Shown here: positions 1 to 64,000 of the stretch, one piece after another
Position numbering within the stretch: position 1 is the first letter of the stretch
How the letters are laid out: every line of letters starts with the position of its first letter
NCBI GenBank assembly: GCA_050013915.1
Contig: JBEKEI010000011.1
Span: forward strand, 73 to 64,072
DNA from: Roseiarcus sp.
GTDB taxonomy: Bacteria > Pseudomonadota > Alphaproteobacteria > Rhizobiales > Beijerinckiaceae
Direction of reading: 5' to 3'
DNA length: 64,000 nt
Notes under the pieces: model-generated
What the model saw: only the letters and a program-made list of their open reading frames with translations
The model's database searches: none
What the model was told of the DNA's origin: nothing
Program-made: the position numbers and the translations under genes

Positions 1-530
1 TCCGGGCCGACCTCGTAGGAGCGCCGGGCGATCGTCGGGCCGAGCACGGCGACGATCTCGGCGCGGCGCGCCCCCAATCCCTCCATCGCGGCGACGGTGG
101 CTTCGAGGACGCCGCCGAGCGCGCCGCGCCAGCCGGCGTGCGCGGCCCCGATCACCCCCGCCGCCGGCGCGGCGAACAGCGCGATGCCGCAATCGGCGCC
201 GGTGACGCCGAGGCCGAGCCCGGGCGTGGCGGTGACGAGCGCGTCGCAACGGGGCCGCGCGTCCGGCGGCCAGGGCGCGGCGACGGTCAGCGCGTCGGGC
301 GAGTGCACCTGATAGGGAATCAGGAGCCGCGCCGGCCCGATGCCGAGCGCCTCGGCCATGCGCCGGCGGTTCTCGCCGACCGAATCGGGATCGTCGCGCG
401 ATCCGACGCCGCCGTTGAGCGAAGCGTAGAGACCTCGAGAGACGCCGCCATCGCGCGTGAAGAAGGCGTGCGCGACCCCCGGCGCCCGCAGGCGCTCCGA
501 CTGCAGGAAGCCGGCGCGGCCGTCGCTCAT
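1..530 (-). CDS. pgeF: YfiH/PgeF (DUF152) polyphenol-oxidase-like purine nucleoside phosphorylase, 3' end off window
   Basis: Reverse ORF runs off the left edge. ATG at 530-528 overlaps the upstream stop (ATGA). Translation is MSDGRAGFLQSERLRAPGVAHAFFTRDGGVSRGLYASLNGG...GADCG...AAHAGWRG. The lgt/DUF185/pgeF order is typical of alphaproteobacteria. Confidence 0.8.
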   Translation of the reverse strand, partial: MSDGRAGFLQSERLRAPGVAHAFFTRDGGVSRGLYASLNGGVGSRDDPDSVGENRRRMAEALGIGPARLLIPYQVHSPDALTVAAPWPPDARPRCDALVTATPGLGLGVTGADCGIALFAAPAAGVIGAAHAGWRGALGGVLEATVAAMEGLGARRAEIVAVLGPTIARRSYEVGP

Positions 531-1621
531 GATTCGGTCGCCGGGAATCCCAGGAATCCCGGCGGCGTCGGCAATTGGCCATGGGCGACGACCATGACCT
601 TGAACAGCGCGCCCATCGCGCCGGCGCCCCGGCCGGTCAGCCGCAGCCGCGCCGATTCCACATCGGCGGCCTGGGCGGGGCCGGCGCGGCTGGTCAGCGC
701 CTCGGCGCGCTGGTCGATGCCGAGCGCCCTGAGGAAATCGCCCTGGTCGATCGGCCCGAAGACCGCCGCGCCCGCCGCGCGCGCGCTTCGCGCCATGGCG
801 GCGAAATCCACATGGGCGGTGACGTCGGCCTCGCCGGGATCGGCGAGCGGATCGACCATACGATGCGCGCGCAGGGCCTGCAGCGTGTCGCCAAATCCGG
901 TCGCCACATGGCCATAATCGATGAACAGCGCCAGGCCGCCGTGGCGCGCCACCCGCGCGCCCACCTCGAACATCAAGCGGTGGGCGACGGCGCCGATCTC
1001 CAGCACCTCGCCCTCCTTCGCCTGCGCCTTGATGAAGCGTTCGGGTTCGGGCGCCAGACCGAAGACGAGACCGCCGCCGGCGCCGAGACCGACGAGGCGC
1101 TCGCACCAGCCGCGCGCGCCCGCCACATATTGCCGGATCGGCAGCGCGTCGAGGAATTCGTTGGCGATGATGATCGCCGGGCCCTCGGGCGCCGCCTCGA
1201 ATTGCTCGACCCAGGAAACCGGGGCGCCTGCGGTCAGAAGCGTGTCGTGCTGAACGGCCGCCAGGGTCGGACTCGTCTCGACGAGACAGACGTCGAGCGC
1301 GGCGCGAAATTCCGGCGCCACCCGCGCGGCGCGCAGGGCGTCGCTCATCAGCGTGCCGCGGCCCGGCCCCAATTCGATCAGACGCAGAGGATTGGGGCTT
1401 CCCATCGCCGCCCATACCTCGGCCGCCCACAGGCCGAGCAATTCGCCGAACATCTGGCTGATCTCGGGCGCGGTGGTGAAATCCCCCTCGGCGCCGAACG
1501 GATCGCGCTTCATGTAATAGCCATGCGTCGGATGAGTGAGCGCCAGCGCCATGTAACGCTCCAGCGAGATCGGCCCCTCCTGGCCGATCAACGCCCTGAT
1601 CTCATCCTCCAGCGCGCTCAT
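527..1621 (-). CDS. class I SAM-dependent methyltransferase, DUF185/NDUFAF7 (MidA) family
   Basis: 364-aa ORF MSALEDEIRALIGQEGPISLERYMALALTHPTHGYYMKRDPFGAEGDFTTAPEISQMFGEL. Strong GC3 coding bias. Confidence 0.8.
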   Translation of the reverse strand: MSALEDEIRALIGQEGPISLERYMALALTHPTHGYYMKRDPFGAEGDFTTAPEISQMFGELLGLWAAEVWAAMGSPNPLRLIELGPGRGTLMSDALRAARVAPEFRAALDVCLVETSPTLAAVQHDTLLTAGAPVSWVEQFEAAPEGPAIIIANEFLDALPIRQYVAGARGWCERLVGLGAGGGLVFGLAPEPERFIKAQAKEGEVLEIGAVAHRLMFEVGARVARHGGLALFIDYGHVATGFGDTLQALRAHRMVDPLADPGEADVTAHVDFAAMARSARAAGAAVFGPIDQGDFLRALGIDQRAEALTSRAGPAQAADVESARLRLTGRGAGAMGALFKVMVVAHGQLPTPPGFLGFPATES

Positions 1622-2441
1622 CGGCGCCCCCCCAGCCCGTTCGCAGGCTCCAACCCATCAACCCCAGCCCGAGGATAACGAGCGGCGCCGACAAAACCAT
1701 CCCCATCGTCAATCCCCCGCCGAGGTCCTCGAGGCGCGGATCCGGATCGCGGAAGAATTCGCAGAAGATGCGCGCGAGGCCATAGAGAACGCCGAACGCG
1801 CCGGCGATCAAGCCGGGCCGACGCAAGGCGCCGAGGCGCGCGGCGAGCGCCAGAACCACGAAGACCGCCAGGCCCTCGAGCAGGGCCTCGTAGATCTGGC
1901 TGGGGTGGCGCGGAAGTCCGTCGGAGCCGGGAAAGATGACCGCCCAGGGAACGTCGGTGGGGCGGCCCCAGAGTTCCGGCTTGATGAAATTGGCGATCCG
2001 GCCGAAGAATATTCCGATCGGCGCGGCGAGGCAGGCGAGGTCGAACACCGTCGCGATCGGCGCATGATAGCGCCAGGAGAACAGCGCGATGCCAACCGAG
2101 GCGCCGAGCAGGCCGCCGTGGAACGCCATGCCGCCTTCCCAGACCTTGAGGATGTCGACCGGGTGGGCGAAATAATAGCCGGGATCGTAGAACAGGACAT
2201 TGCCGAGCCGCCCGCCGACGATGACGCCGAGGGCGCAATAGACGAGGAGGTCGTCGACATCGGCCGGACTGGGGCGCGCGGCGCCGCGCCAAACCGAGTC
2301 GGCCGCCAGAACGCGCCGGATGAGCGCCCAGCCGAGAATGAGACCTGCGACATAGGAGAGCGCGTACCAGCGAATCGCGAGCGGACCCAACTGAACGAGG
2401 ATCGGACTGATCGCTGGAAAGGGCAGAGCGAGAAGCGGCAT
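1602..2441 (-). CDS. lgt: prolipoprotein diacylglyceryl transferase
   Basis: 279-aa polytopic ORF MPLLALPFPAISPILVQLGPLAIRWYALSYVAGLILGW...HGGLLG...RIANFI...HPSQIYEALLEG, a typical Lgt. Confidence 0.9.
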   Translation of the reverse strand: MPLLALPFPAISPILVQLGPLAIRWYALSYVAGLILGWALIRRVLAADSVWRGAARPSPADVDDLLVYCALGVIVGGRLGNVLFYDPGYYFAHPVDILKVWEGGMAFHGGLLGASVGIALFSWRYHAPIATVFDLACLAAPIGIFFGRIANFIKPELWGRPTDVPWAVIFPGSDGLPRHPSQIYEALLEGLAVFVVLALAARLGALRRPGLIAGAFGVLYGLARIFCEFFRDPDPRLEDLGGGLTMGMVLSAPLVILGLGLMGWSLRTGWGGADERAGG

Positions 2442-2594
2442 GCGTGTCGCCCTGATGCGCCGGCGCGGGCCCTTGCGTCAAGGCCGTTGGCCCGAGGAAC
2501 GGCGTTTGCGCGCCGGTTTCGCGCCGCCGGGGGGCGAATATCGGCGTGTGGACCTCTGGATCGTTGCGATGGCGCGCGCTTTACGATAAAGGCG

Positions 2595-2912
2595 ATGAAC
2601 TTTCTCGGGCGCATCGAGGCGGAGAGCATGGCGGACGATCATTCAGCCGCGGCGGTCGAGGGCGACATGGACCTGGCCGCGCACGAGGAGACCTACGGGT
2701 CGTTCGTCGCGCTCACCGAAACCACCGTCGTCACCCTGATCTGCCTCGTGCTCGAACTGGTCCTGTGGGGGCTCGAAGGCCAGGGGTTCGTCGCCTTCAT
2801 AGGTTTCGTCCTCACCGCCGGAGCCGCCGCATTCGGCTGGATGACCGGCCTGGCCTGGCGCGCCGTCGCGCCGGTCCTGGTCCTGATGGGGCTCGCCTGC
2901 ATCGTCCTCTAG
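2595..2912 (+). CDS. small membrane protein with aa3-type cytochrome oxidase subunit IV-like motif
   Basis: Tail of the 1905..2912 frame. HEETYGSFVALTETTVVTLICLVL is followed by a second TM segment. Start is ATG 2595 or ATG 2628. Confidence 0.55.
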   Translation: MNFLGRIEAESMADDHSAAAVEGDMDLAAHEETYGSFVALTETTVVTLICLVLELVLWGLEGQGFVAFIGFVLTAGAAAFGWMTGLAWRAVAPVLVLMGLACIVL

Positions 2913-2975
2913 CGATATGGCGCTTCGCGGCGGCCATGCGCCCTCCATCGTCCCCCGTCGCCAGAGGTTCGAACC

Positions 2976-4112
2976 ATGCTGATTGGCGTCGTCGCCGAAA
3001 CGGATCCCCTGGAGACGCGTGTCGCGGCGAGCGCGGAGACGGTCAAGAAGTTCGTCGCGCTCGGGGCGGAAGCGGTCGTCCAGCGCGGGGCCGGGCTCGC
3101 CGCCGGGATCGCCGACTCGGACTATGAGGCCGCAGGCGCGAAAATGGCGTCGGCCGCCGAGATTCTCGGGAAGGCCGACGTGCTCCTGAAGGTGCGGCGG
3201 CCGAGCGGCGTCGAACTCACGCAGATCAGGCGAGGCGCGATCGTCGTCGCGATCATGGATCCCTATGGCCACGGGCCGGCGCTCGAGGCGATGGCCGCGG
3301 CCGGCGTCCAGGCCTTCGCGATGGAGCTCATGCCGCGGATCACCCGCGCCCAGGTCATGGACGTCCTGTCGAGCCAGGCCAATCTGGCGGGCTATCGCGC
3401 GGTCATCGACGCGGCGAGCGAATATGGCCGCGTGATTCCGATGATGATGACGCCGGCGGGAACCGTCCCCGCGGCGAGAATATTCGTCATGGGCGTCGGC
3501 GTCGCCGGCCTGCAGGCGATCGCGACTGCGCGCCGGCTCGGGGCGGTCGTCACGGCGACCGACGTCCGTCCGGCGACGAAGGAGCAGGTGGAATCGCTCG
3601 GCGCGAAATTCGTCGCGGTGGAGGACGAGGAATTCAGGCAGGCCGAGACTTCCGGCGGCTACGCCAAGGAAATGTCGAAAGATTATCAGGCCAAGCAGGC
3701 TGCGCTGGTCGCCGCCCACATCGCCAAGCAGGACATCGTGGTGACGACCGCGCTGATCCCCGGCCGTCCCGCGCCGCGCCTCGTTTCGGCGGAAATGGTC
3801 GCCTCGATGCGGCCCGGCTCGGTCATCGTCGATCTGGCGGTCGAGCGCGGCGGCAATTGCGAGCTCGCCAAGGCGGGCGAACTGGTCGCGACGCCCGGCG
3901 GCGTCAAGATCGTCGGCTATTCCAGCGTCACGCGTCTGGCCGCGACCGCCTCCAGCCTCTACGCGCGCAACCTGTTCGCCTTCGTCGAAACCATGATCGA
4001 CAAGGCGAGCAAGTCGCTGGCGATCAACTGGGACGACGAATTGGTCAAGGCGACCTGCCTGACCCGCGACGGGGCGCTCGTTCATCCCTTGTTCCAGCGC
4101 AAGCCGGATTGA
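2976..4112 (+). CDS. pntAA: NAD(P) transhydrogenase subunit alpha part 1
   Basis: 378 aa, MLIGVVAETDPLETRVAASAETVKKFVALGAEAVVQRGAG...VMGVGVAGLQAIATARRLGA (Rossmann fold). Confidence 0.9.
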   Translation: MLIGVVAETDPLETRVAASAETVKKFVALGAEAVVQRGAGLAAGIADSDYEAAGAKMASAAEILGKADVLLKVRRPSGVELTQIRRGAIVVAIMDPYGHGPALEAMAAAGVQAFAMELMPRITRAQVMDVLSSQANLAGYRAVIDAASEYGRVIPMMMTPAGTVPAARIFVMGVGVAGLQAIATARRLGAVVTATDVRPATKEQVESLGAKFVAVEDEEFRQAETSGGYAKEMSKDYQAKQAALVAAHIAKQDIVVTTALIPGRPAPRLVSAEMVASMRPGSVIVDLAVERGGNCELAKAGELVATPGGVKIVGYSSVTRLAATASSLYARNLFAFVETMIDKASKSLAINWDDELVKATCLTRDGALVHPLFQRKPD

Positions 4113-4168
4113 CGCTCGCGACTGACCGGCGCGCTCGGCGCCCGCGCCTTTGACGCCAAGAGGGGCAA

Positions 4169-4600
4169 ATGGACACCATCGACCAGACAGTCTCCAAGCT
4201 GAAAGCGGCGGCCGACGCCGCAGAGCAGGCGGCGCGCGCCGCGCAGAGCTACGCCGATCAGCTCGCCGCGGCCGGCCATGTCGCCACCGGCGGCGCCGTC
4301 GATCCCGTCGTGTTCCGCCTGGCGATTTTCGCGCTGGCGGTGTTCGTCGGCTATTATGTGGTCTGGTCGGTCACGCCGGCGCTGCACACGCCGCTGATGT
4401 CGGTGACCAACGCGATTTCCTCGGTCATCGTCGTGGGCGCCCTGCTGTCGGTCGGCGTCGGGGGAATCGAGAGCGGCTCGGGGTTCGCGCGCGCGGTCGG
4501 CTTCTTCGCCCTGATCCTCGCCTCCGTGAACATATTCGGCGGCTTCACCGTCACCGAGCGCATGCTCGCGATGTACAAGAAGAAGGGGGCGTCCAAGTGA
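4169..4600 (+). CDS. pntAB: NAD(P) transhydrogenase subunit alpha part 2 (membrane)
   Basis: 143 aa. Contains [45 protein letters not shown]. Confidence 0.9.
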
Positions 4601-5997
4601 ACGCCAACCTCGCCGCGCTCCTTTACCTCGTCGCCGGCGTCCTCTTCATCCTCGCGCTGCGCGGCCTGTCCTCGCCAGCCAGTTCGCGCCAGGGCAACCG
4701 CTTCGGCATGATCGGCATGGCGATCGCCGTGCTCACCACGCTGGCGCTCAGCCCGCCGGCGACATTGTTCTCCTGGGTTCTCGTCGCAGCGGGCTTTGCG
4801 ATCGGCGGCGGCGTCGGCGTGTGGCGCGCGCGGACCGTGCAGATGACCGCGATGCCGCAGCTGGTGGCGATGTTCCACTCGCTGGTCGGTCTGGCCGCCG
4901 TCCTGGTGGCGGCGGGCGCGCTCTACGCGCCGCAGGCGTTCGGCATCGGCGAGCGCGGCGACATCCATGGCGCCAGCCTCGTCGAAATGTCGGTCGGCCT
5001 GGCGATCGGCGCGATGACCTTCACCGGCTCGATCATCGCCTTCCTCAAGCTGGACGGCCGGATGTCGGGCAAGCCGATCATGCTGCCGCAGCGCCATGTC
5101 ATCAATCTCGGACTCGCGATCGCGCTCGTTGTGATGGTCGTCCTGTTCGTGACGACGCAATCGCCCGCCTTCTTCTGGCTGATCGCGCTCGCCGCGCTGG
5201 CGCTCGGCGTCCTGCTGATCGTCCCGATCGGCGGCGCCGACATGCCGGTCGTCGTGTCGATGCTCAATTCCTACTCCGGCTGGGCTGCGGCGGGCATCGG
5301 CTTCACCCTCGGCAATCTGGCGCTGATCATCACCGGCGCGCTGGTCGGCTCCTCGGGCGCGATCCTGTCCTACATCATGTGCAAGGGGATGAATCGCTCG
5401 TTCATCGCGGTCATCCTCGGCGGTTTCGGCGGCGAGGTGGCGGGGGCGGCGGGCGCGGTCGAGGCTCGGCCGGTCAAGCAGGGTTCGGCGGAAGACGCCG
5501 CCTTCATGATGAAGAACGCGTCCAAGGTGATCATCGTGCCGGGCTACGGCATGGCGGTCGCCCAGGCGCAGCACGCCCTGCGCGAAATGGCCGAGATGCT
5601 CAAGAAGGATGGCGTCGAGGTCAAATACGCGATCCATCCCGTCGCCGGGCGCATGCCGGGCCATATGAACGTCCTGCTCGCCGAGGCCAACGTGCCCTAT
5701 GACGAAGTGTTCGAACTCGAGGACATCAACAGCGAATTCGCCCAGGCGGACGTCGCCTATGTCATCGGCGCCAACGACGTGACCAATCCCGCCGCCAAGA
5801 CCGATCCGAAATCGCCGATCTTCGGCATGCCGATTCTCGATGTCGAGAAGGCCAAGACGGTGCTGTTCGTCAAGCGCGGCATGGGTTCGGGCTATGCCGG
5901 CGTCGAGAACGAGCTGTTCTTCCGCGACAACACGATGATGCTGTTCGGCGACGCCAAGAAGGTGACCGATTCGATCGTCAAGGCGCTCGCCCATTAG
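4597..5997 (+). CDS. pntB: NAD(P) transhydrogenase subunit beta
   Basis: GTG 4597 overlaps the pntAB stop (GTGA). [27 protein letters not shown]...[11 protein letters not shown]...[18 protein letters not shown]. Confidence 0.9.
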
Positions 5998-6044
5998 GCG
6001 CGCGGTTCGAGCAGATTGGCGCCGCCCGCGATCTCGCCGTCCTC

Positions 6045-6938
6045 ATGCGGCGGGGGCAGACCGACGAGGCCGCTCGCTTGCCTGATTCGCGCCGCGCGCC
6101 GGGACGCCGCATGCGCCTGCCGGCGCGCAGGGCCGTCGTGATCGTCCTCGGCGTGGGCGCCGGCCTCTACCTGGCGGCGCTGCTGGCGCTCGCCCTCGGC
6201 CAGCGCAAGATCCTGTATCTGCCCTATGCGCGCATCGTCGAACCGGCCGCGGTCGGGCTGCCGCGGGCGCAGGTCCTCCGGCTGCCCACGGATGACGGCG
6301 AAACCCTGCTGGCCTGGTTCGTCGCGCCCGCGCCGGGCCGGCCGCTGATCCTCTATTTCCATGGCAACGCCAATGGACTGGCCGACCGCGGCGAGCGGTT
6401 CCGGGCGCTGACCAGTTCAGGCGCCGGGCTTCTCGCCGTCGAGTATCGCGGCTATCCCGGCTCGACCGGCGCGCCGACCGAACGAGGGCTGCTGATCGAT
6501 GGCCAGACGGCCTACGCCAAGGCGCTGGCGCTCGGAATTCCCGCCGACCGAATCGTCGCGATGGGCGAATCGCTCGGATCCGGCGTGGCCGTCGACCTCG
6601 CCATGCGTCGCAAGGTCGGCGCCGTGGCGCTCGATTCCCCCTATTCCTCGACGGTCGACGTCGCCGCGGCGCAGTACTGGATGTTTCCGGTGCGTCTCCT
6701 GATGCGCGACCAGTTCCGGTCCGACGAGAAGATCGGCGGGGTCACGGCGCCGCTGCTGATCGTGCACGGATCCGCCGATCGGACGATCCCGATTCGCTTT
6801 GGAGAAAGGCTGTTCGCGCTCGCCAACGAGCCGAAGACCTTCATGCGGATCGAGGGCGCCGGCCATCTCGCGCTCGGGACCGTCATCCCGAGGGTGTCGG
6901 CGTGGATCGATCAGGCGTTGGCGCAGGCGCCGCGGTGA
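6045..6938 (+). CDS. alpha/beta-fold hydrolase with N-terminal membrane anchor
   Basis: 297 aa. LYFHGNA, nucleophile elbow GESLGSG and HGSADRTIP motifs. An alternative start is ATG 6111. Confidence 0.75.
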   Translation: MRRGQTDEAARLPDSRRAPGRRMRLPARRAVVIVLGVGAGLYLAALLALALGQRKILYLPYARIVEPAAVGLPRAQVLRLPTDDGETLLAWFVAPAPGRPLILYFHGNANGLADRGERFRALTSSGAGLLAVEYRGYPGSTGAPTERGLLIDGQTAYAKALALGIPADRIVAMGESLGSGVAVDLAMRRKVGAVALDSPYSSTVDVAAAQYWMFPVRLLMRDQFRSDEKIGGVTAPLLIVHGSADRTIPIRFGERLFALANEPKTFMRIEGAGHLALGTVIPRVSAWIDQALAQAPR

Positions 6939-6951
6939 CCCGGGGACGCCG

Positions 6952-7788
6952 CTACCGGAGACGGGCCAAGCCGTCGCGGGCGAGCTGATCGGAGGGATCG
7001 ACGGCGATCGCGCGGCTGTAGGATTCCATCGCCTTGGCCTTGTTGTTCTGCTTTTCGTAGGCGACGCCGAGCCCCGCCCAGGCGTCGGCGTTCTTGGCGT
7101 CGACGTTGAGCGCGGCGTTGAAATCCTCGATCGCGGCGTCATATTTGCCGGTGTCGAGCAGGCTCTGTCCGCGCGCCTGATAGGGCGCCGCGGCGAACGG
7201 ATCGCGATCGATCGCGTTGTTGAAATCGGTGATCGCCTGGGCGTGATTGCCCTGGCGCTGGTAGATCAGGCCCCGCGCGTGAAAGGCCTGCGCGCCTTCC
7301 GGATTGAGGGCGATGACCTGGTCGAGATCGGCGAGCGCCTCCGGCAGATGGCCCTGCGCGCGCAGGAGGTTGGCGCGGCCGAGATAGGCCGGCGCGTGTT
7401 TGGGGTTTGCAGCGATCGCCTGGTTGAAATCGGCCAGAGCCAGACCGTCCTCGCGCATCTGGCGGTGGGCGAGCGCGCGATTCGTGTAGGCGGCGGCAAA
7501 ATTCGGGTCGATCTGAACCGCCTTGGTGAAATCCTCGATCGCGTTCTGGTAGCGCCCGATCTTGGCGTAAGCGGCCCCGCGCGTATTGTAGGCGACGGAA
7601 TCATTGGGATTGCGTTGGATGACGTCGGTCAGCGACTGAATGTTGGCCGAACTGGCGCCGGTCGGCGGCTCGCGCTCGCCATAGTCCGGCGGCGGCGTGA
7701 CGAATCCGGCGGTCTCGCAGCCCGCCAGCGCGAACCCCGCCGCCAGGGCCAGAGCCCGAATCGTGGAAACGCCCCTGAGCCCTACCAT
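6952..7788 (-). CDS. tetratricopeptide-repeat lipoprotein
   Basis: MVGLRGVSTIRALALAAGFALAGC lipobox followed by about 7 TPR units (AYxxRGxAY...). The ORF stays open up to 7854, but ATG 7788 gives a proper lipoprotein signal. Confidence 0.75.
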   Translation of the reverse strand: MVGLRGVSTIRALALAAGFALAGCETAGFVTPPPDYGEREPPTGASSANIQSLTDVIQRNPNDSVAYNTRGAAYAKIGRYQNAIEDFTKAVQIDPNFAAAYTNRALAHRQMREDGLALADFNQAIAANPKHAPAYLGRANLLRAQGHLPEALADLDQVIALNPEGAQAFHARGLIYQRQGNHAQAITDFNNAIDRDPFAAAPYQARGQSLLDTGKYDAAIEDFNAALNVDAKNADAWAGLGVAYEKQNNKAKAMESYSRAIAVDPSDQLARDGLARLR

Positions 7789-7894
7789 CGTCCCGTCCAG
7801 ATTTCGTCGCGGCGGCCCATGGCGCGTGCGCCCGATGGCGCGGCGGCCTGCCAAGCCGAACGCCGAACCCTCGGCGCCCGGGCCCGAGACATCC

Positions 7895-8137
7895 TCAGCG
7901 GGGCGCGCCCATCACCGGCTTGGGCTTCATCGGCAGCAGGCCTTCGCGCTGCAGCTTCTTGCGCGCGAGCTTGCGCGCCCGGCGGATCGCCTCGGCCTTT
8001 TCGCGCGCGCGCTTCTCGGAGGGCTTCTCGTAATGGCCGCGCAGTTTCATCTCGCGGAAAATGCCCTCGCGCTGCATCTTCTTCTTGAGCGCCTTGAGGG
8101 CCTGATCGACATTGTTGTCGCGAACGAGAACTTGCAC
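7895..8137 (-). CDS. rpsU: 30S ribosomal protein S21
   Basis: [56 protein letters not shown]. Confidence 0.9.
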
Positions 8138-8264
8138 GGGCGATCCTGTTTCTTGCGCCGGCCTCGGCCTGGCAAGGGAATTGGGGGCGAATTGGACAAC
8201 ACAAACCCCGGGCCCCGCGAGAGCGCCCTGAAGGTTCGGATGCGCGCGAGTAGCAGAACGACGG

Positions 8265-9377
8265 CTAATTGTCCAGAGATTGTCCGGGCTCGTTCGGCGG
8301 CGCGCGGACGAGGCGGGTGTAATGCCCCATCTTGCGACCGGGGCGCGCTTCCATCTTGCCGTAGAGATGCAGGCTGAGATCGGGCTCGGCGAGAATCTCG
8401 CGCCAGCGCGCCGCCTCCGCGCCGATCAGATTGCGCATTTCGATGCGGCCGCGCCGCGTGGCGGCGCCGAGCGGCCAGCCGGCGATCGCGCGCAAATGCT
8501 GCTCGAACTGCGAGGTCTGCGCGCCGTCGATCGTCCAATGCCCGGAATTGTGGACGCGCGGCGCCAGTTCGTTGACGACGAGCGCCTCGGCGCCGCCGGC
8601 GTCGCGGGTGACGAACATTTCGACGGCGAGCACGCCGACATAGTCGAGCGCGTCCATCACCTGGCGGGCGATCTCGCGGGCGCGCGCCGCGGTCGCCGGC
8701 GCGACGTCGGCGGGCACCCGGGTTCGCGCCAGAATGTGATTTTCGTGTTCGTTTTCGCACAGGTCGAACGCCGCAAAGGCGCCGTCGACGCCGCGCGCGG
8801 CGACCACGGAGACCTCGCGCTCGAAATCGACGAACCCCTCGACGATCGCCGGGGCGCCGTCGAGAGCGGCGTGCAGCGGGGCCAGTTCGGCGCCTTCGCG
8901 GATCAGCGCCTGCCCCTTGCCGTCATAGCCGAACCGGCGCGTCTTCAGCACGGCCGGCCGCCCGAACGCGCCGACGGCGCGCTTCAGCGCGTCGAAATCG
9001 TCGACGGCGGCGAACGGCGCGGTCGCCAGACCCAGATCGCGCAGGAAGGATTTTTCGACCAGCCGATCCTGGGTCAGGGCGAGGGCGCGCACGCCCGGGC
9101 GAACCGGGCGAAGGTTCGAAAGAAAATCGACGCAGGCGGTCGGCACGTTCTCGAATTCATAGGTGATCACGTCGACGGCGCCGGCGAACAGCGCGAGCGC
9201 GGCCTCGTCCGCGTAGGAGCCGGTGGTCCGCGCGCTCGCCACGTCGAAGGCCGGCGCTTCGGACTCGGGAGCGAACACGTGGCTGCGCAGGCCCAGCCGG
9301 GCGCCCGCCATCGCGAGCATCCGGCCGAGCTGTCCGGCGCCCAGAATGCCGATCGTCGCCCCGGGGCTCACAATCAT
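8265..9377 (-). CDS. purK: 5-(carboxyamino)imidazole ribonucleotide synthase
   Basis: 370-aa ATP-grasp [17 protein letters not shown]...[14 protein letters not shown]...[14 protein letters not shown]. Confidence 0.9.
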
Positions 9378-9895
9378 GGCGGCGCGCCGCCTCCGTCCGA
9401 CGGCCGTTCCGCGACCGCGGCGGCGCCGGCGACGCGCCAGGCGTCGAGCCGGTCGGCCAGGGCGGCGTCGCTGAGAGCGAGCACGGCGGCGGCGAGGAGC
9501 GCGGCGTTGACCGCGCCGGCCTCGCCGATCGCCAGCGCGCCCACCGGGACGCCGGCCGGCATCTGGACGATCGAAAGCAGGCTGTCCTGGCCCGAAAGCG
9601 CCTTTGAGGCGACCGGAACGCCGAACACCGGCAGCGGCGTGAACGCAGCCGTCATGCCCGGGAGATGGGCGGCGCCGCCGGCGCCGGCGATGACGACCTT
9701 GAACCCGGCCGCGCGCGCCCCCTTGGCGAATGCGACCAGACGGTCGGGCGTGCGATGGGCCGAAATGATCAAGGCCTCGTAGCCGATCGCCAGTTCGTCG
9801 AGGGTCCGCGTGGCGCGCCGCATCGTCGCCCAGTCCGACTGGCTGCCCATGATCACGGCAACGGGTTTATTGTTGGGCGCCAAGGGCTTGTCCAC
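9374..9895 (-). CDS. purE: 5-(carboxyamino)imidazole ribonucleotide mutase
   Basis: [14 protein letters not shown]...[10 protein letters not shown]...[13 protein letters not shown]. Its stop overlaps the purK start. Confidence 0.9.
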
Positions 9896-9976
9896 TCGCG
9901 GCAGCGTCGATGCGGATGGGGGAACCGCATAGACGAAGGCCGCCGGCCATGCAAGACGGGAAGTCGGGCGCGCCCG

Positions 9977-10198
9977 TCACGCGATGATGTCGGGCGTGGT
10001 CATGTCTTCGAGCATCGCGAGTCGGTCCCGCAATGCGAGCTTGCGCTTCTTGATCCGCTGCATCTGCAGGCGATCCGCCGCGCCCGCCTGGGTCAGCGCC
10101 TCGATCGCGACGTCGAGATCACGGTGTTCCTCGCGCAGGCGCTCGATCTGACGTCGCAGTTCGATGCGCTCGGCCTCGCTCAACTCTTGCTGCGCCAT
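9977..10198 (-). CDS. DUF465 (YdcH-like) small coiled-coil protein
   Basis: 73 aa from ATG 10198: MAQQELSEAERIELRRQIERLREEHRDLDVAIEAL...LQMQRIKKRKLALRDRLAMLED. Confidence 0.65.
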   Translation of the reverse strand: MAQQELSEAERIELRRQIERLREEHRDLDVAIEALTQAGAADRLQMQRIKKRKLALRDRLAMLEDMTTPDIIA

Positions 10199-10449
10199 GC
10201 GGTTCGCTCGGCTGATTCGTTTCTCAAACTCGGCCGGAAGCCAAATTATGCGTGCGGCGAGGCCGCTCCGCAAGCGTCGGCAGGGGCACAATTGGCCGAT
10301 CATTACCCAATCGTTGCGACGCGTCGCGCCGATTCCGGCAATTGGACCATCTTTTTGAAAGAATTGATCGCCGTCCGACCAGTCCCGCCTTGAATCGGGC
10401 GGCGAACGTGTCACAATTTCGTTGTCGATCACAACAAGGGAGTTTCTTG

Positions 10450-10638
10450 ATGTCCCTGGATTCGCACCTCACCGAGCTCGAGCGTCGTCACCGTGCGATC
10501 GAGCATGCGATCGCGGCGGAAACATTGCATCCGGCGACCGACGATTTGAAACTCATCGAATTGAAACGCAGAAAATTATCGTTGAAGGACGAGATCGAGA
10601 AGTTGCGGCAGGAACGGCTTCTGGCCACGGCGCATTAG
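10450..10638 (+). CDS. DUF465 (YdcH-like) small coiled-coil protein
   Basis: 62 aa from ATG 10450: MSLDSHLTELERRHRAIEHAIAAE...LKLIELKRRKLSLKDEIEKLR. Divergent from its paralog at 9977..10198. Confidence 0.65.
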   Translation: MSLDSHLTELERRHRAIEHAIAAETLHPATDDLKLIELKRRKLSLKDEIEKLRQERLLATAH

Positions 10639-11771
10639 AAGCCGCCCGGGTCGCCTTCCGCATCATCAGTGAATCCACGATTCCGCCATTCCGCGGCGAC
10701 CTCCGGGTCGGGCTCCCGCGCGCGGTGGGTTTGCGCCAGTCCGGCGAAGCGCTGCGCGTCGCACAACCTGGCCAACGCCCACACGGCCATGGCGCGCACC
10801 AGCGGCGAGCGATGCCCGAGCCGCGCCAGCGCGAGCGGCGCGAGTTCGGTGTCGCCGGAATTGCCGATCGCAATCAGCACGTTGCGGAGAAAGCGGGCAT
10901 GGCCGAGGCGCCTGATCGGCCCGCCCGCGAATTTCTTCCTGAAGCCGGCCTCGTCGAGCGCGGCGAGTTCGCGCAACGGCGGCGCCAGGAGATCGTCGCG
11001 CGCGACCAGCCTCGCCTCGCGCGTCTGGGCGGCGAATTTGTTCCAGGGGCAAACCGCCAGGCAGTCGTCGCAACCGTAGATCCGGTTGCCGATCGGGACG
11101 CGGAACTCCGCAGCGATGTGCCCCTGATGCTCGATGGTGAGATAGGCGATGCAGCGGCGCGCGTCGAGACGATAGGGGGCGGGGAACGCCTTGGTCGGGC
11201 AAATGTCGAGACAGGCGCGGCAGGCGCCGCAATGATCGGCCTCCGGCGCGTCCGCCGGAAGGTCGCGATCGGTGAAGATCGCGCCGAGGAACAGCCAGGA
11301 GCCGAACCGGCGCGAGACGAGATTGGTGTGCTTGCCCTGCCAGCCTAGCCCGGCCAGCGCGGCGAGCGGCTTTTCCATCACCGGCGCGGTGTCGACGAAG
11401 ACCTTGACCCGCGCCCGCGAAGGGCTCGCGGCGGCGATCCAGCCCGCCAGCTGTTTCAGGCGGCCCTTCATGACGTCGTGATAGTCCCGGTTGCGCGCGT
11501 AGACCGAGACGGCGCCGCCGTCGCGGACTTCGAGCGCGGCGCGCGGATCGACGCCCGGGCCGTAGTTGACCCCGAGCATGACGATGCTGCGGACCTCGCT
11601 CCAGAGGACGCGCGGATCGGCGCGCCGCTCGAGCGTCGAGGCCATCCAGTCCATGTCGCCGTGCTCGCCGTGCGCGACCCAGCGGGCGAGGGTCTCGCCC
11701 GCGCCGGGCGGCAGGTCGGGTCCGGCGATTCCGCACGAATCAAACCCCAATGCGAGCGCCCGGGCCCGCAG
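10635..11771 (-). CDS. queG: tRNA epoxyqueuosine(34) reductase
   Basis: ALALGFDSCGIAG..., two 4Fe-4S motifs (CGACRACLDICPT, CDDCLAVCPWN) and C-terminal HEAT-like repeats. The start is uncertain: no ATG or GTG near the expected N-terminus, so CTG or TTG around 11750-11771. The ORF is open to 11933 but would overlap the GST gene. Confidence 0.8.
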   Translation of the reverse strand: MRARALALGFDSCGIAGPDLPPGAGETLARWVAHGEHGDMDWMASTLERRADPRVLWSEVRSIVMLGVNYGPGVDPRAALEVRDGGAVSVYARNRDYHDVMKGRLKQLAGWIAAASPSRARVKVFVDTAPVMEKPLAALAGLGWQGKHTNLVSRRFGSWLFLGAIFTDRDLPADAPEADHCGACRACLDICPTKAFPAPYRLDARRCIAYLTIEHQGHIAAEFRVPIGNRIYGCDDCLAVCPWNKFAAQTREARLVARDDLLAPPLRELAALDEAGFRKKFAGGPIRRLGHARFLRNVLIAIGNSGDTELAPLALARLGHRSPLVRAMAVWALARLCDAQRFAGLAQTHRAREPDPEVAAEWRNRGFTDDAEGDPGGF

Positions 11772-11776
11772 TGCGG

Positions 11777-12469
11777 CTAGAAATCGAGATTGGCGTAGGT
11801 CGCGACCGGGCTCATCCCGGTCACCCGGTCGGCGAGCAGCGGGCGAAACGACGGGCGTGATTTCACCCGCGCGTACCAGGTCTTGGCCGTTTCGTCCTCG
11901 CCCCATGGCACGTCGCCCAGATAGTCGATGCACGACAGATGGGCGGCGGCCGCCAGATCCGCGTAGCTGAGCCGGTCGCCGGCGAGCCAGTTCCGCGCGC
12001 CGATGAGATGCCCGATGTAGCGCAGATGATAGCGCACGTTCGCCCGCGCCGCGCGAATCGCCTCCATGTCGGGAGCGCCGCCGCCCAGATTGGCCGGCAT
12101 GAATCGCTTGGTGATCTTCTCGGCGACGAGCCAGTTCGAGACCTCGTTGAAGAACTTGACGTTGAACCAGCCCATCAACCGGCGCACCTCGACGCGGCCG
12201 AGCGGATCGTCGGGCATCAGCCGCCGGTCGCCGAGGCCCAGCCCGCGGGTCTCATCGAGAAACTCGGCGATCACCCCGGCGCCGGGCACGCTCGGCGCCG
12301 CGACGTCGACCAGCACCGGCGTGGTCCCGTCGGGGTTCAGTTTGAGGAAATCGCGCCGACGCTCCCAGGCATGTTCGACCACGAGTTCGGGCTCGATGCC
12401 GAATTCGCCGAGCGCGAGCCGCACGAAGCGCGAATGCGGGCAGAACGGATGGTGGTGGAGCGTGACCAT
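11777..12469 (-). CDS. glutathione S-transferase family protein
   Basis: 230 aa. MVTLHHHPFCPHSRFVRLALGEFGIEPELV...LNPDGTTPVLVD. Confidence 0.8.
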   Translation of the reverse strand: MVTLHHHPFCPHSRFVRLALGEFGIEPELVVEHAWERRRDFLKLNPDGTTPVLVDVAAPSVPGAGVIAEFLDETRGLGLGDRRLMPDDPLGRVEVRRLMGWFNVKFFNEVSNWLVAEKITKRFMPANLGGGAPDMEAIRAARANVRYHLRYIGHLIGARNWLAGDRLSYADLAAAAHLSCIDYLGDVPWGEDETAKTWYARVKSRPSFRPLLADRVTGMSPVATYANLDF

Positions 12470-12588
12470 GCGGAGCGGGGCGACCTGAATGCGGAGCGAC
12501 GGGGTCTGGCGGCGGGACGCCGGGCCCGCGGCGCGCCGCGGTTCCGCCGCGGGCGCCGGGTCCCGGTCGTCACTTGGCGCGGGTCCGG

Positions 12589-12603
12589 TTAACCCTCGGT
12601 TAA
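12589..12603. promoter_or_regulatory. CtrA-box-like motif TTAA-N7-TTAA
   Basis: TTAACCCTCGGTTAA lies about 120 nt upstream of the GST start. This 8-base all-AT core should be rare in such GC-rich DNA. Motif match only. Confidence 0.2.
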
Positions 12604-12628
12604 GAGACGCGGCGGCGGGATCCGCCGG

Positions 12629-13270
12629 TCAGCCGAGCAACTCGCGCGACTGGATGCGCACGACCTGCGCCGCGTCCATCCGCGCCCAGGCGAGTTCGAG
12701 CGAATCGTTGGCGTCGATGGCCCGGCAGGCGTCGTCGATCACGAAAGTCTCGAAACCGCGCAGCCGTGCGTCGAGCGCCGAGCTGGCGACGCAGAAATCG
12801 GTGGCGAGGCCACAGGCGAAGACGCGATCGATCTTCCTCTCGCCGAGAAAGCCGGCAAGGCCGGTCGGCGTCTTGCCGTCGGCCTCGACGAAGGCCGAAT
12901 AGCAATCGATCGCGCCCCGATAGCCCTTGCGCAGGATCAGCGTCGCCCGGTCGGCGGCGAGGCCGTCGTGGAGTTCGGCGCCGGGACTGCCCTGCAAGCA
13001 ATGGTCGGGCCACAGCGTCTGGTCGCCGTGGGGCGTCTCGATCGTCTCGAACGGCTTTGCGCCTGGATGCGACGACGCGAAGGACGCGTGGCCGACCGGA
13101 TGCCAGTCCTGGGTCAGGACGACGTTGACGAAGCGCTCGGCGAGACGGTTGATCAGGGGGACGATCGCGTCGCCGTCGGCGACCGGCAGCGCGCCGCCCG
13201 GCATGAAATCGTTCTGCACGTCGATGACGAGGAGGACGTCATGCTCGTCGACGCTGATGATTCCCGCCAT
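12629..13270 (-). CDS. pncA: nicotinamidase/pyrazinamidase (isochorismatase family)
   Basis: 213 aa. LLVIDVQNDFMPGGALPV...TQDWHP.GH.SF...ACGLATDFCV. Confidence 0.8.
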   Translation of the reverse strand: MAGIISVDEHDVLLVIDVQNDFMPGGALPVADGDAIVPLINRLAERFVNVVLTQDWHPVGHASFASSHPGAKPFETIETPHGDQTLWPDHCLQGSPGAELHDGLAADRATLILRKGYRGAIDCYSAFVEADGKTPTGLAGFLGERKIDRVFACGLATDFCVASSALDARLRGFETFVIDDACRAIDANDSLELAWARMDAAQVVRIQSRELLG

Positions 13271-13276
13271 GAAGCC

Positions 13277-14218
13277 TCACAATCTCGCGCGCAGCAGATC
13301 GGCGATCCGTCGGCGCTCGAACAGCACGACCACGACCAGCGCGAACACGAGCGGCATAATAAGATAAAGGAGCCGGAACACAATCAGCGCCGCGAGCACC
13401 TGCGCGGTCGGCGCGTCGGGCATCGCCTTGATGAAGGCGAATTCGAGCACGCCCAGCCCGCCCGGCGCATGGCTGATCAGCGCGATCGAGAACGAGGCGA
13501 GAAAGATGCCGAGCACGATCAGGAAGCCCGGATTGCCGGTGCTCGGCAGCGCGAAATAGATGATCCCCGCCGCGCCGATCAGCTCGAGCGGGGCCGCGCA
13601 CATCTGACGCGCCGCGATCGGCGGGCGCGGGTAGACGAGCGCGAAGCGGCCGATCCTCAATGGGCGGAAATGCAGCAGCGAGCCGACGATGTAGAGGGCG
13701 ACCAGCCCCAGCATCGCCAAGCCGACGGCCCGGCCGAGCCAGTCCGGCGCCGGCGTCCAGCGCTCGACGATGTCCGGCTCGAGGATCAGCACGCCGCCGC
13801 CGAGCAGCACCGTGCCGAGGAAAAAGGTGAACGAGCAGAACGCGACGAGCAGGCCGACCTCGCCCATGCCGAGACCCTTGGTCGAATAGGCGCGGTAGCG
13901 CACGACGGCGCCGGAGAACACCGAGGCGCCGATGTTGTGCGAGAGCGCGTAGGTGGTGAACGAGGTCAGCGAGATGAAGGGCCACGACAGGCGGCGGCCG
14001 AGATGGGCGAGGCCGATCCGGTCATACCAGGCGAGCGCACCATAGGCGACGAAGGTCGAGACGAGGGCGGCGCCCCAATGCGCCAGGGGAATGGCGGCGA
14101 GGCTGGCGGCGACTTCGGCGAGCGACAGACCGCGCAATTCCCGAAACAACAACCACGACGAAAACGCCACCGCGCCGAGCCCGATCGCCGGCCAGGCGAA
14201 ATCCATCACGCGCTTCAT
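13277..14218 (-). CDS. UPF0104 / lysyl-phosphatidylglycerol-synthase-TM-like flippase-like membrane protein
   Basis: 313-aa polytopic ORF. WYDRIGLAHLGRRLSWPFISLTSFTTYALSHNIGASVFSGAVVRYRAYS. Confidence 0.7.
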   Translation of the reverse strand: MKRVMDFAWPAIGLGAVAFSSWLLFRELRGLSLAEVAASLAAIPLAHWGAALVSTFVAYGALAWYDRIGLAHLGRRLSWPFISLTSFTTYALSHNIGASVFSGAVVRYRAYSTKGLGMGEVGLLVAFCSFTFFLGTVLLGGGVLILEPDIVERWTPAPDWLGRAVGLAMLGLVALYIVGSLLHFRPLRIGRFALVYPRPPIAARQMCAAPLELIGAAGIIYFALPSTGNPGFLIVLGIFLASFSIALISHAPGGLGVLEFAFIKAMPDAPTAQVLAALIVFRLLYLIMPLVFALVVVVLFERRRIADLLRARL

Positions 14219-14444
14219 CGATTCCGCCGGTTGTCGCCTGTGCCCCGCCTTCCCTGCACGACCCGCCCGGCAAGAGCAAGCCCGGCCGCCCTCGCGAGCG
14301 CGACCGTCCCGGCCGCCTCTCCCCGAGGCCGCCCGAGCCGGACGAACTGCGTGCGGGACGCCCCGGTCCTGGGCGCTCCCGACCTGTTGCGGCGTGGCGC
14401 GGAGGCGGGCATTCTCGCCGACGAAACGAAGCGGCGGAACCGAG

Positions 14445-15407
14445 ATGCAGGACGGCGAGCAGGAGAGCGGCGGGACGCAGGACTATGTCGGCGACCTCAG
14501 GAACGATTCGGTGCTGATCAGCCTCGACGGCGCGCTGACGCCGCGCGACGAGGCCAGGGTCTCGGTGTTCGATTCCGGCTTCGTGCTCGGCGACGGCGTC
14601 TGGGAGGGCTTGCGGCTCGTCGAGGGCCGGATCGCGTTCCTCGACCGGCATTTCGACCGCCTGTGGGACGGCGCCAGAATGCTGCGGATCGACATCGGAC
14701 TCTCGCGCGCCGCACTCGCCGCGCGGCTGTTCGACGTCCTCGAGGCCAATGACATGGACGACGGCGTCCATGTCAGGCTGATGGTGACGCGCGGCCGGAA
14801 GCGATCGCCCTACCAGGACCCGCGGCTGACGGTCGGCGGCGCGACGGTCGTCATCATCCCGGAATGGAAGCTGCCGCGCCCCGAAATGCGCGCGCGCGGG
14901 CTGAAGCTGTTCACCGTCCACATCCGCCGCACCGGCCCGGCCGAGCAGGACCAGAAGCTCAATTCGCACAGCAAGCTCAATTGCATCCTCGCCTGCATCC
15001 AGGCGATCGAGGCGGGCGCCGACGAGGCGCTGATGCTCGACGACCGCGGCTTCGTGGCGACATGCAACTCCACGCATTTCTTCATCGTCCGCAAGGGCGA
15101 GATCTGGACCTCGGGCGGCGGCTTCTGCCTCGCCGGCATCACCCGCGACGCGGTGCTGCGCGCGGCGCGGCGGGCCGGCATTCCCGCCTGCGAGCGCGAC
15201 TTCTCGCTGTTCGACGTCTATGGCGCCGACGAGGCCTTCGTCACCGGCACCTTCGCCGGCCTGACCCCGGTCGTGCGCGTCGACGGCCGCCCGATCGGCG
15301 AGCCGGGGCCGCATGACGCGGCCGACGCCTCGGGACCGATGACCCGACGTCTGCGCGGGCTCTACAAGGCGCTCGAGGCCGAGGAAGCGCAGGGGCGCCC
15401 GCGATGA
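14445..15407 (+). CDS. class IV (branched-chain/D-amino-acid) aminotransferase
   Basis: From ATG 14445. SVFDSGFVLGDGVWEGLRLVEGRIAFLDRHFDRL...KLNSHSKLNCILA...GITR... Confidence 0.8.
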   Translation: MQDGEQESGGTQDYVGDLRNDSVLISLDGALTPRDEARVSVFDSGFVLGDGVWEGLRLVEGRIAFLDRHFDRLWDGARMLRIDIGLSRAALAARLFDVLEANDMDDGVHVRLMVTRGRKRSPYQDPRLTVGGATVVIIPEWKLPRPEMRARGLKLFTVHIRRTGPAEQDQKLNSHSKLNCILACIQAIEAGADEALMLDDRGFVATCNSTHFFIVRKGEIWTSGGGFCLAGITRDAVLRAARRAGIPACERDFSLFDVYGADEAFVTGTFAGLTPVVRVDGRPIGEPGPHDAADASGPMTRRLRGLYKALEAEEAQGRPR

Positions 15408-16144
15408 ATGCTCCCGTCCGCATCGCGATGTGGTCCGGCCCGCGCAACATCTCGACCGCGATGATGCGCGCCTTCGGCGCCCGCGCCGACTGCGCGGTCA
15501 GCGACGAGCCGTTCTACGCCGCCTATCTCGAAGCGACCGGCCTCGACCATCCCCTGCGCGCCGAGGTGATCGCCGCCCAGCCGACCGACTGGCGCGCCGT
15601 CGCCGCGGCGCTGACCGGCCCGGTTCCCGGCGGTCGCGCGGTCTGGTACCAGAAACACATGACCCACCACATGCTCGCGGGATTCGGCCGCGAGTGGACC
15701 GACGGCCTCGTCAACGCCTTCCTGATCCGTGCGCCCGAGGCGGTGCTCGCCTCCTATGCGCGCAAGCGCCGCGATTTCACGCTGGCCGAGATCGGGCTGC
15801 CGGCCCAGCTCGCGCTGTTCGAACGCGCCGCCGACCGGCTCGGCCGCGCCCCGCCGGTGCTCGAAGGCGCCCAGGTGCTCGCCGACCCGCCCGGCGCCCT
15901 GGGCGCGCTGTGCGCGGCGTGCGGGCTCGCTTTCGACCCCGCGATGCTGTCGTGGCCGCCGGGCCGGCGCGAGACCGACGGCGTCTGGGCGCCCGCCTGG
16001 TACGAGGCGGTCGAGCGCTCGACCGGCTTCGGGCCGCCCGAAAGCGGGGCCCGGCTCGAGGATCTCCCGGATTCGCTGAGGCGCCTCGCCGACGCGGCGC
16101 AGCCGTACTATGAACGGCTCGCCCGCCACCGCCTGCCGACCTGA
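15404..16144 (+). CDS. sulfotransferase-like P-loop protein, function unknown
   Basis: 246 aa. The ATG overlaps the aminotransferase stop (ATGA). The N-terminal IAMWSGPRNISTAMMRAF resembles a PAPS-binding loop. Family call is tentative. Confidence 0.5.
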   Translation: MNAPVRIAMWSGPRNISTAMMRAFGARADCAVSDEPFYAAYLEATGLDHPLRAEVIAAQPTDWRAVAAALTGPVPGGRAVWYQKHMTHHMLAGFGREWTDGLVNAFLIRAPEAVLASYARKRRDFTLAEIGLPAQLALFERAADRLGRAPPVLEGAQVLADPPGALGALCAACGLAFDPAMLSWPPGRRETDGVWAPAWYEAVERSTGFGPPESGARLEDLPDSLRRLADAAQPYYERLARHRLPT

Positions 16145-16201
16145 CCCGGCGGCGGGCGCGAAACAATCTGGTCCGGTCGCGCCCCGCCGCCCCTGCCCGG
16201 T

Positions 16202-16940
16202 TCAGGCCCGCGGCGCCTCGACGTGGGGCGCCGCGGCGCCATTGGCGCGCGTCGGCTTGCCCGCCTTGTCGAGGATTTCGAGAAACGGCTTCATGATGTC
16301 GATCGGCATCGGGAAGACGACGGTCGAATTCTGCTCGGCGCCGATCTCGGCGAGGGTCTGCAGGTAGCGCAGCTGCATCGCGGCGGGGATGCTGCCGAGG
16401 ATCTGCGCGGCGTCGACGAGGGTCTGGGCGGCCTGGAATTCGGCCTCGGCGTGGATCACCTTGGCGCGGCGGTCGCGCTCGGCTTCGGCCTGCTTGGCGA
16501 TCGCGCGCACCATGTTTTCGGTGAGTTCGACCGTCCTGATCTCGACATTGCTGACCTTGATGCCCCAGGTCTCGGTCTGGGCGTCGAGGATGCTCTGCAC
16601 GTCGGCGCTGAGCTTCTTGCGCTCGGACAGCATTTCGTCGAGCTCGTGCTGGCCGAGCACCGCGCGCAGAGAGCACGGCGTCGACCTTCATCGAGACATT
16701 GTCGCGCGAGATCACGTCCTGGCTCGGGATTTCGATCACTTTGATGCGCAGATCGACGCGCACCATCTCCTGGATGAACGGCACGAGCAGGACGAGGCCC
16801 GGTCCCTTCACGCGCTGGAAGCGGCCGAGCGTGAACACCACCGCGCGCTCATATTCGCGCAGGATGCGGACCGAGGCGGCGAGCAGGACGACGAGGACGA
16901 CCCCGGCGAGCGGCAGGAAATAGAGTTCGACGGACAGCAT
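16202..16940 (-). pseudogene. SPFH/band-7 (stomatin-like) protein, internal deletion plus frameshift
   Basis: The N-terminal 87 aa (MLSVELYFLPLAG...[15 protein letters not shown]) are in one frame. The C-terminal 152 aa ([21 protein letters not shown]...) are in the +1 frame. About 30 aa normally lying between DAVL and LRAVLG are absent. Confidence 0.7.
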
Positions 16941-17242
16941 GGCGTCGCAACCTTCCTGGCTTCGTCCGGGCCCGGCGAGGCCGTGCCCGATCGCGGGCCC
17001 AGCCCTCGCCCCTCCGGCCGGTCGCGCGCTGTTCGAGCGACGAACCGCCAGTTTCGGCCCTGGGGCCGGCGCGCGGCAGCCTCGGGATCTACTCCCGCCC
17101 CGTCGGCCGCAGGGCTGTCCGGGGATCGGACGCGAGGGATTCAGACGGCTCGAACAGCCGGCGCCGCTTCTCGATCCCGGCGCGTCGGCGCCCGCCCCGC
17201 CGCGCCCGACGTCGCCCGTCTTTCTCTTTTACAGAAATTTGC

Positions 17243-17271
17243 TTGACTCCAGCCATTGCCCGGTCCATTAT
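17243..17271 (+). promoter_or_regulatory. sigma-70-like promoter TTGACT-N17-CATTAT
   Basis: -35 TTGACT at 17243-17248, 17-nt spacer, -10 CATTAT at 17266-17271. AAGGAG follows, then ATG 17322. Confidence 0.3.
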
Positions 17272-17321
17272 CGACGTAGGGCTGGAAGGGCGGTCCGAGC
17301 CAGGCGAACCAAAGGAGATTG

Positions 17322-17552
17322 ATGACTGCGCCCGGGCCCGCCGAAGACCCCAGGACGCGTAGCTCTCGAGTCGCCCCTTCCTTCAACGTCGAAGCGCCCT
17401 CCGAGGCGATCCTCGCGGTCGCCGACTTTGGTTCGTTCGCGGCGCCATTGGGTCTTGCTCCGGCGCTCATCGCCGCCGGCGCCTCGCAAGCGCGGGGCCC
17501 GCGGGGTCACAAGAAGCGTCCACTCGCTCGCAAGCCCTTGGAATCCCGATAA
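17322..17552 (+). CDS. small Arg-rich hypothetical protein, short paralog of the ORF at 63694
   Basis: 76 aa. The APSFNVEAPSEAILAVADFGSFAAPLGLAP block is shared with APSFNLEAPSEAVPAIAGLGSFGAPFGLVP at 63.85 kb. Many of the differences are synonymous. It has its own promoter-like and SD-like signals. Confidence 0.4.
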   Translation: MTAPGPAEDPRTRSSRVAPSFNVEAPSEAILAVADFGSFAAPLGLAPALIAAGASQARGPRGHKKRPLARKPLESR

Positions 17553-17573
17553 ATCTCATGAAGTCGGGACATA

Positions 17574-17648
17574 TTCCAAAACTTGCCAGAACTTTCCAGA
17601 AACCTTCCAGAGACTTCCAAAGATTGCCAAAAATTGCCAAAAATTTCC
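17574..17648. repeat. array of about 7 imperfect 10-11 bp repeats, T(T/G)CCA(A/G)A(A/G)A(C/T)
   Basis: ttccaaaac ttgccagaac tttccagaaac cttccagagac ttccaaagat tgccaaaaat tgccaaaaat ttcc. An AT-rich patch in GC-rich DNA, with period near one helical turn. Confidence 0.6.
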
Positions 17649-17816
17649 GCCGGCATCCGGGCATGGGCGACGCGCAGGGATGGCGGGCCGGTTGCGGCGA
17701 TGGGCTCGGCGGCGCGCCCGAAACGCGTCGCCTCTTGTCGCCTGGGCGGCTTCAGGTTAGCGATGCGCACTATTCTCCACAATCCATGCGGAGAAACAGA
17801 CCCGAAGGCTATCTCC

Positions 17817-18179
17817 ATGATCCGGGCCCTTGCAACGCTCGCCCTCCTCGTCTTCGCGACGGTCGCGAACGCCGACAGCCTGACGCTCGCCCCGCAGTAT
17901 GACGCCGCCGGCACGAATCCCGACGGCTCGAAATATACCGGAACGGTCGCGGTGCAGATCCTGTCCGACACGACCTTCGCGATCCAGTGGACGATCGAGG
18001 GCGCCGCCTACAAGGGCTTCGGCATGCGCCGCAACGACGCGCTGGCGGCGACCTACATGATCGGCGGCCAGCCGGGACTCGTCATCTACCACGTCGACCC
18101 CAAGGGCGGTCTCGACGGGCTCTGGGCCGTGCGGGGCGAGGACGGCAACGGGTCCGAGCGGTTGACGCCGCGCAATTGA
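17817..18179 (+). CDS. secreted hypothetical protein
   Basis: MIRALATLALLVFATVANA signal peptide followed by a beta-rich domain of about 100 aa. No family recognised. Confidence 0.6.
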   Translation: MIRALATLALLVFATVANADSLTLAPQYDAAGTNPDGSKYTGTVAVQILSDTTFAIQWTIEGAAYKGFGMRRNDALAATYMIGGQPGLVIYHVDPKGGLDGLWAVRGEDGNGSERLTPRN

Positions 18180-18406
18180 GTCGGCCGGCGACGGTCGGCG
18201 CCGCAGGCCCCGCGGCGCGGGCGCAAGCGTCGGGGCAATGAGCCTGCGGCGATCGAGCCTGCGCGGAATTGCCGGAACGACGGTCCCGACTTGTGCCCGG
18301 GTGCGATCGGGCCGGGGGGCCGAGCGTCCCGGTCCAATCCGGTTAGCCAATCCTTCAGCTATTGCCTCTAGAACCTTGCATCTCATCAATGTCCTGGAGA
18401 CGCCCC

Positions 18407-19345
18407 GTGACCGCGACGCAATTCCGCCTGGTGACCCGCAGCGATTTCGATGGCCTCGTCTGCGGCGTGCTGCTCAAGGAAATCCGGATGATCGACGAGA
18501 TCGCTTTCGTTCACCCGAAGGACATGCAGGACGGCAAGGTTCCGATCTCCGCGCGCGACATCACCACCAACCTGCCCTATGTCGAGGGTTGCCACCTCGC
18601 CTTCGACCATCATTCCAGCGAGATCGAGCGCGGCGGCGGCAAGGCGCCGGCGAACCACGTCATCGATCCCGACGCCTTCTCGGCGGCGCGCGTCGTCTAT
18701 CGCTATTTCGGCGGGTCGCCGCGCTTTCCGCGCATCGGCGAGGACATCATGGCCGCGGTCGACAAGGCCGATTCCGCCCGGTTCTCGGTCGACGAAATCC
18801 TCCATCCCGAGGGCTGGCCGTTCCTCAACTTCCTCATGGATTCGCGCACCGGGCTCGGCCGCTTCCGCCAGTTCCGCATCTCCAACTACGAACTGATGAT
18901 GAAGCTCATCGACTTTTGCCGCAACCATACGGTCGAGGAGATCCTCGCCCTGCCCGACGTCCGCGAGCGCGTCGAACTCTACCGCCAGCACGAGGCCCCG
19001 TTTGGCGAGCAGGTGCGGCGCTGCGCGCGCGTCCACGGCGATCTCGTCACGCTCGACCTCCGCAAGGAGGAAATCATCTATGCGGGCAACCGCTTCATGA
19101 TCTACGCGCTGTTTCCTCAGTGCCGCGTCTCGATGCATGTCCTGTGGGGCGTCCGCCAGCAGAATACGGTGTTCGCGATCGGCAAGTCGATCGTCGACCG
19201 CTCGTCCTCTGTCGACGTCGGCGCGCTGTGCCTGACCTATGGCGGCGGCGGCCACGCGGCCGCGGGCACCTGTCAGGTCGAAAACGACCGCGCCGACACG
19301 GTGATGAGCGAACTGATCGGCAAGCTCGACACCTCCGCGCGCTGA
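18407..19345 (+). CDS. DHH-family phosphoesterase (exopolyphosphatase/nanoRNase-like)
   Basis: (V)TATQFRLVTRSDFDGLVCGVLLKE...LAFDHHSSE...GGGGHAAAG. GTG 18407 is preceded by GGAGA. An alternative start is ATG 18389. Confidence 0.7.
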   Translation: MTATQFRLVTRSDFDGLVCGVLLKEIRMIDEIAFVHPKDMQDGKVPISARDITTNLPYVEGCHLAFDHHSSEIERGGGKAPANHVIDPDAFSAARVVYRYFGGSPRFPRIGEDIMAAVDKADSARFSVDEILHPEGWPFLNFLMDSRTGLGRFRQFRISNYELMMKLIDFCRNHTVEEILALPDVRERVELYRQHEAPFGEQVRRCARVHGDLVTLDLRKEEIIYAGNRFMIYALFPQCRVSMHVLWGVRQQNTVFAIGKSIVDRSSSVDVGALCLTYGGGGHAAAGTCQVENDRADTVMSELIGKLDTSAR

Positions 19346-19410
19346 CGAACCGTCTTCGCCGCCTGGGCCGCGCGCCTGGCGCGCCCCGACGGCGCATCGC
19401 CCCTTTGGCT

Positions 19411-19935
19411 CTATGCAAGGCGCGGCGCCGCGTCGTGGCGGGCGCCCGTCCCGACGGCGGCCGACGCGGCGATCAGCGCATGGCGCGCCCGAGCGAGCCC
19501 GGACATCGCCACGTCGACCGGCGCACCAGTCACCGCGGCGATCTGCCGATAGGACAGGCCGAAGCGATCGCGCGGCACGAGAAACTCGCGCAGCGGCGCC
19601 GGCAACGACGCGATCGCCGCTTCGCGCGCATGCGCGTCCCATCCCGCGATGGACGCAGCCTCCGGCAGTCTTGCTTCGGCCGGGTCGGAGCCTGCGCCCC
19701 GGAGCCCACCGAGAGTCTCGATTGATCCCAAGGCCTCGGGCCGATGGCGACGCAGCCAGTCGAAGGCGGCGCGGCGCACGATGCCCAGAACCCAGGTGAG
19801 CGCCTCGCCGTCGGCGAAACCGCCGATCGCGCGCAACGCCCGCCCGCCTCTGCGACGACCTCTTCGGCGATCGTCCAGTCGGCGTTCCGCCGGGCGAGGG
19901 CGGCGGCGATCAAGGCGATCGCGCTCGATGGTCGG
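19411..19935 (-). pseudogene. ECF sigma-70 factor remnant (N-terminally truncated, frameshifted)
   Basis: Region 2 (RALRAIGGF...TWVLGIVRRAAFDWLRR) and region 4 (LPAPLREFLVPRDRFGLSYRQIAAVTGAPVDVAMSGLARARHAL) are in one frame. The preceding IALIAAALARRNADWTIAEEVVAEA is in another. There is no start codon. Confidence 0.6.
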
Positions 19936-19955
19936 CTCGGCGAGGCGCATACCTC

Positions 19956-20615
19956 TATGGCCGGGACTGGGCCGCCGCGGAGCGGGAGTACGAGCAGGCG
20001 ATCCGGCTGAGCCCGGCCTACGCGACGCTTCACCATTGGTACGCCTGGCGCCTGCTGGTCGTCGGGCGACCCCGCGAGGGCGTTGCCGAACTGGCGCGCG
20101 CGGAAAGTCTCGACCCTTTGTCGACCATCATAGGGGCCGACCTCGCCGACGCCTTGTGCATCGTGCGCCGTTACGACGAATCGATCCGACAGAGCCGGAA
20201 GACCCTGGAGCTCGACCCCAATTTCGCCGTCGGCCATTATCAATTGGGCCAGGCGCTGGTGCAGACGGGCGCCTTCGACGAGGCGATCGCCGAGTTCCAG
20301 AAGGCTATCGCGCTGTCCGGACACTTGAGCGCCTTCGATTCCAATCTCGCCTACGCCTATGCGACGGCGGGACGCGCGCAGGAGGCGACGAAAATCGCCG
20401 ATGATCTCGCGGCGCGCGCGGATCGCGACCAGTCCGCCGACGCCAATGTCGCCGTGATCTATGTCTGGCTCGGCGATTTCGATCAGGCGATCGACTGGCT
20501 GAACAAGGCCTATGAGGCGAGATTCAACCCATCCATCCTGTTGCGCCCGGCCCGGGATCCCCTGCGGTCCGACGCGCGCTTCAAGAACCTCCTGCACCGC
20601 ATCGGCCTGTCCTGA
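19956..20615 (+). pseudogene. C-terminal TPR domain fragment of a larger regulator-type protein (5' truncated)
   Basis: YGRDWAAAEREYEQAIRLSPAYATLHHWYAW...TLELDPNFAVGHYQLGQALVQTGAFDEAIAEFQKAI...DPLRSDARFKNLLHRIGLS. There is no in-frame start before TTG 20118. It abuts the sigma remnant. Confidence 0.6.
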
Positions 20616-20651
20616 GGGCAGGCCGTCGGGGTGGCGGGACGAAGGCGCACG

Positions 20652-21449
20652 TCACGGCTTTGGCGGCTCCTCGCGCTCGGCCGCCGCGGCGCGACGGAAC
20701 GCCTCGCCGAAGGCGTCGAGTTCGGCGGGCGGCAGGTCGGACACCGCCGCGAACAGACGGCCGCCTTCGCGCCATTCCTGAAGCTGATAGCCGTCGCGGG
20801 TGGCGTCCCGCGGCGCGCGCGCGGCGGCCCCGGAGGCGGGCACTTCGCTCAGCGCGATCTGATGCTCGCGGCGCTGGTAGACGAGCGTCGCGACCGGCCT
20901 GCCGGCGACGACGTCGATGCGGCCGCCGACCAGCGGGAATCCGTCCGCCTTGAGATCGACGACGGTGGTCGCGCCGGCGATCTTGGCCGCGAACCACGGC
21001 TTGACGGTATGGCGATCCGAAGTCGCGACGTCGACGGTCTGGCCGGACAGCCGGCCGCGGATGAAGCCGGCGACGATCGCCTCCTGGATTTCGTCGCCCT
21101 GCCCGCGCGAAGCGAAAAAGTCGAAGCCGCCGGCGCCGAGCGCGACGCCGAGCAGCAGGCAAGCGGCGAGCGCGCGCCAGCGCGGATCGGCGAGGCGCGG
21201 CGCCGGACGCGCCGGGGCCGGCGCCTGCGCCAGCGCGATCACCCGCGCGCGCAGGGCGTCGGGCGCGCGCTCGCGGGGAAGCCGGGTGCGCAGCGCGTCG
21301 CGCAGCGCGACGAGGCGCGCGTATTGCGCCGCCAGCGCCGGATCGCCGGCGAGCCGCGCCTCGACGTCGATCATCCCGGCCGCGTCGAGTTCGCCGTCGA
21401 GCGCGGCGTTGAGCAGCAGCATCGGATCCTCGGCGCGCGGGGCGGTCAC
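20652..21449 (-). CDS. anti-sigma factor (single-pass membrane)
   Basis: GTG 21449 overlaps the sigma stop. ...MLLLNAALDGELDAAGMIDVEARLAGDPALAAQY...one TM (WRALAACLLLGVALGAGGF)...periplasmic domain. Confidence 0.65.
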   Translation of the reverse strand: MTAPRAEDPMLLLNAALDGELDAAGMIDVEARLAGDPALAAQYARLVALRDALRTRLPRERAPDALRARVIALAQAPAPARPAPRLADPRWRALAACLLLGVALGAGGFDFFASRGQGDEIQEAIVAGFIRGRLSGQTVDVATSDRHTVKPWFAAKIAGATTVVDLKADGFPLVGGRIDVVAGRPVATLVYQRREHQIALSEVPASGAAARAPRDATRDGYQLQEWREGGRLFAAVSDLPPAELDAFGEAFRRAAAAEREEPPKP

Positions 21450-21997
21450 GCGCGGCTCCCGAGCGCGCCGGCGAGCAGCGCGCGCCCGCGCGCGAGCCGC
21501 GACATGACGGTTCCCTGCGGGGCGCCGGTCGCCGCCGCGATGTCCCGATAGCTGAGCCCGTTGATGTCGCGCATGACGATGACTTCCCTGAACAGATGCG
21601 GCAGCGCAGCGATCGCCGCCTCGAGCGCCGCTTCGTCGGCGGCGGCGATCAGCGCCGCCTCCGGATCCGGCGCCGGCTCGCCGGGGCCCCTTGCGGCGGC
21701 GGCCTCGAGCGCCTCGGCGTCGTCGGTGAGGACGACAGTCTTCGGTCGATTCCTGGCGAGCCAGGTGAACGCCGTGTTGCGAACAACCGTCAGCAGCCAG
21801 GCGCGCGGCTGCAGCACGACCGCGGCGTCGAGCGCGGCGAGCGCGCGCAGGCACGCGTCCTGCACGACGTCCTCGGCGTCGGTCCGGTTCCCGGTGAGCC
21901 ACCGCGCGAGGCCATAGGCGTCGTCGAGATGCGGCAGCACCAGTTCGGAAAAGCGCCTTCGCGCCAGTTCGCTCGTCACGGCTCCCCCCGCGCTCAT
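21446..21997 (-). CDS. ECF RNA polymerase sigma-70 factor
   Basis: 183 aa. LPHLDDAYGLARWLTGNRTDAEDVVQDACLRA...TVVRNTAFTWL...REVIVMRDINGLSYRDIAAATGAPQGTVMSRLARGR. Confidence 0.85.
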   Translation of the reverse strand: MSAGGAVTSELARRRFSELVLPHLDDAYGLARWLTGNRTDAEDVVQDACLRALAALDAAVVLQPRAWLLTVVRNTAFTWLARNRPKTVVLTDDAEALEAAAARGPGEPAPDPEAALIAAADEAALEAAIAALPHLFREVIVMRDINGLSYRDIAAATGAPQGTVMSRLARGRALLAGALGSRA

Positions 21998-22353
21998 GGC
22001 GCGACGACGATCTTGCCCTTCATATGCGGATGCAGGCCGCAGAAATAGGCGTATTCGCCGGGCTTGTCGAAGACGAGGCTGAACCGGTCGTTGGTGTCGA
22101 GCGCCTTCGACCGGTATTTGCCGTCGACCGCGACGACGAGATGCGGGATGTCGTCGTGGTTGACGAAGGTGACCGCGACCCCCGGCTTCACCGTGAGCGC
22201 GTCGGGGGTGAAGGCGAAATTGTCGATGTCGACCTCGGCGCTCTCGCCCGCCTCGGCGAGAACCAGGCCGCCGAAGCACAGTACGAGCGCCACTGCGGCG
22301 ACGATCCAGCCGACCTCGATGGCGCGCAGCCCCCTGTCGAAACTCCTGATCAT
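21994..22353 (-). CDS. cupredoxin-like copper protein (membrane anchored)
   Basis: 119 aa. FTPDALTVKPGVAVTFVNHDDIPH...YFCGLHPHMKGKIVV (H..C..H..M type-1 Cu ligand pattern). Confidence 0.7.
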   Translation of the reverse strand: MIRSFDRGLRAIEVGWIVAAVALVLCFGGLVLAEAGESAEVDIDNFAFTPDALTVKPGVAVTFVNHDDIPHLVVAVDGKYRSKALDTNDRFSLVFDKPGEYAYFCGLHPHMKGKIVVAP

Positions 22354-22363
22354 GGCGTCCTCC

Positions 22364-23293
22364 TCACGAAGCCAGGGACACGTCGGTGACGGCGAGCTCC
22401 GCCGCGCCGGGCCGCACCGTCACGGTGCGCACGCCGAGCAGGCCGCGCAGCTGCCCGGCGGGCACCAGCATCGGGCCGGGCGCGGGCGCCGTCCCCGGCG
22501 CCGGCTGCGGAAACGCGGTCGAGCGCGCGGTGTGAAAGGTGACGTTTCCCTCGACCTTCTGCATGAGCTGATGGATATGGCCGTTGAGCACGGTCACCGA
22601 GCCGAAGCGCGCGAGCAGGCCGAGCGCGCGAGCGGAATCCTCGGTGCCCCAGCCCCATTCCGGCGCGATCGTCCACAGCGGGATATGCGCGAACACGACG
22701 ATCGGCGTCGAGGCGCTGCGGCCCATGAGGTCGTCGGCGAGCCAGGCGAGCTGGTCGGCGCCGAGATTGCCCATGCCGCCGGCCTTGAGGTCGACGACGT
22801 TGACGAGGCCGATGAAATGGACGCCCGCCTGGTCGAACGAATACCAGCCCGCGCCCTTGGCGCCCTTGCCGTAGCGGTCGCGATAGGCGCCGCCCTGCGT
22901 CTCGTCGATCACATCGTGCTCGCCGGGCACGTAATGCACGTCGAGCCGCGCCGCGCCGATCGCCTGGTCGGCGTCGTCGAACTGTTCCGGCTTCGAGAGG
23001 TGGCTGATGTCGCCGGTGTGGATCATGAACGCGGGCCGCGCGGGCATCGCGACGACCTTGCCGATCGCCTCGCGCAGCGTGAGAAGCGCGTCCGGGTTGG
23101 CCGGCTTGTCGAAGCCGACGTGGCTGTCGGAGATCTGGAGAAAGCTGAAGCCGCTCTCGGCCGCCTGCGCCGACCCCAGCAGCGCCGATTTCGGCACGCC
23201 GCCGCTGAGCGTCCACAGCACGCCGGTTCCCGCCCAGATCATGCATTCGAGCGCCTGCCGGCGATCGACCCCGCTGTCCTTTTCATGCGCCAT
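22364..23293 (-). CDS. Tat-exported metallophosphoesterase
   Basis: The N-terminal DRRQALECMIWAGTG is a twin-arginine-like leader. SDSHVG, GDISH, GEHD and GHIH motifs. Confidence 0.8.
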   Translation of the reverse strand: MAHEKDSGVDRRQALECMIWAGTGVLWTLSGGVPKSALLGSAQAAESGFSFLQISDSHVGFDKPANPDALLTLREAIGKVVAMPARPAFMIHTGDISHLSKPEQFDDADQAIGAARLDVHYVPGEHDVIDETQGGAYRDRYGKGAKGAGWYSFDQAGVHFIGLVNVVDLKAGGMGNLGADQLAWLADDLMGRSASTPIVVFAHIPLWTIAPEWGWGTEDSARALGLLARFGSVTVLNGHIHQLMQKVEGNVTFHTARSTAFPQPAPGTAPAPGPMLVPAGQLRGLLGVRTVTVRPGAAELAVTDVSLAS

Positions 23294-23686
23294 GTCGGCT
23301 CTCCTCGTCCGGCGCCATGCCGGTTCGAACAGGAGACTCGGCGTGCGGGCCGGTTATTCCCGGCGCGCGCAAGAATTTGCCGCGGCGACGCGCCCCGCCG
23401 ATCCGGATCCGCCGCTCTCGCGGCGCAAATTCCCCTCGAGCGGGCCGGGAATGAACCCGGCGCGCCTCCGGTCTTGCTCACAGGCGGCGCAACAGCGGCG
23501 CCGACGGGTGGAGACGTTGATGACCAAGACGATCTGGATGGCGACGGCGGTCCCGGTGCTGCGGCGAGGGGCCTGCCGGCGGGCCAGGCGGCAAATCGGG
23601 ACATTTTACCGTCCGGCGGCAAATATTGCGGTTCCGGCGCCCGGCGCCGGCTCGCGCGGGGCCGCGGAAGTTGTAATCTGCCGCCG

Positions 23687-24346
23687 ATGAGCCCCCGTCG
23701 CCACATGCCCCTGTTCGCCGCCGCCGCCCGGCGCGGCTATCATCACGGCGCCTTGAAGGACGCGCTGGTCGAGGCCGCGCGGGCGTTGATCGCCGAGCGC
23801 GGCTCTGCCGGCTTCACGCTCGCCGAGGCCGCCAAGCGCGCCGGCGTGACCGCGGCGGCGCCCTATCGCCATTTCAACGATCGCAACGCGCTGCTCGGCG
23901 AACTCGCGCGGCGCGGCTTCGAGGCGTTCGGTGGCAGGCTCCGCGAGGCCTGGGGCGACGGGCGGCCCGACCCGGTTGCGGCGCTGTGGCGCATGGGCGA
24001 GGCCTATCTCGACTTCGCCCGCAAGGAGCCCGGCCTCTACGCGGCGATGTTCGCGGACGTCCGCGTCCTCAGCGAAGCCCCCGCGATCGAGGCGAGCGCG
24101 GCGGCGTTCGACAGCCTGCGCAACGCCGCCCGGGCGGTGCTCGCCCACAGCGGCGTCGCCGAATCGGGCGGGCGCCAGCTCGGCGCGCAAATCTGGGCGG
24201 CCGCGCATGGCGTCGCGAGCCTCGCCAATTCCGGCTATTTCGTCGACGGCGCGGCGGGCGGCGATCCCAGGACGATTCTCGGCGCCAGCGTCGGCGCGCT
24301 GATCGCCCAGGCGGTGCAGGATCAGGCGCGCGCGAAGGTCAGATAA
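23687..24346 (+). CDS. TetR/AcrR family transcriptional regulator
   Basis: From ATG 23687. LKDALVEAARALIAERGSAGFTLAEAAKRAGVTAAAPYRHFNDRNALL. Confidence 0.85.
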   Translation: MSPRRHMPLFAAAARRGYHHGALKDALVEAARALIAERGSAGFTLAEAAKRAGVTAAAPYRHFNDRNALLGELARRGFEAFGGRLREAWGDGRPDPVAALWRMGEAYLDFARKEPGLYAAMFADVRVLSEAPAIEASAAAFDSLRNAARAVLAHSGVAESGGRQLGAQIWAAAHGVASLANSGYFVDGAAGGDPRTILGASVGALIAQAVQDQARAKVR

Positions 24347-24951
24347 ACCGGTTTGCGCCCGTCGCGGCTCGCTTTCGCCTCGTAGCGCGTGCCGGGCCAG
24401 TCCGGCCACGGTCGGCGCCAGTCGTCGGCGGCGCGCGCGCGCCAGACGAACCGGTCCGAGATTGCGAAGCGGGCGAGCGTCCAGCCGGCGTAATCGTCGA
24501 TGTCGGTGGCGAAGCGCAATTCGCCGCCGGGACGCAGTACGCGGGCGAATTCGGCGATCGACGCGTCGGAGATCAGCCGGCGCTTGTTGTGCCGGCGCTT
24601 GGGCCAGGGATCGGGATACAGAATGTCGAGCCGCGACAGCGCGCCCGCCGGCAGCGCGGCGATCAGCGCGCCCGCGTCGCCCACCCGCAGCCTGACATTG
24701 TCGAGCGCGTCCTCTTCGACGCCGGCGAGCGCCTTGGCGACGCCGTTGACGAAGGGCTCGCAGCCGATGAAGCCGACGTCGCGCCGCGCGCGCGCCTGGA
24801 ACAGCAGGTGCTCGCCGCCGCCGAAGCCGATCTCGAGCCTGACCTCGCAGGGGACGAAGGGAAACAGGGCGCCGGGATCGGCGATCGGCCCCGTGGGGAT
24901 CTCGAGCCGGGGCAAAAGTTCGGCGATCAGCCGCGCATGATGGGCGCGCAA
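24322..24951 (-). CDS. trmB: tRNA (guanine-N7)-methyltransferase
   Basis: EIGFGGGEHL...LYPDPWPKRRHNKRRL. The start is uncertain: TTG 24951, or further upstream toward the metK stop. Confidence 0.85.
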   Translation of the reverse strand: MRAHHARLIAELLPRLEIPTGPIADPGALFPFVPCEVRLEIGFGGGEHLLFQARARRDVGFIGCEPFVNGVAKALAGVEEDALDNVRLRVGDAGALIAALPAGALSRLDILYPDPWPKRRHNKRRLISDASIAEFARVLRPGGELRFATDIDDYAGWTLARFAISDRFVWRARAADDWRRPWPDWPGTRYEAKASRDGRKPVYLTFARA

Positions 24952-25013
24952 GGTCTTGCCGCGGCTACGCCCGTAGAGGGCGCGCCGCGGCGTCCCGTCG
25001 GCGCCGCGTTCCG

Positions 25014-26255
25014 TCAGGAGACGAGGCCGCGCAGCTTGTCGCCGAGGTCCGTTCGCTCCCAGGAGAATCCGCCCTCAGAATCAGGCTGGCGGCCGAAGTG
25101 GCCATAGGCGGAGGTGCGCGCGTAGATCGGCTTGTTGAGGCCGAGATGCTCGCGAATTCCGCGCTGCGAGAGATTCATCACCTCCATCAGCGCCGCCTCC
25201 AGCCGGGCTTCTTCGACATGGCCGGTCCCGTGGAGGTCGGCGTAGATCGAGAGCGGGCGGGCGACGCCGATCGCATAGGACAATTGGATCGTGCAGCGGC
25301 TGGCAAGGCGCGCGGCGACGACGTTCTTGGCGAGATAGCGCGCGGCATAGGCGGCCGAGCGGTCTACCTTGGTCGGGTCCTTGCCGGAGAAGGCGCCCCC
25401 GCCGTGGGGCGCCGCGCCGCCGTAGGTGTCGACGATGATCTTGCGGCCAGTCAGGCCGCAATCGCCATCGGGGCCGCCGATGAAGAACTTGCCGGTCGGA
25501 TTGATGTGCCAGACTGTGCGCGGCGTGATCCAGCCCTCGGGCAGCACCCGCTCGACATAGGGCCGCACGATGCGACCGACATCCTCCGACGTGAGGGACT
25601 CCTCGGTGTGCTGGTGGGAGACCACGATCTGGGTCGCCTCGACCGGCTTGCCATCCTCATAGCGCACCGTCACCTGGCTCTTGGCGTCGGGCCCGAGGCG
25701 CTTCTCGGCGCCCGAGCGGCGCGCGTCCGAGAGCGACTTCAAAATCTTGTGCGCGTAATAGAGCGGCGCCGGCATCAGTTCGGGCGTCTCGTCGCAGGCA
25801 TAGCCGAACATGATGCCCTGGTCGCCGGCGCCCTCGTCCTTGTTGCCAGAGGCATCGACGCCCTGGGCGATATCGGCCGACTGTTCATGCAGCAGGATTT
25901 CGACAGCGACGTCGCGCCAGTGAAAGCCGGCCTGTTCGTAGCCGATGTCCCTGACCGCCGCGCGCGCGGTCGCCTCGATCGCCTCGGCGCCAAGGTCGGG
26001 GCCGCGCACTTCGCCGGCGATCACGATGCGGTTGGTGGTCGCCAGCGTCTCGCAGGCCACGCGGATCTGATAGGGATCGACGCCGGCCTTCTCGCCCTCG
26101 CGGAAATAGAGATCGACGATCTCGTCCGAAATTCGGTCGCAGACCTTGTCGGGATGACCCTCGGAAACGGATTCGCTGGTGAACTGAAAGCTCTTGCGGA
26201 TCACCGAAAAAATCTCCCATTGCGTTTGCGTCGGCTCGGAGGGCAACGGATCCAT
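25014..26255 (-). CDS. metK: S-adenosylmethionine synthase
   Basis: [20 protein letters not shown]...GAGDQG.MFGYA...[16 protein letters not shown]. An alternative start is GTG 26204. Confidence 0.9.
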
Positions 26256-26378
26256 CGCGACGGGACGGTTTCCCGGCGTCAGATTCGCGGCAGGCGCCGA
26301 AGAGGCGATGTTCTTGACAGGCGCCGTTCTTCAGGTCAAGCGATTCGATCGATTACGTTCTTTATAACGAACGCTCGC

Positions 26379-26809
26379 TCAATCCCTCGGGCTGTCGAGC
26401 AAGGCTTCGGCGGCCGAGCCGGAGGAATCCTGGGCGAGGGAGACGACGAGCGCGAGGACCCGCCGGCGCACCTTCGGATCGCGGATTTGCGAAAAGGCGG
26501 TCGCGAGCTGGACGCCTTCCGACGAGGAAAAGAAGTCGGTGGGGCCGGGCTCGGCGAAGCCGGCGGCCGCGGGCGCGTCGCCCGAGGGCGCGCCATCGAA
26601 GAAGAAGGCGGGCGCGACCTGCAGCACGCGGGCGATGTCCTGCAGGCGGCTGGCGCCGATCCGGTTGGCGCCCTTCTCGTATTTCTGGATCTGCTGGAAG
26701 GTGATGCCGAGCGCGGCGCCGAGCCTTTCCTGGCTCATTCCGACCAGCATGCGCCGCATCCGCAGACGGGCGCCGACGTGGCTGTCGATCGGATTGGGGA
26801 CTTTCTTCA
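26379..26809 (-). CDS. XRE-family helix-turn-helix protein
   Basis: 143 aa from ATG 26809. HVGARLRMRRMLVGMSQERLGAALGITFQQIQKYEKGANRIGASRL. Confidence 0.8.
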
Positions 26810-27004
26810 TCGGCGGCGTGATCCCAAGGCCTCGGCGGTCGCGCGGGTTGCGCGATCCCGACCGACCGGCGCGCAACGCCGGACGCCGCCGATTCGTAGT
26901 CCACGGGCGGCGCCCGCGCAATCGGCGGCCTGCGGATCGGCGCGCCGACTTGCGCAGCGGACGGCCGCGATGTATGCGCCCTGCTGGCGTCGGTGAGCGC
27001 GTAC

Positions 27005-27094
27005 GGAGGGGTGGCCGAGCGGCTGAAGGCGCACGCCTGGAAAGTGTGTATGCGGGAAACCGTATCGCGGGTTCGAATCCCGCCCCCTCCGCCA
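27005..27094 (+). tRNA. tRNA-Ser (anticodon GGA)
   Basis: Folds by hand. 7-bp acceptor GGAGGGG/CCCCTCC, anticodon arm CACGC-CTGGAAA-GTGTG, long variable arm ATGCGG-GAAA-CCGTAT, T-arm GCGGG-TTCGAAT-CCCGC, encoded CCA. Confidence 0.9.
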
Positions 27095-27166
27095 TTGATC
27101 CCGGGCCGCCCTTGAGGGTTGTGTTATCGGCACCCTATTTTTCAGATGCTTAGACTGCACAAAACT

Positions 27167-27309
27167 AACCGGGGCAAATTCCCGGGCACGCAGATGCAGC
27201 ATTTATTTATCTCGCAGTGGCGAGGTCGAACACTATCAATCGTCTGCGCCACCTACCGATCGGCTCTTTGCGTGCTTTTGGTGATCTTGCCCGGAAATTT
27301 GCCCCGGTT
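27167..27309. repeat. 22-bp inverted repeats (21/22) bracketing a 99-bp AT-richer core, MITE-like or large hairpin
   Basis: aaccggggcaaattcccgggca (27167-27188) against tgcccggaaatttgccccggtt (27288-27309). No flanking target duplication seen. Confidence 0.5.
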
Positions 27310-27450
27310 ACGAACGAAATGGCCTGGGAATGAGCGTCGCTCGATCGGTCTGGCCGAGCAACTTCAGCCCCCGCAATCACTCGCCAGCGGAACCGGCAGC
27401 TTGGTCGCAGCGGTTGAACGATTGGCGCCGCGCGACACGCGCTACAGCGA

Positions 27451-27600
27451 TTACGTCGCGTTGCAAGAGATCGCCGACTTCACACTGAGGATGGCGTGAT
27501 CCCGTCGGCGCCCCCGAAGCGCCTCACCGATCGGCATCTCATTGCGACCTGACCCATAGAAGCCGCCGGTGTCGAGGAGTTTGACCCGCTGTCCAACGCC
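27451..27600 (-). pseudogene. aldo/keto reductase fragment
   Basis: Only VKLLDTGGFYGSGRNEMPIGEALRGRRRDHAILSVK is recognisable (the AKR N-terminal region). There is no start and no remainder. Confidence 0.45.
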
Positions 27601-27808
27601 GCTCCAATGGTCGCAATGCTCTCCTCCCGGGCTTCTGAACGCGCAGCGCCCTAGCCATCCGACATGCCCAGGCATCCCGGGCCGATTGCTGATTCGGGGG
27701 GCCCGCTGGACCCTGGTCGACGAAACAACACAAGGAGCTCCGCACGTTTGTTCGACAATTGTCCGGAGGGGCCGGCGAGGACGTCGAGACCGCCTTGCCG
27801 CCATCGGT

Positions 27809-28546
27809 CTAGCGCTCCGTCCAGACGCCGCCATCGGCATCGTCATCGCGGGCGGTTCGACCCGTCGGTCCGCGGGCGCGGCGGCTGGCGGCGCGCACCC
27901 TGGCGTCGGCAAGGCGGCTCAAAAGAGTGATGACCGGTCGCAGGATCAGCAGATCCGCGGTCAGCGCCATCAGCATCGCGAATGCGCTGAGGCGCCCGAA
28001 CAGCCGCAGCGTCGGCAGGTCGGAAAAGGCGGTGACGGCCAGACCGCAGGCCAGGACGATGGATGTGACGATCAGCGCCGGGCCGATGAGAACGGTCGCG
28101 CGCTCCACCGCGATCGCCGGATCGTCGCCCGGCTGCTGCTCGCGCCGCATCCGGTTCAAGAAATGAATCGTCGCGCTCAGTCCGAGGCCGAAGGAGACGA
28201 TTAAGGCGACGACACTGGCGAATTGCAACCCCTCGCCCATCGCCGAAAGCAGCACGCCCGCGGCGAGGATCGGAAAAATTCCCGGCAGGATCACCGCCAA
28301 CGCCACCGGCGCGGAGCGGAAGGCGAGGCCGACAAAGGCGGCGACGAACAGGAACTCGATCGTCAGCCCGCGGCTCAACTTGCCGATCATGTCCGCGCTC
28401 GACCGCGCTGCGATGGCCGACAGGCCGGTCACGGCGATCTGGTAGTCGGGATGCGCTCTGCGAACGGAGGCAAGCTTGTCGTCGAGCCCGTTGACGATCG
28501 CCGAATAGAGCCCGACTGCGGTCGCGTTGTCGCCGCTGCCCGCCAC
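27809..28546 (-). pseudogene. MMPL/RND-superfamily transporter, C-terminal 240-aa fragment
   Basis: GDNATAVGLYSAIVNGLDDKL...LTIEFLFVAAFVGLAFRS...five TM helices...LLILRPVITLL. The roughly 600 N-terminal residues of this family are missing. Confidence 0.65.
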
Positions 28547-29039
28547 AGGCCAGGTCGGCGGCGCGCGTCATGGAGAGAAGACCGCTGCGCGCCCAGTATG
28601 ACGTGATGTCGAAGCCGGGCAGTTCGGCGTCCGGCCCCTTCTCCCCGAACCCCGTGAGATCCGCATAGACGAGGCGCGGGTTCCACTGCGCCACATCGTC
28701 ATGCTCGCGCTTCAATGCCTTGCGTGCGCGATGCGGCGTATTGACGATGAGCACATCGGCCCACTTGACGAGGGCCTCGAGAACCTGCTGAGCGCTCGGG
28801 GATTTCAGATCGAGCGTCATGCCGCGCTTGTTGCGATTGGCCAAATGCCAGGGATAGGCATCCTTCGCCTGCGGCTGTGGCGGAATCTTGTGCCCTATCC
28901 GCCAGAGGTCGCCAGCCGGAGGCTCGACTTTGATGACGTCGGCGCCGAAGTCCGACAAGATCACGGCAGCGCTCGGGCCCGCGATGAAACTCGCGAAGTC
29001 GACGACCTTCAAGTCGGAGAAGATATTGCCGCTTGCCAT
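28547..29039 (-). pseudogene. family III CoA-transferase (CaiB/BaiF), N-terminal 165-aa fragment
   Basis: MASGNIFSDLKVVDFASFIAGPSAAVILSDFGADVIKVEPPAGD...LIVN...SYWARSGLLS. The frame then runs out of homology into the MMPL fragment. Confidence 0.65.
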
Positions 29040-29081
29040 GATTGTCGCTCTTATTCGGTTCGAATGCTCATGTGGCCTGTT

Positions 29082-31121
29082 TCACCGGCCGCGGAATTGC
29101 GGGACGCGCTTTTCGAGGAAAGCCGAAGTGCCTTCCCTTTTGTCTTCGGTCGCCGCGCAGAGGCCGAAATAGGAAGCTTCCAGCAGCAAGCCTTCGCTCT
29201 GGCTCGCCTCCATTCCCTTGTTCGTCGCCTCGAGCGCGAACTTCACCGCGATCGGAGCGTTGGCGGCGATCCTTTTCAGGATCGCTTCAGCTCGGGCGAT
29301 GAGTTCAGCGGCGGGAATGATTTCGTTGACGAGCCCGATGCGAAACGCCTCTTGCGCGCCGATCATCTCCCCTGACAGAATCAGCCGCAGCGCCCGGCCC
29401 TTGCCGATCAGGCGCGGCAATCGTTGCGTGCCGCCGCCGCCCGGTATCAGCCCGAGCGCGACCTCGGGCTGTCCGAACTTCGCCGTCTCCACCGCGAGCC
29501 TGATGGTGCACGCCATTGCGGTCTCGCAGCCGCCGCCGAGCGCAAAGCCGTTGACCGCCGCGATCACCGGCTTGCCCAGGTTCTCGATGAGGTCGAGTAC
29601 CTCCTGTCCGAATCGACTCGATTGTTCCGCTTCCAAGGCCGTCACCTGCGCGAGTTCGGTGATGTCGGCGCCTGCGATGAACGCCTTGTCGCCGGCGCCG
29701 GTCAGGATGACGCCGCGCACCGCCGCGTCATCGCGGGCGCGCTCGAATGCGCGGCGCAGGTCGCTCCAGGTCGGGGTGTTCAGAGCGTTCAGCACCTGAG
29801 GGCGATTGACGGTCACGTAGGCGATGGCGTCCCTCACGCCGTAGAGGACGTTGGCCAGATTCAGCGCGGCTGTGGGCGACTCTGGCGAGGACGCAGGCGT
29901 TCTCATTGCGGAAGCCATTTCCGATTCTCCTGTTGGGAATGAGCGCGAGCTGGCGTCGGCGCCGGCTCGCGGGCAGCCCCAGACGAAGGCGCCGATGCCG
30001 GTGATCGCCTTGCCGACGATCAGATTCTGCATTTGATAGGCGCCTTCATAGGAATAGAGCGCTTCTGCGTCGGCGAAGAAGCGCGCGACGTTGTAGTCGG
30101 CGAGGATGCCGTTGCCGCCCAGGAGTTCGCGGCCCCAGGAGACGGTTTCGCGCGACTTCGCGGTGCAAAAGGCCTTGGCGAGCGCAGCGTGATGGTCGCC
30201 GAGCTTGCCGTCGTCGTTCATTTGCGCCAGTCGGACCATCAGGCATTGGCACGCGGTCACGTTGGCGAGCATCCTGGCGAGGAGATCCTGCACCATCTGG
30301 AAGGAGGCAATCGGCCTGCCGAACTGCAATCGCTGCTGCGCGTATTTCAGCGTCGCCTCATAGGCGCCCATCTGGATGCCGGTCGAGGCCCAGCCCACCA
30401 TGTAGCGGGTCATCCGCAGCACGCGCGCGGTGTCGCGGAATGAATTGCCGCCCTGGAGGCGATTGGCCTCTGGCACCCGCACGTCCTTCAATGTGATCTC
30501 GCCATTCTGGACCACTTTGAGGGCGATCTTGTGCTCCATCTTCTCGACGCTGAATCCGGGCGTCGTCTTGTTCTCGACGATGAATCCCTTGACCTGGTCG
30601 TCCGCGAGGTCGCGCGCCCAGATGATCGAGACATCGCACCACGGCGAGTTGCCGATCCACCGCTTCTGACCATTGAGTATCCAGACATCCCCGTCGCGCT
30701 CGGCGGTCGTCGTGAGGCCGCCGCTGGTCCCTGACCCGACCAATGGTTCGGTGAGGCCGAAGCAGCCGATGTTCTCGAACCGCGCCATCGGCGGCAGCCA
30801 TTTCCGCTTCTGCTCCTCCGAGCCGTCGAGATAGATCGAGCCCATCGCAAGGCCGCTGTGCACCCCGAAGAAGGTGCAGAACGAGGCGTCGGTACGCGCC
30901 AGTTCCATCGCGACCAAGCCGAAGAGCTTTTGGCTTCCGCCGGCGCATTCGTAGCCCTGGTATCCCAGGCCGCCGAGCTTCAGCTCGCTAAATGACGGGA
31001 GCAGCTCGAACGGAAACGCGTCGTCAGCCCAATATTTGTTGATGATCGGCTGGACCTTGGACTCCATATAGTCCCGCACCTTCTTGACGAGCGCCCTTTC
31101 CTCGGCAGTCAGGACGTCCAC
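29082..31121 (-). CDS. acyl-CoA dehydrogenase (glutaryl-CoA DH-like) read through into enoyl-CoA hydratase, a 679-aa fused ORF
   Basis: The ACAD part runs from GTG 31121 to ...IVGKAITGIGAFV. TGG (29981-29979) sits where a stop is expected. The crotonase part has its own AGGAGA-N7-ATG at 29918 (MASAMRT...VTVNRPQVLNAL...GGGCE...). Confidence 0.7.
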   Translation of the reverse strand: MDVLTAEERALVKKVRDYMESKVQPIINKYWADDAFPFELLPSFSELKLGGLGYQGYECAGGSQKLFGLVAMELARTDASFCTFFGVHSGLAMGSIYLDGSEEQKRKWLPPMARFENIGCFGLTEPLVGSGTSGGLTTTAERDGDVWILNGQKRWIGNSPWCDVSIIWARDLADDQVKGFIVENKTTPGFSVEKMEHKIALKVVQNGEITLKDVRVPEANRLQGGNSFRDTARVLRMTRYMVGWASTGIQMGAYEATLKYAQQRLQFGRPIASFQMVQDLLARMLANVTACQCLMVRLAQMNDDGKLGDHHAALAKAFCTAKSRETVSWGRELLGGNGILADYNVARFFADAEALYSYEGAYQMQNLIVGKAITGIGAFVWGCPRAGADASSRSFPTGESEMASAMRTPASSPESPTAALNLANVLYGVRDAIAYVTVNRPQVLNALNTPTWSDLRRAFERARDDAAVRGVILTGAGDKAFIAGADITELAQVTALEAEQSSRFGQEVLDLIENLGKPVIAAVNGFALGGGCETAMACTIRLAVETAKFGQPEVALGLIPGGGGTQRLPRLIGKGRALRLILSGEMIGAQEAFRIGLVNEIIPAAELIARAEAILKRIAANAPIAVKFALEATNKGMEASQSEGLLLEASYFGLCAATEDKREGTSAFLEKRVPQFRGR

Positions 31122-32662
31122 GAGCTGTTAGAAGTCGCTGTTGGGCGCCGGCAGCGCCTTTGCTGGCCGCATCTCCGTCCTCGCCCGCGGCGCCGCGGGC
31201 GTCGCCAGGTCTGCTGCCTTTGCCGCTGCCGTCGCGCTCGTCGCAGTCATTTGCACTCCTCGTCATTCGGCTCTGAAATGATCTCGGTCGCTCTCGTTTC
31301 TGCGCCGACTTCACCGGCGCTCACCCGAAGGATGAACCGCCACACCTGTCCATCGGGCACGTTTTGTCGCCTTGCAACCGCCCATCCGCTTCTCGACCGC
31401 CGTCAGTCCGAACAAAGCGTTCGGCGATGCGCCGACAAACGACATGAGACGCATTTTGATCTTTTGGAGCGCCCTGATCCATTGCTCGCAGGTCGAGCGG
31501 GATACTGTCATTGTGTCGCCGCGCTGAACGTTGGTTTACAAGCGATGGCGAAGACGTCATCCCAACTGGAGCATGTTCGGGATCTTTCGGATCGCAAGAG
31601 ATTCCCATGTGGTCGCCGGATTCCCGGACCGAGCGACGATGGAAAGGGCCATCGTCCTAGCGACAGGCCTGGGAAGGGGGGCGTATGGTCCGGCATTGCG
31701 CGACCGCGTGATCGATCCGGCAATGTCGGGACCAAACTTGCGCGCCGGCGTCCCGCACGGGCACCGGAAACGAACGACCTTCATCGCGGGACTGCAGTTG
31801 ACAGGCCTGACTGCCCTGATGGCGCTCGGCGGATCGATCAACACAATGACCATCCGCTACCGTAGCGCTCGGTTCGCGCCGACGGGCGCAGGCGCGCCGG
31901 AACCATCCGATGTCCTCCTCACTCAGTGAAAGGCGACCGAATGCTTGTCCGGCTTCTTCGCGATTGAACTCATCGTCGGTCATGTGCTGCTGTCCTTCTT
32001 GGGTGGTGAATTTTGACGCAGAGCTGAATGAGGTTCCGCGATGGAGCGCGCTAGAGCGTTGTGCTGATGGAGAGGAGGACCGCTCATCCCATGGTGCTCC
32101 TCACGCGGGCGACACCCGCCGCTCGCCCCCGACGCCGGATTGAGCCGCACAGCGCACCCGTCTCATCACACTCGCGAGGCGATCATCTCACGCGCTCCGT
32201 CCCCAATGACTTCTGCTCGCGATAGTGGGGCGTCGAGCGTCTGCCGATCGCCGGATCGACGTCAAACGCCGTGCAACGCCGAATTGCGTCGGGAATCTCC
32301 AACCACGCGAACAATTGCGCGGCAGCGGTCATCGTCCAAACTCTCTCTTCGAACCATTCTGGACTCATCCCGTCGGAGAGGACGACCCTGAAGGCACCCG
32401 CCAGCGATGCTCACTGGACTCCGGGCCGAGGGAGTCAGTCGGCTGCTGATCCTGGGCGCTTTCTCGATGGCGCATTCGTCGCCGACGGATTGCAGTCGCA
32501 TTCCGGATTCTCACGGCCGGATGGTCCCTCGGCCCGAGGGCTCGCCGGCAGAGATCGACGCGCGGGCTCGATCCGCAGCCGCCTCGCTTCGGCCTCCTCC
32601 CCGTCAGTCGCGCCGAAACGCCTCGGGGCGAGAGCGCCGCGCTCGCTCGACGCGCCAGCGCG

Positions 32663-33703
32663 TCATCGCCGCTCCGCTCCGACCGGCGGCGCCGGCTCGG
32701 CCGGCGAGGCGTCGTCGATCGCCAGCCAGCGCCCTACCGGCAGCAGGCGCAGGCCGAGGCGTTCGTCGGCCCAGCCCCACAGCCCCTTGGGCAGGAACAG
32801 TGCGAACAGCAGCGCGGCGCCGCCGAGGCCGACGAGATACCAGACGCCTGTCGCGCCGAACCAGGCCTCGATCGCGAAGAACAGCACGGCGCCGAGGATC
32901 GGGCCCTCGAACGTGCCGAGCCCGCCGACCAGCACCATGAAGATCATATAGGCGGTCCATTGCACGCTGAAATAGGTCTTGGGCTGGAAGCTGATGGTGG
33001 TCGCGAGCCAGAGCGCGCCAGCCAGCGCGACGCCGAACGCGGCGAGCACGAACAGGATGCGCTTGGTCCGCATCACGCGCACCCCGACCGAGGCGGCGGC
33101 GCCCTCGTTGTCGCGGATCGCCTGGATCGCCGCGCCGAGCGGCGAGCGCAAAAGCGCGAACAGGACGCCGATCAGGCTGGCCATCGCGCCGAGCGCCGTC
33201 CAATAGGTGAGCGCGTGGCGGAACTCGGCGGGATAGGCGTCGAGCGCGATCAGCGACGTGCCCGTCTCGCCGCGCACCAGCGTGTCGAGATTGACGAGCA
33301 GGTGGGCGAGCGCGGCGACCACCCACATCCCGATCGCAAATTCGCCCGCGCGCAGGCGCAACATGAAAGCCGAGATCGGCAGCGCGACCGCGGCGACGAG
33401 GACCGCGCCGAGCACGAGCGCGGGATAGACGCTGACCCCGGCGTCGGCGAGCCGCACCGCGGCGTAGGCGCCGAGACCGAAGAACGCCTGCTGGCCGATC
33501 GACACGAGGCCGCCATAGCCGGCGAGCGCGTTCCAGGTGACCGCGAGAATGACGTAGATGAACAGCGTGGTCAGCTTGTCGACGGCGTTCGCGTCGAGGA
33601 ACGCGGGGCCCGCCGCGAGGGCGAGCATCAGTGCGACGGCGAACGTGACCGAGCTGATCGACAGCGCGCTCCAGCGCACGACCCGGATCGCCGCGCCGGT
33701 CAT
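32663..33703 (-). CDS. branched-chain-amino-acid-type ABC permease (LivM-like)
   Basis: 346-aa polytopic ORF. WNALAGYGGLVSIGQQAFFGLGAY. Confidence 0.85.
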   Translation of the reverse strand: MTGAAIRVVRWSALSISSVTFAVALMLALAAGPAFLDANAVDKLTTLFIYVILAVTWNALAGYGGLVSIGQQAFFGLGAYAAVRLADAGVSVYPALVLGAVLVAAVALPISAFMLRLRAGEFAIGMWVVAALAHLLVNLDTLVRGETGTSLIALDAYPAEFRHALTYWTALGAMASLIGVLFALLRSPLGAAIQAIRDNEGAAASVGVRVMRTKRILFVLAAFGVALAGALWLATTISFQPKTYFSVQWTAYMIFMVLVGGLGTFEGPILGAVLFFAIEAWFGATGVWYLVGLGGAALLFALFLPKGLWGWADERLGLRLLPVGRWLAIDDASPAEPAPPVGAERR

Positions 33704-34590
33704 GTCGCCCGCCTCGACCGGACCAGAAACGAGCCGCCGTCCCAGAACAGCCGCCCGAACAGGATGACGAGGAATATGCCGTGGCCGGCGATGAAGAAGC
33801 CCTGCGGATTGATCTGCGCGCCGACGTTCTGGGCGACGCCGAGCACGACGCCGCCGATCAGCGTGCCCCAGAGCGAGCCGGCGCCGCCGATCACCGCCGC
33901 CTCGAAGGCGAAGATCAACTGGGTCGGACCCGCATAGGGATCGAAGGTCGCGCGCATCGCGAGCGCCGCGCCGGCGACCCCGACGGTCGCCGTCGCGATC
34001 GCCGCAGCGGTCGCGTTGACGCGCCGCGCGTTGACGCCGACCAGGCCGACCGTGTCGGGATCCTCCGAGGTCGCGCGGATCGCGCGGCCGAGCGCCGTGC
34101 GCGTCAGGAACAGCTGGAGGCCGCCGAGCAGCGCCACCGCCGCCGCCAAGGTGAGCGCCGACAATTGTCCGATCTGGATGTCGTCGGTCAGCGACCAGGA
34201 ATCATAGGAGAAATCGCCGATATAGGGGGCCAGCGAGCGGGTGTCGGCGCCGAAGCGTTCGAACAGCAGGTTGTCGATGACGATCGACAGGCCGAAGGTG
34301 CTGAGGATCGGCACCAGCACGCCCGCGCGCGCGCTCCGCTCGAGCACCGCCCGTTGAAGCGCCCAGCCGAACGCGGCCATCGCCGGCACGACGACGACGA
34401 GCCCGTAGAACGGCGAAACGCCGAACTGGTCGGCGAGCACGAACAGCGCGAAGGCCGCCAGGATCGCGAAGCTGCCATGGGCGATGTTGATGATGCCCAT
34501 CACGCCGTACATGAACGACAGCCCGCACGCGATCAGCGCATAATAGCCGCCGAGCAGCACGCCCTGGACGATCTGATTGACCCAGATCAT
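33700..34590 (-). CDS. branched-chain-amino-acid-type ABC permease (LivH-like)
   Basis: 296 aa. QGVLLGGYYALIACGLSFMYGVMGIINIAHGSF. Confidence 0.85.
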   Translation of the reverse strand: MIWVNQIVQGVLLGGYYALIACGLSFMYGVMGIINIAHGSFAILAAFALFVLADQFGVSPFYGLVVVVPAMAAFGWALQRAVLERSARAGVLVPILSTFGLSIVIDNLLFERFGADTRSLAPYIGDFSYDSWSLTDDIQIGQLSALTLAAAVALLGGLQLFLTRTALGRAIRATSEDPDTVGLVGVNARRVNATAAAIATATVGVAGAALAMRATFDPYAGPTQLIFAFEAAVIGGAGSLWGTLIGGVVLGVAQNVGAQINPQGFFIAGHGIFLVILFGRLFWDGGSFLVRSRRAT

Positions 34591-35312
34591 CGCGCGACGC
34601 CCGCTTTCGCCCGGTTCAGGCCGAAATAGGCCTGGGTCACCTCGTCGCGGGTCAGGTCCTCAGCTCTCCCCTCCAGCGCGATTCTCCCCTCCAGCATGCA
34701 GATCACCCGGTCCGCGACGCTGAGCGCGCGCGTCAGATCCTGCTCGACGAGAACGATCGTCGTCCCCGAAGTCAACAGCGACTGCAGCGAGGCGTAGACG
34801 CGGTCGACCGCGAGTGGAGACAGGCCGAGCGAGACCTCGTCGAGCATCAGCAGCTCGGGATTGGTCATCAATGCGCGGCCGATCGCGGTCGCCTGCTGTT
34901 CGCCGCCCGACAGCGTTCCCGCCCGCGCATTGCGGCGCGCCTGGAGATTGGGGAAGGCCTTCATCACCGCCTCGAAGGTCCAGGCGCCCGCGCGCCCCGC
35001 CGCCCGCGCGAGCAGCAGGTTCTCCTCGACGCTCATCTTCGCGAACAGGCGTCGCCCTTCGGGCACGAGCGCGACGCCGCGTGCGACCCGCTCGTGGGCG
35101 GGCGTCCGTGTGACGTCCACGCCTCCGAACATCACGCGTCCTGCGGTCGCCGGATGCGCGCCGGCGATTGCGCGCAGGAGCGTCGTCTTCCCGGCGCCGT
35201 TGGCGCCGACCAGCGCGAGCGTTTCGCCGCGCGCGACCTCGAAGCTGACGCCGCGCACCGCTTGCAGCAGGCCGTGGCGGACGTCGAGCGCCTCGACCGC
35301 GAGCAGGCTCAA
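34587..35312 (-). CDS. ABC ATP-binding protein (LivF-like)
   Basis: TTG 35312 overlaps the LivG-like stop. GANGAGKTT, LSGGEQQ, LLMLDEVSLGL. Confidence 0.85.
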   Translation of the reverse strand: MSLLAVEALDVRHGLLQAVRGVSFEVARGETLALVGANGAGKTTLLRAIAGAHPATAGRVMFGGVDVTRTPAHERVARGVALVPEGRRLFAKMSVEENLLLARAAGRAGAWTFEAVMKAFPNLQARRNARAGTLSGGEQQATAIGRALMTNPELLMLDEVSLGLSPLAVDRVYASLQSLLTSGTTIVLVEQDLTRALSVADRVICMLEGRIALEGRAEDLTRDEVTQAYFGLNRAKAGVAR

Positions 35313-36049
35313 TGGACGCTCCCGCCGAGATAGGCGGAGATCACCGCCTTGTCGGCCATCACCGCGCGCGGATCGCCGTCGGCGATGATGCGCCCGGCGT
35401 CCATGCAGATCAGCCGGTCGGCGACCTGCAGCAGCACATGGACGATGTGCTCGATCCAGACGATTGCGAGGCCGCGCGCGCGCAACTGGCGGATCGTGGC
35501 GACGAGTTCGCCGGCCTCGCCGTCGGTCAGGCCGCCGCCGATCTCGTCGAGCAGCAGCACGGACGGACCGGCCCCCAACGCGCGCGCGAGTTCGAGCCGC
35601 TTGCGGTCGAGCAGGCCGAGCGTCTCGGCGCGCCGATTGGCGACTGCGAGCATTCCGCACAGATCGATCGCCTCGATCGTGCGCACGTGCGCGGCGTCGC
35701 GATGCAGGCGCGCGCCATTGGTCGCGGCGACGAAGACGTTCTCGAACACGGTCATGCCGCCGAACGGCTGCGGGATCTGATGGGTGCGAACGATGCCGAG
35801 CCGGCAACGTTCCGCCGCCGGCATGGCGGTGACGTCGTCGCCGCGGAAGCGGATCGTTCCGGCGGTCGGCGCCAGAGCGCCGGCCAGGACCGCGAGCAGC
35901 GTGGTTTTGCCAGCCCCGTTCGGACCGACGATGCCGACGGCCTCGTCGGCGCGCAGAGAAAGGTCGATCCCGTCGAGGACGACGAGCGCGTTGAATCGCT
36001 TACGGACTCCGGTCGTCTCGAGGACGACGCCGTCGGCTTCCTTGGTCAC
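35309..36049 (-). CDS. ABC ATP-binding protein (LivG-like)
   Basis: 246 aa. GPNGAGKTT...LLLDEIGGGL... Confidence 0.85.
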   Translation of the reverse strand: MTKEADGVVLETTGVRKRFNALVVLDGIDLSLRADEAVGIVGPNGAGKTTLLAVLAGALAPTAGTIRFRGDDVTAMPAAERCRLGIVRTHQIPQPFGGMTVFENVFVAATNGARLHRDAAHVRTIEAIDLCGMLAVANRRAETLGLLDRKRLELARALGAGPSVLLLDEIGGGLTDGEAGELVATIRQLRARGLAIVWIEHIVHVLLQVADRLICMDAGRIIADGDPRAVMADKAVISAYLGGSVH

Positions 36050-36076
36050 GGCGTCGCCTTCATCGTTCGATCAGGC

Positions 36077-37396
36077 CTAGTTGTAGGGAACGAGCTTGGC
36101 CTCGATCGGCACGTTCGGATCGGTCGCATGCTCGGTCACAACGTAGTCGAGCTTGAACTTGGAGCCCGCCTTGGCCTTGACCCATTGCGCGCCGATGATC
36201 GGTCCGGGCGAAATGTTCGGGAATGGGCCCGACGTGAAGTCGACCTTGCCGGCCATTGTAACCGTGTTCAGCGAGCCGAGCGCCTTGGCGACCGCGGCCT
36301 TGTTCTTCGGGTCCGCGCTTCCCGCCAGCGCGGCGACGCCCGCGTCGATCAACGCCATGCTCGCGCCCAGTTGCTGCGTCCACTGCTTCCCCGAAGCCTT
36401 CTCGTAGCCATCGGCGAGTTCGGTCCCCGAAACGCCGGTCAGCGCGGACTTGTAGGGGAAAACCTTGTGCCAGTAACACGCGCTGGTCAGATTGTAGCCG
36501 AGATTGCCGAGCGCATCGACCTGGCTCGGGAAGAGACCGGTCTTGGCGATCTGCGCGATCTTGACCATCTTCGTATAGCCCTGTTGCGCCGCCTGGCGCC
36601 AGAACGCGGCGAAATCGGGCGGGATCGGGAAAGTGTTGAAGATTTCGCATTTCTCGCTCTTGAACTTGGCGATCTGCGCGGAATAGTCGGTCGTGCCGTC
36701 CTCATAGGGGCCGGGATCGATGATCGTGAAGCCGGCCTTGGCGAGGCCGGGCGCGAGGTTTTCACGGATGGCGTTGCCGTCGGCGTCGTTGGGATAGAGT
36801 ACACCGACCTTCTTGTTGGTCTCCAGGCTGTTCCACAGCGAGGTATAGGCCTTGAAGAACTCGCCCCCGCCGAACCCGAAGTGGTAGGACCATTTGAACG
36901 GCGAGGGCGCGCCCGGCTTGCCGCCGCGGCCGAAATACCAAGCCTCCCACGGCATCACCGTAGACAGGCAGGGCACTCCGGCCGCCTCGCAGGCGTCGGC
37001 GACCGGATTGATCGTCTCAGGTGTCGAGACGGGCAGCATGAGGTCGACGCCATCGCTGTTGATCAGCGTCTTGGCGAGCTGGCTCGCGCGCGAGGGGTCC
37101 GATTGCGTGTCCCGGTCGAGGATCTCGACCTGGTAGGTCTTGCCGCCGATCGCCAGGCCCTTTCCGAACGCCTTGCGCGCGAGTTCGAGCACATAGCCGT
37201 CGGTCTCGCCGAACCCGGCCAGCGCGCCCGTGCGCGGACTGATGAAGCCGATCCTGAGCACATTCTCGGCTCCCGCGGCGTAGCCGCCGCGCGCGCCGAG
37301 GCTGAGCGCGAGTCCGCCCGCGCCGGCGGCTGTCAGCAATTGTCGGCGCGACGGCCCCCTGCCCCGGCTCGCCGCTCGATCCAAACCATTCGTCAT
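36077..37396 (-). CDS. periplasmic substrate-binding protein (Leu/Ile/Val/amide-binding type) with Tat-like leader
   Basis: From ATG 37396. MTNGLDRAASRGRGPSRRQLLTAAGAGGLALSLG...LRIGFISPRTGALAGFGE. Confidence 0.8.
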   Translation of the reverse strand: MTNGLDRAASRGRGPSRRQLLTAAGAGGLALSLGARGGYAAGAENVLRIGFISPRTGALAGFGETDGYVLELARKAFGKGLAIGGKTYQVEILDRDTQSDPSRASQLAKTLINSDGVDLMLPVSTPETINPVADACEAAGVPCLSTVMPWEAWYFGRGGKPGAPSPFKWSYHFGFGGGEFFKAYTSLWNSLETNKKVGVLYPNDADGNAIRENLAPGLAKAGFTIIDPGPYEDGTTDYSAQIAKFKSEKCEIFNTFPIPPDFAAFWRQAAQQGYTKMVKIAQIAKTGLFPSQVDALGNLGYNLTSACYWHKVFPYKSALTGVSGTELADGYEKASGKQWTQQLGASMALIDAGVAALAGSADPKNKAAVAKALGSLNTVTMAGKVDFTSGPFPNISPGPIIGAQWVKAKAGSKFKLDYVVTEHATDPNVPIEAKLVPYN

Positions 37397-37613
37397 GTCT
37401 CGACCCTCCCTCTTCCACGTCATCGCGACGGCGCCGCGTTGATCGGGGCGCCGTCGCGTGATTTCGCCTGCCAACCAAATCGGGGCGCTCGTGCGAGATT
37501 GCCGACGAACCTGGAGCGCCGCAAGTCGCGTTCGCAGCCCTGCGCCGAACAATCGGCGTGGCGAGGCGCGAATATTGCGTCAAATTCCCGCGCTGGTTCG
37601 TGGATCGCGCCCG

Positions 37614-38468
37614 TCATCGGAGAACTCCGACGATCCAGCCGAGCCCGTCCAGCACGATGTCCGGCCTTTCGGCTGCGACGGCGCGTTCGAACGCCGCGTT
37701 GTCCGCCAGTCCGGTCGTCACCGCGATCGCCGCCGCGCCGGCCGTCCGCGCCATCCGCATTTCGAGCGCCGGATCGTCGCCAATCACGATCGTCTCGCCG
37801 GCGGCCGATCGTGGGACGCCCATCTGGCGCAGCGCGCAGGCGATCGCGACGCGCGACGGCTTGCCCAACACCCGCGCCTTCCTTCCGGTGAGGGCGCCGA
37901 TCATCCTGTTGATCGCGAAGCTGACGCCGATCGCACGACCGCCGCGCACCGCGTAGAATGGCACATTCGACGCGGTCGTCAGCGCTGCGCCCGCCCAGAC
38001 GTCGCGGCACGCGGCCTCGAGGTCGGCGAACGCGAACCCCTGGTGCCAGCCGGTGAACACCGCCTCCACGTTCGACGCCGTCTCGGACGGGCCGACGACG
38101 TCGAGGCCAGCCTCGCGCAGCGGCTCCTGGGCGCCGGTGGTCCCGAGCACGCGCACCCGCCGGACGCCGCGCGCCACGAACCAGTCGGCGGCGGAGGTCG
38201 CGGGCGTCATCATCTCGGAATCGGCGATTTCGAGGCCCGCCTGCCGGAGATTGGCGGCGTAAGTCCGCGGCGTCTTGGCGGTGCCGTTGGTGAAGACGCG
38301 CAAGGGGATCGCTCGCTTCCTCAGCAGCGCCAGCAGCTCGAGCGCGCCGGGCAGCGGCTCGAATCCGCGCCCGTCCGCGGCGCCGAGCACGAGCGTCCCG
38401 TCCATGTCGAAGATAGCGGCGCGCGCCCTGGCCACCCGCTCGGCGAACGCATCGAGGGCGCTGGTCAA
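37614..38468 (-). CDS. HAD-IIA (NagD-like) phosphatase
   Basis: TTG start overlaps the carboxyltransferase stop (TTGA). IFDMDGTL...FTNG...GDD motifs. Confidence 0.75.
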   Translation of the reverse strand: MTSALDAFAERVARARAAIFDMDGTLVLGAADGRGFEPLPGALELLALLRKRAIPLRVFTNGTAKTPRTYAANLRQAGLEIADSEMMTPATSAADWFVARGVRRVRVLGTTGAQEPLREAGLDVVGPSETASNVEAVFTGWHQGFAFADLEAACRDVWAGAALTTASNVPFYAVRGGRAIGVSFAINRMIGALTGRKARVLGKPSRVAIACALRQMGVPRSAAGETIVIGDDPALEMRMARTAGAAAIAVTTGLADNAAFERAVAAERPDIVLDGLGWIVGVLR

Positions 38469-39937
38469 GCGCCGGCTCGCGAATGCAGCGCGATCCGGAA
38501 GCCGGGCCGTTCGACGACGATATCGCGCGCCGCCGGGCGCTCGGCGAGCTTCCTCAGCAGCGCGAGCACCGGCGAAATCTCGGGCGTGTAGCCGCTCCGC
38601 CCGCTGCCCGCGGCGAGCATGGCGTCGACCTGCTCGCCCGGCATGACCGCGCGCAGCAGGAACTCCTCCTCGTCCATCGTCGCGCCGAAGCGGCGGCGCA
38701 GGTCCGCCAGCGCGGGAAAATCGTCCTCGCGCTCGAGTTCGCGCGCGCGCGGCCGATCGAGGATCGCGGCCTCGACCGCGGGATCGACGGGCCGGGTCGG
38801 TCTGCCGAACTTGCCCATGACGTAGCGCATCACCTGGTCGGAAACCTGTGCATAGCGGCGCGCGCCGACGACGTTGAACAGCGCCTGCGTGCAGACCATC
38901 TGCGGGAACGGCGTCACCATGATCGGCTCGCCGAGATCGCGTCTGACCTGGACCGTCTCGGCGATCACTTCGGGCAGCCGGCTCTCGAGTTTCAACTCGG
39001 CGAGCTGGCGGACCATCGTCGTCATCACGCCGCCGGCGATCTGATGCCCGAGAAAGCTGGCGTCGAAGCTCTGCGGCCGGCCCGGCGGCAATCCCTCCGC
39101 AGCCGCGAGCCGCCGCCAGTAGTCGCCGACCTTGCCGAGCATCGCGTCATCGATCGGAACCGCATGGCCGAGCGCGCGAAGATTGGCGACCATCCGCTCG
39201 GCTTCGGGCAGCGACGTGCCCTCGCCGGCCGGCCCGATCCCGACATGGACGGCGGACGCGCCTTCCTCGGCGCCGGCGAGACTCGACAGCGCGCCGTAGC
39301 CGATCGTGCAATGGACGTGCATTTCGAGCCGCTTGGCGCCGATCGTCGCCTTTACCGCGCGCGCGAGCGTGCGCGCGCGGTCGGGGCTCATCAGGCCCGA
39401 GGGATCCTTCAGGTAGAAGAGGTCGATGTCGGGACTGGCGGCGAGTCGCCGCGCATAGGCAGCATAGAACGCGTCGTCGTGGATGTCTGAGAGCGTGAAG
39501 GTGAGCGCGGCCATCACCTCGGCGTCGCCTTCCTCCTTGATGATCCGCGCCGCCGCCAGGACGGCCTCCACGTCGTGCATCGGTTCGAGCACGCTGAACC
39601 GCCTGACGCCGTTGACCTGCAGGCGTCGATAGACGAGTCGCATGAAGTCGGGATCGGCCTGCTGCCAGGCGATGAAGCGCAGTCCCGTGGTGATGAACTG
39701 CAGCGGCGTGCGCGGCATCGCCGCGCGCATGCGCCGGATTCGCTCCCAGGGGTTGTTGCGGAAATACCGTACGGCGACCGCCATATGGCTCGACGAGGTG
39801 AAATCGATCGCGCGAAAGCCGACCCGGTCAAGCGCGCCGGCGATCTCCAGCATATGATGGGTGCCGAGGCCGGTCGCGCCCCACAGGCTCTGGTTGCCGT
39901 CGCGCATCGAGACGTCGACGACGCCGATCTCAGCCAC
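38465..39937 (-). CDS. carboxyltransferase subunit (pyruvate-carboxyltransferase/HMGL-like TIM barrel), no fused biotin domain
   Basis: GTG 39937 overlaps the biotin carboxylase stop. VDVSMRDGNQSLW...LKDPSGLMSP...MHVHCTIGYG. Confidence 0.7.
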   Translation of the reverse strand: MAEIGVVDVSMRDGNQSLWGATGLGTHHMLEIAGALDRVGFRAIDFTSSSHMAVAVRYFRNNPWERIRRMRAAMPRTPLQFITTGLRFIAWQQADPDFMRLVYRRLQVNGVRRFSVLEPMHDVEAVLAAARIIKEEGDAEVMAALTFTLSDIHDDAFYAAYARRLAASPDIDLFYLKDPSGLMSPDRARTLARAVKATIGAKRLEMHVHCTIGYGALSSLAGAEEGASAVHVGIGPAGEGTSLPEAERMVANLRALGHAVPIDDAMLGKVGDYWRRLAAAEGLPPGRPQSFDASFLGHQIAGGVMTTMVRQLAELKLESRLPEVIAETVQVRRDLGEPIMVTPFPQMVCTQALFNVVGARRYAQVSDQVMRYVMGKFGRPTRPVDPAVEAAILDRPRARELEREDDFPALADLRRRFGATMDEEEFLLRAVMPGEQVDAMLAAGSGRSGYTPEISPVLALLRKLAERPAARDIVVERPGFRIALHSRAGA

Positions 39938-41267
39938 GGTCCATACCCTCGAAGAAGCCTGTGTCGACGCCGCCGGCGATGAAGCGCGGGTCCGCCGCGA
40001 TGCGTCGATGCAGACCGACCGTGCTGGCGACGCCGCCAATCTCGGTCGCGACGAGCGCCGCGCTCAGCCGGGCTACCGCTTCTTCGCGCGTCGCGCCCAG
40101 GACGATCAGCTTGCCAAGGAGCGAATCATAGTAGGGTGGAACATTCGAGCCGACGCCTATGTGGGTGTCCACCCGGATTCCAGGTCCCGCGGGCCATTGG
40201 GCGGCGACGACCCGCCCCGGCGATGGGCGAAAATCGTCGCGCCAGTCCTCGGCGTTGATGCGAACCTCGATCGCGTGGCCGCTGCAGGCGGCCAGATCCT
40301 GGGCGATCGAGAGCCGCTGGCCGTCCGCGATCAGCAATTGCTGTTCGATCAGGTCGAGCCCGGTGACCGCCTCGGTGACCGGATGTTCGACCTGGATTCG
40401 CGCGTTCATCTCGAGAAAGTAGAATTCATGCGATTCGGCGTCGACGAGGAATTCGACCGTGCCGGCGCCGCGATAGGCGAGATGGCGGGCGATGCGGACG
40501 GCGGCGTCGGCGATCGCGCGAAGTCTCGCCTCGGGAATGCCTGGCGCAGGCGCCTCCTCGACGAGCTTCTGGAAGCGCCGCTGTATCGAACAGTCGCGCG
40601 TTCCCAGCTGGATCGCCTCCCGGCCGTCGCCGAGCACCTGGACCTCGACGTGCCGGCCGCGACCGATATAGCGCTCGACATAGATGCGCGGATCGCCGAA
40701 CGCCGCGCGCGCCTCTGCCATGGCGAGATCGATCCGCGAATCGAGCTCGTCAGACCGGTCGACGCGTTTCATGCCGCGACCGCCGCCGCCGGAAACCGCC
40801 TTCAGCAGGAGCGGAAATCCGGTCCTCGCGGCCTGCGCGGCGGCGGCTTCCTTGGTCTCGGCCTCCCCGCCCGGGACGACCGGCAGGCCGGCCGCGACGG
40901 CGATCCGGCGCGCCATCAATTTGTCGCCCATAGCGTCGAGGCTCGACGGATCCGGGCCGACGAAGACGATCCCCGCCGCGATCGCGGCGCGCGCAAATCC
41001 GGCGTTTTCCGAGAGAAAGCCATAGCCGGGATGGATCGCGTCGGCGCGCGCGGCCCGCGCGGCGGCCACCGTGCGTTCGATCGACAGATAGCTCAGCGCC
41101 GGCGGCGCGGGGCCGACGATCGCGACCTCGTCGGCGATGAGCGCCGGAGCCGAGTCCCGATCGGCCTCGGATGCGCCGAGGATCGTCGTCATGCCGAGTC
41201 GGCGCGCGGTGCGGATGATGCGCTGCGCGATCTCGCCCCGGTTGGCGACGAACAGGCGGCGGATCAT
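39930..41267 (-). CDS. biotin carboxylase (AccC-like ATP-grasp)
   Basis: MIRRLFVANRGEIAQRIIRTARRLG...HPGYGFLSENA...GGGGRGM...EMNARIQVEHPVTE. Confidence 0.85.
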   Translation of the reverse strand: MIRRLFVANRGEIAQRIIRTARRLGMTTILGASEADRDSAPALIADEVAIVGPAPPALSYLSIERTVAAARAARADAIHPGYGFLSENAGFARAAIAAGIVFVGPDPSSLDAMGDKLMARRIAVAAGLPVVPGGEAETKEAAAAQAARTGFPLLLKAVSGGGGRGMKRVDRSDELDSRIDLAMAEARAAFGDPRIYVERYIGRGRHVEVQVLGDGREAIQLGTRDCSIQRRFQKLVEEAPAPGIPEARLRAIADAAVRIARHLAYRGAGTVEFLVDAESHEFYFLEMNARIQVEHPVTEAVTGLDLIEQQLLIADGQRLSIAQDLAACSGHAIEVRINAEDWRDDFRPSPGRVVAAQWPAGPGIRVDTHIGVGSNVPPYYDSLLGKLIVLGATREEAVARLSAALVATEIGGVASTVGLHRRIAADPRFIAGGVDTGFFEGMDRG

Positions 41268-41725
41268 GCCGCGTCCAGCCTGATCCAGATCAGAACCGCC
41301 TCGGCGTCGACCGAGCCGCCGTTCGGGGCGACGATTTCTTCGACCGCGCCCGAACAGCCGGCCGGGACCGAGGTCATCAGCTTCATGGTCTCGATGATGC
41401 CGACGACCGTGTCGGGCGCGACGCGGTCGCCGACCTCGACGAACGGCGGGGCGCCCGGTTGCGGCGCCCGGTAGAAGACGCCCGGCAGCGGCGGCCGGAT
41501 CGCCAGCGCGCCCGGGGGGCCGACCTCGGCGGCGCGGCCCTCGGGCGCGGGCGCGGCGACCGGGGCCGCCCCTTGCCACGAGACCTCCTGCGACCAGCCC
41601 TCGCCGGCTCGGCTGACCCGCAGCGTGAAGCGACCGGTCGTGATGTCGAGGCGGTCGTAGGCGGACTTGTCGAGGATCGTCACGATCTCGGCGACATCCT
41701 CGCTCGTGATCGGGATTTCCGTCAT
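41264..41725 (-). CDS. biotin carboxyl carrier protein (stand-alone)
   Basis: 153 aa. An AccB-like N-terminus, then PLPGVFYRAPQPGAPPFVEVGDRV...IIETMKLM (biotinyl-Lys motif). Confidence 0.75.
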   Translation of the reverse strand: MTEIPITSEDVAEIVTILDKSAYDRLDITTGRFTLRVSRAGEGWSQEVSWQGAAPVAAPAPEGRAAEVGPPGALAIRPPLPGVFYRAPQPGAPPFVEVGDRVAPDTVVGIIETMKLMTSVPAGCSGAVEEIVAPNGGSVDAEAVLIWIRLDAA

Positions 41726-42951
41726 GCCGCCGCCTTTCCCTTCGTCATCTCGCGGACGCCGTCGGCGAGCGCGCTCGCGAATTCCGCATCGTTGATGTGG
41801 CAGTCGAACTGACGAACCTCGACATGGGCCGGCATCGTGCGCGCGACATAGTCGGCGAGGCGCGGCGGCAGCGACGGCTCGTACAGATGGCCTTCGGGGC
41901 TGTCGTGATGGGAGAAGCCGCGCAGAGGAATGTAGAAGCGCACCGGGCCGGCCGCGTCGCGCACGATCCCGGCGACGTGATCGGCGAGCCGCTGGAGATC
42001 GGCCTCGTTGGTCCGCACCGCGGTGAGCGCCGCGTTGTGGATGTGAAACGGCCGTCCGCCGAACGGGTCGTCGCCCACCGCCATCGGCGAGGGCATGATG
42101 TAGAAGTCGGTGTTGCCGGGCGCGAAAATCGTCGGGATTCCGCGCGCGATGCCCGCGGTCGCGCGGTCGGGGCCGGCCGTGCAGATTCCGTTGTGGAGGT
42201 GGTCGTTGATCTCGACGAGCGACATGTCGACGATCGCGGCGACGTCGCGCTCGGCGGCGATCGAATCGAGGGTCTTGCCGCCGTTCCCGGTCGTGTGGAA
42301 CGCCATGACTTCGTAACCGTCCGCCTCGAGGCTCTCGCGCAGCGCGCGCATGCCGCGCTCGGTCGTCCCCAGAGTGCTGATCAGCACGAGCGGACGCCCG
42401 TCCGCGCGGGTCGGACGATACGCATGGGCCATTCCGGCCATGGCGGCGGCGCCGTTGCGGAAGACCTCGCGCGCGATGCTGTTGAGACCCGAGATGTCGC
42501 AGACCGCGTTGAGCATCGCAATGTCCTTCAGCCCGACGAACGGCGCGGTGAAGCCGGAGGCGAGCGTCGAGATCATCAGTTTCGGCAGGCCGTAGGGGAA
42601 CGCGCGCATGACCGTCGTCCCGAGCGTGGTTCCCATCGAGCCGCCGATCGAAAGTATGCCGGCGAGGCCGAGCCGCTCGTGGGCGTCGAGCGCGAGCTTG
42701 ATCGCGCCCTCGATCATCACCGCCTGGCACTTTCCCTCGTGTCCGAGCGCGCGCACCTCCTCGATCGTCCTGCCGGCCGCGCCGGCGATCTCCTCGGGCG
42801 ATATTTCCGCGCCGCCCAGAGTGCGCCGCACGCTGGCGTCGAGATGGACCACCTCGCAGTCGGCGGCTTCCAGCTGGTTGCGGAGGAAGCGACCCTCCTC
42901 TTCCTTGGTGTCCTGGGTGACAATCAGCAGAACCTTGGGTTTGCTTGCCAT
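41722..42951 (-). CDS. UPF0261 / Tm-1-like ATP-binding protein
   Basis: 409 aa from ATG 42951. MASKPKVLLIVTQDTKEEEGRFLRNQLE...GGSMGT...HTTGNGG. Its stop overlaps the BCCP start (ATGA). Confidence 0.7.
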   Translation of the reverse strand: MASKPKVLLIVTQDTKEEEGRFLRNQLEAADCEVVHLDASVRRTLGGAEISPEEIAGAAGRTIEEVRALGHEGKCQAVMIEGAIKLALDAHERLGLAGILSIGGSMGTTLGTTVMRAFPYGLPKLMISTLASGFTAPFVGLKDIAMLNAVCDISGLNSIAREVFRNGAAAMAGMAHAYRPTRADGRPLVLISTLGTTERGMRALRESLEADGYEVMAFHTTGNGGKTLDSIAAERDVAAIVDMSLVEINDHLHNGICTAGPDRATAGIARGIPTIFAPGNTDFYIMPSPMAVGDDPFGGRPFHIHNAALTAVRTNEADLQRLADHVAGIVRDAAGPVRFYIPLRGFSHHDSPEGHLYEPSLPPRLADYVARTMPAHVEVRQFDCHINDAEFASALADGVREMTKGKAAA

Positions 42952-42997
42952 GATGAGAGTCCGACGTTCGAGCCTGCGAGCCCGCCAAGTGGGCGGC

Positions 42998-43034
42998 ATC
43001 GGCGCCGACCCTAGCGGGAACGATCGGCGCCGAC
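42998..43034. promoter_or_regulatory. two copies of ATCGGCGCCGAC (palindromic core TCGGCGCCGA), 25 bp centre to centre
   Basis: Perfect 12-mers at 42998-43009 and 43023-43034, in the 144-bp gap between the AraC gene and the UPF0261 start. Candidate operator pair. Confidence 0.3.
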
Positions 43035-43095
43035 TTTCAGAGACGCGCAGCGGAGTTGAAAAATTCGGCAACGAGCGCGAACGCCGCCGCCGCAT

Positions 43096-44061
43096 TCAGC
43101 GACCATCCGATCCCCCGGAAGGGCGATCGGCGCCGTAGGTCCGGGGAGAAACGCCGTAGGCGTGATGGAAGCAGCGCGAGAAATAGCCGGAATCGTTGAA
43201 GCCGCAATCATAGGCGATCCGGGTGATCGAGGCGCGGCCGCGCTCGGCGCGCAATCGCTCGGCGGCGCGGCGCAGGCGGTTGTCGAGAATGAACGCGCTC
43301 GCTGTCGTCGACAGGCTCTCGAAGACCGACTGGATCGAACGCGGACTGACGCGCAGCGCGCGCGCGATCGACGAGGTGCGCAGGTCCGCATCCAACAGAT
43401 TGGCGCGCACATGCTCGAGGACCGCCCGACGCAGTTCGGCGGAGGGACCGGCGCCGGCGCACTCGAACGATTGCCCGATCGCGCGCAGCGCCAGATCCAG
43501 CCCGACGCGGCCGACGCACTCTCGCCAGTCGGCGTCGTCGGCGAGGCAGGCGATCTGGCTCCAGGCCGCGCGGATGAAGGCGATCAGGAGCCGCGAAGCG
43601 TTCGCGTCGATTCCCCGCCCCGCGGCCTGGTCGAGATCGAAAGCGGGCTGGCGCAGCGCGATGTCGGACACCGGCAATTCAAAGACGAAGAGTTCATAGG
43701 GTGTGACGAAATCGACGCCGTATCCGCGGTCGGGATCGCAGAGGGCGGCGCCGCCCGCGCTGATCGTCGTCTCGCGCCCCCCTTGCCGGTTCACTCCCGT
43801 TCCCGCGACCTGAAGATGGAGAAAGGCCGATCCGGTCCTTTTGGGCGGCGCGTTCGTCGCCCAGCGTCTCACCCTCGACCGCTGCGCCCGAATCTTGACC
43901 AGCCCGATCCGGCCGATTTTGACGCCGGCCAGCTTGCCGTCGAATTCGGGCCCGTCCGCATCGACCGCGCAGCCGGGGAAGGTATCGCCGACGATCTCGT
44001 TCCAATCGTCCAACTTCGCGGCGCGCCGTACGGGCGCGGCGCTGCTTCCGACGCCAAGCAA
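43096..44061 (-). CDS. AraC-family transcriptional regulator
   Basis: C-terminal SIARALRVSPRSIQSVFE...ITRIAYDCGFNDSGYFSRCFHHAYGVSPRTY. TTG 44061 is preceded by GGGAGG. The ORF is open to ATG 44235, but that extension has poor codon bias. Confidence 0.7.
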   Translation of the reverse strand: MLGVGSSAAPVRRAAKLDDWNEIVGDTFPGCAVDADGPEFDGKLAGVKIGRIGLVKIRAQRSRVRRWATNAPPKRTGSAFLHLQVAGTGVNRQGGRETTISAGGAALCDPDRGYGVDFVTPYELFVFELPVSDIALRQPAFDLDQAAGRGIDANASRLLIAFIRAAWSQIACLADDADWRECVGRVGLDLALRAIGQSFECAGAGPSAELRRAVLEHVRANLLDADLRTSSIARALRVSPRSIQSVFESLSTTASAFILDNRLRRAAERLRAERGRASITRIAYDCGFNDSGYFSRCFHHAYGVSPRTYGADRPSGGSDGR

Positions 44062-44750
44062 TCCTGCCTCCCGATCGCGGATCTCGTCACGCCGTTTCGG
44101 CGCTGCGCCCGCACCCAAAGACGCTAACACCGGGGAAATTTTGGCGCAACGCCGCGCGCGCCCGATGCAAAGCTGATCGGCCACAGCCGCCAATCCGCAT
44201 CGCGAGCTCCACCCCAATCCCCGCATGAACGGCATCGGGCCTGGGCGGCGGAGGCCTCGATCTTGTCATAGCCGTTGAGGCGGTGGACAACTAGGAAATC
44301 AGCCAGGCGGCGATGAAAACGCCGACGATCTCATACAGCCGAGCATGCCGAAATCGTCGTTCAACGATCCGATTGCGCCCCGGAACCCGCCGCCGTCGGT
44401 CAGGCCGGCGAATTCGTCGGACATGCCGATCGTGACCCGCTCAATGCCCTCGCCGTCCCGTTTCGCCTCGCGCGGGTGGGTGAAACTTCGACCAGTTTTT
44501 CATAGCTGTCGGGCAGCGGCAAGAGCCCCCTCTGGCGCGCGTCCGGGGCGCCGCGGCCGGCGAATGCGCGGCACGGCGGAAAGGCTTCCGGTGATCGCGA
44601 ATTTCCGCTACGCTGAGCGGTGGATCGCGGCTGGCCGGTCTCCGGAGAGCGATTTCAGCGCTCGGCCGCGCGGGCGGCGAAGGTCGCTCCGCGATCGGTT
44701 CGACGCCTGAACTCTGGAACTGTCGTTTCCTGATCGGCAAGCTGGATGGC

Positions 44751-46199
44751 ATGGACTCGCCCGGGACAGTTCTGATCGCCTCACAGGCCGAGAGCGAGTG
44801 GTCGGCCACCACCAGCATGCTGGCCGACGACTTTGGCTATCGCGTCCTGGTCGCCCGCTCGTCCGCGGAGACGGCCAAGGCGTTCCGCGACGTCCACGTT
44901 GATCTCGTCATCGCCGACGACGCCGCCGCGATCGACGGACGCAGCATCCTCGCCGGGCTTCGCATCTCCCATCCCGACATCATCCGGGTTCTGGTCGTCG
45001 ACGCGGAATGTGTCCTGACGCCAGGCGCGATCGCGGCGATGGCGGTGTACCAATTCGTTCGCAAACCGATCGACGCCCAGCAGATCAGCCTCGTCGTCGA
45101 GCGCGGGCTGGAGACCCGGGAACTTGCTCGCCGGCACCGCCTGCTGTCGCGCGAGTTCAAGGTCAAGGGCGACTCGACGGTTTTCAACGAGGGCCGCGGT
45201 CTGCCGTTTCGTCCCGAAAGCCAGCGCTTCGAGAAGCTCGTCTTCGTCAGCGAGAAACTGGCGGATCTGTGCGATCTCGCCCGCAAGGCCGCCAGGACCG
45301 AATTGCCGATCCTGATCCAGGGCGAGACGGGCACCGGGAAAGAGCTGCTGGCGCGCGCGATACACTACAACTCGCCCCGTCGCGCCAGTCCGCTCATGGT
45401 TCAGAACTGCGGCGGCATGCCGGACGATCTCCTCCACTCCGAGCTGTTCGGCCACAAGCGCGGCGCCTATACGGGCGCCATTTCGGATCGGCTGGGCCTG
45501 TTTCGCGCCGCCGATGGCGGGACGGTCTTTCTCGACGAAATCTCGGAGGTCTCGCCCTCCTTCCAGATCGCCCTCCTGCGCTTCCTCCAGGAGGGCGAGG
45601 TGAAGCCGCTCGGCTCCGACCGGACCGAGTTCTGCAACGTCAGGATCATCGCCGCGGCCAATCGTCCCTTGCGAAAGCTCGTGGCGGCCGGGGCCTATCG
45701 CCAGGATCTCTATTTCAGGCTGAAGGGCTTCGAACTCGAGGTGCCGCCGCTGCGGGACCGGCCGGACGACATTCCGGCGCTCGCCGAGTTTTTCGCAGCC
45801 AAGCACAGCGACGCGATCGGCAGGAAAATCCTCGGCCTCTCGGCCGGCGTCGTCGAAAAGCTGGTCGCCTTCGACTTTCCCGGCAATGTCCGGGAACTCG
45901 AGAACGAAATCCGGCGGATGGTCGCGCTCGCGAAGGACGGCGAATATCTGACCACGCAGAACCTGTCGCCGATGCTGCTCGCAGCCCCGCCGCGCGACGC
46001 GCCGGCGCGCCATGGCTTCGCGCCGGTGGGAGCCACGCTGAAGGACAAGGTCGAGAACCTCGAGAAGCACCTCGTTCGCGAGGTTCTCCAGCGCCATCGA
46101 TGGAATCAGAGCCGCGCCGCCAGCGAACTCGGCCTGTCCAGGGTTGGCCTCGCCAACAAGATCCGGCGCTATGACCTCGACGGCGCGGACCGGAGATAG
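44751..46199 (+). CDS. sigma-54-dependent NtrC/HoxA/HupR-like response regulator
   Basis: 482 aa. Receiver domain (DLVIADD, KP), AAA+ domain (GETGTGKE, GAYTGA, RxDLYFRL) and Fis-type HTH (NQSRAASELGLSRVGLANKIRRY). Confidence 0.85.
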   Translation: MDSPGTVLIASQAESEWSATTSMLADDFGYRVLVARSSAETAKAFRDVHVDLVIADDAAAIDGRSILAGLRISHPDIIRVLVVDAECVLTPGAIAAMAVYQFVRKPIDAQQISLVVERGLETRELARRHRLLSREFKVKGDSTVFNEGRGLPFRPESQRFEKLVFVSEKLADLCDLARKAARTELPILIQGETGTGKELLARAIHYNSPRRASPLMVQNCGGMPDDLLHSELFGHKRGAYTGAISDRLGLFRAADGGTVFLDEISEVSPSFQIALLRFLQEGEVKPLGSDRTEFCNVRIIAAANRPLRKLVAAGAYRQDLYFRLKGFELEVPPLRDRPDDIPALAEFFAAKHSDAIGRKILGLSAGVVEKLVAFDFPGNVRELENEIRRMVALAKDGEYLTTQNLSPMLLAAPPRDAPARHGFAPVGATLKDKVENLEKHLVREVLQRHRWNQSRAASELGLSRVGLANKIRRYDLDGADRR

Positions 46200-46204
46200 G
46201 CGCG

Positions 46205-46450
46205 ATGGTCGATCCGGACGATCCCGGCGGCAACCAGCGAGGCGGCGAGATCGTCCGCTTTCCGCAGTCCCGGCTGCGCCCGGCCGGCCGCGGCCAGAGG
46301 TTCCGGGAACTCGGTACGAGCCGGCTCGCCGCGCGTCTCGGATATCCGGACCGGCAGGCGACCGGCCACTGGTGCAGCCGCTGTCGCGGCATCTGGTACG
46401 GTTACCTGCTCGAAGCGACCTGTCCCGTTTGCGGCAACCGGCGCGGCTGA
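46205..46450 (+). CDS. zinc-ribbon small protein (CxxC-N15-CxxC)
   Basis: 81 aa. GGAGA lies 10 nt upstream of the ATG, and GC3 bias is strong. ...HWCSRCRGIWYGYLLEATCPVCGN. No family recognised. Confidence 0.45.
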   Translation: MVDPDDPGGNQRGGEIVRFPQSRLRPAGRGQRFRELGTSRLAARLGYPDRQATGHWCSRCRGIWYGYLLEATCPVCGNRRG

Positions 46451-46494
46451 ACCCGTAGCGCCGCGAGCGCGATCGCGCGATCTCTGTATAAACG

Positions 46495-46514
46495 TGCTTT
46501 GCAATAGCAAAGCA
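46495..46514. promoter_or_regulatory. perfect palindrome TGCTTTGC-AATA-GCAAAGCA, candidate enhancer (UAS)
   Basis: Lies about 105 bp upstream of the -24 element. A second palindrome, CTGATATCAG (46576-46585), lies in between. Confidence 0.35.
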
Positions 46515-46609
46515 ACCTTGCTGCGGCGAGTCCCCCGATCCACGCCAAGAGACCCGTGAGCTTTCGTCTAATCGACTGATATCAGATGGTTTTCCCGCAC
46601 GATCGGCGT

Positions 46610-46625
46610 TGGCACGTGAAATGCT
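46610..46625 (+). promoter_or_regulatory. sigma-54 (-24/-12) promoter
   Basis: TGGCACgtgaaATGCT. The GG and GC doublets are 12 nt apart, as in TGGCAC-N5-TTGC. It lies 59 nt upstream of the small-subunit ATG and next to an enhancer-binding-protein gene. Confidence 0.55.
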
Positions 46626-46683
46626 CGGCAGGTATCGGCCTCGCGACGCCGAGGCCCCGCGAAGAGCGCACCGGGAGGAAACG

Positions 46684-47646
46684 ATGCCCAATCTGCTGTG
46701 GCTCCAGGGCGGAGCGTGCTCCGGCAACACCATGTCGTTCCTCAACGCCGAGGAGCCGAGCGCCTGCGACCTCGTCACGGATTTCGGGATCAACGTGCTC
46801 TGGCATCCCTCGCTCGGCATGGAGCTCGGCGACAACCTGCAGAAGATGCTCAAGGGGCTCGTCGCCGGCGAGATGCCGCTCGACATCTTTGTCTTCGAGG
46901 GCACCGTCGTCAACGCGCCGGACGGGACCGGCGAATGGAATCGCTTCGCCGGCCGGCCGATGAAGGCCTGGGTCGCCGATCTCGCCAAGGTCGCCAGCTA
47001 CACCGTCGCGATCGGCGATTGCGCGACCTGGGGCGGCATTCCGGCCACCGCGCCCAACCCTTCGGAGAGCCAGGGCCTCCAGTTCCTCAAGCGCGCGCAC
47101 GGCGGATTCCTCGGCAAGGACTACCGGTCGAAGGCCGGTCTGCCCGCGATCAACGTCCCGGGCTGCCCGGCGCACCCCGACTGGATCACCCAGATCGTCG
47201 TCGCGGTCGCCACCGGGCGCGGCGCCGATCTCTCGCTCGACGAGCTGCAACGTCCCAAGACGTTCTTCACGAGCTTCACCCAGACCGGTTGCACCCGCAA
47301 CATGCATTTCGCCTACAAGGTTTCGGCGACCGAGTTCGGCCAGAGAAAGGGTTGCCTGTTCTACGACCTGGGATGCCGCGGGCCGATGACCCATTCCCCG
47401 TGCAATCGCATCCTGTGGAACCGCCAATCCTCGAAGACCCGCGCCGGCATGCCGTGCCTCGGCTGCACGGAGCCGGAATTCCCGTTCTCCGAACTGCTGC
47501 CGGGCACGGTGTTCAAGACCCAGACGGTGATGGGGATTCCCAAGGACATGCCGTCGGGCGTCGACAAGGCCGGCTACGTCAAATTGACTGCAGCGGCGAA
47601 GGCGGCGTCGCCCGCCTGGGCCGAAGAGGACATTTTCGTCGTCTGA
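46684..47646 (+). CDS. hupS: [NiFe]-hydrogenase small subunit, no Tat leader (group 2a-like)
   Basis: GGGAGGA-N4-ATG. MPNLLWLQGGACSGNTMSFLNAEEP...GDCATWGG...VPGCPAHPDW...GCLFYDLGCRGP...PCLGCTEPEFPF. Confidence 0.9.
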   Translation: MPNLLWLQGGACSGNTMSFLNAEEPSACDLVTDFGINVLWHPSLGMELGDNLQKMLKGLVAGEMPLDIFVFEGTVVNAPDGTGEWNRFAGRPMKAWVADLAKVASYTVAIGDCATWGGIPATAPNPSESQGLQFLKRAHGGFLGKDYRSKAGLPAINVPGCPAHPDWITQIVVAVATGRGADLSLDELQRPKTFFTSFTQTGCTRNMHFAYKVSATEFGQRKGCLFYDLGCRGPMTHSPCNRILWNRQSSKTRAGMPCLGCTEPEFPFSELLPGTVFKTQTVMGIPKDMPSGVDKAGYVKLTAAAKAASPAWAEEDIFVV

Positions 47647-47703
47647 CCATCGTCCATCCCAAGCGAACTCCCGCAGCAACTCTCCAAGGCGAGGACAATA
47701 TCC

Positions 47704-49302
47704 ATGGGCGCCGCTGTTCAAACGCTCGACATCTCACCCGTCGGCCGCGTCGAAGGCGATCTCGACGTTCGCGTGGAGATCGAAGACGGGGTCATCACCA
47801 ACGCCTGGACCCAGGCGGAGCTGTTTCGCGGCTTCGAGGTGATCCTGCGCGACAAGGATCCGCAGGCCGGGCTCGTCGTGACGCCGCGCGCCTGCGGCAT
47901 TTGCGGCGCGTCCCATCTGACCTGCGCGGCCTGGGCGCTCGACACGGCCTGGCAGACGACGGTGCCGCGCAACGCGATTCTGGCGAGAAATCTCGGCCAG
48001 ATCGTCGAGAGCCTGCAGAGCATTCCGCGCCATCACTACGGACTGTTCATGATCGACTATACGAACAAGAACTACTCGAAATCGAAATTTTACGAGGAAG
48101 CGGTGAAGCGCTGGTCGCCGTTCACCGGCGCCAATTACGAGATCGGGGTCACCATCTCGGGCAAGCCGGTCGAAATCTACGCGCTCCTCGGCGGCCAGTG
48201 GCCGCATTCCAGCTACATGGTGCCGGGCGGGGTGATGTGCGCGCCGACGCTGACCGACGTCACCCGGGCCTGGTCGATCCTCGAATATTTCCGGCGGGAG
48301 TGGATGGAGAGGGTCTGGCTCGGCTGCTCGCTCGAGCGCTACGAGGAGATCAAGTCCCACGACGACCTGATGGCCTGGATCGACGAACGGCCGGAGCATG
48401 CCAATTCCGATCTCGGCCTCTACTGGCGCATGAGCATGGACATCGGCGCCCACAAATTCGGGAAGGGCCACGGCAGGTTCATCAGCTGGGGCTATCTGCC
48501 CCATGAGGACAAATACAACAAGCCGACGATCGACGGCCGCAACGCCGCCCTCATCATGAAGAGCGGGGTCTATGACGGCGCCGCCGACTCGCACAAGCTG
48601 ATGGATCAGAAATTCACCCGCGAAGACACGCTGCACGCCTGGTATGACGAGCCCGGCGGCAAGCATCCGTTCGATCGCACCACGACGCCGACGCGCAAGA
48701 ACACGGTCGACATGGCGGGCAAGTATTCCTGGTCGACCGCCGTCCGCCACGAGGAGAACGGGCGGCTCGAGGCGGGGCCGCTGGCGCGGCAGATGGTGGC
48801 GGGCGGCAAGCACGGCGAATCCTGGCAGCATCACGATCCGCTTGTCCTCGACATGTACAAGAAGATGGGCGGCGCCAGCGTCCTGCTGCGCCACTTCGCC
48901 CGCATGCACGAGGGCGTGAAGCTCTATCGACAGGCGGAGCGCGCCTTGCGCGAGTTCAGGCTGAACGACCCCTGGTACGTCAAGCCGACCGAAAAGGACG
49001 GACGGGGCTGGGGCGCCACCGAAGCGATCCGCGGCGCGCTCTGCCACTGGATCGAAGTGCAGGGCGGCAAGATCAAGAACTATCAGATCGTCGCGCCCAC
49101 GACCTGGAACGTCGGGCCCCGATCGGGGGATGGCGTTCGCGGTCCGATGGAGGAAGCGCTCATTGGCGCGCCGATCGCCGATCCCCATGATCCCGTCGAG
49201 GTCGGCCATGTCTGCCGCTCCTACGACTCCTGCCTCGTCTGCACGGTGCACGCGCATGACGCCAGGACCGGCGAAGAGCTTGCGCGTTTTCGGACCGCGT
49301 GA
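47704..49302 (+). CDS. hupL: [NiFe]-hydrogenase large subunit (group 2a-like)
   Basis: 532 aa. LDISPVGRVEGDLDVRV, N-terminal Ni-Fe ligand pair RACGICGASH, C-terminal pair SYDSCLVCTVH, then a 16-aa cleavable tail. Confidence 0.9.
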   Translation: MGAAVQTLDISPVGRVEGDLDVRVEIEDGVITNAWTQAELFRGFEVILRDKDPQAGLVVTPRACGICGASHLTCAAWALDTAWQTTVPRNAILARNLGQIVESLQSIPRHHYGLFMIDYTNKNYSKSKFYEEAVKRWSPFTGANYEIGVTISGKPVEIYALLGGQWPHSSYMVPGGVMCAPTLTDVTRAWSILEYFRREWMERVWLGCSLERYEEIKSHDDLMAWIDERPEHANSDLGLYWRMSMDIGAHKFGKGHGRFISWGYLPHEDKYNKPTIDGRNAALIMKSGVYDGAADSHKLMDQKFTREDTLHAWYDEPGGKHPFDRTTTPTRKNTVDMAGKYSWSTAVRHEENGRLEAGPLARQMVAGGKHGESWQHHDPLVLDMYKKMGGASVLLRHFARMHEGVKLYRQAERALREFRLNDPWYVKPTEKDGRGWGATEAIRGALCHWIEVQGGKIKNYQIVAPTTWNVGPRSGDGVRGPMEEALIGAPIADPHDPVEVGHVCRSYDSCLVCTVHAHDARTGEELARFRTA

Positions 49303-49362
49303 GCGCGGTTCGAGGCCGGGCGACGGCGGTCCGCGGAATGAGATAGGCTCGCGACCGGGAGC

Positions 49363-49707
49363 ATGGCAGGATCCTCGTGCGAAAGGCGAGCGCCCATGAA
49401 CGGCGGCAGGGAAGGACAGCTCAAGGCGATCGCGACCCTGTTGGCGCGCGGCCTGGCCACCGAGGTCGAGCCCTTTCCGGAGACAGAGAAGGAATTCCTG
49501 ACGATCCTGACCGAACTGCGCCAGCTCGAGCCGGACGACCTCGAGGGAAAGCTCGTCGTCGGCGGCTTCCTCGACCACCCCTACGGTCCCGAGAAGCAGC
49601 GATGCATGGAATGCATGTACTATCTGGTGCATCGCCGGTGGTGCGATCTGCCGGAACTGGCGGTGCCCGTCGAACCCGACTGGTGGTGTCGTCTTTGGCG
49701 CATCTGA
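49363..49707 (+). CDS. small Cys-rich protein, HiPIP-like CxxC-x9-C-x14-C motif (copy 1)
   Basis: Ends ...QRCMECMYYLVHRRWCDLPELAVPVEPDWWCRLWRI. Start is ATG 49363 or ATG 49396. No signal peptide. Confidence 0.55.
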   Translation: MAGSSCERRAPMNGGREGQLKAIATLLARGLATEVEPFPETEKEFLTILTELRQLEPDDLEGKLVVGGFLDHPYGPEKQRCMECMYYLVHRRWCDLPELAVPVEPDWWCRLWRI

Positions 49708-49754
49708 CGCCGTCGGGGCGGCGACGAACCGGCGTCGGGAGGCAGGAGTTCAGC

Positions 49755-49982
49755 GTGAGCGATCCAGCCAGCCAAGCCATCGTCGATCGTCTCCGGGCGG
49801 CCGCGGGCATGAAGGAAAGGGCCGTCATCGCGGAACTGGCGCACGCGCCCGTCGAGTCCGATGGGATCAGTAGGTCCTGCGAGAACTGCATCTATTTTCT
49901 TGCCCGCCGCAGCTGGTGCGATTTGCCGGAACTCGACATTCCGGTCGATCCCGAATGGTACTGCGCGCTATGGCGGGTCTGA
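49755..49982 (+). CDS. small Cys-rich protein, HiPIP-like motif (copy 2)
   Basis: AGGAG-N6-GTG 49755. Ends ...SRSCENCIYFLARRSWCDLPELDIPVDPEWYCALWRV. A clear paralog of the preceding ORF. Confidence 0.55.
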   Translation: MSDPASQAIVDRLRAAAGMKERAVIAELAHAPVESDGISRSCENCIYFLARRSWCDLPELDIPVDPEWYCALWRV

Positions 49983-50062
49983 CCCGGGGGCGGACGCCGC
50001 CATCGCCGCCGCAGGAGGCCCGAAGGCCCGCGTTTCCCCGGGCCGGATTCCGGGAGCAAGGA

Positions 50063-50551
50063 GTGATCGCCGTCATCGGGTGCGGAAATTCAAATCGCTG
50101 CGACGACGGCGTCGGCCCCGAGGTCGTGCGCGCCCTCAGGAAACGCGACTTCGGCGCCGGGATCGGGCGATTGCGGCTCATCGATGCCGGGACGGACGGG
50201 ATGGCGGCGATGTTCGCGGCGCGCGGTTGCGCCACGCTGATCATCGTCGACGCCTGCCGCTCCGGGGCGGAAGCCGGGGCGATCTTCGAGGTCCCCGGAC
50301 ATGAACTCGCGCAGAGCTACGCGCCCTCGCTCACCCTGCACGATTTCCGTTGGGATCACGCACTGGATGCGGGGCGCAGGATTTTCCGCGAGGCCTTTCC
50401 GGCCGACGTGGTCGTGCTGCTCGTCGAGGCGGCGACGGTGGATTACGGGCTCGGCCTGTCGCCGGCCGCCGCCGCCGCCGCGGCGATGGTCGTGCGCCGC
50501 ATCGAAACGTTGATCGCGGCGCGCCTGCAATCAGAGGCGGCCGGCTCATGA
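50063..50551 (+). CDS. hupD: hydrogenase maturation endopeptidase (HupD/HybD family)
   Basis: GTG 50063 follows GGAGCAAGGAG. VIAVIGCGNSNRCDDGVGPEVVRAL...LIIVDA...LHDF. Confidence 0.8.
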   Translation: MIAVIGCGNSNRCDDGVGPEVVRALRKRDFGAGIGRLRLIDAGTDGMAAMFAARGCATLIIVDACRSGAEAGAIFEVPGHELAQSYAPSLTLHDFRWDHALDAGRRIFREAFPADVVVLLVEAATVDYGLGLSPAAAAAAAMVVRRIETLIAARLQSEAAGS

Positions 50552-50868
50552 GCGCGCCCGCGACCGTCACCCTGAAGCGCGGCAGCCTCTACCTGAGCCG
50601 CGATGTCGCCGATCGCTATTTGGCGGGGCTCGAGGCGATCGTCCTGCTGCGTCGGGGCGACGACCTCGCGATCCTCCCGGTGCGGCATGCGGCGGCGGGC
50701 GGGTCCTTCCTCAAGCGTCGCAACAGCGCCGGCGACCGCGTCGTTCACGCGCCGGAATTCTTTCGCGCGCATGACGTCGGCGACGACATCGAACGCGAAC
50801 TCGCCGTCTCATGGTCGAGGGAAGCGGCCGGGCTGGTCGCGACAGGCGCCTTCGCTTCGCAAAGATAG
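50548..50868 (+). CDS. hypothetical 106-aa protein coupled to the endopeptidase gene
   Basis: The ATG overlaps the hupD stop (ATGA). MSAPATVTLKRGSLYLSRDVADRYLAGLEAIVLLRRGDDLAILPV... No family recognised. Confidence 0.5.
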   Translation: MSAPATVTLKRGSLYLSRDVADRYLAGLEAIVLLRRGDDLAILPVRHAAAGGSFLKRRNSAGDRVVHAPEFFRAHDVGDDIERELAVSWSREAAGLVATGAFASQR

Positions 50869-50971
50869 TTTGCAATTCGCATAAGCGTTAGACATTCGAT
50901 CGGCGTTGCGTTAGCTTTTGCCAAAACATGCGTCCCTGATGTCGGAACCAGGTCGCACGGGAGGATGCGCA

Positions 50972-52018
50972 ATGGCGGGTGATCGCGTTGCGGACGAGAT
51001 CCGGGCCGCGCTGGCCGCAGCCGAGGACGAGAGCGCCGCCGCGTCCGAGCGCGCCGAAATGCTGATGGAAATCGCGATGGGTCTCCAGCAACGGCCGAAG
51101 TCGGCCGATCAGCTGCGCTCGGCGGTCGCCCTCTACGACAGGGCGCTGGCGACCTGCCCGGAAGACGAGCCCCTGCTGCGCGCCCGGATCATGGCGAGGA
51201 AGGGGACCGCGCTGCAGGCCATCCCCGAACAGGGCACGAGCGCGCTCGAGGCGGCGCGCGCGGCCTACGAGCAGGCGATGCCGACCCTTTCGAAAGCAGG
51301 CCGGGCGGAAGAACTCGCCGAGGCCGAGATGAATCTGGGGGTGGTCATCCAGAACCTCTGCGGCGCCGGCCGGGCGCGCGTCACGGATGCGATCTCGGCC
51401 TATCAACGCGCGCTGCGCACTTTCGATCGCGACCGCCATCCCAGCGAATTCGCGATCCTGCAGAACAATCTCGCGACGGCGTTTCTGTCGATTCCCTTCG
51501 CGGACGAACGCGGCAGGATGCGCGAGGCGCTCGCGGTGCAGGCGTTCGAGGAGGGGCTGCGGGTCGTCAATCTCGTCGATCATCCGCAGGAATATGCGAT
51601 GCTGCAGAACAATCTCGGCAATGCGCTGCAATATGCGTCGTCCGGCCATGTCGCGGCGAACAATCTGCGTGCGCTCGAAGCCTATCACGAGGCGCTGAGA
51701 GTGCGGACGCGCGAATCCTCGCCGCTCGAATTCGCCAATACGATTTCCAACATGGCCAATTGCCTGTGGAACCTGCCGGACGAGCCGGGCCGCCCCGAGC
51801 ATGGCAATCGGGTCAATCTGGCGAGGGCCAGGGCGGCCTATGCCGAGGCGCGCGCGATATTCGTGGCGCATGGCGAAACCGACAAGGCGCGCATCGTCGG
51901 CGAAGCGCTCGATCAGATCGGACGCGAAATTCTCGCGCTGCCGGCGACCGACGCGATCGGCGCGCCGGGCCGAGCGGGTCCCGGCGCCGGTGCGGAGCGG
52001 AGCGCAGCGGCGCCATGA
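50972..52018 (+). CDS. TPR-like helical-repeat protein
   Basis: GGGAGGA precedes ATG 50972. Repeated ...A..AY..AL......P.E.A.LQNNLG.A... units. Confidence 0.6.
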   Translation: MAGDRVADEIRAALAAAEDESAAASERAEMLMEIAMGLQQRPKSADQLRSAVALYDRALATCPEDEPLLRARIMARKGTALQAIPEQGTSALEAARAAYEQAMPTLSKAGRAEELAEAEMNLGVVIQNLCGAGRARVTDAISAYQRALRTFDRDRHPSEFAILQNNLATAFLSIPFADERGRMREALAVQAFEEGLRVVNLVDHPQEYAMLQNNLGNALQYASSGHVAANNLRALEAYHEALRVRTRESSPLEFANTISNMANCLWNLPDEPGRPEHGNRVNLARARAAYAEARAIFVAHGETDKARIVGEALDQIGREILALPATDAIGAPGRAGPGAGAERSAAAP

Positions 52019-52221
52019 CCGGTCTGTCGCCCGGCGCCGCGCTGGCGGCCTTCGTCCTCGGCCTGGCCGCCTCGGTCGTCGGGGGCGCGCTCGGCGGCGT
52101 CGCGATCGGCGGCAAGGCGCTCGGCAACCAGCTCGCCGGTGCGATGGGCGGATTTTTCGGGCCGCTGGCCGGCGCCGGCGGACTCGTCGTCGGCCTCGTC
52201 GTACTGGCGATCATCCGCTGA
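52015..52221 (+). CDS. 68-aa glycine-zipper membrane protein
   Basis: The ATG overlaps the TPR stop (ATGA). MTGLSPGAALAAFVLGLAASVVGGALGGVAIGGKALGNQLAGAMGGFFGPLAGAGGLVVGLVVLAIIR. Confidence 0.5.
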   Translation: MTGLSPGAALAAFVLGLAASVVGGALGGVAIGGKALGNQLAGAMGGFFGPLAGAGGLVVGLVVLAIIR

Positions 52222-52233
52222 GGAGCCTCCCCG

Positions 52234-52458
52234 ATGTGGGAAATGACCAAGAACACGATCGGCCTCTTCTTCGCCGGCAAGCTGTTCGCCGAACCCCGCA
52301 TGGTCTGTCGGCAACTCGCGATCGGCGTTCTGACCACAGCGGTGGTTCTGATCGGCCTCGCCGAAGCCGGCGCGCCGTACTGGCTCGCCGCGCTGGTCGC
52401 CGGGCTGATCGGCGGCGCGATGCAGCCGTACCTCTTCAAGGATCTCCGCTACCGTTGA
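52234..52458 (+). CDS. 74-aa two-TM membrane protein
   Basis: MWEMTKNTIGLFFAGKLF...LAIGVLTTAVVLIGLAEAGAPYWLAALVAGLIGGAM. Confidence 0.5.
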   Translation: MWEMTKNTIGLFFAGKLFAEPRMVCRQLAIGVLTTAVVLIGLAEAGAPYWLAALVAGLIGGAMQPYLFKDLRYR

Positions 52459-52465
52459 GGCCACG

Positions 52466-53335
52466 ATGAACGCGTTCGACATGGCGGCGACGCAGCGCAA
52501 CGATCTTGCCGGATTCGTCGGCGACATCGAGCGGCTCGAGGCGATCTTCGACAGCTGGGACGAGACGCCGCGCGCCGTCGTGCAAGCCTACCGCCGCTCG
52601 ATCGAGGCGTTGAACGGCGAGGCGTTGCGGCGGCTGGTCCGCGCGCTCAAGTCCGACACGGCGGCGCTCGCCGCGATGAAATCGGCGGTCGCCGACGAAG
52701 TCGTCTACGCGGTTCTGCGAAGACACGACATCGTCAAGCCCAGTCTCAGCGAGCGGGTGGAGGCCGCGCTCGACGGCGTTCGCCCCATGCTCGCCTCTCA
52801 CGGCGGCGACGTCGAACTGGTGAGGGTCGCGCCGCCAGCGATCGAGGTGCGGTTCACCGGCGCCTGCGACGGCTGCCCGGCCTCGGCGCTGACGTTCCAC
52901 GCCGGCGTCAAGAAGGCCGTCCAGGACTCCTGCCCGGAGATCGCCGAGATCCGTCAGGTCAAGGGTCTCGGCGGCGCCAGCGAAGGGAGCGTCCGCTTCA
53001 TCAGCCCGTTCGCGCTCGGGGCGGAGGGCGACTGGCTGTTTGCGGCGACCCTGTCCGACATCCCGGAACGCGGCGTTCGCGCCGTTACGCTCGGCGGCGA
53101 GGCCCTGCTGCTGTCGCGCCAGGGCGCGGCGGTCACCTGTTTCCAGAACGCCTGCGCGCACCTGGGCCTCGCGCTCGACGGCGGCGAGGTCGCCGATGGC
53201 GTGCTGACCTGCCCTCATCACGACTTTCGTTATGATCTGGCGAGCGGGGAATGCCTGACCGCGCCGCAGGTGCAGTTGCAGTCGCATGCCGTGCGCGTCG
53301 TCGGCCGCCGCGTCGAAGTGAGGCTCTCGAAATAA
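52466..53335 (+). CDS. NifU-C-terminal-domain plus Rieske [2Fe-2S] fusion protein (HucE/HhyE-like)
   Basis: 289 aa. LASHGGDVELV...GACDGCPAS (NifU-like), then CAHLG...CPHHDF (Rieske CxH...CxxH). Confidence 0.8.
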   Translation: MNAFDMAATQRNDLAGFVGDIERLEAIFDSWDETPRAVVQAYRRSIEALNGEALRRLVRALKSDTAALAAMKSAVADEVVYAVLRRHDIVKPSLSERVEAALDGVRPMLASHGGDVELVRVAPPAIEVRFTGACDGCPASALTFHAGVKKAVQDSCPEIAEIRQVKGLGGASEGSVRFISPFALGAEGDWLFAATLSDIPERGVRAVTLGGEALLLSRQGAAVTCFQNACAHLGLALDGGEVADGVLTCPHHDFRYDLASGECLTAPQVQLQSHAVRVVGRRVEVRLSK

Positions 53336-53336
53336 C

Positions 53337-54539
53337 ATGCGTGTCTCGCTCGCCCCCTCGCATCTGCGCGCGGTCCCGATCCGGGGCGGACCGGGCGCCG
53401 GCGCGCCGGCGCTGCTCGCCGCGGATGGCGCGCGCGTCCTGCTCGGCGGCAGCGTGGGGGAGGACGGCCTGGCGCGCCCGATCGCGCCCGCCGCCGCGAC
53501 GCTGTTCGGGCCGCGCGGCGCGGCTCTCGCAGGGCCCGACGGGCCGCTGTTCGTCTGCGACACCGGCCATCACCGGCTGCTGATGTGGCGGCGGATTCCC
53601 GATGCGGACAACACGCCCGCCGACCTCCTGATCGGCCAGCCGGACTTTTCCCGCGAAGGGCGCAATGGCAGGCGCGAGGTCGGGCCGGCGACGCTCAACG
53701 TCCCGACCGGCGTCAGCGCGGCCGAGGGCGCGCTCGCGATCGCCGACGCCTGGAATCATCGGGTGCTGATCTGGCGAAACCATCCCGACGCCGCGAACCG
53801 GCCCGCCGACGTCGTGCTCGGCCAGGCCGACTTCCGCTCCGGCGCCGCCAATCGCGGCCTCGACCGCGCGCGCGCCGACACGCTGAACTGGTGCTACGGC
53901 GTCGCGATCGCGCAGGGCAGGCTCATCGTCGCCGATACCGGCAACCGGCGCGTCCTCGTCTGGAACGCCATTCCGGAGACGAACGGCGCGCCGGCGGATC
54001 TCGTCCTCGGGCAGCGGGATTTCACCACCCGCGACGAGAACGCGGGCGAAGGCGCGGGCGCGCGCGGAATGCGCTGGCCGCACGGCCTCGCAGTCGCGAA
54101 CGACACGATCCTGGTCGCCGACGCGGGCGACAATCGCGTGATGGGCTGGCGGGGTTGGCCGCGGGCGAACGGCGCGCCGTGCCACTTCGTGCTGGGCCAG
54201 GCCGACATGACCGGGCTCGACCACAACCGCGGCGCCTATCACCCGACCGCGGGCGCGCTGAACATGCCCTATGGGCTCGGCGTGCAGGCTTCGCGCCTGA
54301 TCGTCGCCGACACCGCCAATTCGCGCCTGCTCGGCTTCGAACTGGCGGAGCTGGCGACCGGCGCGCCGGCCTCGCGGCTCGCCGCCCAGCGCGACTTCGG
54401 CGACAAGGGCGACAACCGCTGGTCCAACGCCGCCCGCGACAGCCTGTGCTGGCCCTATGGCGCGGCGGCCTGCGGCGCGACTCTGGCGATCGCCGACACC
54501 GGCAACAACCGCGTGCTCCTGTGGGAGGCCGCGCCATGA
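53337..54539 (+). CDS. NHL-repeat beta-propeller protein
   Basis: 400 aa with six repeats of the type IADTGNNRVLLW / VADTGNRRVLVW / IADAWNHRVLIW. Confidence 0.8.
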   Translation: MRVSLAPSHLRAVPIRGGPGAGAPALLAADGARVLLGGSVGEDGLARPIAPAAATLFGPRGAALAGPDGPLFVCDTGHHRLLMWRRIPDADNTPADLLIGQPDFSREGRNGRREVGPATLNVPTGVSAAEGALAIADAWNHRVLIWRNHPDAANRPADVVLGQADFRSGAANRGLDRARADTLNWCYGVAIAQGRLIVADTGNRRVLVWNAIPETNGAPADLVLGQRDFTTRDENAGEGAGARGMRWPHGLAVANDTILVADAGDNRVMGWRGWPRANGAPCHFVLGQADMTGLDHNRGAYHPTAGALNMPYGLGVQASRLIVADTANSRLLGFELAELATGAPASRLAAQRDFGDKGDNRWSNAARDSLCWPYGAAACGATLAIADTGNNRVLLWEAAP

Positions 54540-56965
54540 CCCTGTCCGGAGGCGGCGCGCCCGAGGCGCGGGCGGTCGCGATGGAGGTTCGGGTTCGTGG
54601 CCGCGTGCAGGGCGTCGGGTTTCGGCCGACGGTCTGGCGCATTGCGCGAGAGCTCGGCCTCGCCGGCGAAGTCTTCAATGACCCGCAAGGGGTGCTGGTG
54701 CGCATCGGCGGCGATGAAGGCGCGGTCGCCGCATTTCTCGACCGCATGCAGCGCGAGCCGCCGCCGCTCGGGCGCATCGACCGCATCGAGACCCGCGCCT
54801 TTGGCGGCGCGCTGCCGCGCCAGTTCCGCATCGCCGAGAGCGTCGGCGGCGCCGCGCGCACCGAGATCGCGCCGGACGCCGCGATCTGCAGAGCCTGCGC
54901 CGAGGAGATCGTCGATCCCTTCGAACGGCGGTTTCGCTATCCCTTCGCCAATTGCACGCATTGCGGGCCGCGCCTGACCATCGTCGAAGGCATCCCCTAC
55001 GATCGCGCGCGGACGACGATGGCGCCATTCGCACGATGCGAGGCCTGCGAGGCCGAATATCTCGATCCCGCCGACCGCCGCTTCCACGCGGAAGCGATTG
55101 CCTGTCACGTCTGCGGACCCGGAGCGTCGCTGGTCCGCCTGGACCGGCGCGCGGCGAGCTTCGACCAGCACTCGACGCTCGACGCCGTCGACGCGATCTG
55201 CGGCCTGATCCAAAAGGGCGAAATCGTCGCGATCAAGGGTCTGGGCGGCTACCACCTCGCCTGCGACGCCACCAGGACGGAAGCTGTGGCGCGGCTGCGC
55301 CGGCTCAAGCGCCGCCACGCCAAGCCGTTCGCGCTGATGGCCCGGGATCTCGACGTCATCCGCGACTATTGCACCGTCGACGCCGAGGAGGAGCGCCTGC
55401 TCGCCAGCGCCGCGGGGCCGATCGTCCTGCTCGCCGCCGGGGGCGCCGAACGGCTGCCGGAAGCGGTCGCGCCCGGCCTCTCGACCCTCGGCTTCATGCT
55501 GCCGGCGACCCCTGTGCATCTTCTCGTGCTGCGGCGCATGAACCGGCCAGTGGTGATGACGAGCGGCAACCTGTCGGACGAACCGCAGGTCATCGACGAG
55601 GCGGCCGCGCATGAACGGCTCGCCGGGATCGCCACCTACGCGCTGATCCATGACCGCCGGATCGCCAATCGCGTCGATGATTCAGTCGCGCGGGTCATGG
55701 CCGGCCGGGCGCGCATCCTGCGCCGCGCGCGCGGTTTCGCGCCGGCGCCGCTCGCGCTGCCGGCGGGCTTCGCATCGGCCCCCGAGCTGCTGGCGATGGG
55801 CGGCCAATTGAAGGCGACGTTCTGTCTGGTCAAGGACGGCGAGGCGATCCTCTCGCAGCACCAGGGCGATCTCGAGGACGCCGCGACCTTCGACGACTAC
55901 CGCAGGAATCTCGCGCTCTATGCCGCGCTGTTCGATCACGCGCCCGTCGCCGTCGTCGCCGACCGGCATCCTGAATATCTCTCGTCGAAACTGGCTCGCG
56001 AGCGGGCGCGATCCGAGGCGCTGCCGCTGATCGAGGTTCAGCACCATCACGCCCATGTCGCCGCCTGCCTGGCCGAGAACGGCTATCCGATCGACGCCCC
56101 GCCGGCGCTCGGGATCGTCCTCGACGGCCTGGGCTGGGGCGAGGCCGGAACGCTCTGGGGCGGCGAATTCCTGCTCGCCGGCTACCGTGGCTTCGAGAGG
56201 CTCGGCACGTTCAAGCCGGTGCCGATGCCCGGCGGCGCGACGGCCGCACGCGAGCCCTGGCGCAATCTCTACGCCCATCTCATGGCCGAGATGGGTTGGG
56301 CCGAGTTCACGATGAATTTCGCCGCGCTGGAGGTCCATGCCGATCTCTCGGCGCGGCCGCGCGCCACGCTCGACGCGATGATCCGCGACGGCGTGAATTC
56401 GCCGAAGGCTTCATCGTGCGGCCGGCTGTTCGATGCGGTCGCCGCGGCGCTCGACATCTGCCGCGGGCGTCAGGCCTATGAGGGCGAGGCCGCCGCGCGG
56501 CTCGAGGCGCTGGTCGATCGGGATGCGTTGCGCGACGAGCAGGATTCGCTCGGCTATCCCTTCTCCATCCCCAATCTCGGCGGCTCGGGCCTGCCCTATG
56601 TCGAGCCGCTCGCGATGTGGCGGGCGATCCTCGGCGACCTCGTCCTGCAGACGCCGCCGCCGGTGATGGCGGCGCGCTTTCACAAAGGCCTCGCCATCGC
56701 CATCGTCGCCATGGCGACGAAGCTGGCGCGTCGCGACGACGAGGCCGGTCCGCGCTTCGCCGCCGTCGCCCTGACCGGCGGCTGTTTCCAGAACCGCATC
56801 CTGTTCGAAGAGGTCGCCAGGCGTCTCGAACGCGAGAGGTTCACGGTTCTTTCCCACGCCCTGGTTCCGGCGAATGACGGCGGCGTCGCGCTCGGCCAGG
56901 CCGTGATCGGGGCCGCGCGTCTCATCCGGGCCGGGGCGATCGACGAGGGAAACCGTCAAACCTAA
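54536..56965 (+). CDS. hypF: carbamoyltransferase HypF
   Basis: The ATG overlaps the NHL stop. Acylphosphatase domain (VRGRVQGVGFRP), two zinc fingers (CRACAEE...CTHCGPR; CEACEAE...CHVCGP), YrdC and Kae1-like domains. Confidence 0.9.
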   Translation: MTLSGGGAPEARAVAMEVRVRGRVQGVGFRPTVWRIARELGLAGEVFNDPQGVLVRIGGDEGAVAAFLDRMQREPPPLGRIDRIETRAFGGALPRQFRIAESVGGAARTEIAPDAAICRACAEEIVDPFERRFRYPFANCTHCGPRLTIVEGIPYDRARTTMAPFARCEACEAEYLDPADRRFHAEAIACHVCGPGASLVRLDRRAASFDQHSTLDAVDAICGLIQKGEIVAIKGLGGYHLACDATRTEAVARLRRLKRRHAKPFALMARDLDVIRDYCTVDAEEERLLASAAGPIVLLAAGGAERLPEAVAPGLSTLGFMLPATPVHLLVLRRMNRPVVMTSGNLSDEPQVIDEAAAHERLAGIATYALIHDRRIANRVDDSVARVMAGRARILRRARGFAPAPLALPAGFASAPELLAMGGQLKATFCLVKDGEAILSQHQGDLEDAATFDDYRRNLALYAALFDHAPVAVVADRHPEYLSSKLARERARSEALPLIEVQHHHAHVAACLAENGYPIDAPPALGIVLDGLGWGEAGTLWGGEFLLAGYRGFERLGTFKPVPMPGGATAAREPWRNLYAHLMAEMGWAEFTMNFAALEVHADLSARPRATLDAMIRDGVNSPKASSCGRLFDAVAAALDICRGRQAYEGEAAARLEALVDRDALRDEQDSLGYPFSIPNLGGSGLPYVEPLAMWRAILGDLVLQTPPPVMAARFHKGLAIAIVAMATKLARRDDEAGPRFAAVALTGGCFQNRILFEEVARRLERERFTVLSHALVPANDGGVALGQAVIGAARLIRAGAIDEGNRQT

Positions 56966-56976
56966 GGAGACGCGCC

Positions 56977-57258
56977 ATGTGCCTCGGGATTCCCGGCCAG
57001 ATCGTTGGGATCGACGACGTCGCGAAGAAACTGGCGACGGTCGACGTCAGCGGCGTCCGCCGACAGGTGAACGTCGCCTGCATCGTCGGCGACGGGCGCC
57101 CGATCGAGTCCTGCGTCGGGGCCTGGGTGCTGATTCATGTCGGCTTCGCGATGAGCCGCATCGACGAAGCCGAAGCGGCCGCGACGCTGAAAATCCTGAC
57201 CGAACTCGGCGAGGCGCAGGCCGAGCTGGAGGCGATGCGGCTGTCTGCGGCGCATTGA
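56977..57258 (+). CDS. hypC: hydrogenase assembly chaperone HypC/HupF
   Basis: MCLGIPGQIVGIDD... Confidence 0.9.
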   Translation: MCLGIPGQIVGIDDVAKKLATVDVSGVRRQVNVACIVGDGRPIESCVGAWVLIHVGFAMSRIDEAEAAATLKILTELGEAQAELEAMRLSAAH

Positions 57259-57270
57259 GGAGGACCGGCC

Positions 57271-57963
57271 ATGTCCAACGGAGGCGATCTGGAGGGGCTC
57301 TACCCGTTCCTGCACGGCAGGAGCCAGGACACGGGCGCACTCGACGCCGCGCTGCTCCATTCGGTGGAGGAGAAGGCGCGCGACTCGCGGGAGACCAACC
57401 TGCGCTTCTTCGCCGCGCAGGCGCCGGTGCTCGTCGCGGCCGCGAAGACGGTTGCGGCGGTCTACCGGGGCGGCGGCCGGCTGTTCTCGATGGGCAATGG
57501 CGGCTCCAGCTGCGACGCGTCGCATGTGGCGGTCGAATTCGTCCATCCGATCACGGCGGGCCGCCCGGCGCTCGCCGCGATCAATCTCGTCGCCGATCTC
57601 GCGATGATCTCCGCCGTCGGCAATGACGTCGGCTTCGATCACGTCTTCGTTCGCCAGATCATCGCCCAGGGCAAGGCGGGCGACGGGCTCATCGGCATTT
57701 CGACCAGCGGCAATTCGGCCAATCTGATCGCGGCCTTCGCCAAGGCCAGGCAGATGGGCATCGCGACCATCGGGCTGGCGGGCGGCGAGGGCGGCCGGAT
57801 GGCGGCGAGCGGGGTCGTCGACCATTGTCTGGTCGTGCCCACGACCTCGATCCATCGCATCCAGGAATGCCACGTCGTCGCCTATCACATTCTCTGGGAC
57901 CTCGTGCACACCTTGCTGGCGGACGATCGCGGTTCGGCGACCACCAGGGGAGCGGCGGCATGA
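57271..57963 (+). CDS. SIS-domain (GmhA/phosphoheptose-isomerase-like) protein
   Basis: 230 aa. FSMGNGGSSCDASHVAVEF...GISTSGNSANL. Sits between hypC and hypD, and its stop overlaps the hypD ATG. Confidence 0.8.
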   Translation: MSNGGDLEGLYPFLHGRSQDTGALDAALLHSVEEKARDSRETNLRFFAAQAPVLVAAAKTVAAVYRGGGRLFSMGNGGSSCDASHVAVEFVHPITAGRPALAAINLVADLAMISAVGNDVGFDHVFVRQIIAQGKAGDGLIGISTSGNSANLIAAFAKARQMGIATIGLAGGEGGRMAASGVVDHCLVVPTTSIHRIQECHVVAYHILWDLVHTLLADDRGSATTRGAAA

Positions 57964-59090
57964 AATATCTCGACGAATTTCGCGACCGGGCCAAGGCCGC
58001 GATTCTGGTGGCGGAGATCGACGCGCTGGTCGCGACGATGAGGATTCCCGCCGACCGGCCTCTCCACATCATGGAGGTTTGCGGCGGCCATACCCATTCG
58101 ATCTTCCGTTACGGGATCGAGGGCATGCTGCCCAGGCAGATCGAGCTCGTCCACGGCCCGGGATGTCCAGTCTGCGTCCTGCCGATGGGGCGGGTCGACG
58201 ATTGCGTCAGCATCGCCGAACGACCGGGGGTGATCTTCGCCACGTTCGGCGACGCGATGCGGGTGCCCGGATCCGGCAAGAGCCTTCTCCAGGCGAAGGC
58301 CGACGGCGCCGACGTGCGGATGGTCTATTCGCCGATGGATGCGCTCGCCATCGCCCGCCGGAATCCCGACCGCGAGGTCGTGTTTTTCGGGCTCGGCTTC
58401 GAGACCACCATGCCCTCGACCGCGCTGACGATCCTGCAGGCGGAAGCCGACGGCGTCGCCAACTTCTCGGTGTTCTGCAATCACATCACCATCGTTCCGA
58501 CGATCAAGGCCATTCTCGACAGTCCGGACCTCAGGCTCGACGGCTTCCTCGGCCCGGGCCATGTGTCGATGGTGATCGGCACGGCGCCCTATGCGTTCAT
58601 CGCCGATTTCTATCGCAAGCCGATGGTCGTCGCCGGCTTCGAGCCGCTCGACATTCTCCAGTCGATCTGGATGGTCCTCAAGCAGATCAGGGAGGGACGC
58701 GCCGAGATCGAGAACCAATATGCGCGCGTCGTCCCCGACCAGGGCAACGGGCCCGCGCTACGGGCGGTGTCGCGCGTCTATGAACTGCGCGCATTCTTCG
58801 AATGGCGCGGCCTCGGATCGATCGACCACTCCGGCGTCAGGTTGCGCGACGCCTACGCCCGGTTCGACGCGGAGCGGAAATTCGCCATTCCGAACGTCCG
58901 GATCGCCGACCCCAAGTCCTGCCAATGCGGCGAAGTGCTGAAGGGCGTCATCAAGCCCTGGCAGTGCAAGGTGTTCGGATCCGCCTGCACGCCGGAGACG
59001 CCGCTCGGCGCGCTGATGGTCTCTTCGGAGGGCGCTTGCGCGGCCTATTATCAGTACGGCGGCGTCAAACACCATGTGGCGGCCGAATGA
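57960..59090 (+). CDS. hypD: hydrogenase formation protein HypD
   Basis: MKYLDEFRD...MEVCGGHTHSIF...GPGCPVCV...GFETT... Confidence 0.9.
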   Translation: MKYLDEFRDRAKAAILVAEIDALVATMRIPADRPLHIMEVCGGHTHSIFRYGIEGMLPRQIELVHGPGCPVCVLPMGRVDDCVSIAERPGVIFATFGDAMRVPGSGKSLLQAKADGADVRMVYSPMDALAIARRNPDREVVFFGLGFETTMPSTALTILQAEADGVANFSVFCNHITIVPTIKAILDSPDLRLDGFLGPGHVSMVIGTAPYAFIADFYRKPMVVAGFEPLDILQSIWMVLKQIREGRAEIENQYARVVPDQGNGPALRAVSRVYELRAFFEWRGLGSIDHSGVRLRDAYARFDAERKFAIPNVRIADPKSCQCGEVLKGVIKPWQCKVFGSACTPETPLGALMVSSEGACAAYYQYGGVKHHVAAE

Positions 59091-60154
59091 ACATCGCTCC
59101 CCCCCTACGCGCCCGCGCGCTCGGCAGGGTCCATGTCCCGACCGTCACGCTCGCCCATGGCGGCGGGGGCAAGGCGATGAAGGATCTGATCGACGACGTC
59201 TTCATCGACGCCTTCGGCGCGGGGGCGCCGGCGCCGCTGGAGGATCAGGCCCGGTTCGATCTCGCGGAGCTCGCTTCGCACGGCGACCGGCTCGCCTTCA
59301 CCACGGATTCCTTCGTCGTCGATCCCCTGTTCTTTCCCGGCGGCGACATCGGCCGGCTCGCGGTCTGCGGGACCGTCAACGACCTGGCGGTCGGCGGGGC
59401 CCGGCCGCTCTACCTTTCCTGCGCGGCGATCGTCGAGGAGGGCGTCAGCGTCGCTCTCCTGCGCCAGGTGGCCGACTCGATGGCCACCACCGCCAGGGAG
59501 GCGGGCGTCGGGATCGTCACCGGCGACACCAAAGTCGTGCCGCGCGGCGCCTGCGACAGGCTGTTCCTCACGACGACAGGGATCGGCGTCATCCGCCAGG
59601 GCCTGACGCTCGGCGCTCATCTGGCGCGGCCGGGCGACGTCGTCCTGGTCAACGGACTGCTCGGCGATCACGGGGCGGCGATCCTCTGCGCGCGCGGCGA
59701 CATGGCGCTGGAGACGCCGATCCAGAGCGATTGCGCCGCGCTGCACGGACTCGTCGCGCAGATGGTCGCCGCCGCGCCCGGAATCCGCTGCCTGCGCGAC
59801 GCCACGCGCGGCGGCGTCGCGACCGTCCTCAACGAACTCGCCGAAGCCTCGGGGGTCGAGATCGAGATCGACGAGGCGGCGACGCCGATCCGCGAGGAGG
59901 TGAAGGCGTTCTGCGAGATTCTGGGTCTTGATCCGCTCTATCTCGCCAATGAGGGCAAGCTCGTCGCGGTCGCCCCGGCCGACGAGGCGGCGGCCCTGCT
60001 CGCCGCGATGCGCGCCCATCCGCTCGGGCCGCGCGCGGGCGTCATCGGGCGCGTCCGGTCCGGGGCGGCGGGACATGTCACGATGCGCACCGTCTTCGGC
60101 GGCCGCAGAGTGGTGGACATGCTGGTCGGCGAACAGCTGCCGCGGATCTGTTGA
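59087..60154 (+). CDS. hypE: hydrogenase expression/formation protein HypE
   Basis: LAHGGGGKAM...TTDSFVV...C-terminal ...GEQLPRIC. Confidence 0.9.
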   Translation: MNIAPPLRARALGRVHVPTVTLAHGGGGKAMKDLIDDVFIDAFGAGAPAPLEDQARFDLAELASHGDRLAFTTDSFVVDPLFFPGGDIGRLAVCGTVNDLAVGGARPLYLSCAAIVEEGVSVALLRQVADSMATTAREAGVGIVTGDTKVVPRGACDRLFLTTTGIGVIRQGLTLGAHLARPGDVVLVNGLLGDHGAAILCARGDMALETPIQSDCAALHGLVAQMVAAAPGIRCLRDATRGGVATVLNELAEASGVEIEIDEAATPIREEVKAFCEILGLDPLYLANEGKLVAVAPADEAAALLAAMRAHPLGPRAGVIGRVRSGAAGHVTMRTVFGGRRVVDMLVGEQLPRIC

Positions 60155-60161
60155 GAGCGCC

Positions 60162-60500
60162 ATGCACGAACTCGGCATCACGCGCAACATCGTCGCCATC
60201 GTCAGCGAGGCCGCCGAGGGCCGCCCGGTTCGCCGCGTCACGATCGAGATCGGCAAACTGTCGGGGGTGCTGAGCGAGGCGATCGCCTTCTGTTTCGACG
60301 CCGTGGCCCGCGGCACGGCGCTCGAAGGCGCGCGCCTCGAGATCCGTGAGATCGACGGGCGCGCCCGCTGCACGCAATGCGATGCGGAATTCGCCGCCGA
60401 CACGCTGTTCACGCCCTGCCCATGTGGTTCGCGACGCTTCGTGCGGCTTCGCGGCGAAGAGCTGAACATCAAGTCGATGGAGCTGACGGAGGCTGCGTGA
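60162..60500 (+). CDS. hypA: hydrogenase nickel insertion protein HypA
   Basis: [11 protein letters not shown]...CTQC...CPCG zinc site. Confidence 0.85.
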
Positions 60501-61450
60501 TGTGCGGACATTGCGGGTGCGGAAGCGAGGCCGGGGCGAGCGTGCTCAATCTCCAGACCGGGAAGGAAATCACGATGGGAGTCGATCGGCGCGATCACGA
60601 TCACGGCGACCCGGATGGCGCGCGGCGCCACCACGACCATCATCACGACCGGGACCATGCCCATGGCGCGCACGACCGCCACGCGCACGGTCACGACCAC
60701 GATCACAGCCATCCGCGCGACCATGACCATGCCGACGACGCGAGCCATCGGGGCCGCCACAGCGGCGCCGCGGCGGCGGCGGGGCTGGTCGAACTCGAGG
60801 CGCAGATTCTCGACAAGAACGACAGGCTCGCCGCCAGGAACCGGGCCTGGTTCAGGGGCCGCGAGATTCTCGCGCTCAACCTCGTCAGCTCGCCGGGCGC
60901 GGGCAAGACGACGCTGCTCGAACGGACGATCCGGGACCTCGGCGGCGCGTTGAAAATCTTCGTGGTCGAAGGCGATCAGGCGACGTCCAACGACGGCGAG
61001 CGAATTCGCGCCGCCGGGGCGCCGGCCGTGCAGGTCAACACCGGCGCCGGCTGTCATCTCGAAGCCGACATGGTCGCGCGCGGCGTGCAGGAGCTGAAGC
61101 CGACCGCCGGTTCGGTCGTCATGATCGAAAACGTCGGCAATCTCGTCTGCCCCGCGCTGTTCGATCTGGGCGAGCGCGCCAAGGTCCTGATTCTGTCGGT
61201 CGCGGAGGGCGAGGACAAGCCGCTCAAATATCCCCACATGTTCCGCGCCGCCGAAGTCATGATCCTCAACAAGATCGATCTCCTGCCGCATGTCGATTTT
61301 GACCCGGCGCGCGCGATCGCCAACGCGCGTCGGGTGAATCCCGACATCGCCGTGATCCCGCTGTCCGCCCGCACCGGCGAGGGACTGGCGGCCTGGTACG
61401 AATGGCTTCGTCGGGAATGCGGCGCGGTCGCCGATGCGGCGTTCGCCTGA
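60500..61450 (+). CDS. hypB: hydrogenase nickel incorporation GTPase HypB with His/Asp-rich tract
   Basis: MCGHCGCG N-terminal metal site, then an HD-rich tract of about 70 aa ([28 protein letters not shown]), then GSPGAGKTT...ENVGNLVCP...NKIDL. Confidence 0.9.
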
Positions 61451-61585
61451 TCGGATCGCATCGGGCGCCCTCGTCGCGCTCCGGCGCCGAACGCCGACGC
61501 CGGGACAAGGGGGCGGCGCACTCATCCAGTTTCGGCGGCGGTCCGGCGAGCGAGCGCCTGCGCGTCGCCGGCCGCGGTCGCCCGC

Positions 61586-62554
61586 CTATTCCTGCGGCCG
61601 CAGCACGATGCGGCCCGCCGCGCCCGCCGCGACCTTGGCGTACGCCTCCTGCGCCGCGCCGAGCCCGCAGGTCTCGGCGATCGGCGCGGCGCGGTAGTCG
61701 CCGGCGACGAAACCCGGGGTCAGCGCGTCCAGCACCTCGGCCGAAGCGGTGAGGTCGCGCTTCAGCGTGTCGACGCCGAAGAGTCGGCTTTCGTTGTGAT
61801 AGAAATCGACGAGGTCGAAGCTCACTTCGCGCTGACCGGTCGCGGCGATTTCGACCAGCCTGCCGCGGAGCGCGAGGCTGCCGAGGGCGCGGCGGAACAT
61901 GACGCCGCCGACCAGATCGAGCACGACATCGGCGCCGGCGCCGCCGGTCGCCGCGCGAACCTCGGCGGGCAGATTGTCCGTGCCGATGATCAGCGTCTCC
62001 AGGATCGCGGCGACCGGCGAATCCGGGCGCGGCGCGCGCTGGTCGGCGCCGATCACGCGGGCGCCGAGGCGGCGGGCGATCTGGGCGGCGGCGCTGCCGA
62101 CGCCGCCGCCGGCGCCGATCAGCAGCACGGTCTCCCCGGCCTTCAGGCCGGCCGCCTCGATGCCGCACCAGGCGGCCATGAAATTGACGCCGACCGACGC
62201 CGCCTGGTCGAAGTCGAGGGCGGCCGGCTTGCGGCGCAGGCTCGCCGCCGGCACGGCGATCAGCTCGGCATGGGAGCCGTCGCGGGTGAAGCCGGCGTCG
62301 CCGCCCGTGCCCCAGACCTCGGCGCCGATCCACCCGGCCGGTCCTGCCTCGACCAATCCGGCGAAATCGCGGCCGGGGATGCGCGGCAGGGTCGTCTGCC
62401 GCATGGCGCCGGCGACATTCTTGACGTCGCTCGGATTGATCGAAGCGGCCATCACCCGCACGAGCGCGGTCGTCGCGTCGGCCGTCGGCGCGACCGCCGC
62501 CACCAGCTGGAGAACCGAGGGATCCCCGAACGACTCGAACCGTATCGCGCGCAT
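61586..62554 (-). CDS. zinc-type alcohol dehydrogenase/NADPH:quinone oxidoreductase family
   Basis: From ATG 62554. MRAIRFESFGDPSVLQLV...INPSDVK...GAGGGVGSAAAQIA. Confidence 0.8.
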   Translation of the reverse strand: MRAIRFESFGDPSVLQLVAAVAPTADATTALVRVMAASINPSDVKNVAGAMRQTTLPRIPGRDFAGLVEAGPAGWIGAEVWGTGGDAGFTRDGSHAELIAVPAASLRRKPAALDFDQAASVGVNFMAAWCGIEAAGLKAGETVLLIGAGGGVGSAAAQIARRLGARVIGADQRAPRPDSPVAAILETLIIGTDNLPAEVRAATGGAGADVVLDLVGGVMFRRALGSLALRGRLVEIAATGQREVSFDLVDFYHNESRLFGVDTLKRDLTASAEVLDALTPGFVAGDYRAAPIAETCGLGAAQEAYAKVAAGAAGRIVLRPQE

Positions 62555-62744
62555 GAGCTGTTCCTCCGGTCGATCGCCCGTCGGGGCCGGAACGCCGCGA
62601 TTGCGGGCTTCATGTTTCCGGCCCCCCGCAAACATGGCGGCGGCGCCGGCCAATGGTAGCAGAGACGCCGGATGGTTTCGCATCGTCGTGGGGGCCGGTA
62701 GTGTCTCGGTTTGAACCTTGAAACTCAGGCGATTAGGAGCCTGG

Positions 62745-63000
62745 CCAGTGCGGCGCAAGAGCGCCTGGGTGAAGATGACTTTCGTCGATGGCGGTCATCA
62801 AGGCGACGAGGCGCAGCGCGCTGCCGTCGAAGCGAGCCGCCCAAGCGCTGGGTGGTGGAAAGAACGCTCGGCTGGATCAACCGGGCGCGACGCCTGTCGA
62901 AGGACTTCGAAGCGACGATGGAATCGGCCCTCGCATGGCTGCAGCTGGCCCTCGCCTTCCCCAATCATGCGAAGACTGGCGAGGGCCAAAATCGCCCCCG
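62745..63000 (+). mobile_element. IS5-family DDE transposase, C-terminal remnant with frameshifts
   Basis: TFVDGGHQGDE... / PKRWVVERTLGWINRARRLSKDFEATMESALAWLQLALA / IMRRLARAK are spread over two reading frames with two frame switches. No N-terminal part and no terminal repeats seen. Confidence 0.55.
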
Positions 63001-63019
63001 TTTGGTTTCGAGTCGGGCT

Positions 63020-63600
63020 CTTTGTCTGTGGACGGGGGTTCCGGATCGCGGCAGGGACGCGCATTGCCGAGCGCCCCGCGCACCGATCCGGACCGGCCCA
63101 ATTCGGGCATCCGGTTCCCACCTCGGGTTTTTGACGGCGAAGCGAACGCTGGGACAGGGGTGAAGGATGGCCGGCTTGGGGAGCCGGTCATTTTCCAGCC
63201 GGGTCGTCCGCGCCCAGATCGTGTGGTCCATCTGGCTGCGCCGCCGAAGCGTGCGTCGCCGGAGGTCCGTGACGCGGCGGCGGCAGGCCGCGAGCGCGCG
63301 GCTGTTGGTCGGCGCGGCGCGGTCGTTGAAGAAGCCGCGCACCACCTGTCCCAGCCGTTTGCCCTGTTCCGGGACCGACTGATCCATGCGCCGCCGCAGC
63401 GCCTCCTTGATTTCCCGGAGCTTGGCCTGCACGCGGTCGCGCCGGCTCTTCCTGTGGATCAGGAACTTGCCGGTCGGCGATCTGCCGCGAATGAAGGCGA
63501 AGCCGAGGACGTTGAAGGTCTCCGGCTTGCCGACCCCGCGCCTGGCGCGACTGGACCGCCGCCGCCGACGCGGCCCTGAGTTCCGCCTGCGCCGCGGGAT
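63020..63600 (-). mobile_element. group II intron reverse transcriptase/maturase, C-terminal remnant
   Basis: GKPETFNVLGFAFIRGRSPTGKFLIHRKSRRDRVQAKLREIKEALRRRM...PTNSRAL...LRRRSQ...LPKPAILHPCPSVRFAV. The RT finger/palm domains are absent. Confidence 0.6.
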
Positions 63601-63693
63601 CGTCTGCAAAAGAGAAATTTGAGAAAGTACTTCCGTAATTCCAAAAGATCGGCTATGCTCTCACCATTGGTCCCCCGTCCAGGAGCCCGGCCC

Positions 63694-64000
63694 ATGAGCG
63701 ACCCCGCAGCGCCCGCGCCGCCGCCCGCCGCCGCCGTCAGCGCGGTCGAGCGCGAAGTCCGCCGGCGTCGGATCACGAGGACGAGGCGCGCGGCGGGCCG
63801 GATGGCGGCCCGCCTGACCCGGCGCGGGCGCAACTGCCGAGGCGCTCCCTCGTTCAACCTCGAAGCGCCGTCAGAGGCGGTCCCAGCAATTGCCGGCCTT
63901 GGTTCGTTCGGGGCGCCGTTCGGGCTTGTCCCGACGCTTGACGCCGCCCGGGGGCTTCGAGCGGCCCGCAAGCGCGGGCGTCGCGGGGTCGCAAATAGCT
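63694..64000 (+). CDS. Arg-rich hypothetical protein, runs off the right edge; long paralog of 17322..17552
   Basis: MSDPAAPAPPPAAAVSAVEREVRRRRITRTRRAAGRMAARLTRRGRNCRGAPSFNLEAPSEAVPAIAGLGSFGAPFGLVPTLDAARGLRAARKRGRRG... GGAG precedes the ATG. Confidence 0.4.
   Translation, partial: MSDPAAPAPPPAAAVSAVEREVRRRRITRTRRAAGRMAARLTRRGRNCRGAPSFNLEAPSEAVPAIAGLGSFGAPFGLVPTLDAARGLRAARKRGRRGVANS

Follow-up and report, generated by a model that had tools for sequence, protein, structure and literature searches.

A marK-acvCDEF-type gene cluster predicted to degrade 4-hydroxyphenyl alkyl ketones, with its own regulator and importer, in a peat-bog Roseiarcus

The gene cluster described here very probably serves in the catabolism of 4-hydroxyphenyl alkyl ketones (4-hydroxyacetophenone, acetovanillone and their relatives), as judged by sequence comparison; in it, homologues of marK and acvCDEF are accompanied by a regulator and an importer of their own. 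It is situated in a 64,000-nucleotide stretch of contig JBEKEI010000011.1 of a Roseiarcus sp., referred to below as the window. Lignin- and moss-derived phenolic ketones are degraded via phosphorylation, carboxylation and dephosphorylation (bioRxiv 10.1101/2022.04.28.489975; PMC9618137; PMC12624787). The chemistry of the cluster was described between 2022 and 2025; less ordinary is its setting, i.e. the peat-bog host, the co-directional AraC gene and an importer apparently recruited to the marK-acv module.

Eleven co-directional open reading frames, all on the minus strand, span positions 32663-44061 (Table 1). ORF calls, Pfam and NCBIfam searches and direct reading of the junctions bore out the initial annotation in every detail as regards the genes, their domain identities and their overlaps. 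ATGA overlaps join the UPF0261 gene to that of the BCCP, and the latter to the biotin carboxylase (BC) gene; the junction of the BC and carboxyltransferase (CT) genes reads GTGGCTGA, and the CT and HAD genes overlap by TTGA. Among the transporter genes there are one ATTGA and two ATGA overlaps. Only two larger gaps were found in the cluster, one of 144 bp (42952-43095) between the AraC and UPF0261 genes and one of 217 bp that separates the binding-protein gene from that of the HAD protein.

Table 1. Features of the cluster, in the order of transcription, with positions in the window
Feature	Position	Strand	Basis
AraC-family regulator, TTG start	43096..44061	-	AraC_binding_2 + HTH_18 (Pfam, NCBIfam)
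Terminator-like GC-rich hairpin, then T-run	43066..43089	-	Pattern match, within AraC-marK gap
marK homologue, UPF0261 (Tm-1-like) predicted kinase	41722..42951	-	Pfam UPF0261 N- and C-terminal domains
acvC/hpeC homologue, stand-alone BCCP	41264..41725	-	Pfam Biotin_lipoyl, ETMKLM biotinylation motif
acvD homologue, biotin carboxylase	39930..41267	-	Pfam Biotin_carb_N, CPSase_L_D2, Biotin_carb_C
acvE homologue, carboxyltransferase, GTG start	38465..39937	-	HMGL-like TIM barrel + PYC_OADA
acvF/hpeD homologue, HAD-IIA (NagD-like) phosphatase, TTG start	37614..38468	-	Hydrolase_6 + Hydrolase_like, TIGR01460
Peripla_BP_6 Liv-type binding protein, candidate Tat-exported	36077..37396	-	Pfam; SRRQLL twin-arginine leader
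LivG-like ABC ATPase	35309..36049	-	Pfam, NCBIfam
LivF-like ABC ATPase	34587..35312	-	Pfam, NCBIfam
LivH/UrtB-like ABC permease, BPD_transp_2	33700..34590	-	Pfam, NCBIfam
LivM-like ABC permease, BPD_transp_2, final cluster gene	32663..33703	-	ORF + translation

MarK is the acetovanillone/multi-aromatic kinase of Novosphingobium aromaticivorans, and its structure has been solved (PDB 9MPY; PMC12624787). The UPF0261 protein of the window matched that structure (E16K) over its full length (residues 1-405, E=1e-149), and its identity to MarK is 58-59%. The MarK residues D14, T15, K16, G195, T196, H219, F283, H304 and H348 are all kept, the last six being those named as acetovanillone contacts (PMC12624787). 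NF002674, the sole NCBIfam subfamily to which the window protein belongs, takes in both it and MarK (453 and 513 bits, respectively, against a cut-off of 335). The next-best solved match was Tm-1 (E=4e-47), which departs from MarK and the window protein at F283 and H348. The window protein is predicted to be an ATP-dependent kinase for the phenolic hydroxyl of 4-hydroxyphenyl ketones. It shares with Tm-1 and the other UPF0261 pairs the two-domain fold and the N-terminal ATP site, but the TIM-barrel (PEP-hydrolase-like) partner gene or domain of those pairs is absent.

The four genes 3′ of the marK homologue are collinear with acvCDEF (Saro_1861-1858), alias hpeCBAD, and, from the similarities of their predicted products, encode a biotin-dependent carboxylase for phospho-hydroxyphenylethanones together with its phosphatase. 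For the CT and HAD proteins, the N. taihuense locus L078 stood in for AcvE and AcvF of N. aromaticivorans; the MarK, AcvC and AcvD proteins of these two species are 91, 86 and 92% identical. The BCCP is 53% identical to N. aromaticivorans AcvC (contig L082), and the BC is 69% identical to the partial AcvD from that contig and 67% identical to the N. taihuense protein, scoring below every AccC equivalog cut-off of NCBIfam. The CT, of 490 aa and devoid of a biotinyl domain, is 70% identical to its N. taihuense orthologue. The HAD-IIA protein, which carries a DMDGT motif, is 50% identical to its orthologue there; among solved structures it comes closest to NagD and p-nitrophenyl phosphatases. The functions proposed here are based on homology (50-70% identity) to an operon that has been validated genetically, in which deletion of the acvC and acvF homologues abolishes growth on acetovanillone (PMC12624787).

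Mining of gene neighbourhoods for co-occurring UPF0261, BCCP, BC and CT genes, as proposed in the initial annotation, was carried out on 80 genomic loci encoding a homologue of the window's UPF0261 protein. In most of them the BCCP, BC, CT and HAD genes lie in the same order immediately 3′ of the homologue, and the arrangement is therefore not due to chance. The RDGNQSLW sequence (residues 12-19 of the CT), at first thought unusual, proved invariant in the CTs linked to MarK homologues (61 of 61) and was found as well in a Hpe-type cluster on a Rhodococcus plasmid, which has an HpeHI-type dikinase, and in other plasmid clusters. It is thus a mark of the family, rather than an oddity.

The closest known system is the marK-acvCDEF operon of N. 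aromaticivorans DSM12444 (Saro_1862-1858; Hall et al. 2025, PMC12624787). Both clusters have the same five genes in the identical order kinase-BCCP-BC-CT-HAD, and both lack a TIM-barrel partner and an AcvAB/HpeHI dikinase. They differ in host (a Roseiarcus-like hyphomicrobial as opposed to a sphingomonad) and in regulation, the window having a co-directional AraC gene directly 5′, whereas in N. aromaticivorans an IclR gene is divergently oriented and an AraC/MFS pair lies at a distance of 4 kb. Residue 16 is natively lysine in the window protein, in contrast to the nearly inactive E16 form of wild-type MarK in DSM12444. The five-gene Liv-type importer 3′ of the phosphatase gene has no counterpart in the N. 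aromaticivorans operon. The initial annotation took UPF0261 proteins to be paired normally with a PEP-hydrolase-like TIM protein rather than a carboxylase, and could match the cluster to no described biotin enzyme system; MarK, however, leads the operon published in 2025, and the system is that of AcvCDE/HpeCBA. The initial annotation had staked its claim of novelty on the same gene context not having been characterised already, and Saro_1862-1858 is just such a context.

Similar systems were described as acvABCDEF/acvR in SYK-6 (Higuchi 2022, bioRxiv 10.1101/2022.04.28.489975) and as hpeHICBADEF in Rhodococcus rhodochrous GD02 (Dexter 2022, PMC9618137). These share with the window a three-subunit biotin-dependent carboxylase and a NagD-like HAD phosphatase for phosphorylated hydroxyphenylethanones and, in SYK-6, an adjoining AraC-type regulator. 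The kinase of the window is of the single-polypeptide MarK type (ADP-forming), whereas SYK-6 and GD02 have a two-subunit, phenylphosphate-synthase-like dikinase (AMP-forming), and neither hpeEF nor vceAB genes adjoin the window cluster. XccABC of Aromatoleum aromaticum EbN1 belongs with the acv/hpe systems among those nearest to the window cluster. The Rhodococcus plasmid cluster, used as a proxy for HpeCBAD of GD02, has the order PEP-utilizer/PPDK_N dikinase-BCCP-BC-CT-HAD-acyl-CoA synthetase; its BC, CT, BCCP and HAD proteins are 50, 44, 37 and 34% identical to those of the window, values that resemble those reported for SYK-6 versus GD02. The module also occurs on plasmids of bisphenol-A degraders, accompanied there by VceAB-like or HpeEF-like genes.

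By analogy with these systems, the following pathway may be proposed. The binding protein and the LivHMGF-like ABC system would import a neutral phenolic ketone, and a substrate-responsive AraC-family protein would switch on transcription, as AcvR does. The MarK homologue, given its identity to MarK and its conserved ATP site and pocket, would phosphorylate the phenolic hydroxyl, converting ATP to ADP; phosphorylation of this group with ATP has been demonstrated for MarK (PMC12624787). The BC would then place CO2, from bicarbonate and with ATP, on the biotin of the free-standing BCCP, and the CT would transfer it to the acetyl methyl carbon of the 4-phospho-aryl ketone, with a phosphorylated aroyl-acetate as the product. 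HpeCBA carboxylates only the phosphorylated substrate, and HpeD removes phosphate from the carboxylated product (PMC9618137). The HAD-IIA phosphatase would likewise yield 4-hydroxybenzoyl-acetate or vanilloyl-acetate. The two 2022 reports differ on the phosphatase step, which one places ahead of carboxylation and the other behind it, and the order given here follows the kinetic evidence of PMC9618137. Finally, CoA-dependent cleavage by enzymes encoded outside the window would produce 4-hydroxybenzoate or vanillate and acetyl-CoA. No genes for VceA/BKACE, the VceB thioesterase, the HpeE acyl-CoA synthetase or the HpeF amidohydrolase, and no ring-cleavage genes, were found in the window, so the window alone does not encode a complete pathway. 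Import followed by ATP/biotin-dependent carboxylation of a small substrate, possibly with a phosphorylated intermediate to which the UPF0261 protein adds the phosphate and from which the HAD protein takes it, had been anticipated in the initial annotation, and it agrees with the pathway established experimentally for the homologous clusters.

Could the CT belong instead to a two-subunit-type pyruvate carboxylase or an oxaloacetate decarboxylase? Its homologues are automatically annotated as 'oxaloacetate decarboxylase alpha subunit', its top NCBIfam and PDB matches are PycB, OadA and transcarboxylase 5S, and it shares with these the HMGL-like TIM barrel, the PYC_OADA domain and the metal ligands (the Asp of RDxxQS, the Lys of xKDPxG and HxH). 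The lysine is carbamylated in pyruvate carboxylase. The scores, however, fall far below every curated cut-off (276.7 bits against 402 for PycB, 246.6 against 756.5 for OadA). Moreover, an invariant RDGNQS stands in the place of RDAHQS, both a fused biotinyl domain and the OadB/OadG membrane subunits are absent, and an aromatic kinase and a HAD phosphatase are obligate genomic partners of the CT. The characterised homologues are specific for aromatic compounds and inactive on unphosphorylated ketones (PMC9618137). This assignment is extremely improbable, and the substrate proposed for the window CT is an aryl ketone phosphate rather than a 2-oxo acid. That the same kinase-carboxylase-phosphatase chemistry serves another substrate (propiophenone-type compounds, syringyl monomers or other peat/Sphagnum phenolics with keto side chains) is improbable to a lesser degree, and would refine the main explanation rather than compete with it. 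Many aromatic ketones and aldehydes are substrates of MarK E16K, and growth of cells extends to guaiacylpropanone (PMC12624787); HpeCBA favours the non-methoxylated substrate approximately tenfold (PMC9618137); the I285 pocket position varies among homologues (I, V, M or L); and the host inhabits peat. Against this stand the retention of every acetovanillone-contact residue of 9MPY and the similarity of the CT to that of an operon genetically validated on acetovanillone.

The 4-hydroxyphenyl ketone module probably includes the importer; alternatively, the ABC transporter may be a mere neighbour that takes up amino acids, urea-like solutes or coniferyl-type alcohols, the operon being marK-acvCDEF alone; we consider the latter rather unlikely. 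Pfam and NCBIfam assign the transporter to the Liv/Urt family, yet the score of the binding protein falls well short of the LivJ/K and UrtA cut-offs. The 217 bp before its gene set it apart from the HAD gene, but a pattern search found no terminator-like site in that gap. The transcription unit of N. aromaticivorans consists of five genes without a transporter (PMC12624787), most marK loci lack one, and the context differs in 23 of the 41 informative loci of the transporter family, most loci of the family having SDR and ALDH genes in place of marK/acv. Nevertheless, linkage of the importer cassette to marK/acv recurs in Hyphomicrobiales, Acetobacteraceae and Burkholderiales with varying gene orders and orientations, which is difficult to account for unless selection has been at work; orthologues of the LivM-like permease are co-linear in loci L001-L003, L005 and L089-L167. 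Close relatives elsewhere usually adjoin genes for an ALDH and a coniferyl-alcohol dehydrogenase (NF009092, 362 bits). This is itself a lignin-monomer context, and one that suits a receptor for neutral monomers of the 4-hydroxyphenyl or guaiacyl kind, for which the binding protein is a candidate.

Co-directional AraC homologues (45-93% identity) are situated directly 5′ of marK in loci L001-L003, L005, L009 and L047, and others (34-38% identity) approximately 4 kb 5′ of it in many Novosphingobium loci, including N. aromaticivorans L082. AcvR of Sphingobium SYK-6 is an AraC-type activator beside the acv operon (bioRxiv 10.1101/2022.04.28.489975), and by analogy the AraC protein of the window is a candidate activator with a similar role. 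The hairpin in the AraC-marK gap suggests that the regulator gene may form its own transcription unit; terminator-like sites in the region were not above chance in number, so the hairpin is a pattern match only.

The window sequence was detected in peat and bog metagenomes. Short metatranscriptome contigs span marK, its junction with the BCCP gene, the BCCP/BC junction and the CT gene; they lend thin support and may reflect DNA carry-over. Sphagnum cell-wall phenolics include p-hydroxyacetophenone (PMC7010833), and this compound is a plausible natural substrate of the Roseiarcus-like host in its peat-bog habitat.

The eleven consecutive minus-strand genes at 32663-44061 were called as ORFs and assigned using Pfam and NCBIfam; they are listed in the accompanying table with the neighbouring features. 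As read from the sequence, a gap of 144 bp separates the AraC gene from the UPF0261 gene, the junctions of the five enzyme genes are ATGA, ATGA, GTGGCTGA and TTGA, and the transporter genes overlap by ATTGA, ATGA and ATGA. The gene calls, domains and junctions match exactly those described in the initial annotation.

Features of the catabolic cluster, its surroundings and the metatranscriptome matches
Feature	Position	Strand	Evidence or remarks
AraC-family regulator	first of eleven	-	AraC_binding_2 + HTH_18 (Pfam, NCBIfam)
UPF0261 protein, two-domain	second	-	Pfam, NCBIfam
BCCP, free-standing, ETMKLM	third	-	Pfam, NCBIfam
Biotin carboxylase (BC)	fourth	-	Pfam, NCBIfam
Carboxyltransferase (CT), 490 aa, HMGL-like/PYC_OADA, without biotinyl domain	fifth	-	RDGNQSLW at residues 12-19; Pfam, NCBIfam
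HAD-IIA (NagD-like) hydrolase	sixth	-	Pfam, NCBIfam
Peripla_BP_6 binding protein	seventh	-	SRRQLL twin-arginine leader; Pfam, NCBIfam
Two ABC ATPases and two BPD_transp_2 permeases	eighth to eleventh	-	Pfam, NCBIfam
Acyl-CoA dehydrogenase-enoyl-CoA hydratase fusion, 679 aa	29082-31121	-	ORF and domains
Interval 3' of last permease gene, 1.5 kb	31122-32662		G+C about 64%
Regulator, hydrogenase and maturation genes	44751-61450	+	hydrogenase island
Metatranscriptome match, marK	42069-42270		
Metatranscriptome match, marK/BCCP junction	41662-41850		
Metatranscriptome match, BCCP/BC junction	41083-41320		
Metatranscriptome match, CT gene	39496-39637		

A published pathway provides the context for these genes. 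Hall et al. (2025, PMC12624787) described MarK ('multiple aromatic kinase'), the UPF0261 protein Saro_1862 of Novosphingobium aromaticivorans, which uses ATP to phosphorylate acetovanillone and similar aromatics. The transcription unit Saro_1862-1858 begins with its gene; Saro_1861-1858 are homologous to acvCDEF in Sphingobium SYK-6 and to hpeCBAD in Rhodococcus rhodochrous GD02, and mutants that lack the acvC or the acvF homologue no longer grow on acetovanillone (PMC12624787). In the Acv and Hpe pathways, the phenolic hydroxyl is phosphorylated by AcvAB/HpeHI, the acetyl methyl group is carboxylated by the three-subunit biotin enzyme AcvCDE/HpeCBA, and the NagD-like HAD protein AcvF/HpeD performs a dephosphorylation, strongly favouring the carboxylated product (bioRxiv 10.1101/2022.04.28.489975; PMC9618137). 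The ATP/HCO3-dependent HpeCBA carboxylates only the phosphorylated substrate (PMC9618137), and the AraC-type gene acvR, just upstream in SYK-6, is needed for growth on acetovanillone (Higuchi et al., bioRxiv 10.1101/2022.04.28.489975). Higuchi et al. proposed that dephosphorylation precedes carboxylation (bioRxiv 10.1101/2022.04.28.489975); carboxylation followed by dephosphorylation is adopted here because of the kinetic evidence of Dexter et al. (PMC9618137). The CT and BC roles of HpeA and HpeB (XccA/XccC) are given in opposite ways in Table 1 of PMC9618137 and in bioRxiv 10.1101/2022.04.28.489975. HpeA as CT and HpeB as BC fits the reported subunit masses, and the order in the Rhodococcus plasmid cluster is BCCP-BC-CT.

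The initial annotation had proposed import, a phosphorylated intermediate and carboxylation, and that guess agrees with the MarK/Acv/Hpe pathway. Its claim of novelty cannot be sustained, as the same gene context, marK-acvCDEF, has already been characterized (Hall et al. 2025, PMC12624787). The cluster is a further member of the described kinase-carboxylase-phosphatase pathway, and not a new type of biotin enzyme system. What is of secondary interest is the joining of a transporter and a regulator to the module, the origin from a peat-bog lineage, and a CT signature that can be put to use.

The UPF0261 protein (about 405 aa) contains PF06792 and PF23189, both full length, and its gene lies between the AraC and BCCP genes. 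It matches MarK (the E16K structure, PDB 9MPY) over residues 1-405 with E=1e-149 and 58-59% identity; the match to Tm-1 is far weaker (E=4e-47). NF002674 is the only UPF0261 NCBIfam model to exceed its cut-off (335 bits), both for this protein (453) and for MarK (513). The ATP-site triad D14-T15-K16 is kept, and Lys16 is required for MarK activity (PMC12624787). Also kept are the acetovanillone contacts G195, T196, H219, F283, H304 and H348 named in PMC12624787, while I285 is either kept or replaced by M, according to the placement of a one-residue gap. K16, H219, F283, H304 and H348 are invariant in 80 of 80 genomic homologues; F283 and H348 are informative because neither is conserved in Tm-1. 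Judged from these sequence comparisons, the protein is a predicted MarK-type aromatic kinase. With Lys16 in all 80 homologues, the Glu16 of wild-type strain DSM12444, which is nearly inactive, is a defect peculiar to that strain rather than a trait of the family.

BCCP, BC and a PYC_OADA-type CT are encoded by three separate genes beside the homologues of the aromatic kinase and the HAD phosphatase. Identity to N. aromaticivorans is 53% for BCCP (AcvC) and 69% for BC (AcvD), the latter over the 304 residues present in a partial protein. The N. aromaticivorans contig is 8.2 kb long and ends inside acvD, and AcvE and AcvF were compared via N. taihuense, which can stand in for the remainder of the operon: its MarK, AcvC and AcvD are 91, 86 and 92% identical to those of N. 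aromaticivorans. Identities to the N. taihuense proteins are 67% (BC), 70% (CT) and 50% (HAD), and those to the Hpe-type Rhodococcus plasmid cluster are 50% (BC), 44% (CT) and 37% (BCCP). That cluster has the order PEP-utilizer protein, PPDK_N protein, BCCP, BC, CT, HAD and acyl-CoA synthetase, and is of the Hpe/Acv dikinase type. The CT keeps its metal ligands (the Lys of xKDPxG, and HxH). Its RDGNQSLW motif had been singled out as unusual; it is instead a hallmark of this CT family, since it occurs in 61 of 61 MarK-linked CTs and in the CT of the Rhodococcus dikinase-type cluster. It is found as well in the CTs of the Pseudomonas putida and Sphingomonas bisphenolicum plasmid clusters. The use of RDGNQSLW as a membership criterion was derived in this analysis and is unpublished. 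By homology, BCCP, BC and CT are predicted to form an AcvCDE/HpeCBA-type carboxylase.

The HAD gene lies directly 3' of the CT gene, with the TTGA overlap. Its product has Hydrolase_6 and Hydrolase_like domains and the motifs DMDGT, GKPS and GDD; it matches TIGR01460 (E=4e-23) with 82 bits, under the subfamily cut-off of 100, and its nearest solved structures are NagD and pNPPases. It is a predicted AcvF/HpeD-type phosphatase.

Other assignments were considered for these enzymes. UPF0261 proteins of the Tm-1 type would be paired with a PEP-hydrolase-like TIM-barrel protein. No such partner is fused to the UPF0261 protein or encoded beside its gene, and none turned up in a scan of approximately 45 ORFs, all but a few small ones in the window; this pairing was rejected. 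A literature search for Tm-1-like proteins tied to 4-hydroxyacetophenone returned nothing beyond the MarK paper. Initiation by a dikinase of the AcvAB/HpeHI type would call for PEP-utilizer and PPDK_N genes. A tblastn search of the 64-kb window with the HpeH/I-like proteins of the Rhodococcus plasmid cluster was negative for both kinase subunits, and this type was likewise rejected. The CT could be read as pyruvate carboxylase subunit B or oxaloacetate decarboxylase alpha, and the PDB search, which found no solved structure within this CT family, gave pyruvate carboxylase beta as the nearest (E=3e-56). That reading was rejected on account of scores well below the NCBIfam cut-offs for both the PycB domain model (276.7 bits, cut-off 402) and oadA (246.6 bits, cut-off 756.5), RDGNQS in place of RDAHQS, the lack of a Biotin_lipoyl domain, and the gene context.

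With the MarK-type assignment, the following sequence of events can be proposed. The ABC system would import the substrate and the AraC protein would mediate induction. By homology, the MarK-type kinase would phosphorylate the phenolic hydroxyl (ATP to ADP), BC, BCCP and CT would carboxylate the acetyl methyl group of the phospho-ketone, and the HAD protein would dephosphorylate the carboxylated product. CoA-dependent cleavage would follow, by enzymes encoded elsewhere in the genome. Queries from the plasmid clusters for VceA/BKACE, the VceB thioesterase, the acetoacetyl-CoA-synthetase-like HpeE and the amidohydrolase HpeF found none of them in the window.

It was apparent from the best 80 genomic loci that the gene order is widely maintained: in most, BCCP-BC-CT-HAD lie immediately 3' of the marK homologue with equal spacing. 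In most of the remaining loci, either the contig stops too soon or, as in Burkholderiales and related loci, the genes adjoin in a different order; roughly six full-length loci lack BCCP, BC, CT and HAD in their vicinity altogether. The marK-BCCP-BC-CT-HAD module is also found on plasmids of bisphenol-A degraders, and bisphenol-A degradation yields 4-hydroxyacetophenone. On the P. putida YC-AE1 plasmid, it is flanked by acetoacetate-CoA-ligase-like and amidohydrolase genes (HpeE/HpeF-like). In S. bisphenolicum pBAR1 and Sphingobium yanoikuyae, thioesterase and beta-keto-acid cleavage enzyme genes (VceB/VceA-like) precede the module and transposases adjoin. Chromosomal loci with such HpeEF- or VceAB-like next-step genes are a minority. 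IS5 or Tn3 elements adjoin the YC-AE1 and pBAR1 modules, in which the CT bears the annotation 'biotin carboxyl carrier protein'. MAGs of Geobacter and Desulfuromonadaceae (L020, L029, L037 and L071) contain marK with BCCP, BC and CT homologues at 55-60% identity, which suggests that anaerobes use the MarK-type route too.

In the closest relatives, marK is preceded by AraC homologues that share its direction and are 45-93% identical; in Novosphingobium, among them N. aromaticivorans, more distant homologues with an identical domain architecture (34-38% identity) are situated approximately 4 kb upstream. The AraC stop codon is followed by a terminator-like hairpin, which makes a separate transcription unit for the regulator probable. 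In a promoter and terminator scan, site counts were not above chance and this hairpin was the only positionally suggestive site; an Rfam scan of 28-46 kb detected no riboswitch or other RNA family.

The ABC cassette is found 3' of acvF in Roseiarcus, Bradyrhizobium and other alphaproteobacterial MAGs and in one Acetobacteraceae MAG, and beside marK/acv in other orders and orientations in several Burkholderiales (L022, L052 and L062; metagenome loci L115, L134-L136 and L138). In the reciprocal test, marK/acv was nearby in only 5 of 41 informative metagenome binding-protein loci (at least 71% identity), and in 8 of 80 under looser criteria. An SDR gene directly follows the second permease gene in 23 of the 41 informative loci, and an aldehyde dehydrogenase gene is nearby in 22. 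On Rhizobium plasmids, the cassette is flanked by an AraC gene and two aldehyde dehydrogenase genes, and the SDR matches the 'coniferyl-alcohol dehydrogenase' model NF009092 (362 bits, cut-off 242). Across the transporter-cassette loci L089-L167 and L168 (Rhizobium leguminosarum pRL9b4 609724-628908), genes for an SDR of the coniferyl-alcohol dehydrogenase type and for an aldehyde dehydrogenase mostly come after the cassette; the binding proteins are 71-90% identical and the regulators are AraC, GntR or LysR. This arrangement, seemingly uncharacterized, is a candidate module for the uptake and oxidation of coniferyl-type monomers. From gene context, we infer that this transporter family handles neutral phenolic monomers and was recruited to two different catabolic modules. 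The PDB search with the binding protein gave weak matches to unnamed Leu/Ile/Val-type binding proteins, so no ligand was inferred from structure.

It is possible rather than probable that the Liv-type cassette is a dedicated high-affinity importer for neutral phenolic monomers from lignin or Sphagnum, hydroxyphenyl ketones here and coniferyl-type alcohols or aldehydes in its commoner context, and that it was recruited into a self-contained regulator-kinase-carboxylase-phosphatase-importer module. With such a module, Roseiarcus-like bacteria of peat bogs could scavenge the p-hydroxyacetophenone released from sphagnum acid. The cassette would then be the first transporter to be assigned to compounds of the acetovanillone type, and the pathway would be tied to peat carbon turnover. 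The cited pathway papers name no transporter, and neither 'transporter' nor 'uptake' occurs in the text of Higuchi et al. (bioRxiv 10.1101/2022.04.28.489975). Among the phenolics that derive from sphagnum acid and are bound to Sphagnum walls, PMC7010833 lists p-hydroxyacetophenone, which is thus a plausible natural substrate. The closest genome is a Roseiarcus sp. MAG of the SPRUCE series (96% for MarK), and the window DNA is present in many peat and bog metagenomes. When 32000-44800 was searched against peat metatranscriptomes (runs X24-X26), a few contigs of 140-240 nt matched with 0-1 mismatches; these offer weak hints of in situ expression and co-transcription of the marK, BCCP, BC and CT region.

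Acetovanillone is a major product of oxidative lignin depolymerization and is usable by few bacteria, and the pathway matters for lignin valorization. The present locus adds a MarK-type operon with K16, predicted to be naturally active, from a new lineage and habitat, acidic peat. The candidate uptake system and regulator could be moved with the enzymes into production strains, and RDGNQSLW could correct a widespread mis-annotation of CTs ('oxaloacetate decarboxylase alpha', 'biotin carboxyl carrier protein').

Otherwise the window encodes housekeeping functions (PntAB, PurK, Lgt, QueG, MetK, TrmB), a sigma-54 activator and a NiFe hydrogenase/hyp cluster. Given these surroundings, the ketone module is an isolated insertion, and the genes for the route to 4-hydroxybenzoate or vanillate, and for ring cleavage after it, must lie in other parts of the genome. 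The interval directly 3' of the last permease gene has a lowered G+C content (about 64%); no ORF in it shows a coding-type GC3 bias, and Rfam gave no match. It may represent a degraded gene or else a long spacer without coding function. Beyond it, a single ORF joins an acyl-CoA dehydrogenase with all of its N, M and C domains to an enoyl-CoA hydratase (crotonase) domain, likewise complete. The fusion is uncommon, and no link to the ketone operon was found; it was rejected as an operon part, being a generic beta-oxidation-type protein 1.5 kb away with no coding signal between. Directly upstream of the AraC gene is the hydrogenase island, comprising a sigma-54 enhancer-binding regulator, the small and large NiFe hydrogenase subunits, a maturation protease, a NifU/Rieske protein and hypD-, hypE- and hypB-like genes.

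Follow-up and report, generated by a model that had tools for sequence, protein, structure and literature searches.

A complete gene cluster for a Huc-type (group 2a) [NiFe]-hydrogenase in a Roseiarcus-like soil bacterium

Positions 44751–61450 of the 64,000-nucleotide stretch of DNA that was analysed (the window), from a Roseiarcus-like soil bacterium, make up a complete gene cluster for a Huc-type (group 2a) enzyme that oxidises H2. The explanation developed here, taken as a whole, is very probable: the cluster represents the proteobacterial Huc/cyanobacterial-type group 2a [NiFe]-hydrogenase module, carried on the chromosome of a Roseiarcus-like bacterium of the Hyphomicrobiales. The locus is not a novel type of system, the cluster being common to many related bacteria, and the kinase-less sigma-54 "HupR", the "putative HiPIP", HucE and the NHL, TPR and tiny ORFs all figure in earlier papers on Acidithiobacillus ferrooxidans, cyanobacteria and mycobacteria. 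New here are the invariance, in HucS, of the residues that bind quinone and of the cluster motifs, the lack of HucM (DUF1641), a pseudo-receiver domain in the activator, the want of statistical support for the HiPIP label, and the fusion of a 106-aa ORF to the protease in Mycobacterium.

Gene organization and conservation

The cluster is a single chain of 20 co-oriented genes on the + strand (to which all gene and promoter coordinates below refer), as judged from GC3 frame plots and from Pfam and NCBIfam; the same chain comes out of gene calls made independently on identical JGI contigs. Neighbouring genes overlap by 4 nt at five junctions (ATGA type), by 1 nt at one and by 13 nt at another. 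The preliminary description of a co-oriented Huc-type locus is thus borne out, although its figure of 22 genes was a miscount, its own list comprising 20 items. The many unassigned partner genes to which it drew attention do exist, though papers on cyanobacteria, mycobacteria and A. ferrooxidans had noted them before. Neither rpoN nor a nickel transporter gene is present within the window.

The order and strand of every ORF, small ones included, are kept in ~75 of 80 related loci, which places the ORF chain far from chance, and all 18 testable genes are conserved at the same level (~75/80 loci). Across ~80 alphaproteobacterial species the gene order persists in full, together with the sigma-54 promoter and every one of the "unknown" ORFs. 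The module is often plasmid-borne, including on a mobilizable plasmid of 28.5 kb, which is an argument that generic host partners suffice for it.

That mobilizable plasmid carries the cluster of Sphingopyxis alaskensis, in which gene order from the sigma-54 regulator to hypB is identical to that of the chromosomal cluster described here, with two Cys4 ORFs, g08, TPR, two tiny ORFs, NifU-Rieske, NHL and SIS common to both, and with 80.8% and 82.5% identity in HucL and HucS respectively. It differs in having an additional HflD-like ORF ahead of hypA, and organism and habitat are other than those of the Roseiarcus-like MAG. Growing S. alaskensis uses this syntenic cluster to draw H2 down to sub-atmospheric levels (PMC10305171), and orthology therefore supports the trace-gas scavenging proposed earlier for the present locus. 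The enzyme would be O2-insensitive and of high affinity, oxidising H2 down to atmospheric traces.

Structural subunits and group assignment

The hucS gene (46684–47646) encodes a group 2a small subunit of 320 aa with a Huc-type C-terminal extension, matching Mycobacterium smegmatis HucS from end to end (521 bits). Its true start is placed at the ATG at 46684, behind GGGAGGA, because an ATG at 46621 lies within the −24/−12 element. The protein read from 46684 shows no Tat motif. A three-cysteine proximal motif (CSGN) and all Cys motifs are invariant, and every cluster motif of M. smegmatis HucS is retained. Also invariant, in 78 orthologues, are K212, Y227 and Y298, equivalent to Huc Lys212, Tyr229 and Tyr301, which make up the menaquinone head-group site beside the distal cluster (PMC10017518).

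The large subunit gene, hucL (47704–49302), encodes 532 aa with L1 and L2 motifs RACGICGASH and DSCLVCTVH, the latter followed by a 16-aa C-terminal tail. In the PDB, the chain of mature Huc stops at the His aligned with that of DSCLVCTVH, in agreement with the cleavable tail noted previously, as the HucS sequence agrees with the small subunit noted to lack a Tat leader. HucL retains H168 (Huc His166) as well as E17, I66 and L114 (Huc E15, I64 and L112), although low-affinity enzymes also keep the E, I and L of the bottleneck, which therefore do not discriminate.

By sequence, HucL belongs to group 2a. It scores 627 bits against M. smegmatis HucL, whereas the best group 1 enzyme reaches 211 and a 1h enzyme 121. 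Identity is ~60% to M. smegmatis Huc and ~55% to group 2a enzymes other than that of S. alaskensis; it falls to 33–37% with the 2b/2c sensors and to 27% with a 1h enzyme. A neighbour-joining tree with 1d, 1h, 2b, 2c and 3d references puts it within the 2a clade, so the earlier group 2a proposal stands, and placement with 2b/2c or group 1 is not seen.

The likeness to M. smegmatis Huc (HucSLM; PDB 7UTD, 7UUS, 8DQV) extends over the full length of both subunits (~70% identity in HucS) and takes in all Fe-S motifs including the three-Cys proximal site, the quinone head-group residues, the HucS C-terminal extension, the C-terminal processing site, and an accessory set of protease, g08 domain, TPR, HucE, NHL, SIS and hyp. 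However, the gene for the HucM (DUF1641) stalk/scaffold is missing here, and the cluster has in addition a pair of Cys4 ORFs and a pair of tiny membrane proteins.

Accessory genes and the route to respiration

The cluster encodes a predicted cytosolic HucSL heterodimer with a full maturation set of hypABCDEF, a tail-cleaving endopeptidase and 2a-specific accessory genes. The hyp genes are hypF (54536–56965; TIGR00143), hypC (56977–57258; TIGR00074), hypD (57960–59090; TIGR00075), hypE (59087–60154; TIGR02124), hypA (60162–60500; TIGR00100) and hypB (60500–61450; TIGR00073). Between hypC and hypD is a SIS/GmhA-like gene (57271–57963; SIS_2) whose product is 70% identical to the SIS protein of the C. 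necator group 1h hyp cluster. The endopeptidase, g07 (50063–50551, with the start of the JGI gene call), has 162 aa and is of the HupD/HycI family (Pfam HycI, 8.9e-12; TIGR00072, 1.6e-33). It is followed by g08 (50548–50868), a 106-aa protein, predicted to be a beta-rich pseudo-barrel, that partners the 2a protease universally; in Mycobacterium it is joined to the C-terminus of the protease, and Thermus and Sulfobacillus carry it as an ORF of its own. Its AF2 model (pLDDT 89.3, pTM 0.81) finds plant B3 pseudo-barrels as best folds, a weak match (E 0.07, TM 0.47).

Further downstream, g09 (50972–52018) encodes a TPR-like protein of 348 aa that has no Pfam match of its own, and is homologous to TPR-annotated 2a-cluster proteins of Thermus (33%, 8e-32), Sulfobacillus, Runella and Mycobacterium. 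Two tiny membrane proteins follow: g10 (52015–52221; 68 aa, Gly-rich, two TM segments by hydropathy), which matches the NCBIfam asr0689 family (NF052670; 1.7e-8, under the curated cut-off) and has a counterpart within Nostoc's extended hyp operon (PMC2408588), and g11 (52234–52458; 74 aa, by hydropathy), conserved in ~74 loci. HucE (g12, 52466–53335; 289 aa) combines NifU-like (Pfam NifU, 3.6e-21; CDGC) and Rieske [2Fe-2S] (6.9e-16; CAH-x16-CPHH) parts, and M. smegmatis Huc depends on it for activity (PMC6883350). The NHL-repeat beta-propeller g13 (53337–54539; 400 aa; Pfam NHL, 3.3e-25) is 44% identical to its Mycobacterium counterpart. HucE, the NHL and TPR proteins, g08 and the SIS protein may serve as assembly or accessory electron-transfer factors.

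Directly after hucL, in the operon slot taken by cytochrome b in group 1 operons, lie two Cys4 genes. The first, g05 (49396–49707), encodes a soluble protein of 103 aa with a Trp/Tyr-rich domain in which C-x2-C-x9-C-x14-C is invariant in the homologue alignment; its 1237 close homologues are all named "hypothetical", and its AF2 model is of low confidence. The second, g06 (49695–49982), has a TTG start within the 13-nt overlap with g05 and encodes a 95-aa paralogue with the same C-terminal Cys4 domain, kept as a second copy in related loci. Both had been called HiPIP-like, a label that derives from cysteine spacing and that no profile test supports: searches of Pfam (2/38 members, E ≥1.2) and the PDB gave no significant HiPIP match.

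The window contains neither cytochrome b nor HucM, as was first remarked, and the HucM/DUF1641 gene is likewise absent from all 80 related loci. It is found in Mycobacterium, Thermus and Sulfobacillus clusters, from which g05, g06, g10 and g11 are missing, so the two sets are complementary in distribution. Ubiquinone, not the menaquinone used by M. smegmatis Huc, is the quinone pool of Alphaproteobacteria. Electrons would pass directly to this quinone at the distal-cluster site of HucS. Because HucM is missing, another access to the membrane pool is likely; the enzyme may dock directly on the membrane, perhaps aided by clade-specific products, i.e. the two Cys4 proteins and/or the two tiny membrane proteins, the evidence for such a role of these four being solely gene position and phyletic pattern. 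Direct quinone reduction is known for M. smegmatis Huc alone, with menaquinone and HucM, and the conserved contact residues are no proof of stalk-free ubiquinone reduction.

A different role for the small proteins deserves serious consideration, if at somewhat less than even chances: g05, g06, g08, g10 and g11 could all be maturation or O2-protection factors for the unusual all-[3Fe-4S] small subunit, much as the HoxR rubredoxin and HoxO/Q/T/V are for O2-tolerant group 1 enzymes, and have no part in respiratory coupling. The g08–protease fusion in Mycobacterium fits this, the MBH operon is known to encode maturation factors that are Cys4 proteins of the rubredoxin type, and the small genes lie between structural and hyp genes like asr0689–alr0693 of Nostoc sp. 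PCC 7120, ORFs proposed to mature HupS (PMC2408588); the role proposed for the tiny ORFs of cyanobacteria is maturation, not coupling. The Nostoc region likewise has two tiny two-TM ORFs, TPR, NifU-like and NHL genes, but Cys4 ORFs are not among the five described there. However, HucM-bearing 2a enzymes with the same cluster motifs mature without g05, g06, g10 and g11, and the small proteins have no detectable homology to HoxO/Q/R/T/V.

It is unlikely, in turn, that HucSL does not itself reduce quinone and that g05/g06, with or without HucE, are its physiological electron acceptors, a soluble high-potential Fe-S carrier relaying electrons to the quinone pool or the bc1/oxidase segment. The four invariant cysteines have HiPIP-like spacing and flanking aromatic residues, the genes occupy the cytochrome b position and are missing exactly where HucM occurs, and M. 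smegmatis Huc needs HucE for its activity; in A. ferrooxidans a "putative HiPIP" and the Rieske-NifU protein, found in proteomes, were proposed as the missing link to the UQ pool (PMC7735108). Besides the negative HiPIP searches, the best weak match, at E 0.47, is to a PHD finger that binds Zn, which would allow for zinc at this site, and classical HiPIPs are periplasmic while g05 and g06 have no signal peptide. The invariant quinone-binding residues of HucS would also be hard to explain if the acceptor were not quinone, and direct transfer to quinone remains the preferred route.

Transcriptional control

A sigma-54 −24/−12 promoter, TGGCACGTGAAATGCT (46610–46625), agrees with TGGCACG-N4-TTGCW at 11 of 12 specified positions. 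A similar element lies 63–102 nt upstream of hucS in most of 79 loci (70/79 score at least 10/12), which bears out the sigma-54 control proposed at the outset; no sigma-70-like site was found between 44000 and 62500. Structural and maturation genes would be transcribed from this promoter, 60 nt upstream of hucS, switched on by the HoxA-like enhancer-binding protein whose gene lies immediately upstream. The perfect palindrome TGCTTTGCAATAGCAAAGCA (46495–46514, no strand assigned), ~100 bp before the −24 element, is a suggestive candidate for the upstream activator site. TTTGCA/TGCAAA 6-mers occur in 63/79 orthologous upstream regions and 4/79 coding controls, with no single clearly conserved site across these regions.

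The activator gene (g01, 44751–46199) encodes a 482-aa sigma-54-dependent protein of the NtrC/HoxA type (Pfam Sigma54_activat 2.6e-60, AAA_lid_14, HTH_8), 38% identical to C. necator HoxA over its full length. Its N-terminal receiver domain is degenerate: Response_reg scores 17.9 bits only, under the Pfam cut-off, the domain has lost its acidic pair, and among 67 orthologues 41 have Glu and 24 Asp at the phospho-acceptor position. Since the phosphorylation pocket is lost, control would be kinase-independent. The HoxA/HoxBC/HoxJ system (group 2b) of C. necator also has a sigma-54 promoter, but its sensor hydrogenase and kinase have no counterparts here: no HoxJ/HupT kinase, PAS partner or HupUV gene lies near the locus, independent gene calls included. 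That the enzyme is a 2b/2c-like H2 sensor feeding the adjacent activator, not an energy-conserving uptake hydrogenase, is highly improbable, for although C. necator HoxA works with a group 2b sensor and the present enzyme is likewise cytosolic without a Tat leader, this is already contradicted by its low identity to 2b/2c enzymes and position outside them in the tree, by its C-terminal tail (the compared 2b sensors have neither tail nor dedicated adjacent protease), by the missing kinase and PAS partner, and by bulk H2 uptake by the S. alaskensis orthologue.

Five nt past the activator gene, g02 (46205–46450) encodes 81 aa with a zinc-ribbon-like C-terminal CxxC-x17-CxxC and no match among Pfam and NCBIfam profiles. 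It adjoins the activator in ~70 loci, with GHWCSRC…CPxCG at least 95% conserved and a variable N-terminus, and may be the activator's partner, for which it is the obvious candidate.

By published description, the group 2a Hup locus of A. ferrooxidans, also proteobacterial, resembles this one in an adjacent sigma-54 "HupR" without a kinase (PMC2621215), a "putative HiPIP" ORF near hupLS, and NifU-Rieske, GmhA (SIS) and hyp genes; its regulator is divergently oriented, whereas that described here is co-oriented. Elsewhere control differs from the sigma-54 and enhancer-binding protein arrangement, being glycerol/GylR-linked in mycobacteria and by sigma-70/NtcA in Nostoc sp. PCC 7120, where the enzyme recycles nitrogenase H2.

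A group 2a [NiFe]-hydrogenase module behind a conserved sigma-54 promoter

The hydrogenase locus is a single chain of genes co-oriented on the + strand (window coordinates 44751–61450), as seen in GC3 frame plots, Pfam and NCBIfam scans, and JGI gene calls made independently on metagenome contigs of identical sequence; the high GC content of the window (~69%) makes raw ORF lists noisy. The chain opens with a sigma-54 activator gene (44751–46199) and an 81-aa zinc-ribbon-like ORF (46205–46450), followed by hucS, hucL (47704–49302), twin Cys4 ORFs (g05 and g06; 49396–49707 and 49695–49982), an endopeptidase gene, a 106-aa ORF (g08), a TPR-like gene, two genes for tiny membrane proteins (g10 and g11; 52015–52221 and 52234–52458), a NifU-Rieske gene (HucE), an NHL-repeat gene, and hypF-hypC-SIS-hypDEAB. 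These are 20 genes, the number also in the gene list of the preliminary description, whose total of 22 is a miscount. The junctions include five 4-nt ATGA-type overlaps, one of 1 nt and one of 13 nt.

The largest intergenic gap (233 nt) separates the 81-aa ORF from hucS and holds the sigma-54 element TGGCACGTGAAATGCT (46610–46625). Since the ATG at 46621 is part of this element, the true hucS start is the ATG at 46684, situated behind GGGAGGA, and the JGI gene call concurs. From this start hucS (46684–47646) encodes 320 aa with the N-terminus MPNLLWLQGGACSGN, which aligns from residue 2–3 of Mycobacterium smegmatis HucS, in agreement with the earlier description of a small subunit without a Tat leader; the RRxF motif is absent from the product, the longer 341-aa reading included. 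Overall, the observation of the locus is confirmed, and its interpretation is supported after minor corrections.

The large subunit matches M. smegmatis HucL over its full length with 627 bits, against 211 bits for the next-best PDB hydrogenase and 121 bits for the group 1h enzyme 5AA5 in the same database. Searches of plasmids with tblastn return three bands of identity: alphaproteobacterial orthologues including that of Sphingopyxis alaskensis RB2256 (79–86%; S. alaskensis ~81%), the 2a enzymes of Mycobacterium, Thermus, Runella, and Sulfobacillus (~55%), and the HoxC/HupV (2b) and diguanylate-cyclase-linked (2c) enzymes (33–37%). Identity to 1h and 1d enzymes is 27–28%, and in a neighbor-joining tree with 1d, 1h, 2b, 2c, and 3d references from pHG1 and other plasmids HucL falls within the 2a clade. 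These bit scores, identity bands, and tree position bear out the proposed group 2a assignment; placement among the 2b/2c sensors or in group 1, named beforehand as the contrary outcome, is not seen. The L2 motif DSCLVCTVH is common to all 2a members and a tail extends beyond it, whereas 2b sensors stop at the His, and a sensor-hydrogenase reading is rejected on identity, tree, and C-terminal tail. The predicted cleavable tail of the 532-aa large subunit corresponds to the 16 residues past H516; since the mature Huc chain in the PDB terminates at the aligned His, the adjacent endopeptidase acts on this tail. The locus contains the full group 2a set of structural and maturation genes, preceded by a conserved sigma-54 promoter.

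HucS matches its M. smegmatis counterpart with 521 bits, C-terminal extension included. The first cluster motif is CSGN, of which the Cys and Asn are invariant in orthologues, and the stretches with the remaining cluster cysteines are identical to those of M. smegmatis HucS, in which all three clusters are [3Fe-4S] (PMC10017518). Neither CSGN nor the other Cys motifs vary among 78 orthologues.

Distribution, predicted activity, and surroundings

A scan of one genome per species finds 307 relatives, of which the best 80 are 81–91% identical and nearly all alphaproteobacterial, including Bradyrhizobium, Mesorhizobium, Hyphomicrobium, Methylocella, Methylocapsa, Methylocystis, Afipia, Dongiaceae, and Zavarzinia. 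Almost all of these 80 loci have every gene from the activator through hypE, the ORFs of 68–106 aa included, in the same order and on the same strand. Across the related loci, conservation does not extend to the flanking genes (an AraC-family regulator, UPF0261, and a Zn-dependent alcohol dehydrogenase), which are not counted as parts of the module. Plasmid-borne copies occur in several genera, and on a 28.5-kb mobilizable plasmid of S. alaskensis the module, with the same gene order, constitutes most of the replicon. The locus is a member of a known and widespread kind that has an experimentally characterised orthologue: growing S. alaskensis draws H2 down below the atmospheric level, and it expresses hucL (PMC10305171).

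Group 2a hydrogenases are genomically associated with HucE, an NHL-repeat protein, and hypothetical proteins (Islam 2020; PMC7784904), an association that the HucE, NHL-repeat, and hypothetical ORFs of the locus fit. High-affinity, O2-insensitive H2 oxidation is demonstrated in the S. alaskensis orthologue and the M. smegmatis homologue and is predicted here. The earlier proposal of aerobic, possibly trace-gas-scavenging H2 oxidation gains support from orthology to the tested S. alaskensis system, which argues strongly that the locus would confer aerobic H2 uptake, potentially down to atmospheric levels. Group 2a enzymes take part in the biological removal of atmospheric H2, and soil and peat are rich in Hyphomicrobiales; a Roseiarcus-like lineage joins the organisms likely to scavenge H2, with one 20-gene module, often plasmid-borne, common to Bradyrhizobium, Mesorhizobium, Hyphomicrobium, Methylocella, Methylocapsa, Sphingopyxis, and others.

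The remainder of the window contains ordinary chromosomal housekeeping genes (Lgt, PntAB, QueG, MetK, tRNA-Ser, an ABC transporter, and others). The tRNA-Ser(GGA) gene (27005–27094) lies at the edge of the lowest-GC stretch (26000–32000; GC 0.62–0.65 vs ~0.70), a region that may be an integration hotspot or island boundary, and overlaps an oppositely oriented HTH_3 ORF as called in its extended form. At 29082–31121 (−) is a gene for a 679-aa protein in which a complete acyl-CoA dehydrogenase is fused with an enoyl-CoA hydratase domain. A 760-aa ORF call at 22064–24346 (+) has TetR domains only at residues 568–736, and its N-terminal part is probably an over-extended reading frame of the sort typical for high-GC DNA.

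Regulation

The element at 46610–46625 matches the sigma-54 consensus TGGCACG-N4-TTGCW at 11 of the 12 specified positions. A corresponding element lies 63–102 nt upstream of hucS in most of 79 loci, 70 of which have a best element of at least 10/12, and the −24/−12 promoter recognized earlier is thus upheld. With a GG-N10-GC promoter at a fitting distance and an AAA+ activator containing a sigma-54 interaction domain, the operon is predicted from its sequence to be RpoN-dependent; rpoN is not in the window. Neither a sigma-70-like promoter site nor a convincing terminator is found in the locus region.

Compared over its full length with C. necator HoxA, the activator shows 38% identity. Its Response_reg domain falls below the Pfam cut-off and has lost the acidic pair, 41 of 67 orthologues have Glu at the phospho-acceptor position, and there is no histidine kinase or sensor hydrogenase in the flanks of the locus. 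On the lost acidic pair, the acceptor position, the sub-cut-off receiver, and the kinase-free flanks, the protein does not qualify as a two-component response regulator of the NtrC/HoxA type with a functional receiver and a cognate kinase. The kinase-less sigma-54 'HupR' of A. ferrooxidans, noted in 2008, matches this activator (PMC2621215). The 81-aa ORF lies 5 nt past the activator gene; its CxxC-x17-CxxC tail is strongly conserved, and the ORF accompanies the activator in ~70 loci. It may be a systematically missed small gene; its counterpart on the S. alaskensis plasmid (8652–8849 of locus L081) is missing from the plasmid's gene table as PLSDB lists the record.

A perfect palindrome is present at 46495–46514, and TTTGCA/TGCAAA half-sites are enriched in the orthologous upstream regions, the enrichment being weak since the control is AT-poor coding sequence. 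Together these suggest a candidate activator binding site. Perfect palindromes differ from locus to locus, and a single conserved palindromic UAS is rejected.

The AraC-family regulator gene (43096–44235, −) is divergent from the activator gene, and on a Mycobacterium plasmid (locus L082) an AraC regulator gene is similarly divergent and upstream of hucM. As the window gene is not conserved in the 80 alphaproteobacterial loci, the shared placement is probably a coincidence.

Clade-specific small genes and access to the quinone pool

The features flagged as unexplained in the preliminary description are already noticed in A. ferrooxidans, cyanobacteria, and mycobacteria, and the remaining interest lies not in the existence of the locus but in kinase-independent sigma-54 control, including the signal driving the activator, and in how Huc-type enzymes lacking HucM reach the quinone pool. 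In the M. smegmatis Huc complex, (HucS2L2)4-HucM4, HucM acts as the scaffold and as a stalk for quinone transport. In Mycobacterium the HucM (DUF1641) gene is located just upstream of hucS, and the 2a clusters of Thermus and Sulfobacillus have DUF1641 or clearly related genes alongside; DUF1641 proteins are quinone-transporting scaffolds (PMC13524794). In contrast, no DUF1641 is found among the locus ORFs by domain scan, three HucM/DUF1641 proteins have no tblastn match in the window or the 80 related loci, and the concatenated unknown ORFs do not match HucM in the PDB, so the earlier remark that no HucM-like gene is seen holds throughout the window. Conversely, g05, g06, g10, g11, the sigma-54 activator, and the zinc-ribbon ORF are without counterparts in the 2a clusters of Mycobacterium, Thermus, Runella, and Sulfobacillus, whereas hucS, hucL, the protease, g08, the TPR-like protein, HucE, NHL, and the hyp genes with SIS form a core common to all clusters compared.

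In Huc the menaquinone head group is held at the distal cluster by HucS Lys212, Tyr229, and Tyr301 (PMC10017518). These align with K212, Y227, and Y298 here, which are invariant in 78 orthologues, and quinone would be reduced directly at this conserved HucS site. The HucL bottleneck residues and His166 are also kept but, being common to other hydrogenase groups, say little. The complementary distribution of HucM and the Cys4/tiny-membrane genes, together with the invariant quinone site, leads to a concrete, genetically testable hypothesis. It is conceivable, if rather unlikely, that in the proteobacterial Huc clade the HucM stalk is replaced by a coupling module (the twin Cys4 proteins and/or the two tiny membrane proteins) that docks the cytosolic enzyme to the membrane and gives the HucS quinone site access to ubiquinone, with expression set by a kinase-independent, pseudo-receiver sigma-54 activator and its small zinc-ribbon partner.

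That the clade-specific small genes encode maturation and O2-protection factors is a real possibility, if not a probable one. The g10 product matches the NCBIfam 'asr0689 family', a match that connects TPR, the pair of tiny ORFs, NifU, and NHL with the extended hyp operon of cyanobacteria, for whose ORFs a role in HupS maturation is proposed (PMC2408588). Against this, the unknown ORFs have no homology to C. necator MBH HoxO/Q/R/T/V or to 1h-cluster proteins, save for SIS and the protease. In Mycobacterium the protease carries the core protein g08 as a C-terminal fusion, and we infer that g08 is a protease-associated maturation factor. Its AF2 model is confident (pLDDT 89) and shows a small pseudo-barrel; a Foldseek comparison with the PDB gives weak B3 pseudo-barrel matches, none at E 0.001 or better and too weak for a function to be assigned from the fold. 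The SIS protein (GmhA-like; 57271–57963) is 70% identical to the SIS in the C. necator group 1h hyp block (14694–15383 of locus L091), whereas the hydrogenases share 27%, which suggests either a common maturation factor for O2-insensitive enzymes or exchange of a hyp-SIS cassette.

The g05 and g06 proteins are paralogues with an invariant C-x2-C-x9-C-x14-C domain that is rich in Trp and Tyr and includes WC, WWC, and LW motifs. The spacing, which resembles the HiPIP signature, is the basis for calling them HiPIP-like. The family is without a Pfam model or an informative name, Pfam HiPIP (PF01355) has no match among the window proteins and reaches two of 38 family members at E ≥1.2, and PDB profile and single-sequence searches, including one with the 44-aa Cys domain, match no HiPIP structure at E up to 10. 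With the likeness confined to spacing, these searches give no support to membership in HiPIP. The best weak PDB match of the Cys domain is the UHRF1 PHD finger (E 0.47, non-significant), the AF2 model of g05 has a pLDDT of 58.9 (below 50 and unreliable in the Cys domain), and from its sequence the Cys4 site could be a zinc site. That the clade-specific genes encode soluble electron carriers is accordingly doubtful in the light of these searches, even with an A. ferrooxidans ORF near hupLS termed a 'putative HiPIP' and either it or the Rieske-NifU proposed there to provide the missing connection with the ubiquinone pool (PMC7735108). The likelihoods given to the maturation, electron-carrier, and coupling readings overlap; the three are not exclusive, and the sequence by itself is compatible with each.

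The g05 protein is 100% identical to one from a 'Roseiarcus sp.' MAG. An exhaustive profile search shows the Cys4 family to be small (139 clusters at 50% identity), and ~40 of these are 'long forms' of 330–545 aa with a C-terminal Cys4 domain, from Betaproteobacteria-like MAGs (Gallionellaceae- and Burkholderiaceae-like). In one of two long-form loci (L095) the gene is not near any hydrogenase gene; in the other (L096, Burkholderiaceae MAG) it is flanked on one side by cydAB/DUF3422 and on the other by a 2a accessory block (TPR-like, two tiny ORFs, NifU-Rieske, NHL, hypFC-SIS-hypDE), and hucSL is absent from the surrounding 10 kb. The N-terminal region matches no Pfam domain and the contexts are uninformative or partly hydrogenase-linked, and the long forms are set aside as a clue to g05. 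DUF3422 is absent from the window; on the plasmid of S. alaskensis its gene directly precedes the 2a module (L081 5726–6991), and a fragment adjoins the long-form Cys4 gene in the Burkholderiaceae MAG (L096 9382–9801), such that its link to 2a/Cys4 loci may be recurrent.

Follow-up and report, generated by a model that had tools for sequence, protein, structure and literature searches.

What do two small, cysteine-rich proteins contribute to a hydrogenase when their genes lie between the gene for its large subunit and that for its maturation protease? Trace and atmospheric H2 can sustain aerobic bacteria that possess a group 2a (Huc-type) hydrogenase, and one such enzyme is encoded in the stretch of Roseiarcus sp. 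DNA analyzed here (64,000 nucleotides, hereafter the window). The original prediction placed two tandem, leaderless proteins resembling high-potential iron-sulfur proteins (HiPIPs) after the large subunit and suggested that they may be cytoplasmic [4Fe-4S] carriers serving the hydrogenase.

The assignment of the enzyme to group 2a, which that prediction took for granted, holds. The best PDB match of HupL is Huc of Mycobacterium smegmatis (7UTD/7UUS, E ~4e-187), far above all other hydrogenases, and HupS matches M. smegmatis HucS over the full length (E 1e-155). An LFY motif is common to HupS and HucS at about residue 228, and by our own alignment count, we equate its tyrosine with Tyr229 of PMC10017518. 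The region preceding hupS comprises the gene for a sigma-54 activator plus an 81-aa ORF (Table 1), joined in some loci by NikR- and HupE-like genes. The counterparts of the activator gene have the Sigma54_activat Pfam domain or are annotated as sigma-54 regulators in loci L083, L084 and L088; the 81-aa ORF has an 80-aa homolog at the same position in L083, and its only Pfam match is a faint one to Zn_ribbon. Sigma-54-like sites are not significantly enriched across the window (four found versus 3.2 expected), and the site in Table 1 is suggestive of a sigma-54 promoter only by virtue of its position before hupS. The hydrogenase cluster of the window contains no cytochrome b gene, and neither Pfam nor sequence searches detected HucM/DUF1641 among the cluster products tested. 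The only PDB matches of the other small cluster proteins, searched as a concatenated query, were to scFv linkers and were dismissed as an artefact of the Gly-Ser spacers in the query.

Table 1. Features of the hydrogenase locus, with positions in the window and the evidence for each
Feature	Position	Strand	Evidence
Sigma-54-dependent transcriptional activator preceding the hydrogenase operon	44751..46199	+	homologs at the same position in 67/80 loci
Conserved 81-aa ORF, CxxC...CxxC (zinc-ribbon-like)	46205..46450	+	tblastn, 67/80 loci
Sigma-54 promoter-like site TGGCACGTGAAATGC	46610..46624	+	~60 nt before the hupS start, one mismatch to TGGCAC-N5-TTGC
HupS/HucS-type [NiFe]-hydrogenase small subunit, 320 aa, no Tat signal	46684..47646	+	Pfam Oxidored_q6 and NiFe_hyd_SSU_C
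HupL/HucL-type [NiFe]-hydrogenase large subunit, 532 aa, group 2a	47704..49302	+	Pfam NiFeSe_Hases
ORF1, type A member of the hydrogenase-linked Cys4 family, 103 aa	49396..49707	+	homolog search, synteny
ORF1 C-terminal Cys4 module CMECMYYLVHRRWCDLPELAVPVEPDWWCRLWRI	49603..49707	+	conservation, relaxed HiPIP signature, hhalign
ORF2, N-terminally truncated type B paralog, 75 aa, GTG start	49755..49982	+	homologs, tandem position
ORF2 C-terminal Cys4 module CENCIYFLARRSWCDLPELDIPVDPEWYCALWRV	49878..49982	+	translation, BLASTP, alignment, relaxed HiPIP signature
HupD/HycI-type hydrogenase maturation endopeptidase	50063..50551	+	Pfam HycI E 5e-12, TIGR00072 E 9e-34
Conserved 105-aa protein	50551..50868	+	no family match; syntenic in 78/80 loci
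Conserved TPR-like protein, about 340-366 aa	50918..52018	+	faint TPR matches only; syntenic in 78/80 loci
68-aa glycine-rich predicted membrane protein	52015..52221	+	homologs in 69/80 loci; 67-aa gene at the same place in L083
74-aa predicted membrane protein	52234..52458	+	syntenic in 74/80 loci
HucE-like NifU + Rieske [2Fe-2S] protein	52466..53335	+	Pfam NifU E 4e-21, Rieske E 7e-16
NHL-repeat protein of the hydrogenase cluster	53337..54539	+	Pfam NHL E 3e-25; syntenic in 73/80 loci

Both small ORFs are on the plus strand, and the shared cysteine blocks that first drew attention to them are located at their ends, where 37 residues align without gaps (20/37 identical, 54%; 76% positives; BLASTP E 2e-17). 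The spacing CxxC-x9-C-x14-C, with aromatic residues flanking the last cysteine, reads in both ORFs exactly as had been described. The location directly after the large subunit is likewise accurate, with 93 nt separating the end of hupL (49302) from ORF1, followed by gaps of 47 nt between ORF1 and ORF2, and 80 nt between ORF2 and the HupD protease gene. The start of ORF1, in contrast, was misplaced at 49363: the ATG at 49396 is most likely the actual start because most of the best homologs are 103–104 aa long and begin at that point, and the same lengths argue against the 114-aa form. ORF2 starts with the GTG at 49755, which is preceded by GGGAGG, and its homologs are 75 aa long; the homolog lengths do not support the longer reading of 201 aa that begins at 49377 and runs across ORF1 in a different frame. 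A terminator-like hairpin in the 3' end of ORF1 (49667-49686) was judged to be a chance occurrence. Neither ORF contains an RR motif or a hydrophobic region, and leaders are rare across 186 short family members, with five matches to a Tat-like regular expression and two cases of an N-terminal hydrophobic region, so that the description of these proteins as leaderless stands. Given the lack of a Tat signal in the family, the proteins are predicted to be cytoplasmic.

Although neither ORF matches any Pfam or NCBIfam family, the two belong to a large group of proteins. A protein search yielded 1237 homologs of ORF1, and the family is present in at least 401 species genomes; the homologs of ORF2 number only 21, all of ~75 aa. 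A protein search with a profile of the C-terminal region retrieved only 39 short ‘hypothetical' fragments, with no additional annotation. The family module can be defined by the pattern C-x2-C-x9-C-x14-C-x4-end, with tryptophans before and after the last cysteine, and by the location of the gene between hupL and the protease gene; by this definition, ORF1 is a type A member and ORF2 a truncated type B member. An ORF1 homolog follows hupS-hupL and precedes hupD in all 80 related loci; more broadly, all 87 loci with a short form, like the window, have it placed between hupL and the maturation protease gene, and divergent members occupy the same position in L083, L084, L085, L086 and L087 and on a 28.5-kb plasmid of Sphingopyxis alaskensis RB2256, which carries the entire cluster. 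Exactly two tandem copies are present in 75 of the 89 sequences scanned (88 loci and the window). The usual arrangement is a type A + type B pair, in which the type B copy is 95–110 aa long in most loci and has a serine in place of the [YW] before the last cysteine; truncated copies of the ORF2 type were found, among the 89 sequences, only in the window, L010, L036 and L064. The co-occurrence with group 2a hydrogenases, which had been proposed as a check on the pairing, is seen in every short-form context examined.

The long forms are more scattered: some are located away from hydrogenase genes (L081, L090), one sits among the hyp maturation genes, between hypE and hypA (L082), and one is found upstream of hupS, the HucM position (L084). 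In one protein (P0161), a hydrogenase cytochrome b domain (PF01292, E 1.6e-13) is fused to a complete ORF1-like module and encoded beside a [NiFe] small-subunit gene, in a single 3.5-kb metagenome contig in which read-through is possible. This fusion and two members with a single N-terminal TM-like segment represent the observed links of the family to the membrane. Judging from the sequence comparisons, ORF1 and ORF2 are real, conserved genes for apparently cytoplasmic proteins, linked to the hydrogenase rather than an oddity of the window, and by all indications from gene order, the family is an uncurated, fixed part of proteobacterial Huc-type (group 2a) operons.

The conservation of the family is centered on the C-terminal module, and the N-terminal part is variable. 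The Cys4 spacing CxxC-x9-C-x14-C is shared by all 39 and all 56 family members aligned, and C70, C73, C83, C98 and W96 (ORF1 numbering) are invariant across 56 diverse members; Y75, P86, P91, L100 and W101 are nearly invariant in the family alignments, with Y75, L100 and W101 strictly so among the 38 closer ORF1 homologs. The resemblance to HiPIP was assessed using seven reference sequences, one of which was confirmed to be identical to 1CKU. The cysteine spacing fits the range of these references, CxxC-x(8-16)-C-x(13-15)-C, and the family shares with HiPIPs the aromatic residue two positions past the CxxC, the W/Y-C-x-x-W ending a few residues from the C-terminus and the small size (75 aa in the case of ORF2). 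The PROSITE-type signature of HiPIP is C-x(6,9)-[LIVM]-x3-G-[YW]-C-x2-[FYW]. In its strict form, this pattern matches all seven references and neither ORF, whereas with the glycine position free, it matches ORF1 and ORF2 alone when the 64-kb window is translated in all six frames; thus, as the original prediction had it, only the glycine is replaced, the respective position being an invariant tryptophan in the ORF1/ORF2 family.

Profile-based methods draw a more ambiguous picture. A search with the Pfam HiPIP model, one of the checks proposed for these proteins, gave no match to ORF1 or ORF2 at E<=1; in the family, PF01355 matches two of 56 members, over profile positions 25-65, the best being P0152 at E ~0.2 and 12.4 bits, below the gathering threshold of 22 bits. 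An hhalign comparison of the family with the alignment of the seven reference HiPIPs pairs all four cysteines (probability 21%, P 0.001, score 19.7), in excess of two sets of Cys-preserving shuffles (9.8 +/- 2.0, with 0/200 reaching 19.7, and 11.0 +/- 2.4, with 1/200). PDB sequence searches with each ORF, a long form and the family profile detected no HiPIP and no HucM; the matches were limited to insignificant ones, to PHD zinc finger (E 2.7-9.7) and Egl-nine. In the structural check for a HiPIP fold, two AlphaFold2 models, of full-length ORF1 (pLDDT 71, falling to <50 over residues 67-78, in the Cys region) and of the 42-aa module alone (pLDDT 68), produced no significant Foldseek match in the PDB. 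In the full-length model, the N-terminal part of ORF1 is helical (H2-17, H31-43, H49-56), and the N-terminal half is thus a predicted helical domain unrelated to HiPIP. The rubredoxin, zinc-ribbon and WhiB-like readings of the module were rejected by the cysteine pattern only. Overall, the similarity to HiPIP is specific but sub-threshold, and the HiPIP reading has partial support. Of the notion of cytoplasmic HiPIP-like proteins, the lack of a leader, the cysteine spacing with its aromatics and the hhalign similarity have stood; Pfam membership and a Foldseek match have not, and the tryptophan in place of glycine and the different N-terminal half set the family apart. Further differences from HiPIPs are the missing Tat signal and the embedding of the genes, mostly in A/B pairs, within a hydrogenase operon, and the cluster itself is only predicted.

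The reading that we favor, with a probability of roughly 45%, is that the pair of Cys4 modules binds [4Fe-4S] clusters and associates with HupSL in the form of accessory redox or docking subunits. In the cytoplasm, the C-terminal module of ~35 residues would bury a single cubane [4Fe-4S] cluster, and the type A/type B pair, once associated with HupSL, would link the distal cluster of HupS to quinone or cytochrome b, the acceptor on the membrane side, in those proteobacterial hosts that lack the mycobacterial HucM quinone tube. We infer that the metal is Fe-S rather than Zn, that its potential would be high, that the pair associates with HupSL, and in which direction and to which partner the electrons would pass. 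A more ambitious version, which has to be considered unlikely, is that the A/B pair represents a novel class of [4Fe-4S] subunits, derived from HiPIP but cytoplasmic, that replace HucM in Proteobacteria as a high-potential relay or docking adaptor to ubiquinone or cytochrome b.

The pairing of a HiPIP-like protein with a hydrogenase, of which the original prediction knew no characterized case, had already been noticed. In Acidithiobacillus ferrooxidans, DN052_04130 has been described as a ‘putative HiPIP' near hupLS in a group 2a hup operon, proposed to be an Fe-S protein that carries electrons between the cytoplasmic Hup and the quinone pool, toward the latter, and detected as a protein in H2-grown cells (Kucera et al. 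2020, PMC7735108). The order of the locus tags in this operon is the same as the gene order in the window, with the NHL (04090) and NifU (04095) genes at one end and 04125-04130 at the other, and DN052_04130 adjoins hupL by locus-tag order; by position only, DN052_04130, together with DN052_04125, is inferred to belong to the ORF1 family. The earlier suggestion differs from the present analysis in that it was based on annotation, without family analysis or biochemistry. The NHL protein (04090) of A. ferrooxidans is also matched by peptides in the supplement of PMC7735108.

Comparison with the known partners of related hydrogenases helps to delineate the possible roles of the pair. Purified mycobacterial Huc consists of the S, L and M subunits only, and quinone is reduced directly at HucS, bound beside the distal cluster (PMC10017518); since this orthologous enzyme reduces quinone directly, there is no need for a protein to accept the electrons. 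The third subunit, HucM (MSMEG_2261, DUF1641 superfamily), is a lipid-facing coiled-coil quinone tube encoded upstream of hucS in M. smegmatis (PMC10017518). ORF1 and ORF2 are similarly small and are encoded beside Huc-type structural genes, with the L084 long form at the very position of HucM, and the distributions of HucM and the ORF1/ORF2 family look complementary in the cases checked; however, the two share no sequence similarity, and HucM has no Cys4 site. In the M. smegmatis huc operon, the protease gene directly follows hucL (PMC2799521), which leaves no room for an ORF1-like gene there. HucE and HhyE, putative Fe-S proteins of the NifU + Rieske type, have been proposed to be the immediate electron acceptors of the group 2a/1h enzymes, and M. 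smegmatis Huc depends on HucE for its activity (PMC6883350). Like ORF1 and ORF2, these are putative Fe-S proteins from hydrogenase operons, and the cluster in the window includes a HucE-like gene; their folds and motifs are, however, unrelated to those of the ORF1/ORF2 family, and HucE occurs in mycobacteria. The cytochrome b HupC/HyaC (PF01292), classically the third gene after the structural genes, passes electrons to quinone, and it is a domain of this kind that is fused to the module in P0161, whereas ORF1 and ORF2 are soluble and lack a heme-binding membrane domain. Finally, PHG067 of the group 1h hydrogenase of Cupriavidus necator, a proposed electron acceptor (cited in PMC6883350), is also a hypothetical protein of an O2-insensitive uptake hydrogenase operon but belongs to a different Pfam family (DUF5947), and a tblastn search of pHG1 with ORF1 gave no match.

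Among the alternatives, the possibility that the four cysteines bind structural Zn(II), such that the proteins are non-redox scaffolds or adaptors that organize or tether HupSL as a stand-in for HucM, is doubtful. It is compatible with the negative Foldseek search and the low confidence of the modeled Cys region, with the PHD zinc finger as the sole, albeit insignificant, PDB sequence match, and with the helical N-terminal halves; moreover, an enzyme that, like Huc, reduces quinone at HucS would need a scaffold but not an extra redox center, there is no HucM/DUF1641 among the cluster proteins tested, and the L084 long form takes the place of HucM upstream of hupS. The arrangement of the cysteines, however, speaks for iron: a single CxxC and two isolated cysteines, 9 and 14 residues apart, correspond to the cubane type of HiPIP rather than to paired zinc knuckles, aromatics are conserved at C+2, C-1 and C+3 as in the shield of the HiPIP cluster, and the similarity to HiPIP exceeds that of the Cys-preserving shuffles. 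The lack of sequence similarity to HucM also weighs against a stand-in.

It is quite unlikely that, instead, ORF1 and ORF2 are maturation or protection factors that deliver or repair the unusual [3Fe-4S] clusters of the small subunit or feed electrons during aerobic assembly, in the way the rubredoxin HoxR supplies electrons during the aerobic assembly of group 1d enzymes. The cluster is indeed rich in accessory genes (HupD, NifU-Rieske, NHL, Hyp), and the L082 long form lies between hypE and hypA. Furthermore, no such subunit is present in purified Huc or in A. ferrooxidans Hup, whose purified form has two subunits (cited in PMC7735108), and HucE, once proposed to be an acceptor, has a NifU domain, with alternative roles in assembly acknowledged (PMC6883350). 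Yet the genes precede that of the protease and adjoin the structural genes, and ORF1 is more conserved than the protease (median identity 74% vs 59%), a figure that is biased because the loci were chosen by similarity to ORF1. In addition, with the protease gene of M. smegmatis located directly after hucL, Huc appears to mature without ORF1-like proteins, buried HiPIP-like sites are atypical of cluster-transfer proteins, and the cytochrome b fusion points to electron transfer or membrane docking rather than to maturation. That ORF1 and ORF2 are ordinary periplasmic HiPIPs (PF01355) adjoining the hydrogenase genes by chance is extremely improbable, given that only the cysteine spacing and the WCxxW-like ending favor it, against scores under the Pfam threshold, the absence of a Tat leader, the different N-terminal domain and the strictly conserved synteny with a cytoplasmic hydrogenase in every context examined.

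To our knowledge, Mycobacterium, with its HucM quinone tube, is the only case in which it is understood how Huc-type enzymes are coupled to the respiratory chain. The proteobacterial clusters examined, from Bradyrhizobium, Hyphomicrobium, Methylocapsa, Mesorhizobium, Sphingopyxis and probably Acidithiobacillus, encode near-identical catalytic subunits and no detectable HucM, and always include the Cys4 family beside hupL. With their HiPIP-like cysteine tail, ORF1 and ORF2 are candidates for the missing partner of the Huc-type enzyme in Proteobacteria. If the site binds Zn, the family is still likely to be a structural subunit and is worth including in structural work on Huc-type enzymes. If, as in the reading favored here, the cluster is of high potential and the pair docks to HupS, the missing component of the coupling would be identified, the HiPIP motif would be extended to the cytoplasm, and more than 1,000 ‘hypothetical proteins' would gain a name and a curated model.

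Immediately after the hydrogenase large-subunit gene hupL, the window encodes two small proteins, ORF1 and ORF2, followed by the gene for the HycI/HupD-type maturation protease, an order that bears out the original prediction of a tandem pair at this position. The last 37 residues of the two proteins align without gaps at 54% identity (BLASTP E 2e-17) and carry the motif C-x2-C-x9-C-x14-C, with the last Cys located four residues from the C-terminal end, so that the near-identical Cys block proposed for the pair is real. The proteins are also leaderless, as claimed: no signal peptide was detected in either ORF, and among 186 short family members, a Tat-like regular expression matched 5 and an N-terminal hydrophobic stretch was found in 2. 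The predicted end of the pair at 49982 stands, whereas the start, placed at 49363, had to be moved to the ATG of ORF1, given the lengths of the homologues. A Roseiarcus sp. MAG encodes a protein identical to ORF1 (100%).

Features of the Huc-type operon in the window and of family-related loci elsewhere
Feature	Position	Strand	Remarks
sigma-54 activator gene	44751-46199	+	first in operon order
CxxC...CxxC ORF, 81 aa	46205-46450	+	between activator gene and hupS
sigma-54 promoter-like site	46610-46624	+	TGGCACGTGAAATGC
hupS		+	after 81-aa ORF
hupL	ends 49302	+	
ORF1, 103 aa	49396-49707	+	ATG; start set by homologue lengths
ORF2, 75 aa	49755-49982	+	GTG; extent set by homologue lengths
hupD, HycI/HupD-type protease	from 50063	+	3' of ORF2
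105-aa protein gene	50551-50868	+	start overlaps stop of hupD
TPR-like protein gene			after 105-aa protein gene
~70-aa membrane protein gene	52015-52221	+	after TPR-like gene
~70-aa membrane protein gene	52234-52458	+	before HucE-like gene
HucE-like NifU-Rieske, NHL protein genes			in this order
hypF, hypC			after NHL gene
SIS-domain (GmhA-like) gene	57271-57963	+	between hypC and hypD
hypD, (hypE), hypA, hypB			in this order
NikR-like, HupE/UreJ-like genes, locus L001	1705-3023		
Long form, locus L082	8001-9053		
Long form, locus L084	10001-11209		
Long form, locus L081	8001-9260		
225-aa CxxCxxCC-domain protein gene, L084	15009-15686		PF03692, putative Zn/Fe-chelating; gammaproteobacterial-like cluster, between type B and protease genes

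The Cys4 family is uncurated, uncharacterized and annotated as hypothetical. In a large protein collection, ORF1 has 1237 homologues, of which the 120 matches listed have neither names nor Pfam domains, and ORF2-type proteins number only 21; a scan with one genome per species recovered relatives in at least 401 genomes. The best 80 loci come mainly from Alphaproteobacteria (Hyphomicrobium, Bradyrhizobium, Mesorhizobium, Methylocapsa/Methylocella, Methyloceanibacter), with a few from Gammaproteobacteria and Myxococcota and one from a Udaeobacter MAG, and in 80 of 80 a family gene lies immediately 3' of hupS-hupL and 5' of hupD, with the gene order of the window. The expected co-occurrence with group 2a hydrogenases holds in every short-form context examined. 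Divergent members, chosen among the 134 clusters (50% identity) of an exhaustive profile search, occupy the same position where examined, as do copies on 12 plasmids, each of them annotated 'hypothetical protein'. The whole Huc-type cluster, both small genes included, is plasmid-borne in Sphingopyxis alaskensis RB2256 (L088, NC_008036.1) and 11 other cases; 10 of the 12 are typed mobilizable or conjugative (Bradyrhizobium symbiosis plasmids of ~980 kb and plasmids of Mesorhizobium, Novosphingobium, Octadecabacter and Roseovarius), and plasmid carriage suggests horizontal spread of a complete hydrogenase module.

A motif scan of 88 loci and the window found two tandem members in 75 sequences, one in 13 and three in 1, with 87 type A copies (CxEC...WWCRLW), 73 type B copies (Cx[TS]C...WSCRLW) and 4 ORF2-type copies (CxNC...W[YF]C; the window and three MAG loci). 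Its position, together with what remains of N-terminal similarity, marks ORF2 as a type B copy lacking approximately the first 30 residues. The four Cys and W96 do not vary among 56 diverse members, and Y75, P86, P91, L100 and W101 hardly do.

The interpretation of the pair as HiPIP-like is supported in part. When all six reading frames of the window are translated, a relaxed HiPIP pattern matches only ORF1 and ORF2, and both conform to the signature except for replacement of Gly by Trp, the single departure originally predicted. The Cys spacing falls within the range of seven reference HiPIPs, and aromatic residues two after CxxC and one before and three after the last Cys match the HiPIP cluster shield. 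Aligned by hhalign to HiPIPs, the family module has all four Cys paired (P 0.001, score 19.7, probability only 21%); shuffles with the Cys columns fixed and the rest permuted scored 9.8 +/- 2.0, with 0 of 200 at the observed 19.7, and a second Cys-preserving set scored 11.0 +/- 2.4, with 1 of 200, so the resemblance involves more than Cys spacing. Against the HiPIP reading, no family member reaches the Pfam HiPIP cut-off of 22 bits (weak matches in 2 of 56, E ~0.2; the one inspected, in protein P0152, has 12.4 bits and covers the Cys-bearing portion of the 66-position profile, 25-65), and two AlphaFold models (pLDDT 71 and 68, lowest in the Cys region) had no Foldseek match. Unlike in HiPIPs, the N-terminal 65 residues of ORF1 are predicted as three helices, and the family profile retrieved no HiPIP among PDB sequences. 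We regard the C-terminal module as HiPIP-like in its motif and perhaps remotely derived from HiPIPs, but the family lies outside the HiPIP family by every curated criterion. The novelty appears to lie in the scaffold, which is cytoplasmic, dedicated to a hydrogenase and bears a HiPIP-like cluster motif.

By sequence, the hydrogenase itself is closely orthologous to Mycobacterium smegmatis Huc: the best match of HupL is 7UTD (E 4e-187), far ahead of all other solved hydrogenases, and HupS (320 aa) aligns end to end with HucS (E 1e-155). An LFY in HupS aligns with the LFY of HucS near residue 228, and its Tyr is taken here, by our own count along the alignment, to be quinone-pocket Tyr229 of the Huc paper. 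Upstream of hupS lie only the regulator gene and the 81-aa ORF, to which several loci (such as L001), but not the window, add genes for a nickel transporter (HupE/UreJ-like) and a NikR-like regulator between the 81-aa ORF and hupS. Mycobacterial Huc delivers electrons by way of three [3Fe-4S] clusters to menaquinone, which is bound on HucS; HucM (DUF1641), encoded upstream of hucS, serves as scaffold of the octamer and forms the quinone tube (PMC10017518). No DUF1641/HucM match was found among the cluster products tested from the window and its relatives, so that another component must tether or couple these enzymes. In M. smegmatis, the protease gene is next after hucL (PMC2799521), and therefore there is no mycobacterial equivalent of ORF1 or ORF2 at that position.

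Several other operon members are conserved. The 81-aa ORF, which ends in HWCSRCRGIWYGYLLEATCPVCGNRRG with two zinc-ribbon-like CxxC pairs, keeps its place in L083 (80 aa) and in 67 of the 80 related loci; it belongs to no assigned family and may act in the operon as a small regulatory or accessory protein. The promoter-like site ~60 nt before the hupS ATG and the activator gene just upstream suggest RpoN-dependent control of the operon; the sigma-54 motif count has no significance over the whole window. The 105-aa protein (78 of 80 loci) has no family match. The ~70-aa predicted membrane proteins (69 and 74 of 80 loci, respectively; one of glycine-zipper type) are candidates for the membrane anchor of the HucM-less enzyme. 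The SIS-domain gene has the same neighbours in L082 and L086, on the S. alaskensis plasmid and in the group 1h cluster of pHG1; its conserved presence among the maturation genes of O2-insensitive hydrogenases is unexplained.

The family also includes long forms (330-450 aa), whose N-terminal domain of ~250 aa has no family match, and P0161 (391 aa), a putative fusion in which a complete ORF1-like module adjoins a cytochrome b domain (Ni_hydr_CYTB, PF01292, E 1.6e-13) with five TM-like segments. The P0161 gene directly follows a [NiFe] small-subunit gene on a single 3.5-kb metagenome contig and could represent read-through instead of true fusion. Tentatively, at a probability of about 0.45, ORF1 and ORF2 would provide a cytoplasmic Cys4 module, probably binding [4Fe-4S], carried on a docking domain and acting with HupSL at the membrane interface. 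The main rivals, each less likely, are a structural-Zn scaffold and, slightly behind it, a maturation or protection factor. A pure maturation role is disfavoured by the location of the genes next to the structural genes and ahead of the protease gene, the higher median identity of ORF1 (74%, compared with 59% for the protease, in a biased selection of loci), the putative fusion in P0161 and the single TM-like segment in each of two further members. A simple electron carrier fits poorly with the purification of Huc (PMC10017518) and of Acidithiobacillus ferrooxidans Hup (cited in PMC7735108) without such subunits, with quinone reduction directly at HucS, and with the varied locations of the long forms (between hypE and hypA in L082, directly upstream of hupS beside cyoABCD-SURF1 in L084, and far from any hydrogenase gene in L081).

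The pairing was thought not to have been characterized, which is true of the family, but it had been noticed once, from annotation. In the literature searched, only one study links a HiPIP to a group 2a hydrogenase: Kucera et al. 2020 (PMC7735108) described a 'putative HiPIP' (DN052_04130) near hupLS in the group 2a operon of A. ferrooxidans and suggested that it and a NifU-Rieske protein make the missing connection to the quinone pool. The locus-tag order of that operon matches the gene order of the window, with the NHL gene (04090) confirmed by peptides, and from operon position alone we infer that DN052_04130 belongs to the ORF1 family. Only HucS, HucL, HucE, HycI and HypF are named in recent accounts of group 2a clusters from Alphaproteobacteria (PMC12319191), and the protein proposed as acceptor for the group 1h hydrogenase, PHG067, belongs to a different family, DUF5947. 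To a hydrogenase specialist, the finding is not startling; the ORF1/ORF2 family is a concrete, widespread and easily testable candidate for the coupling or assembly of proteobacterial Huc-type enzymes.
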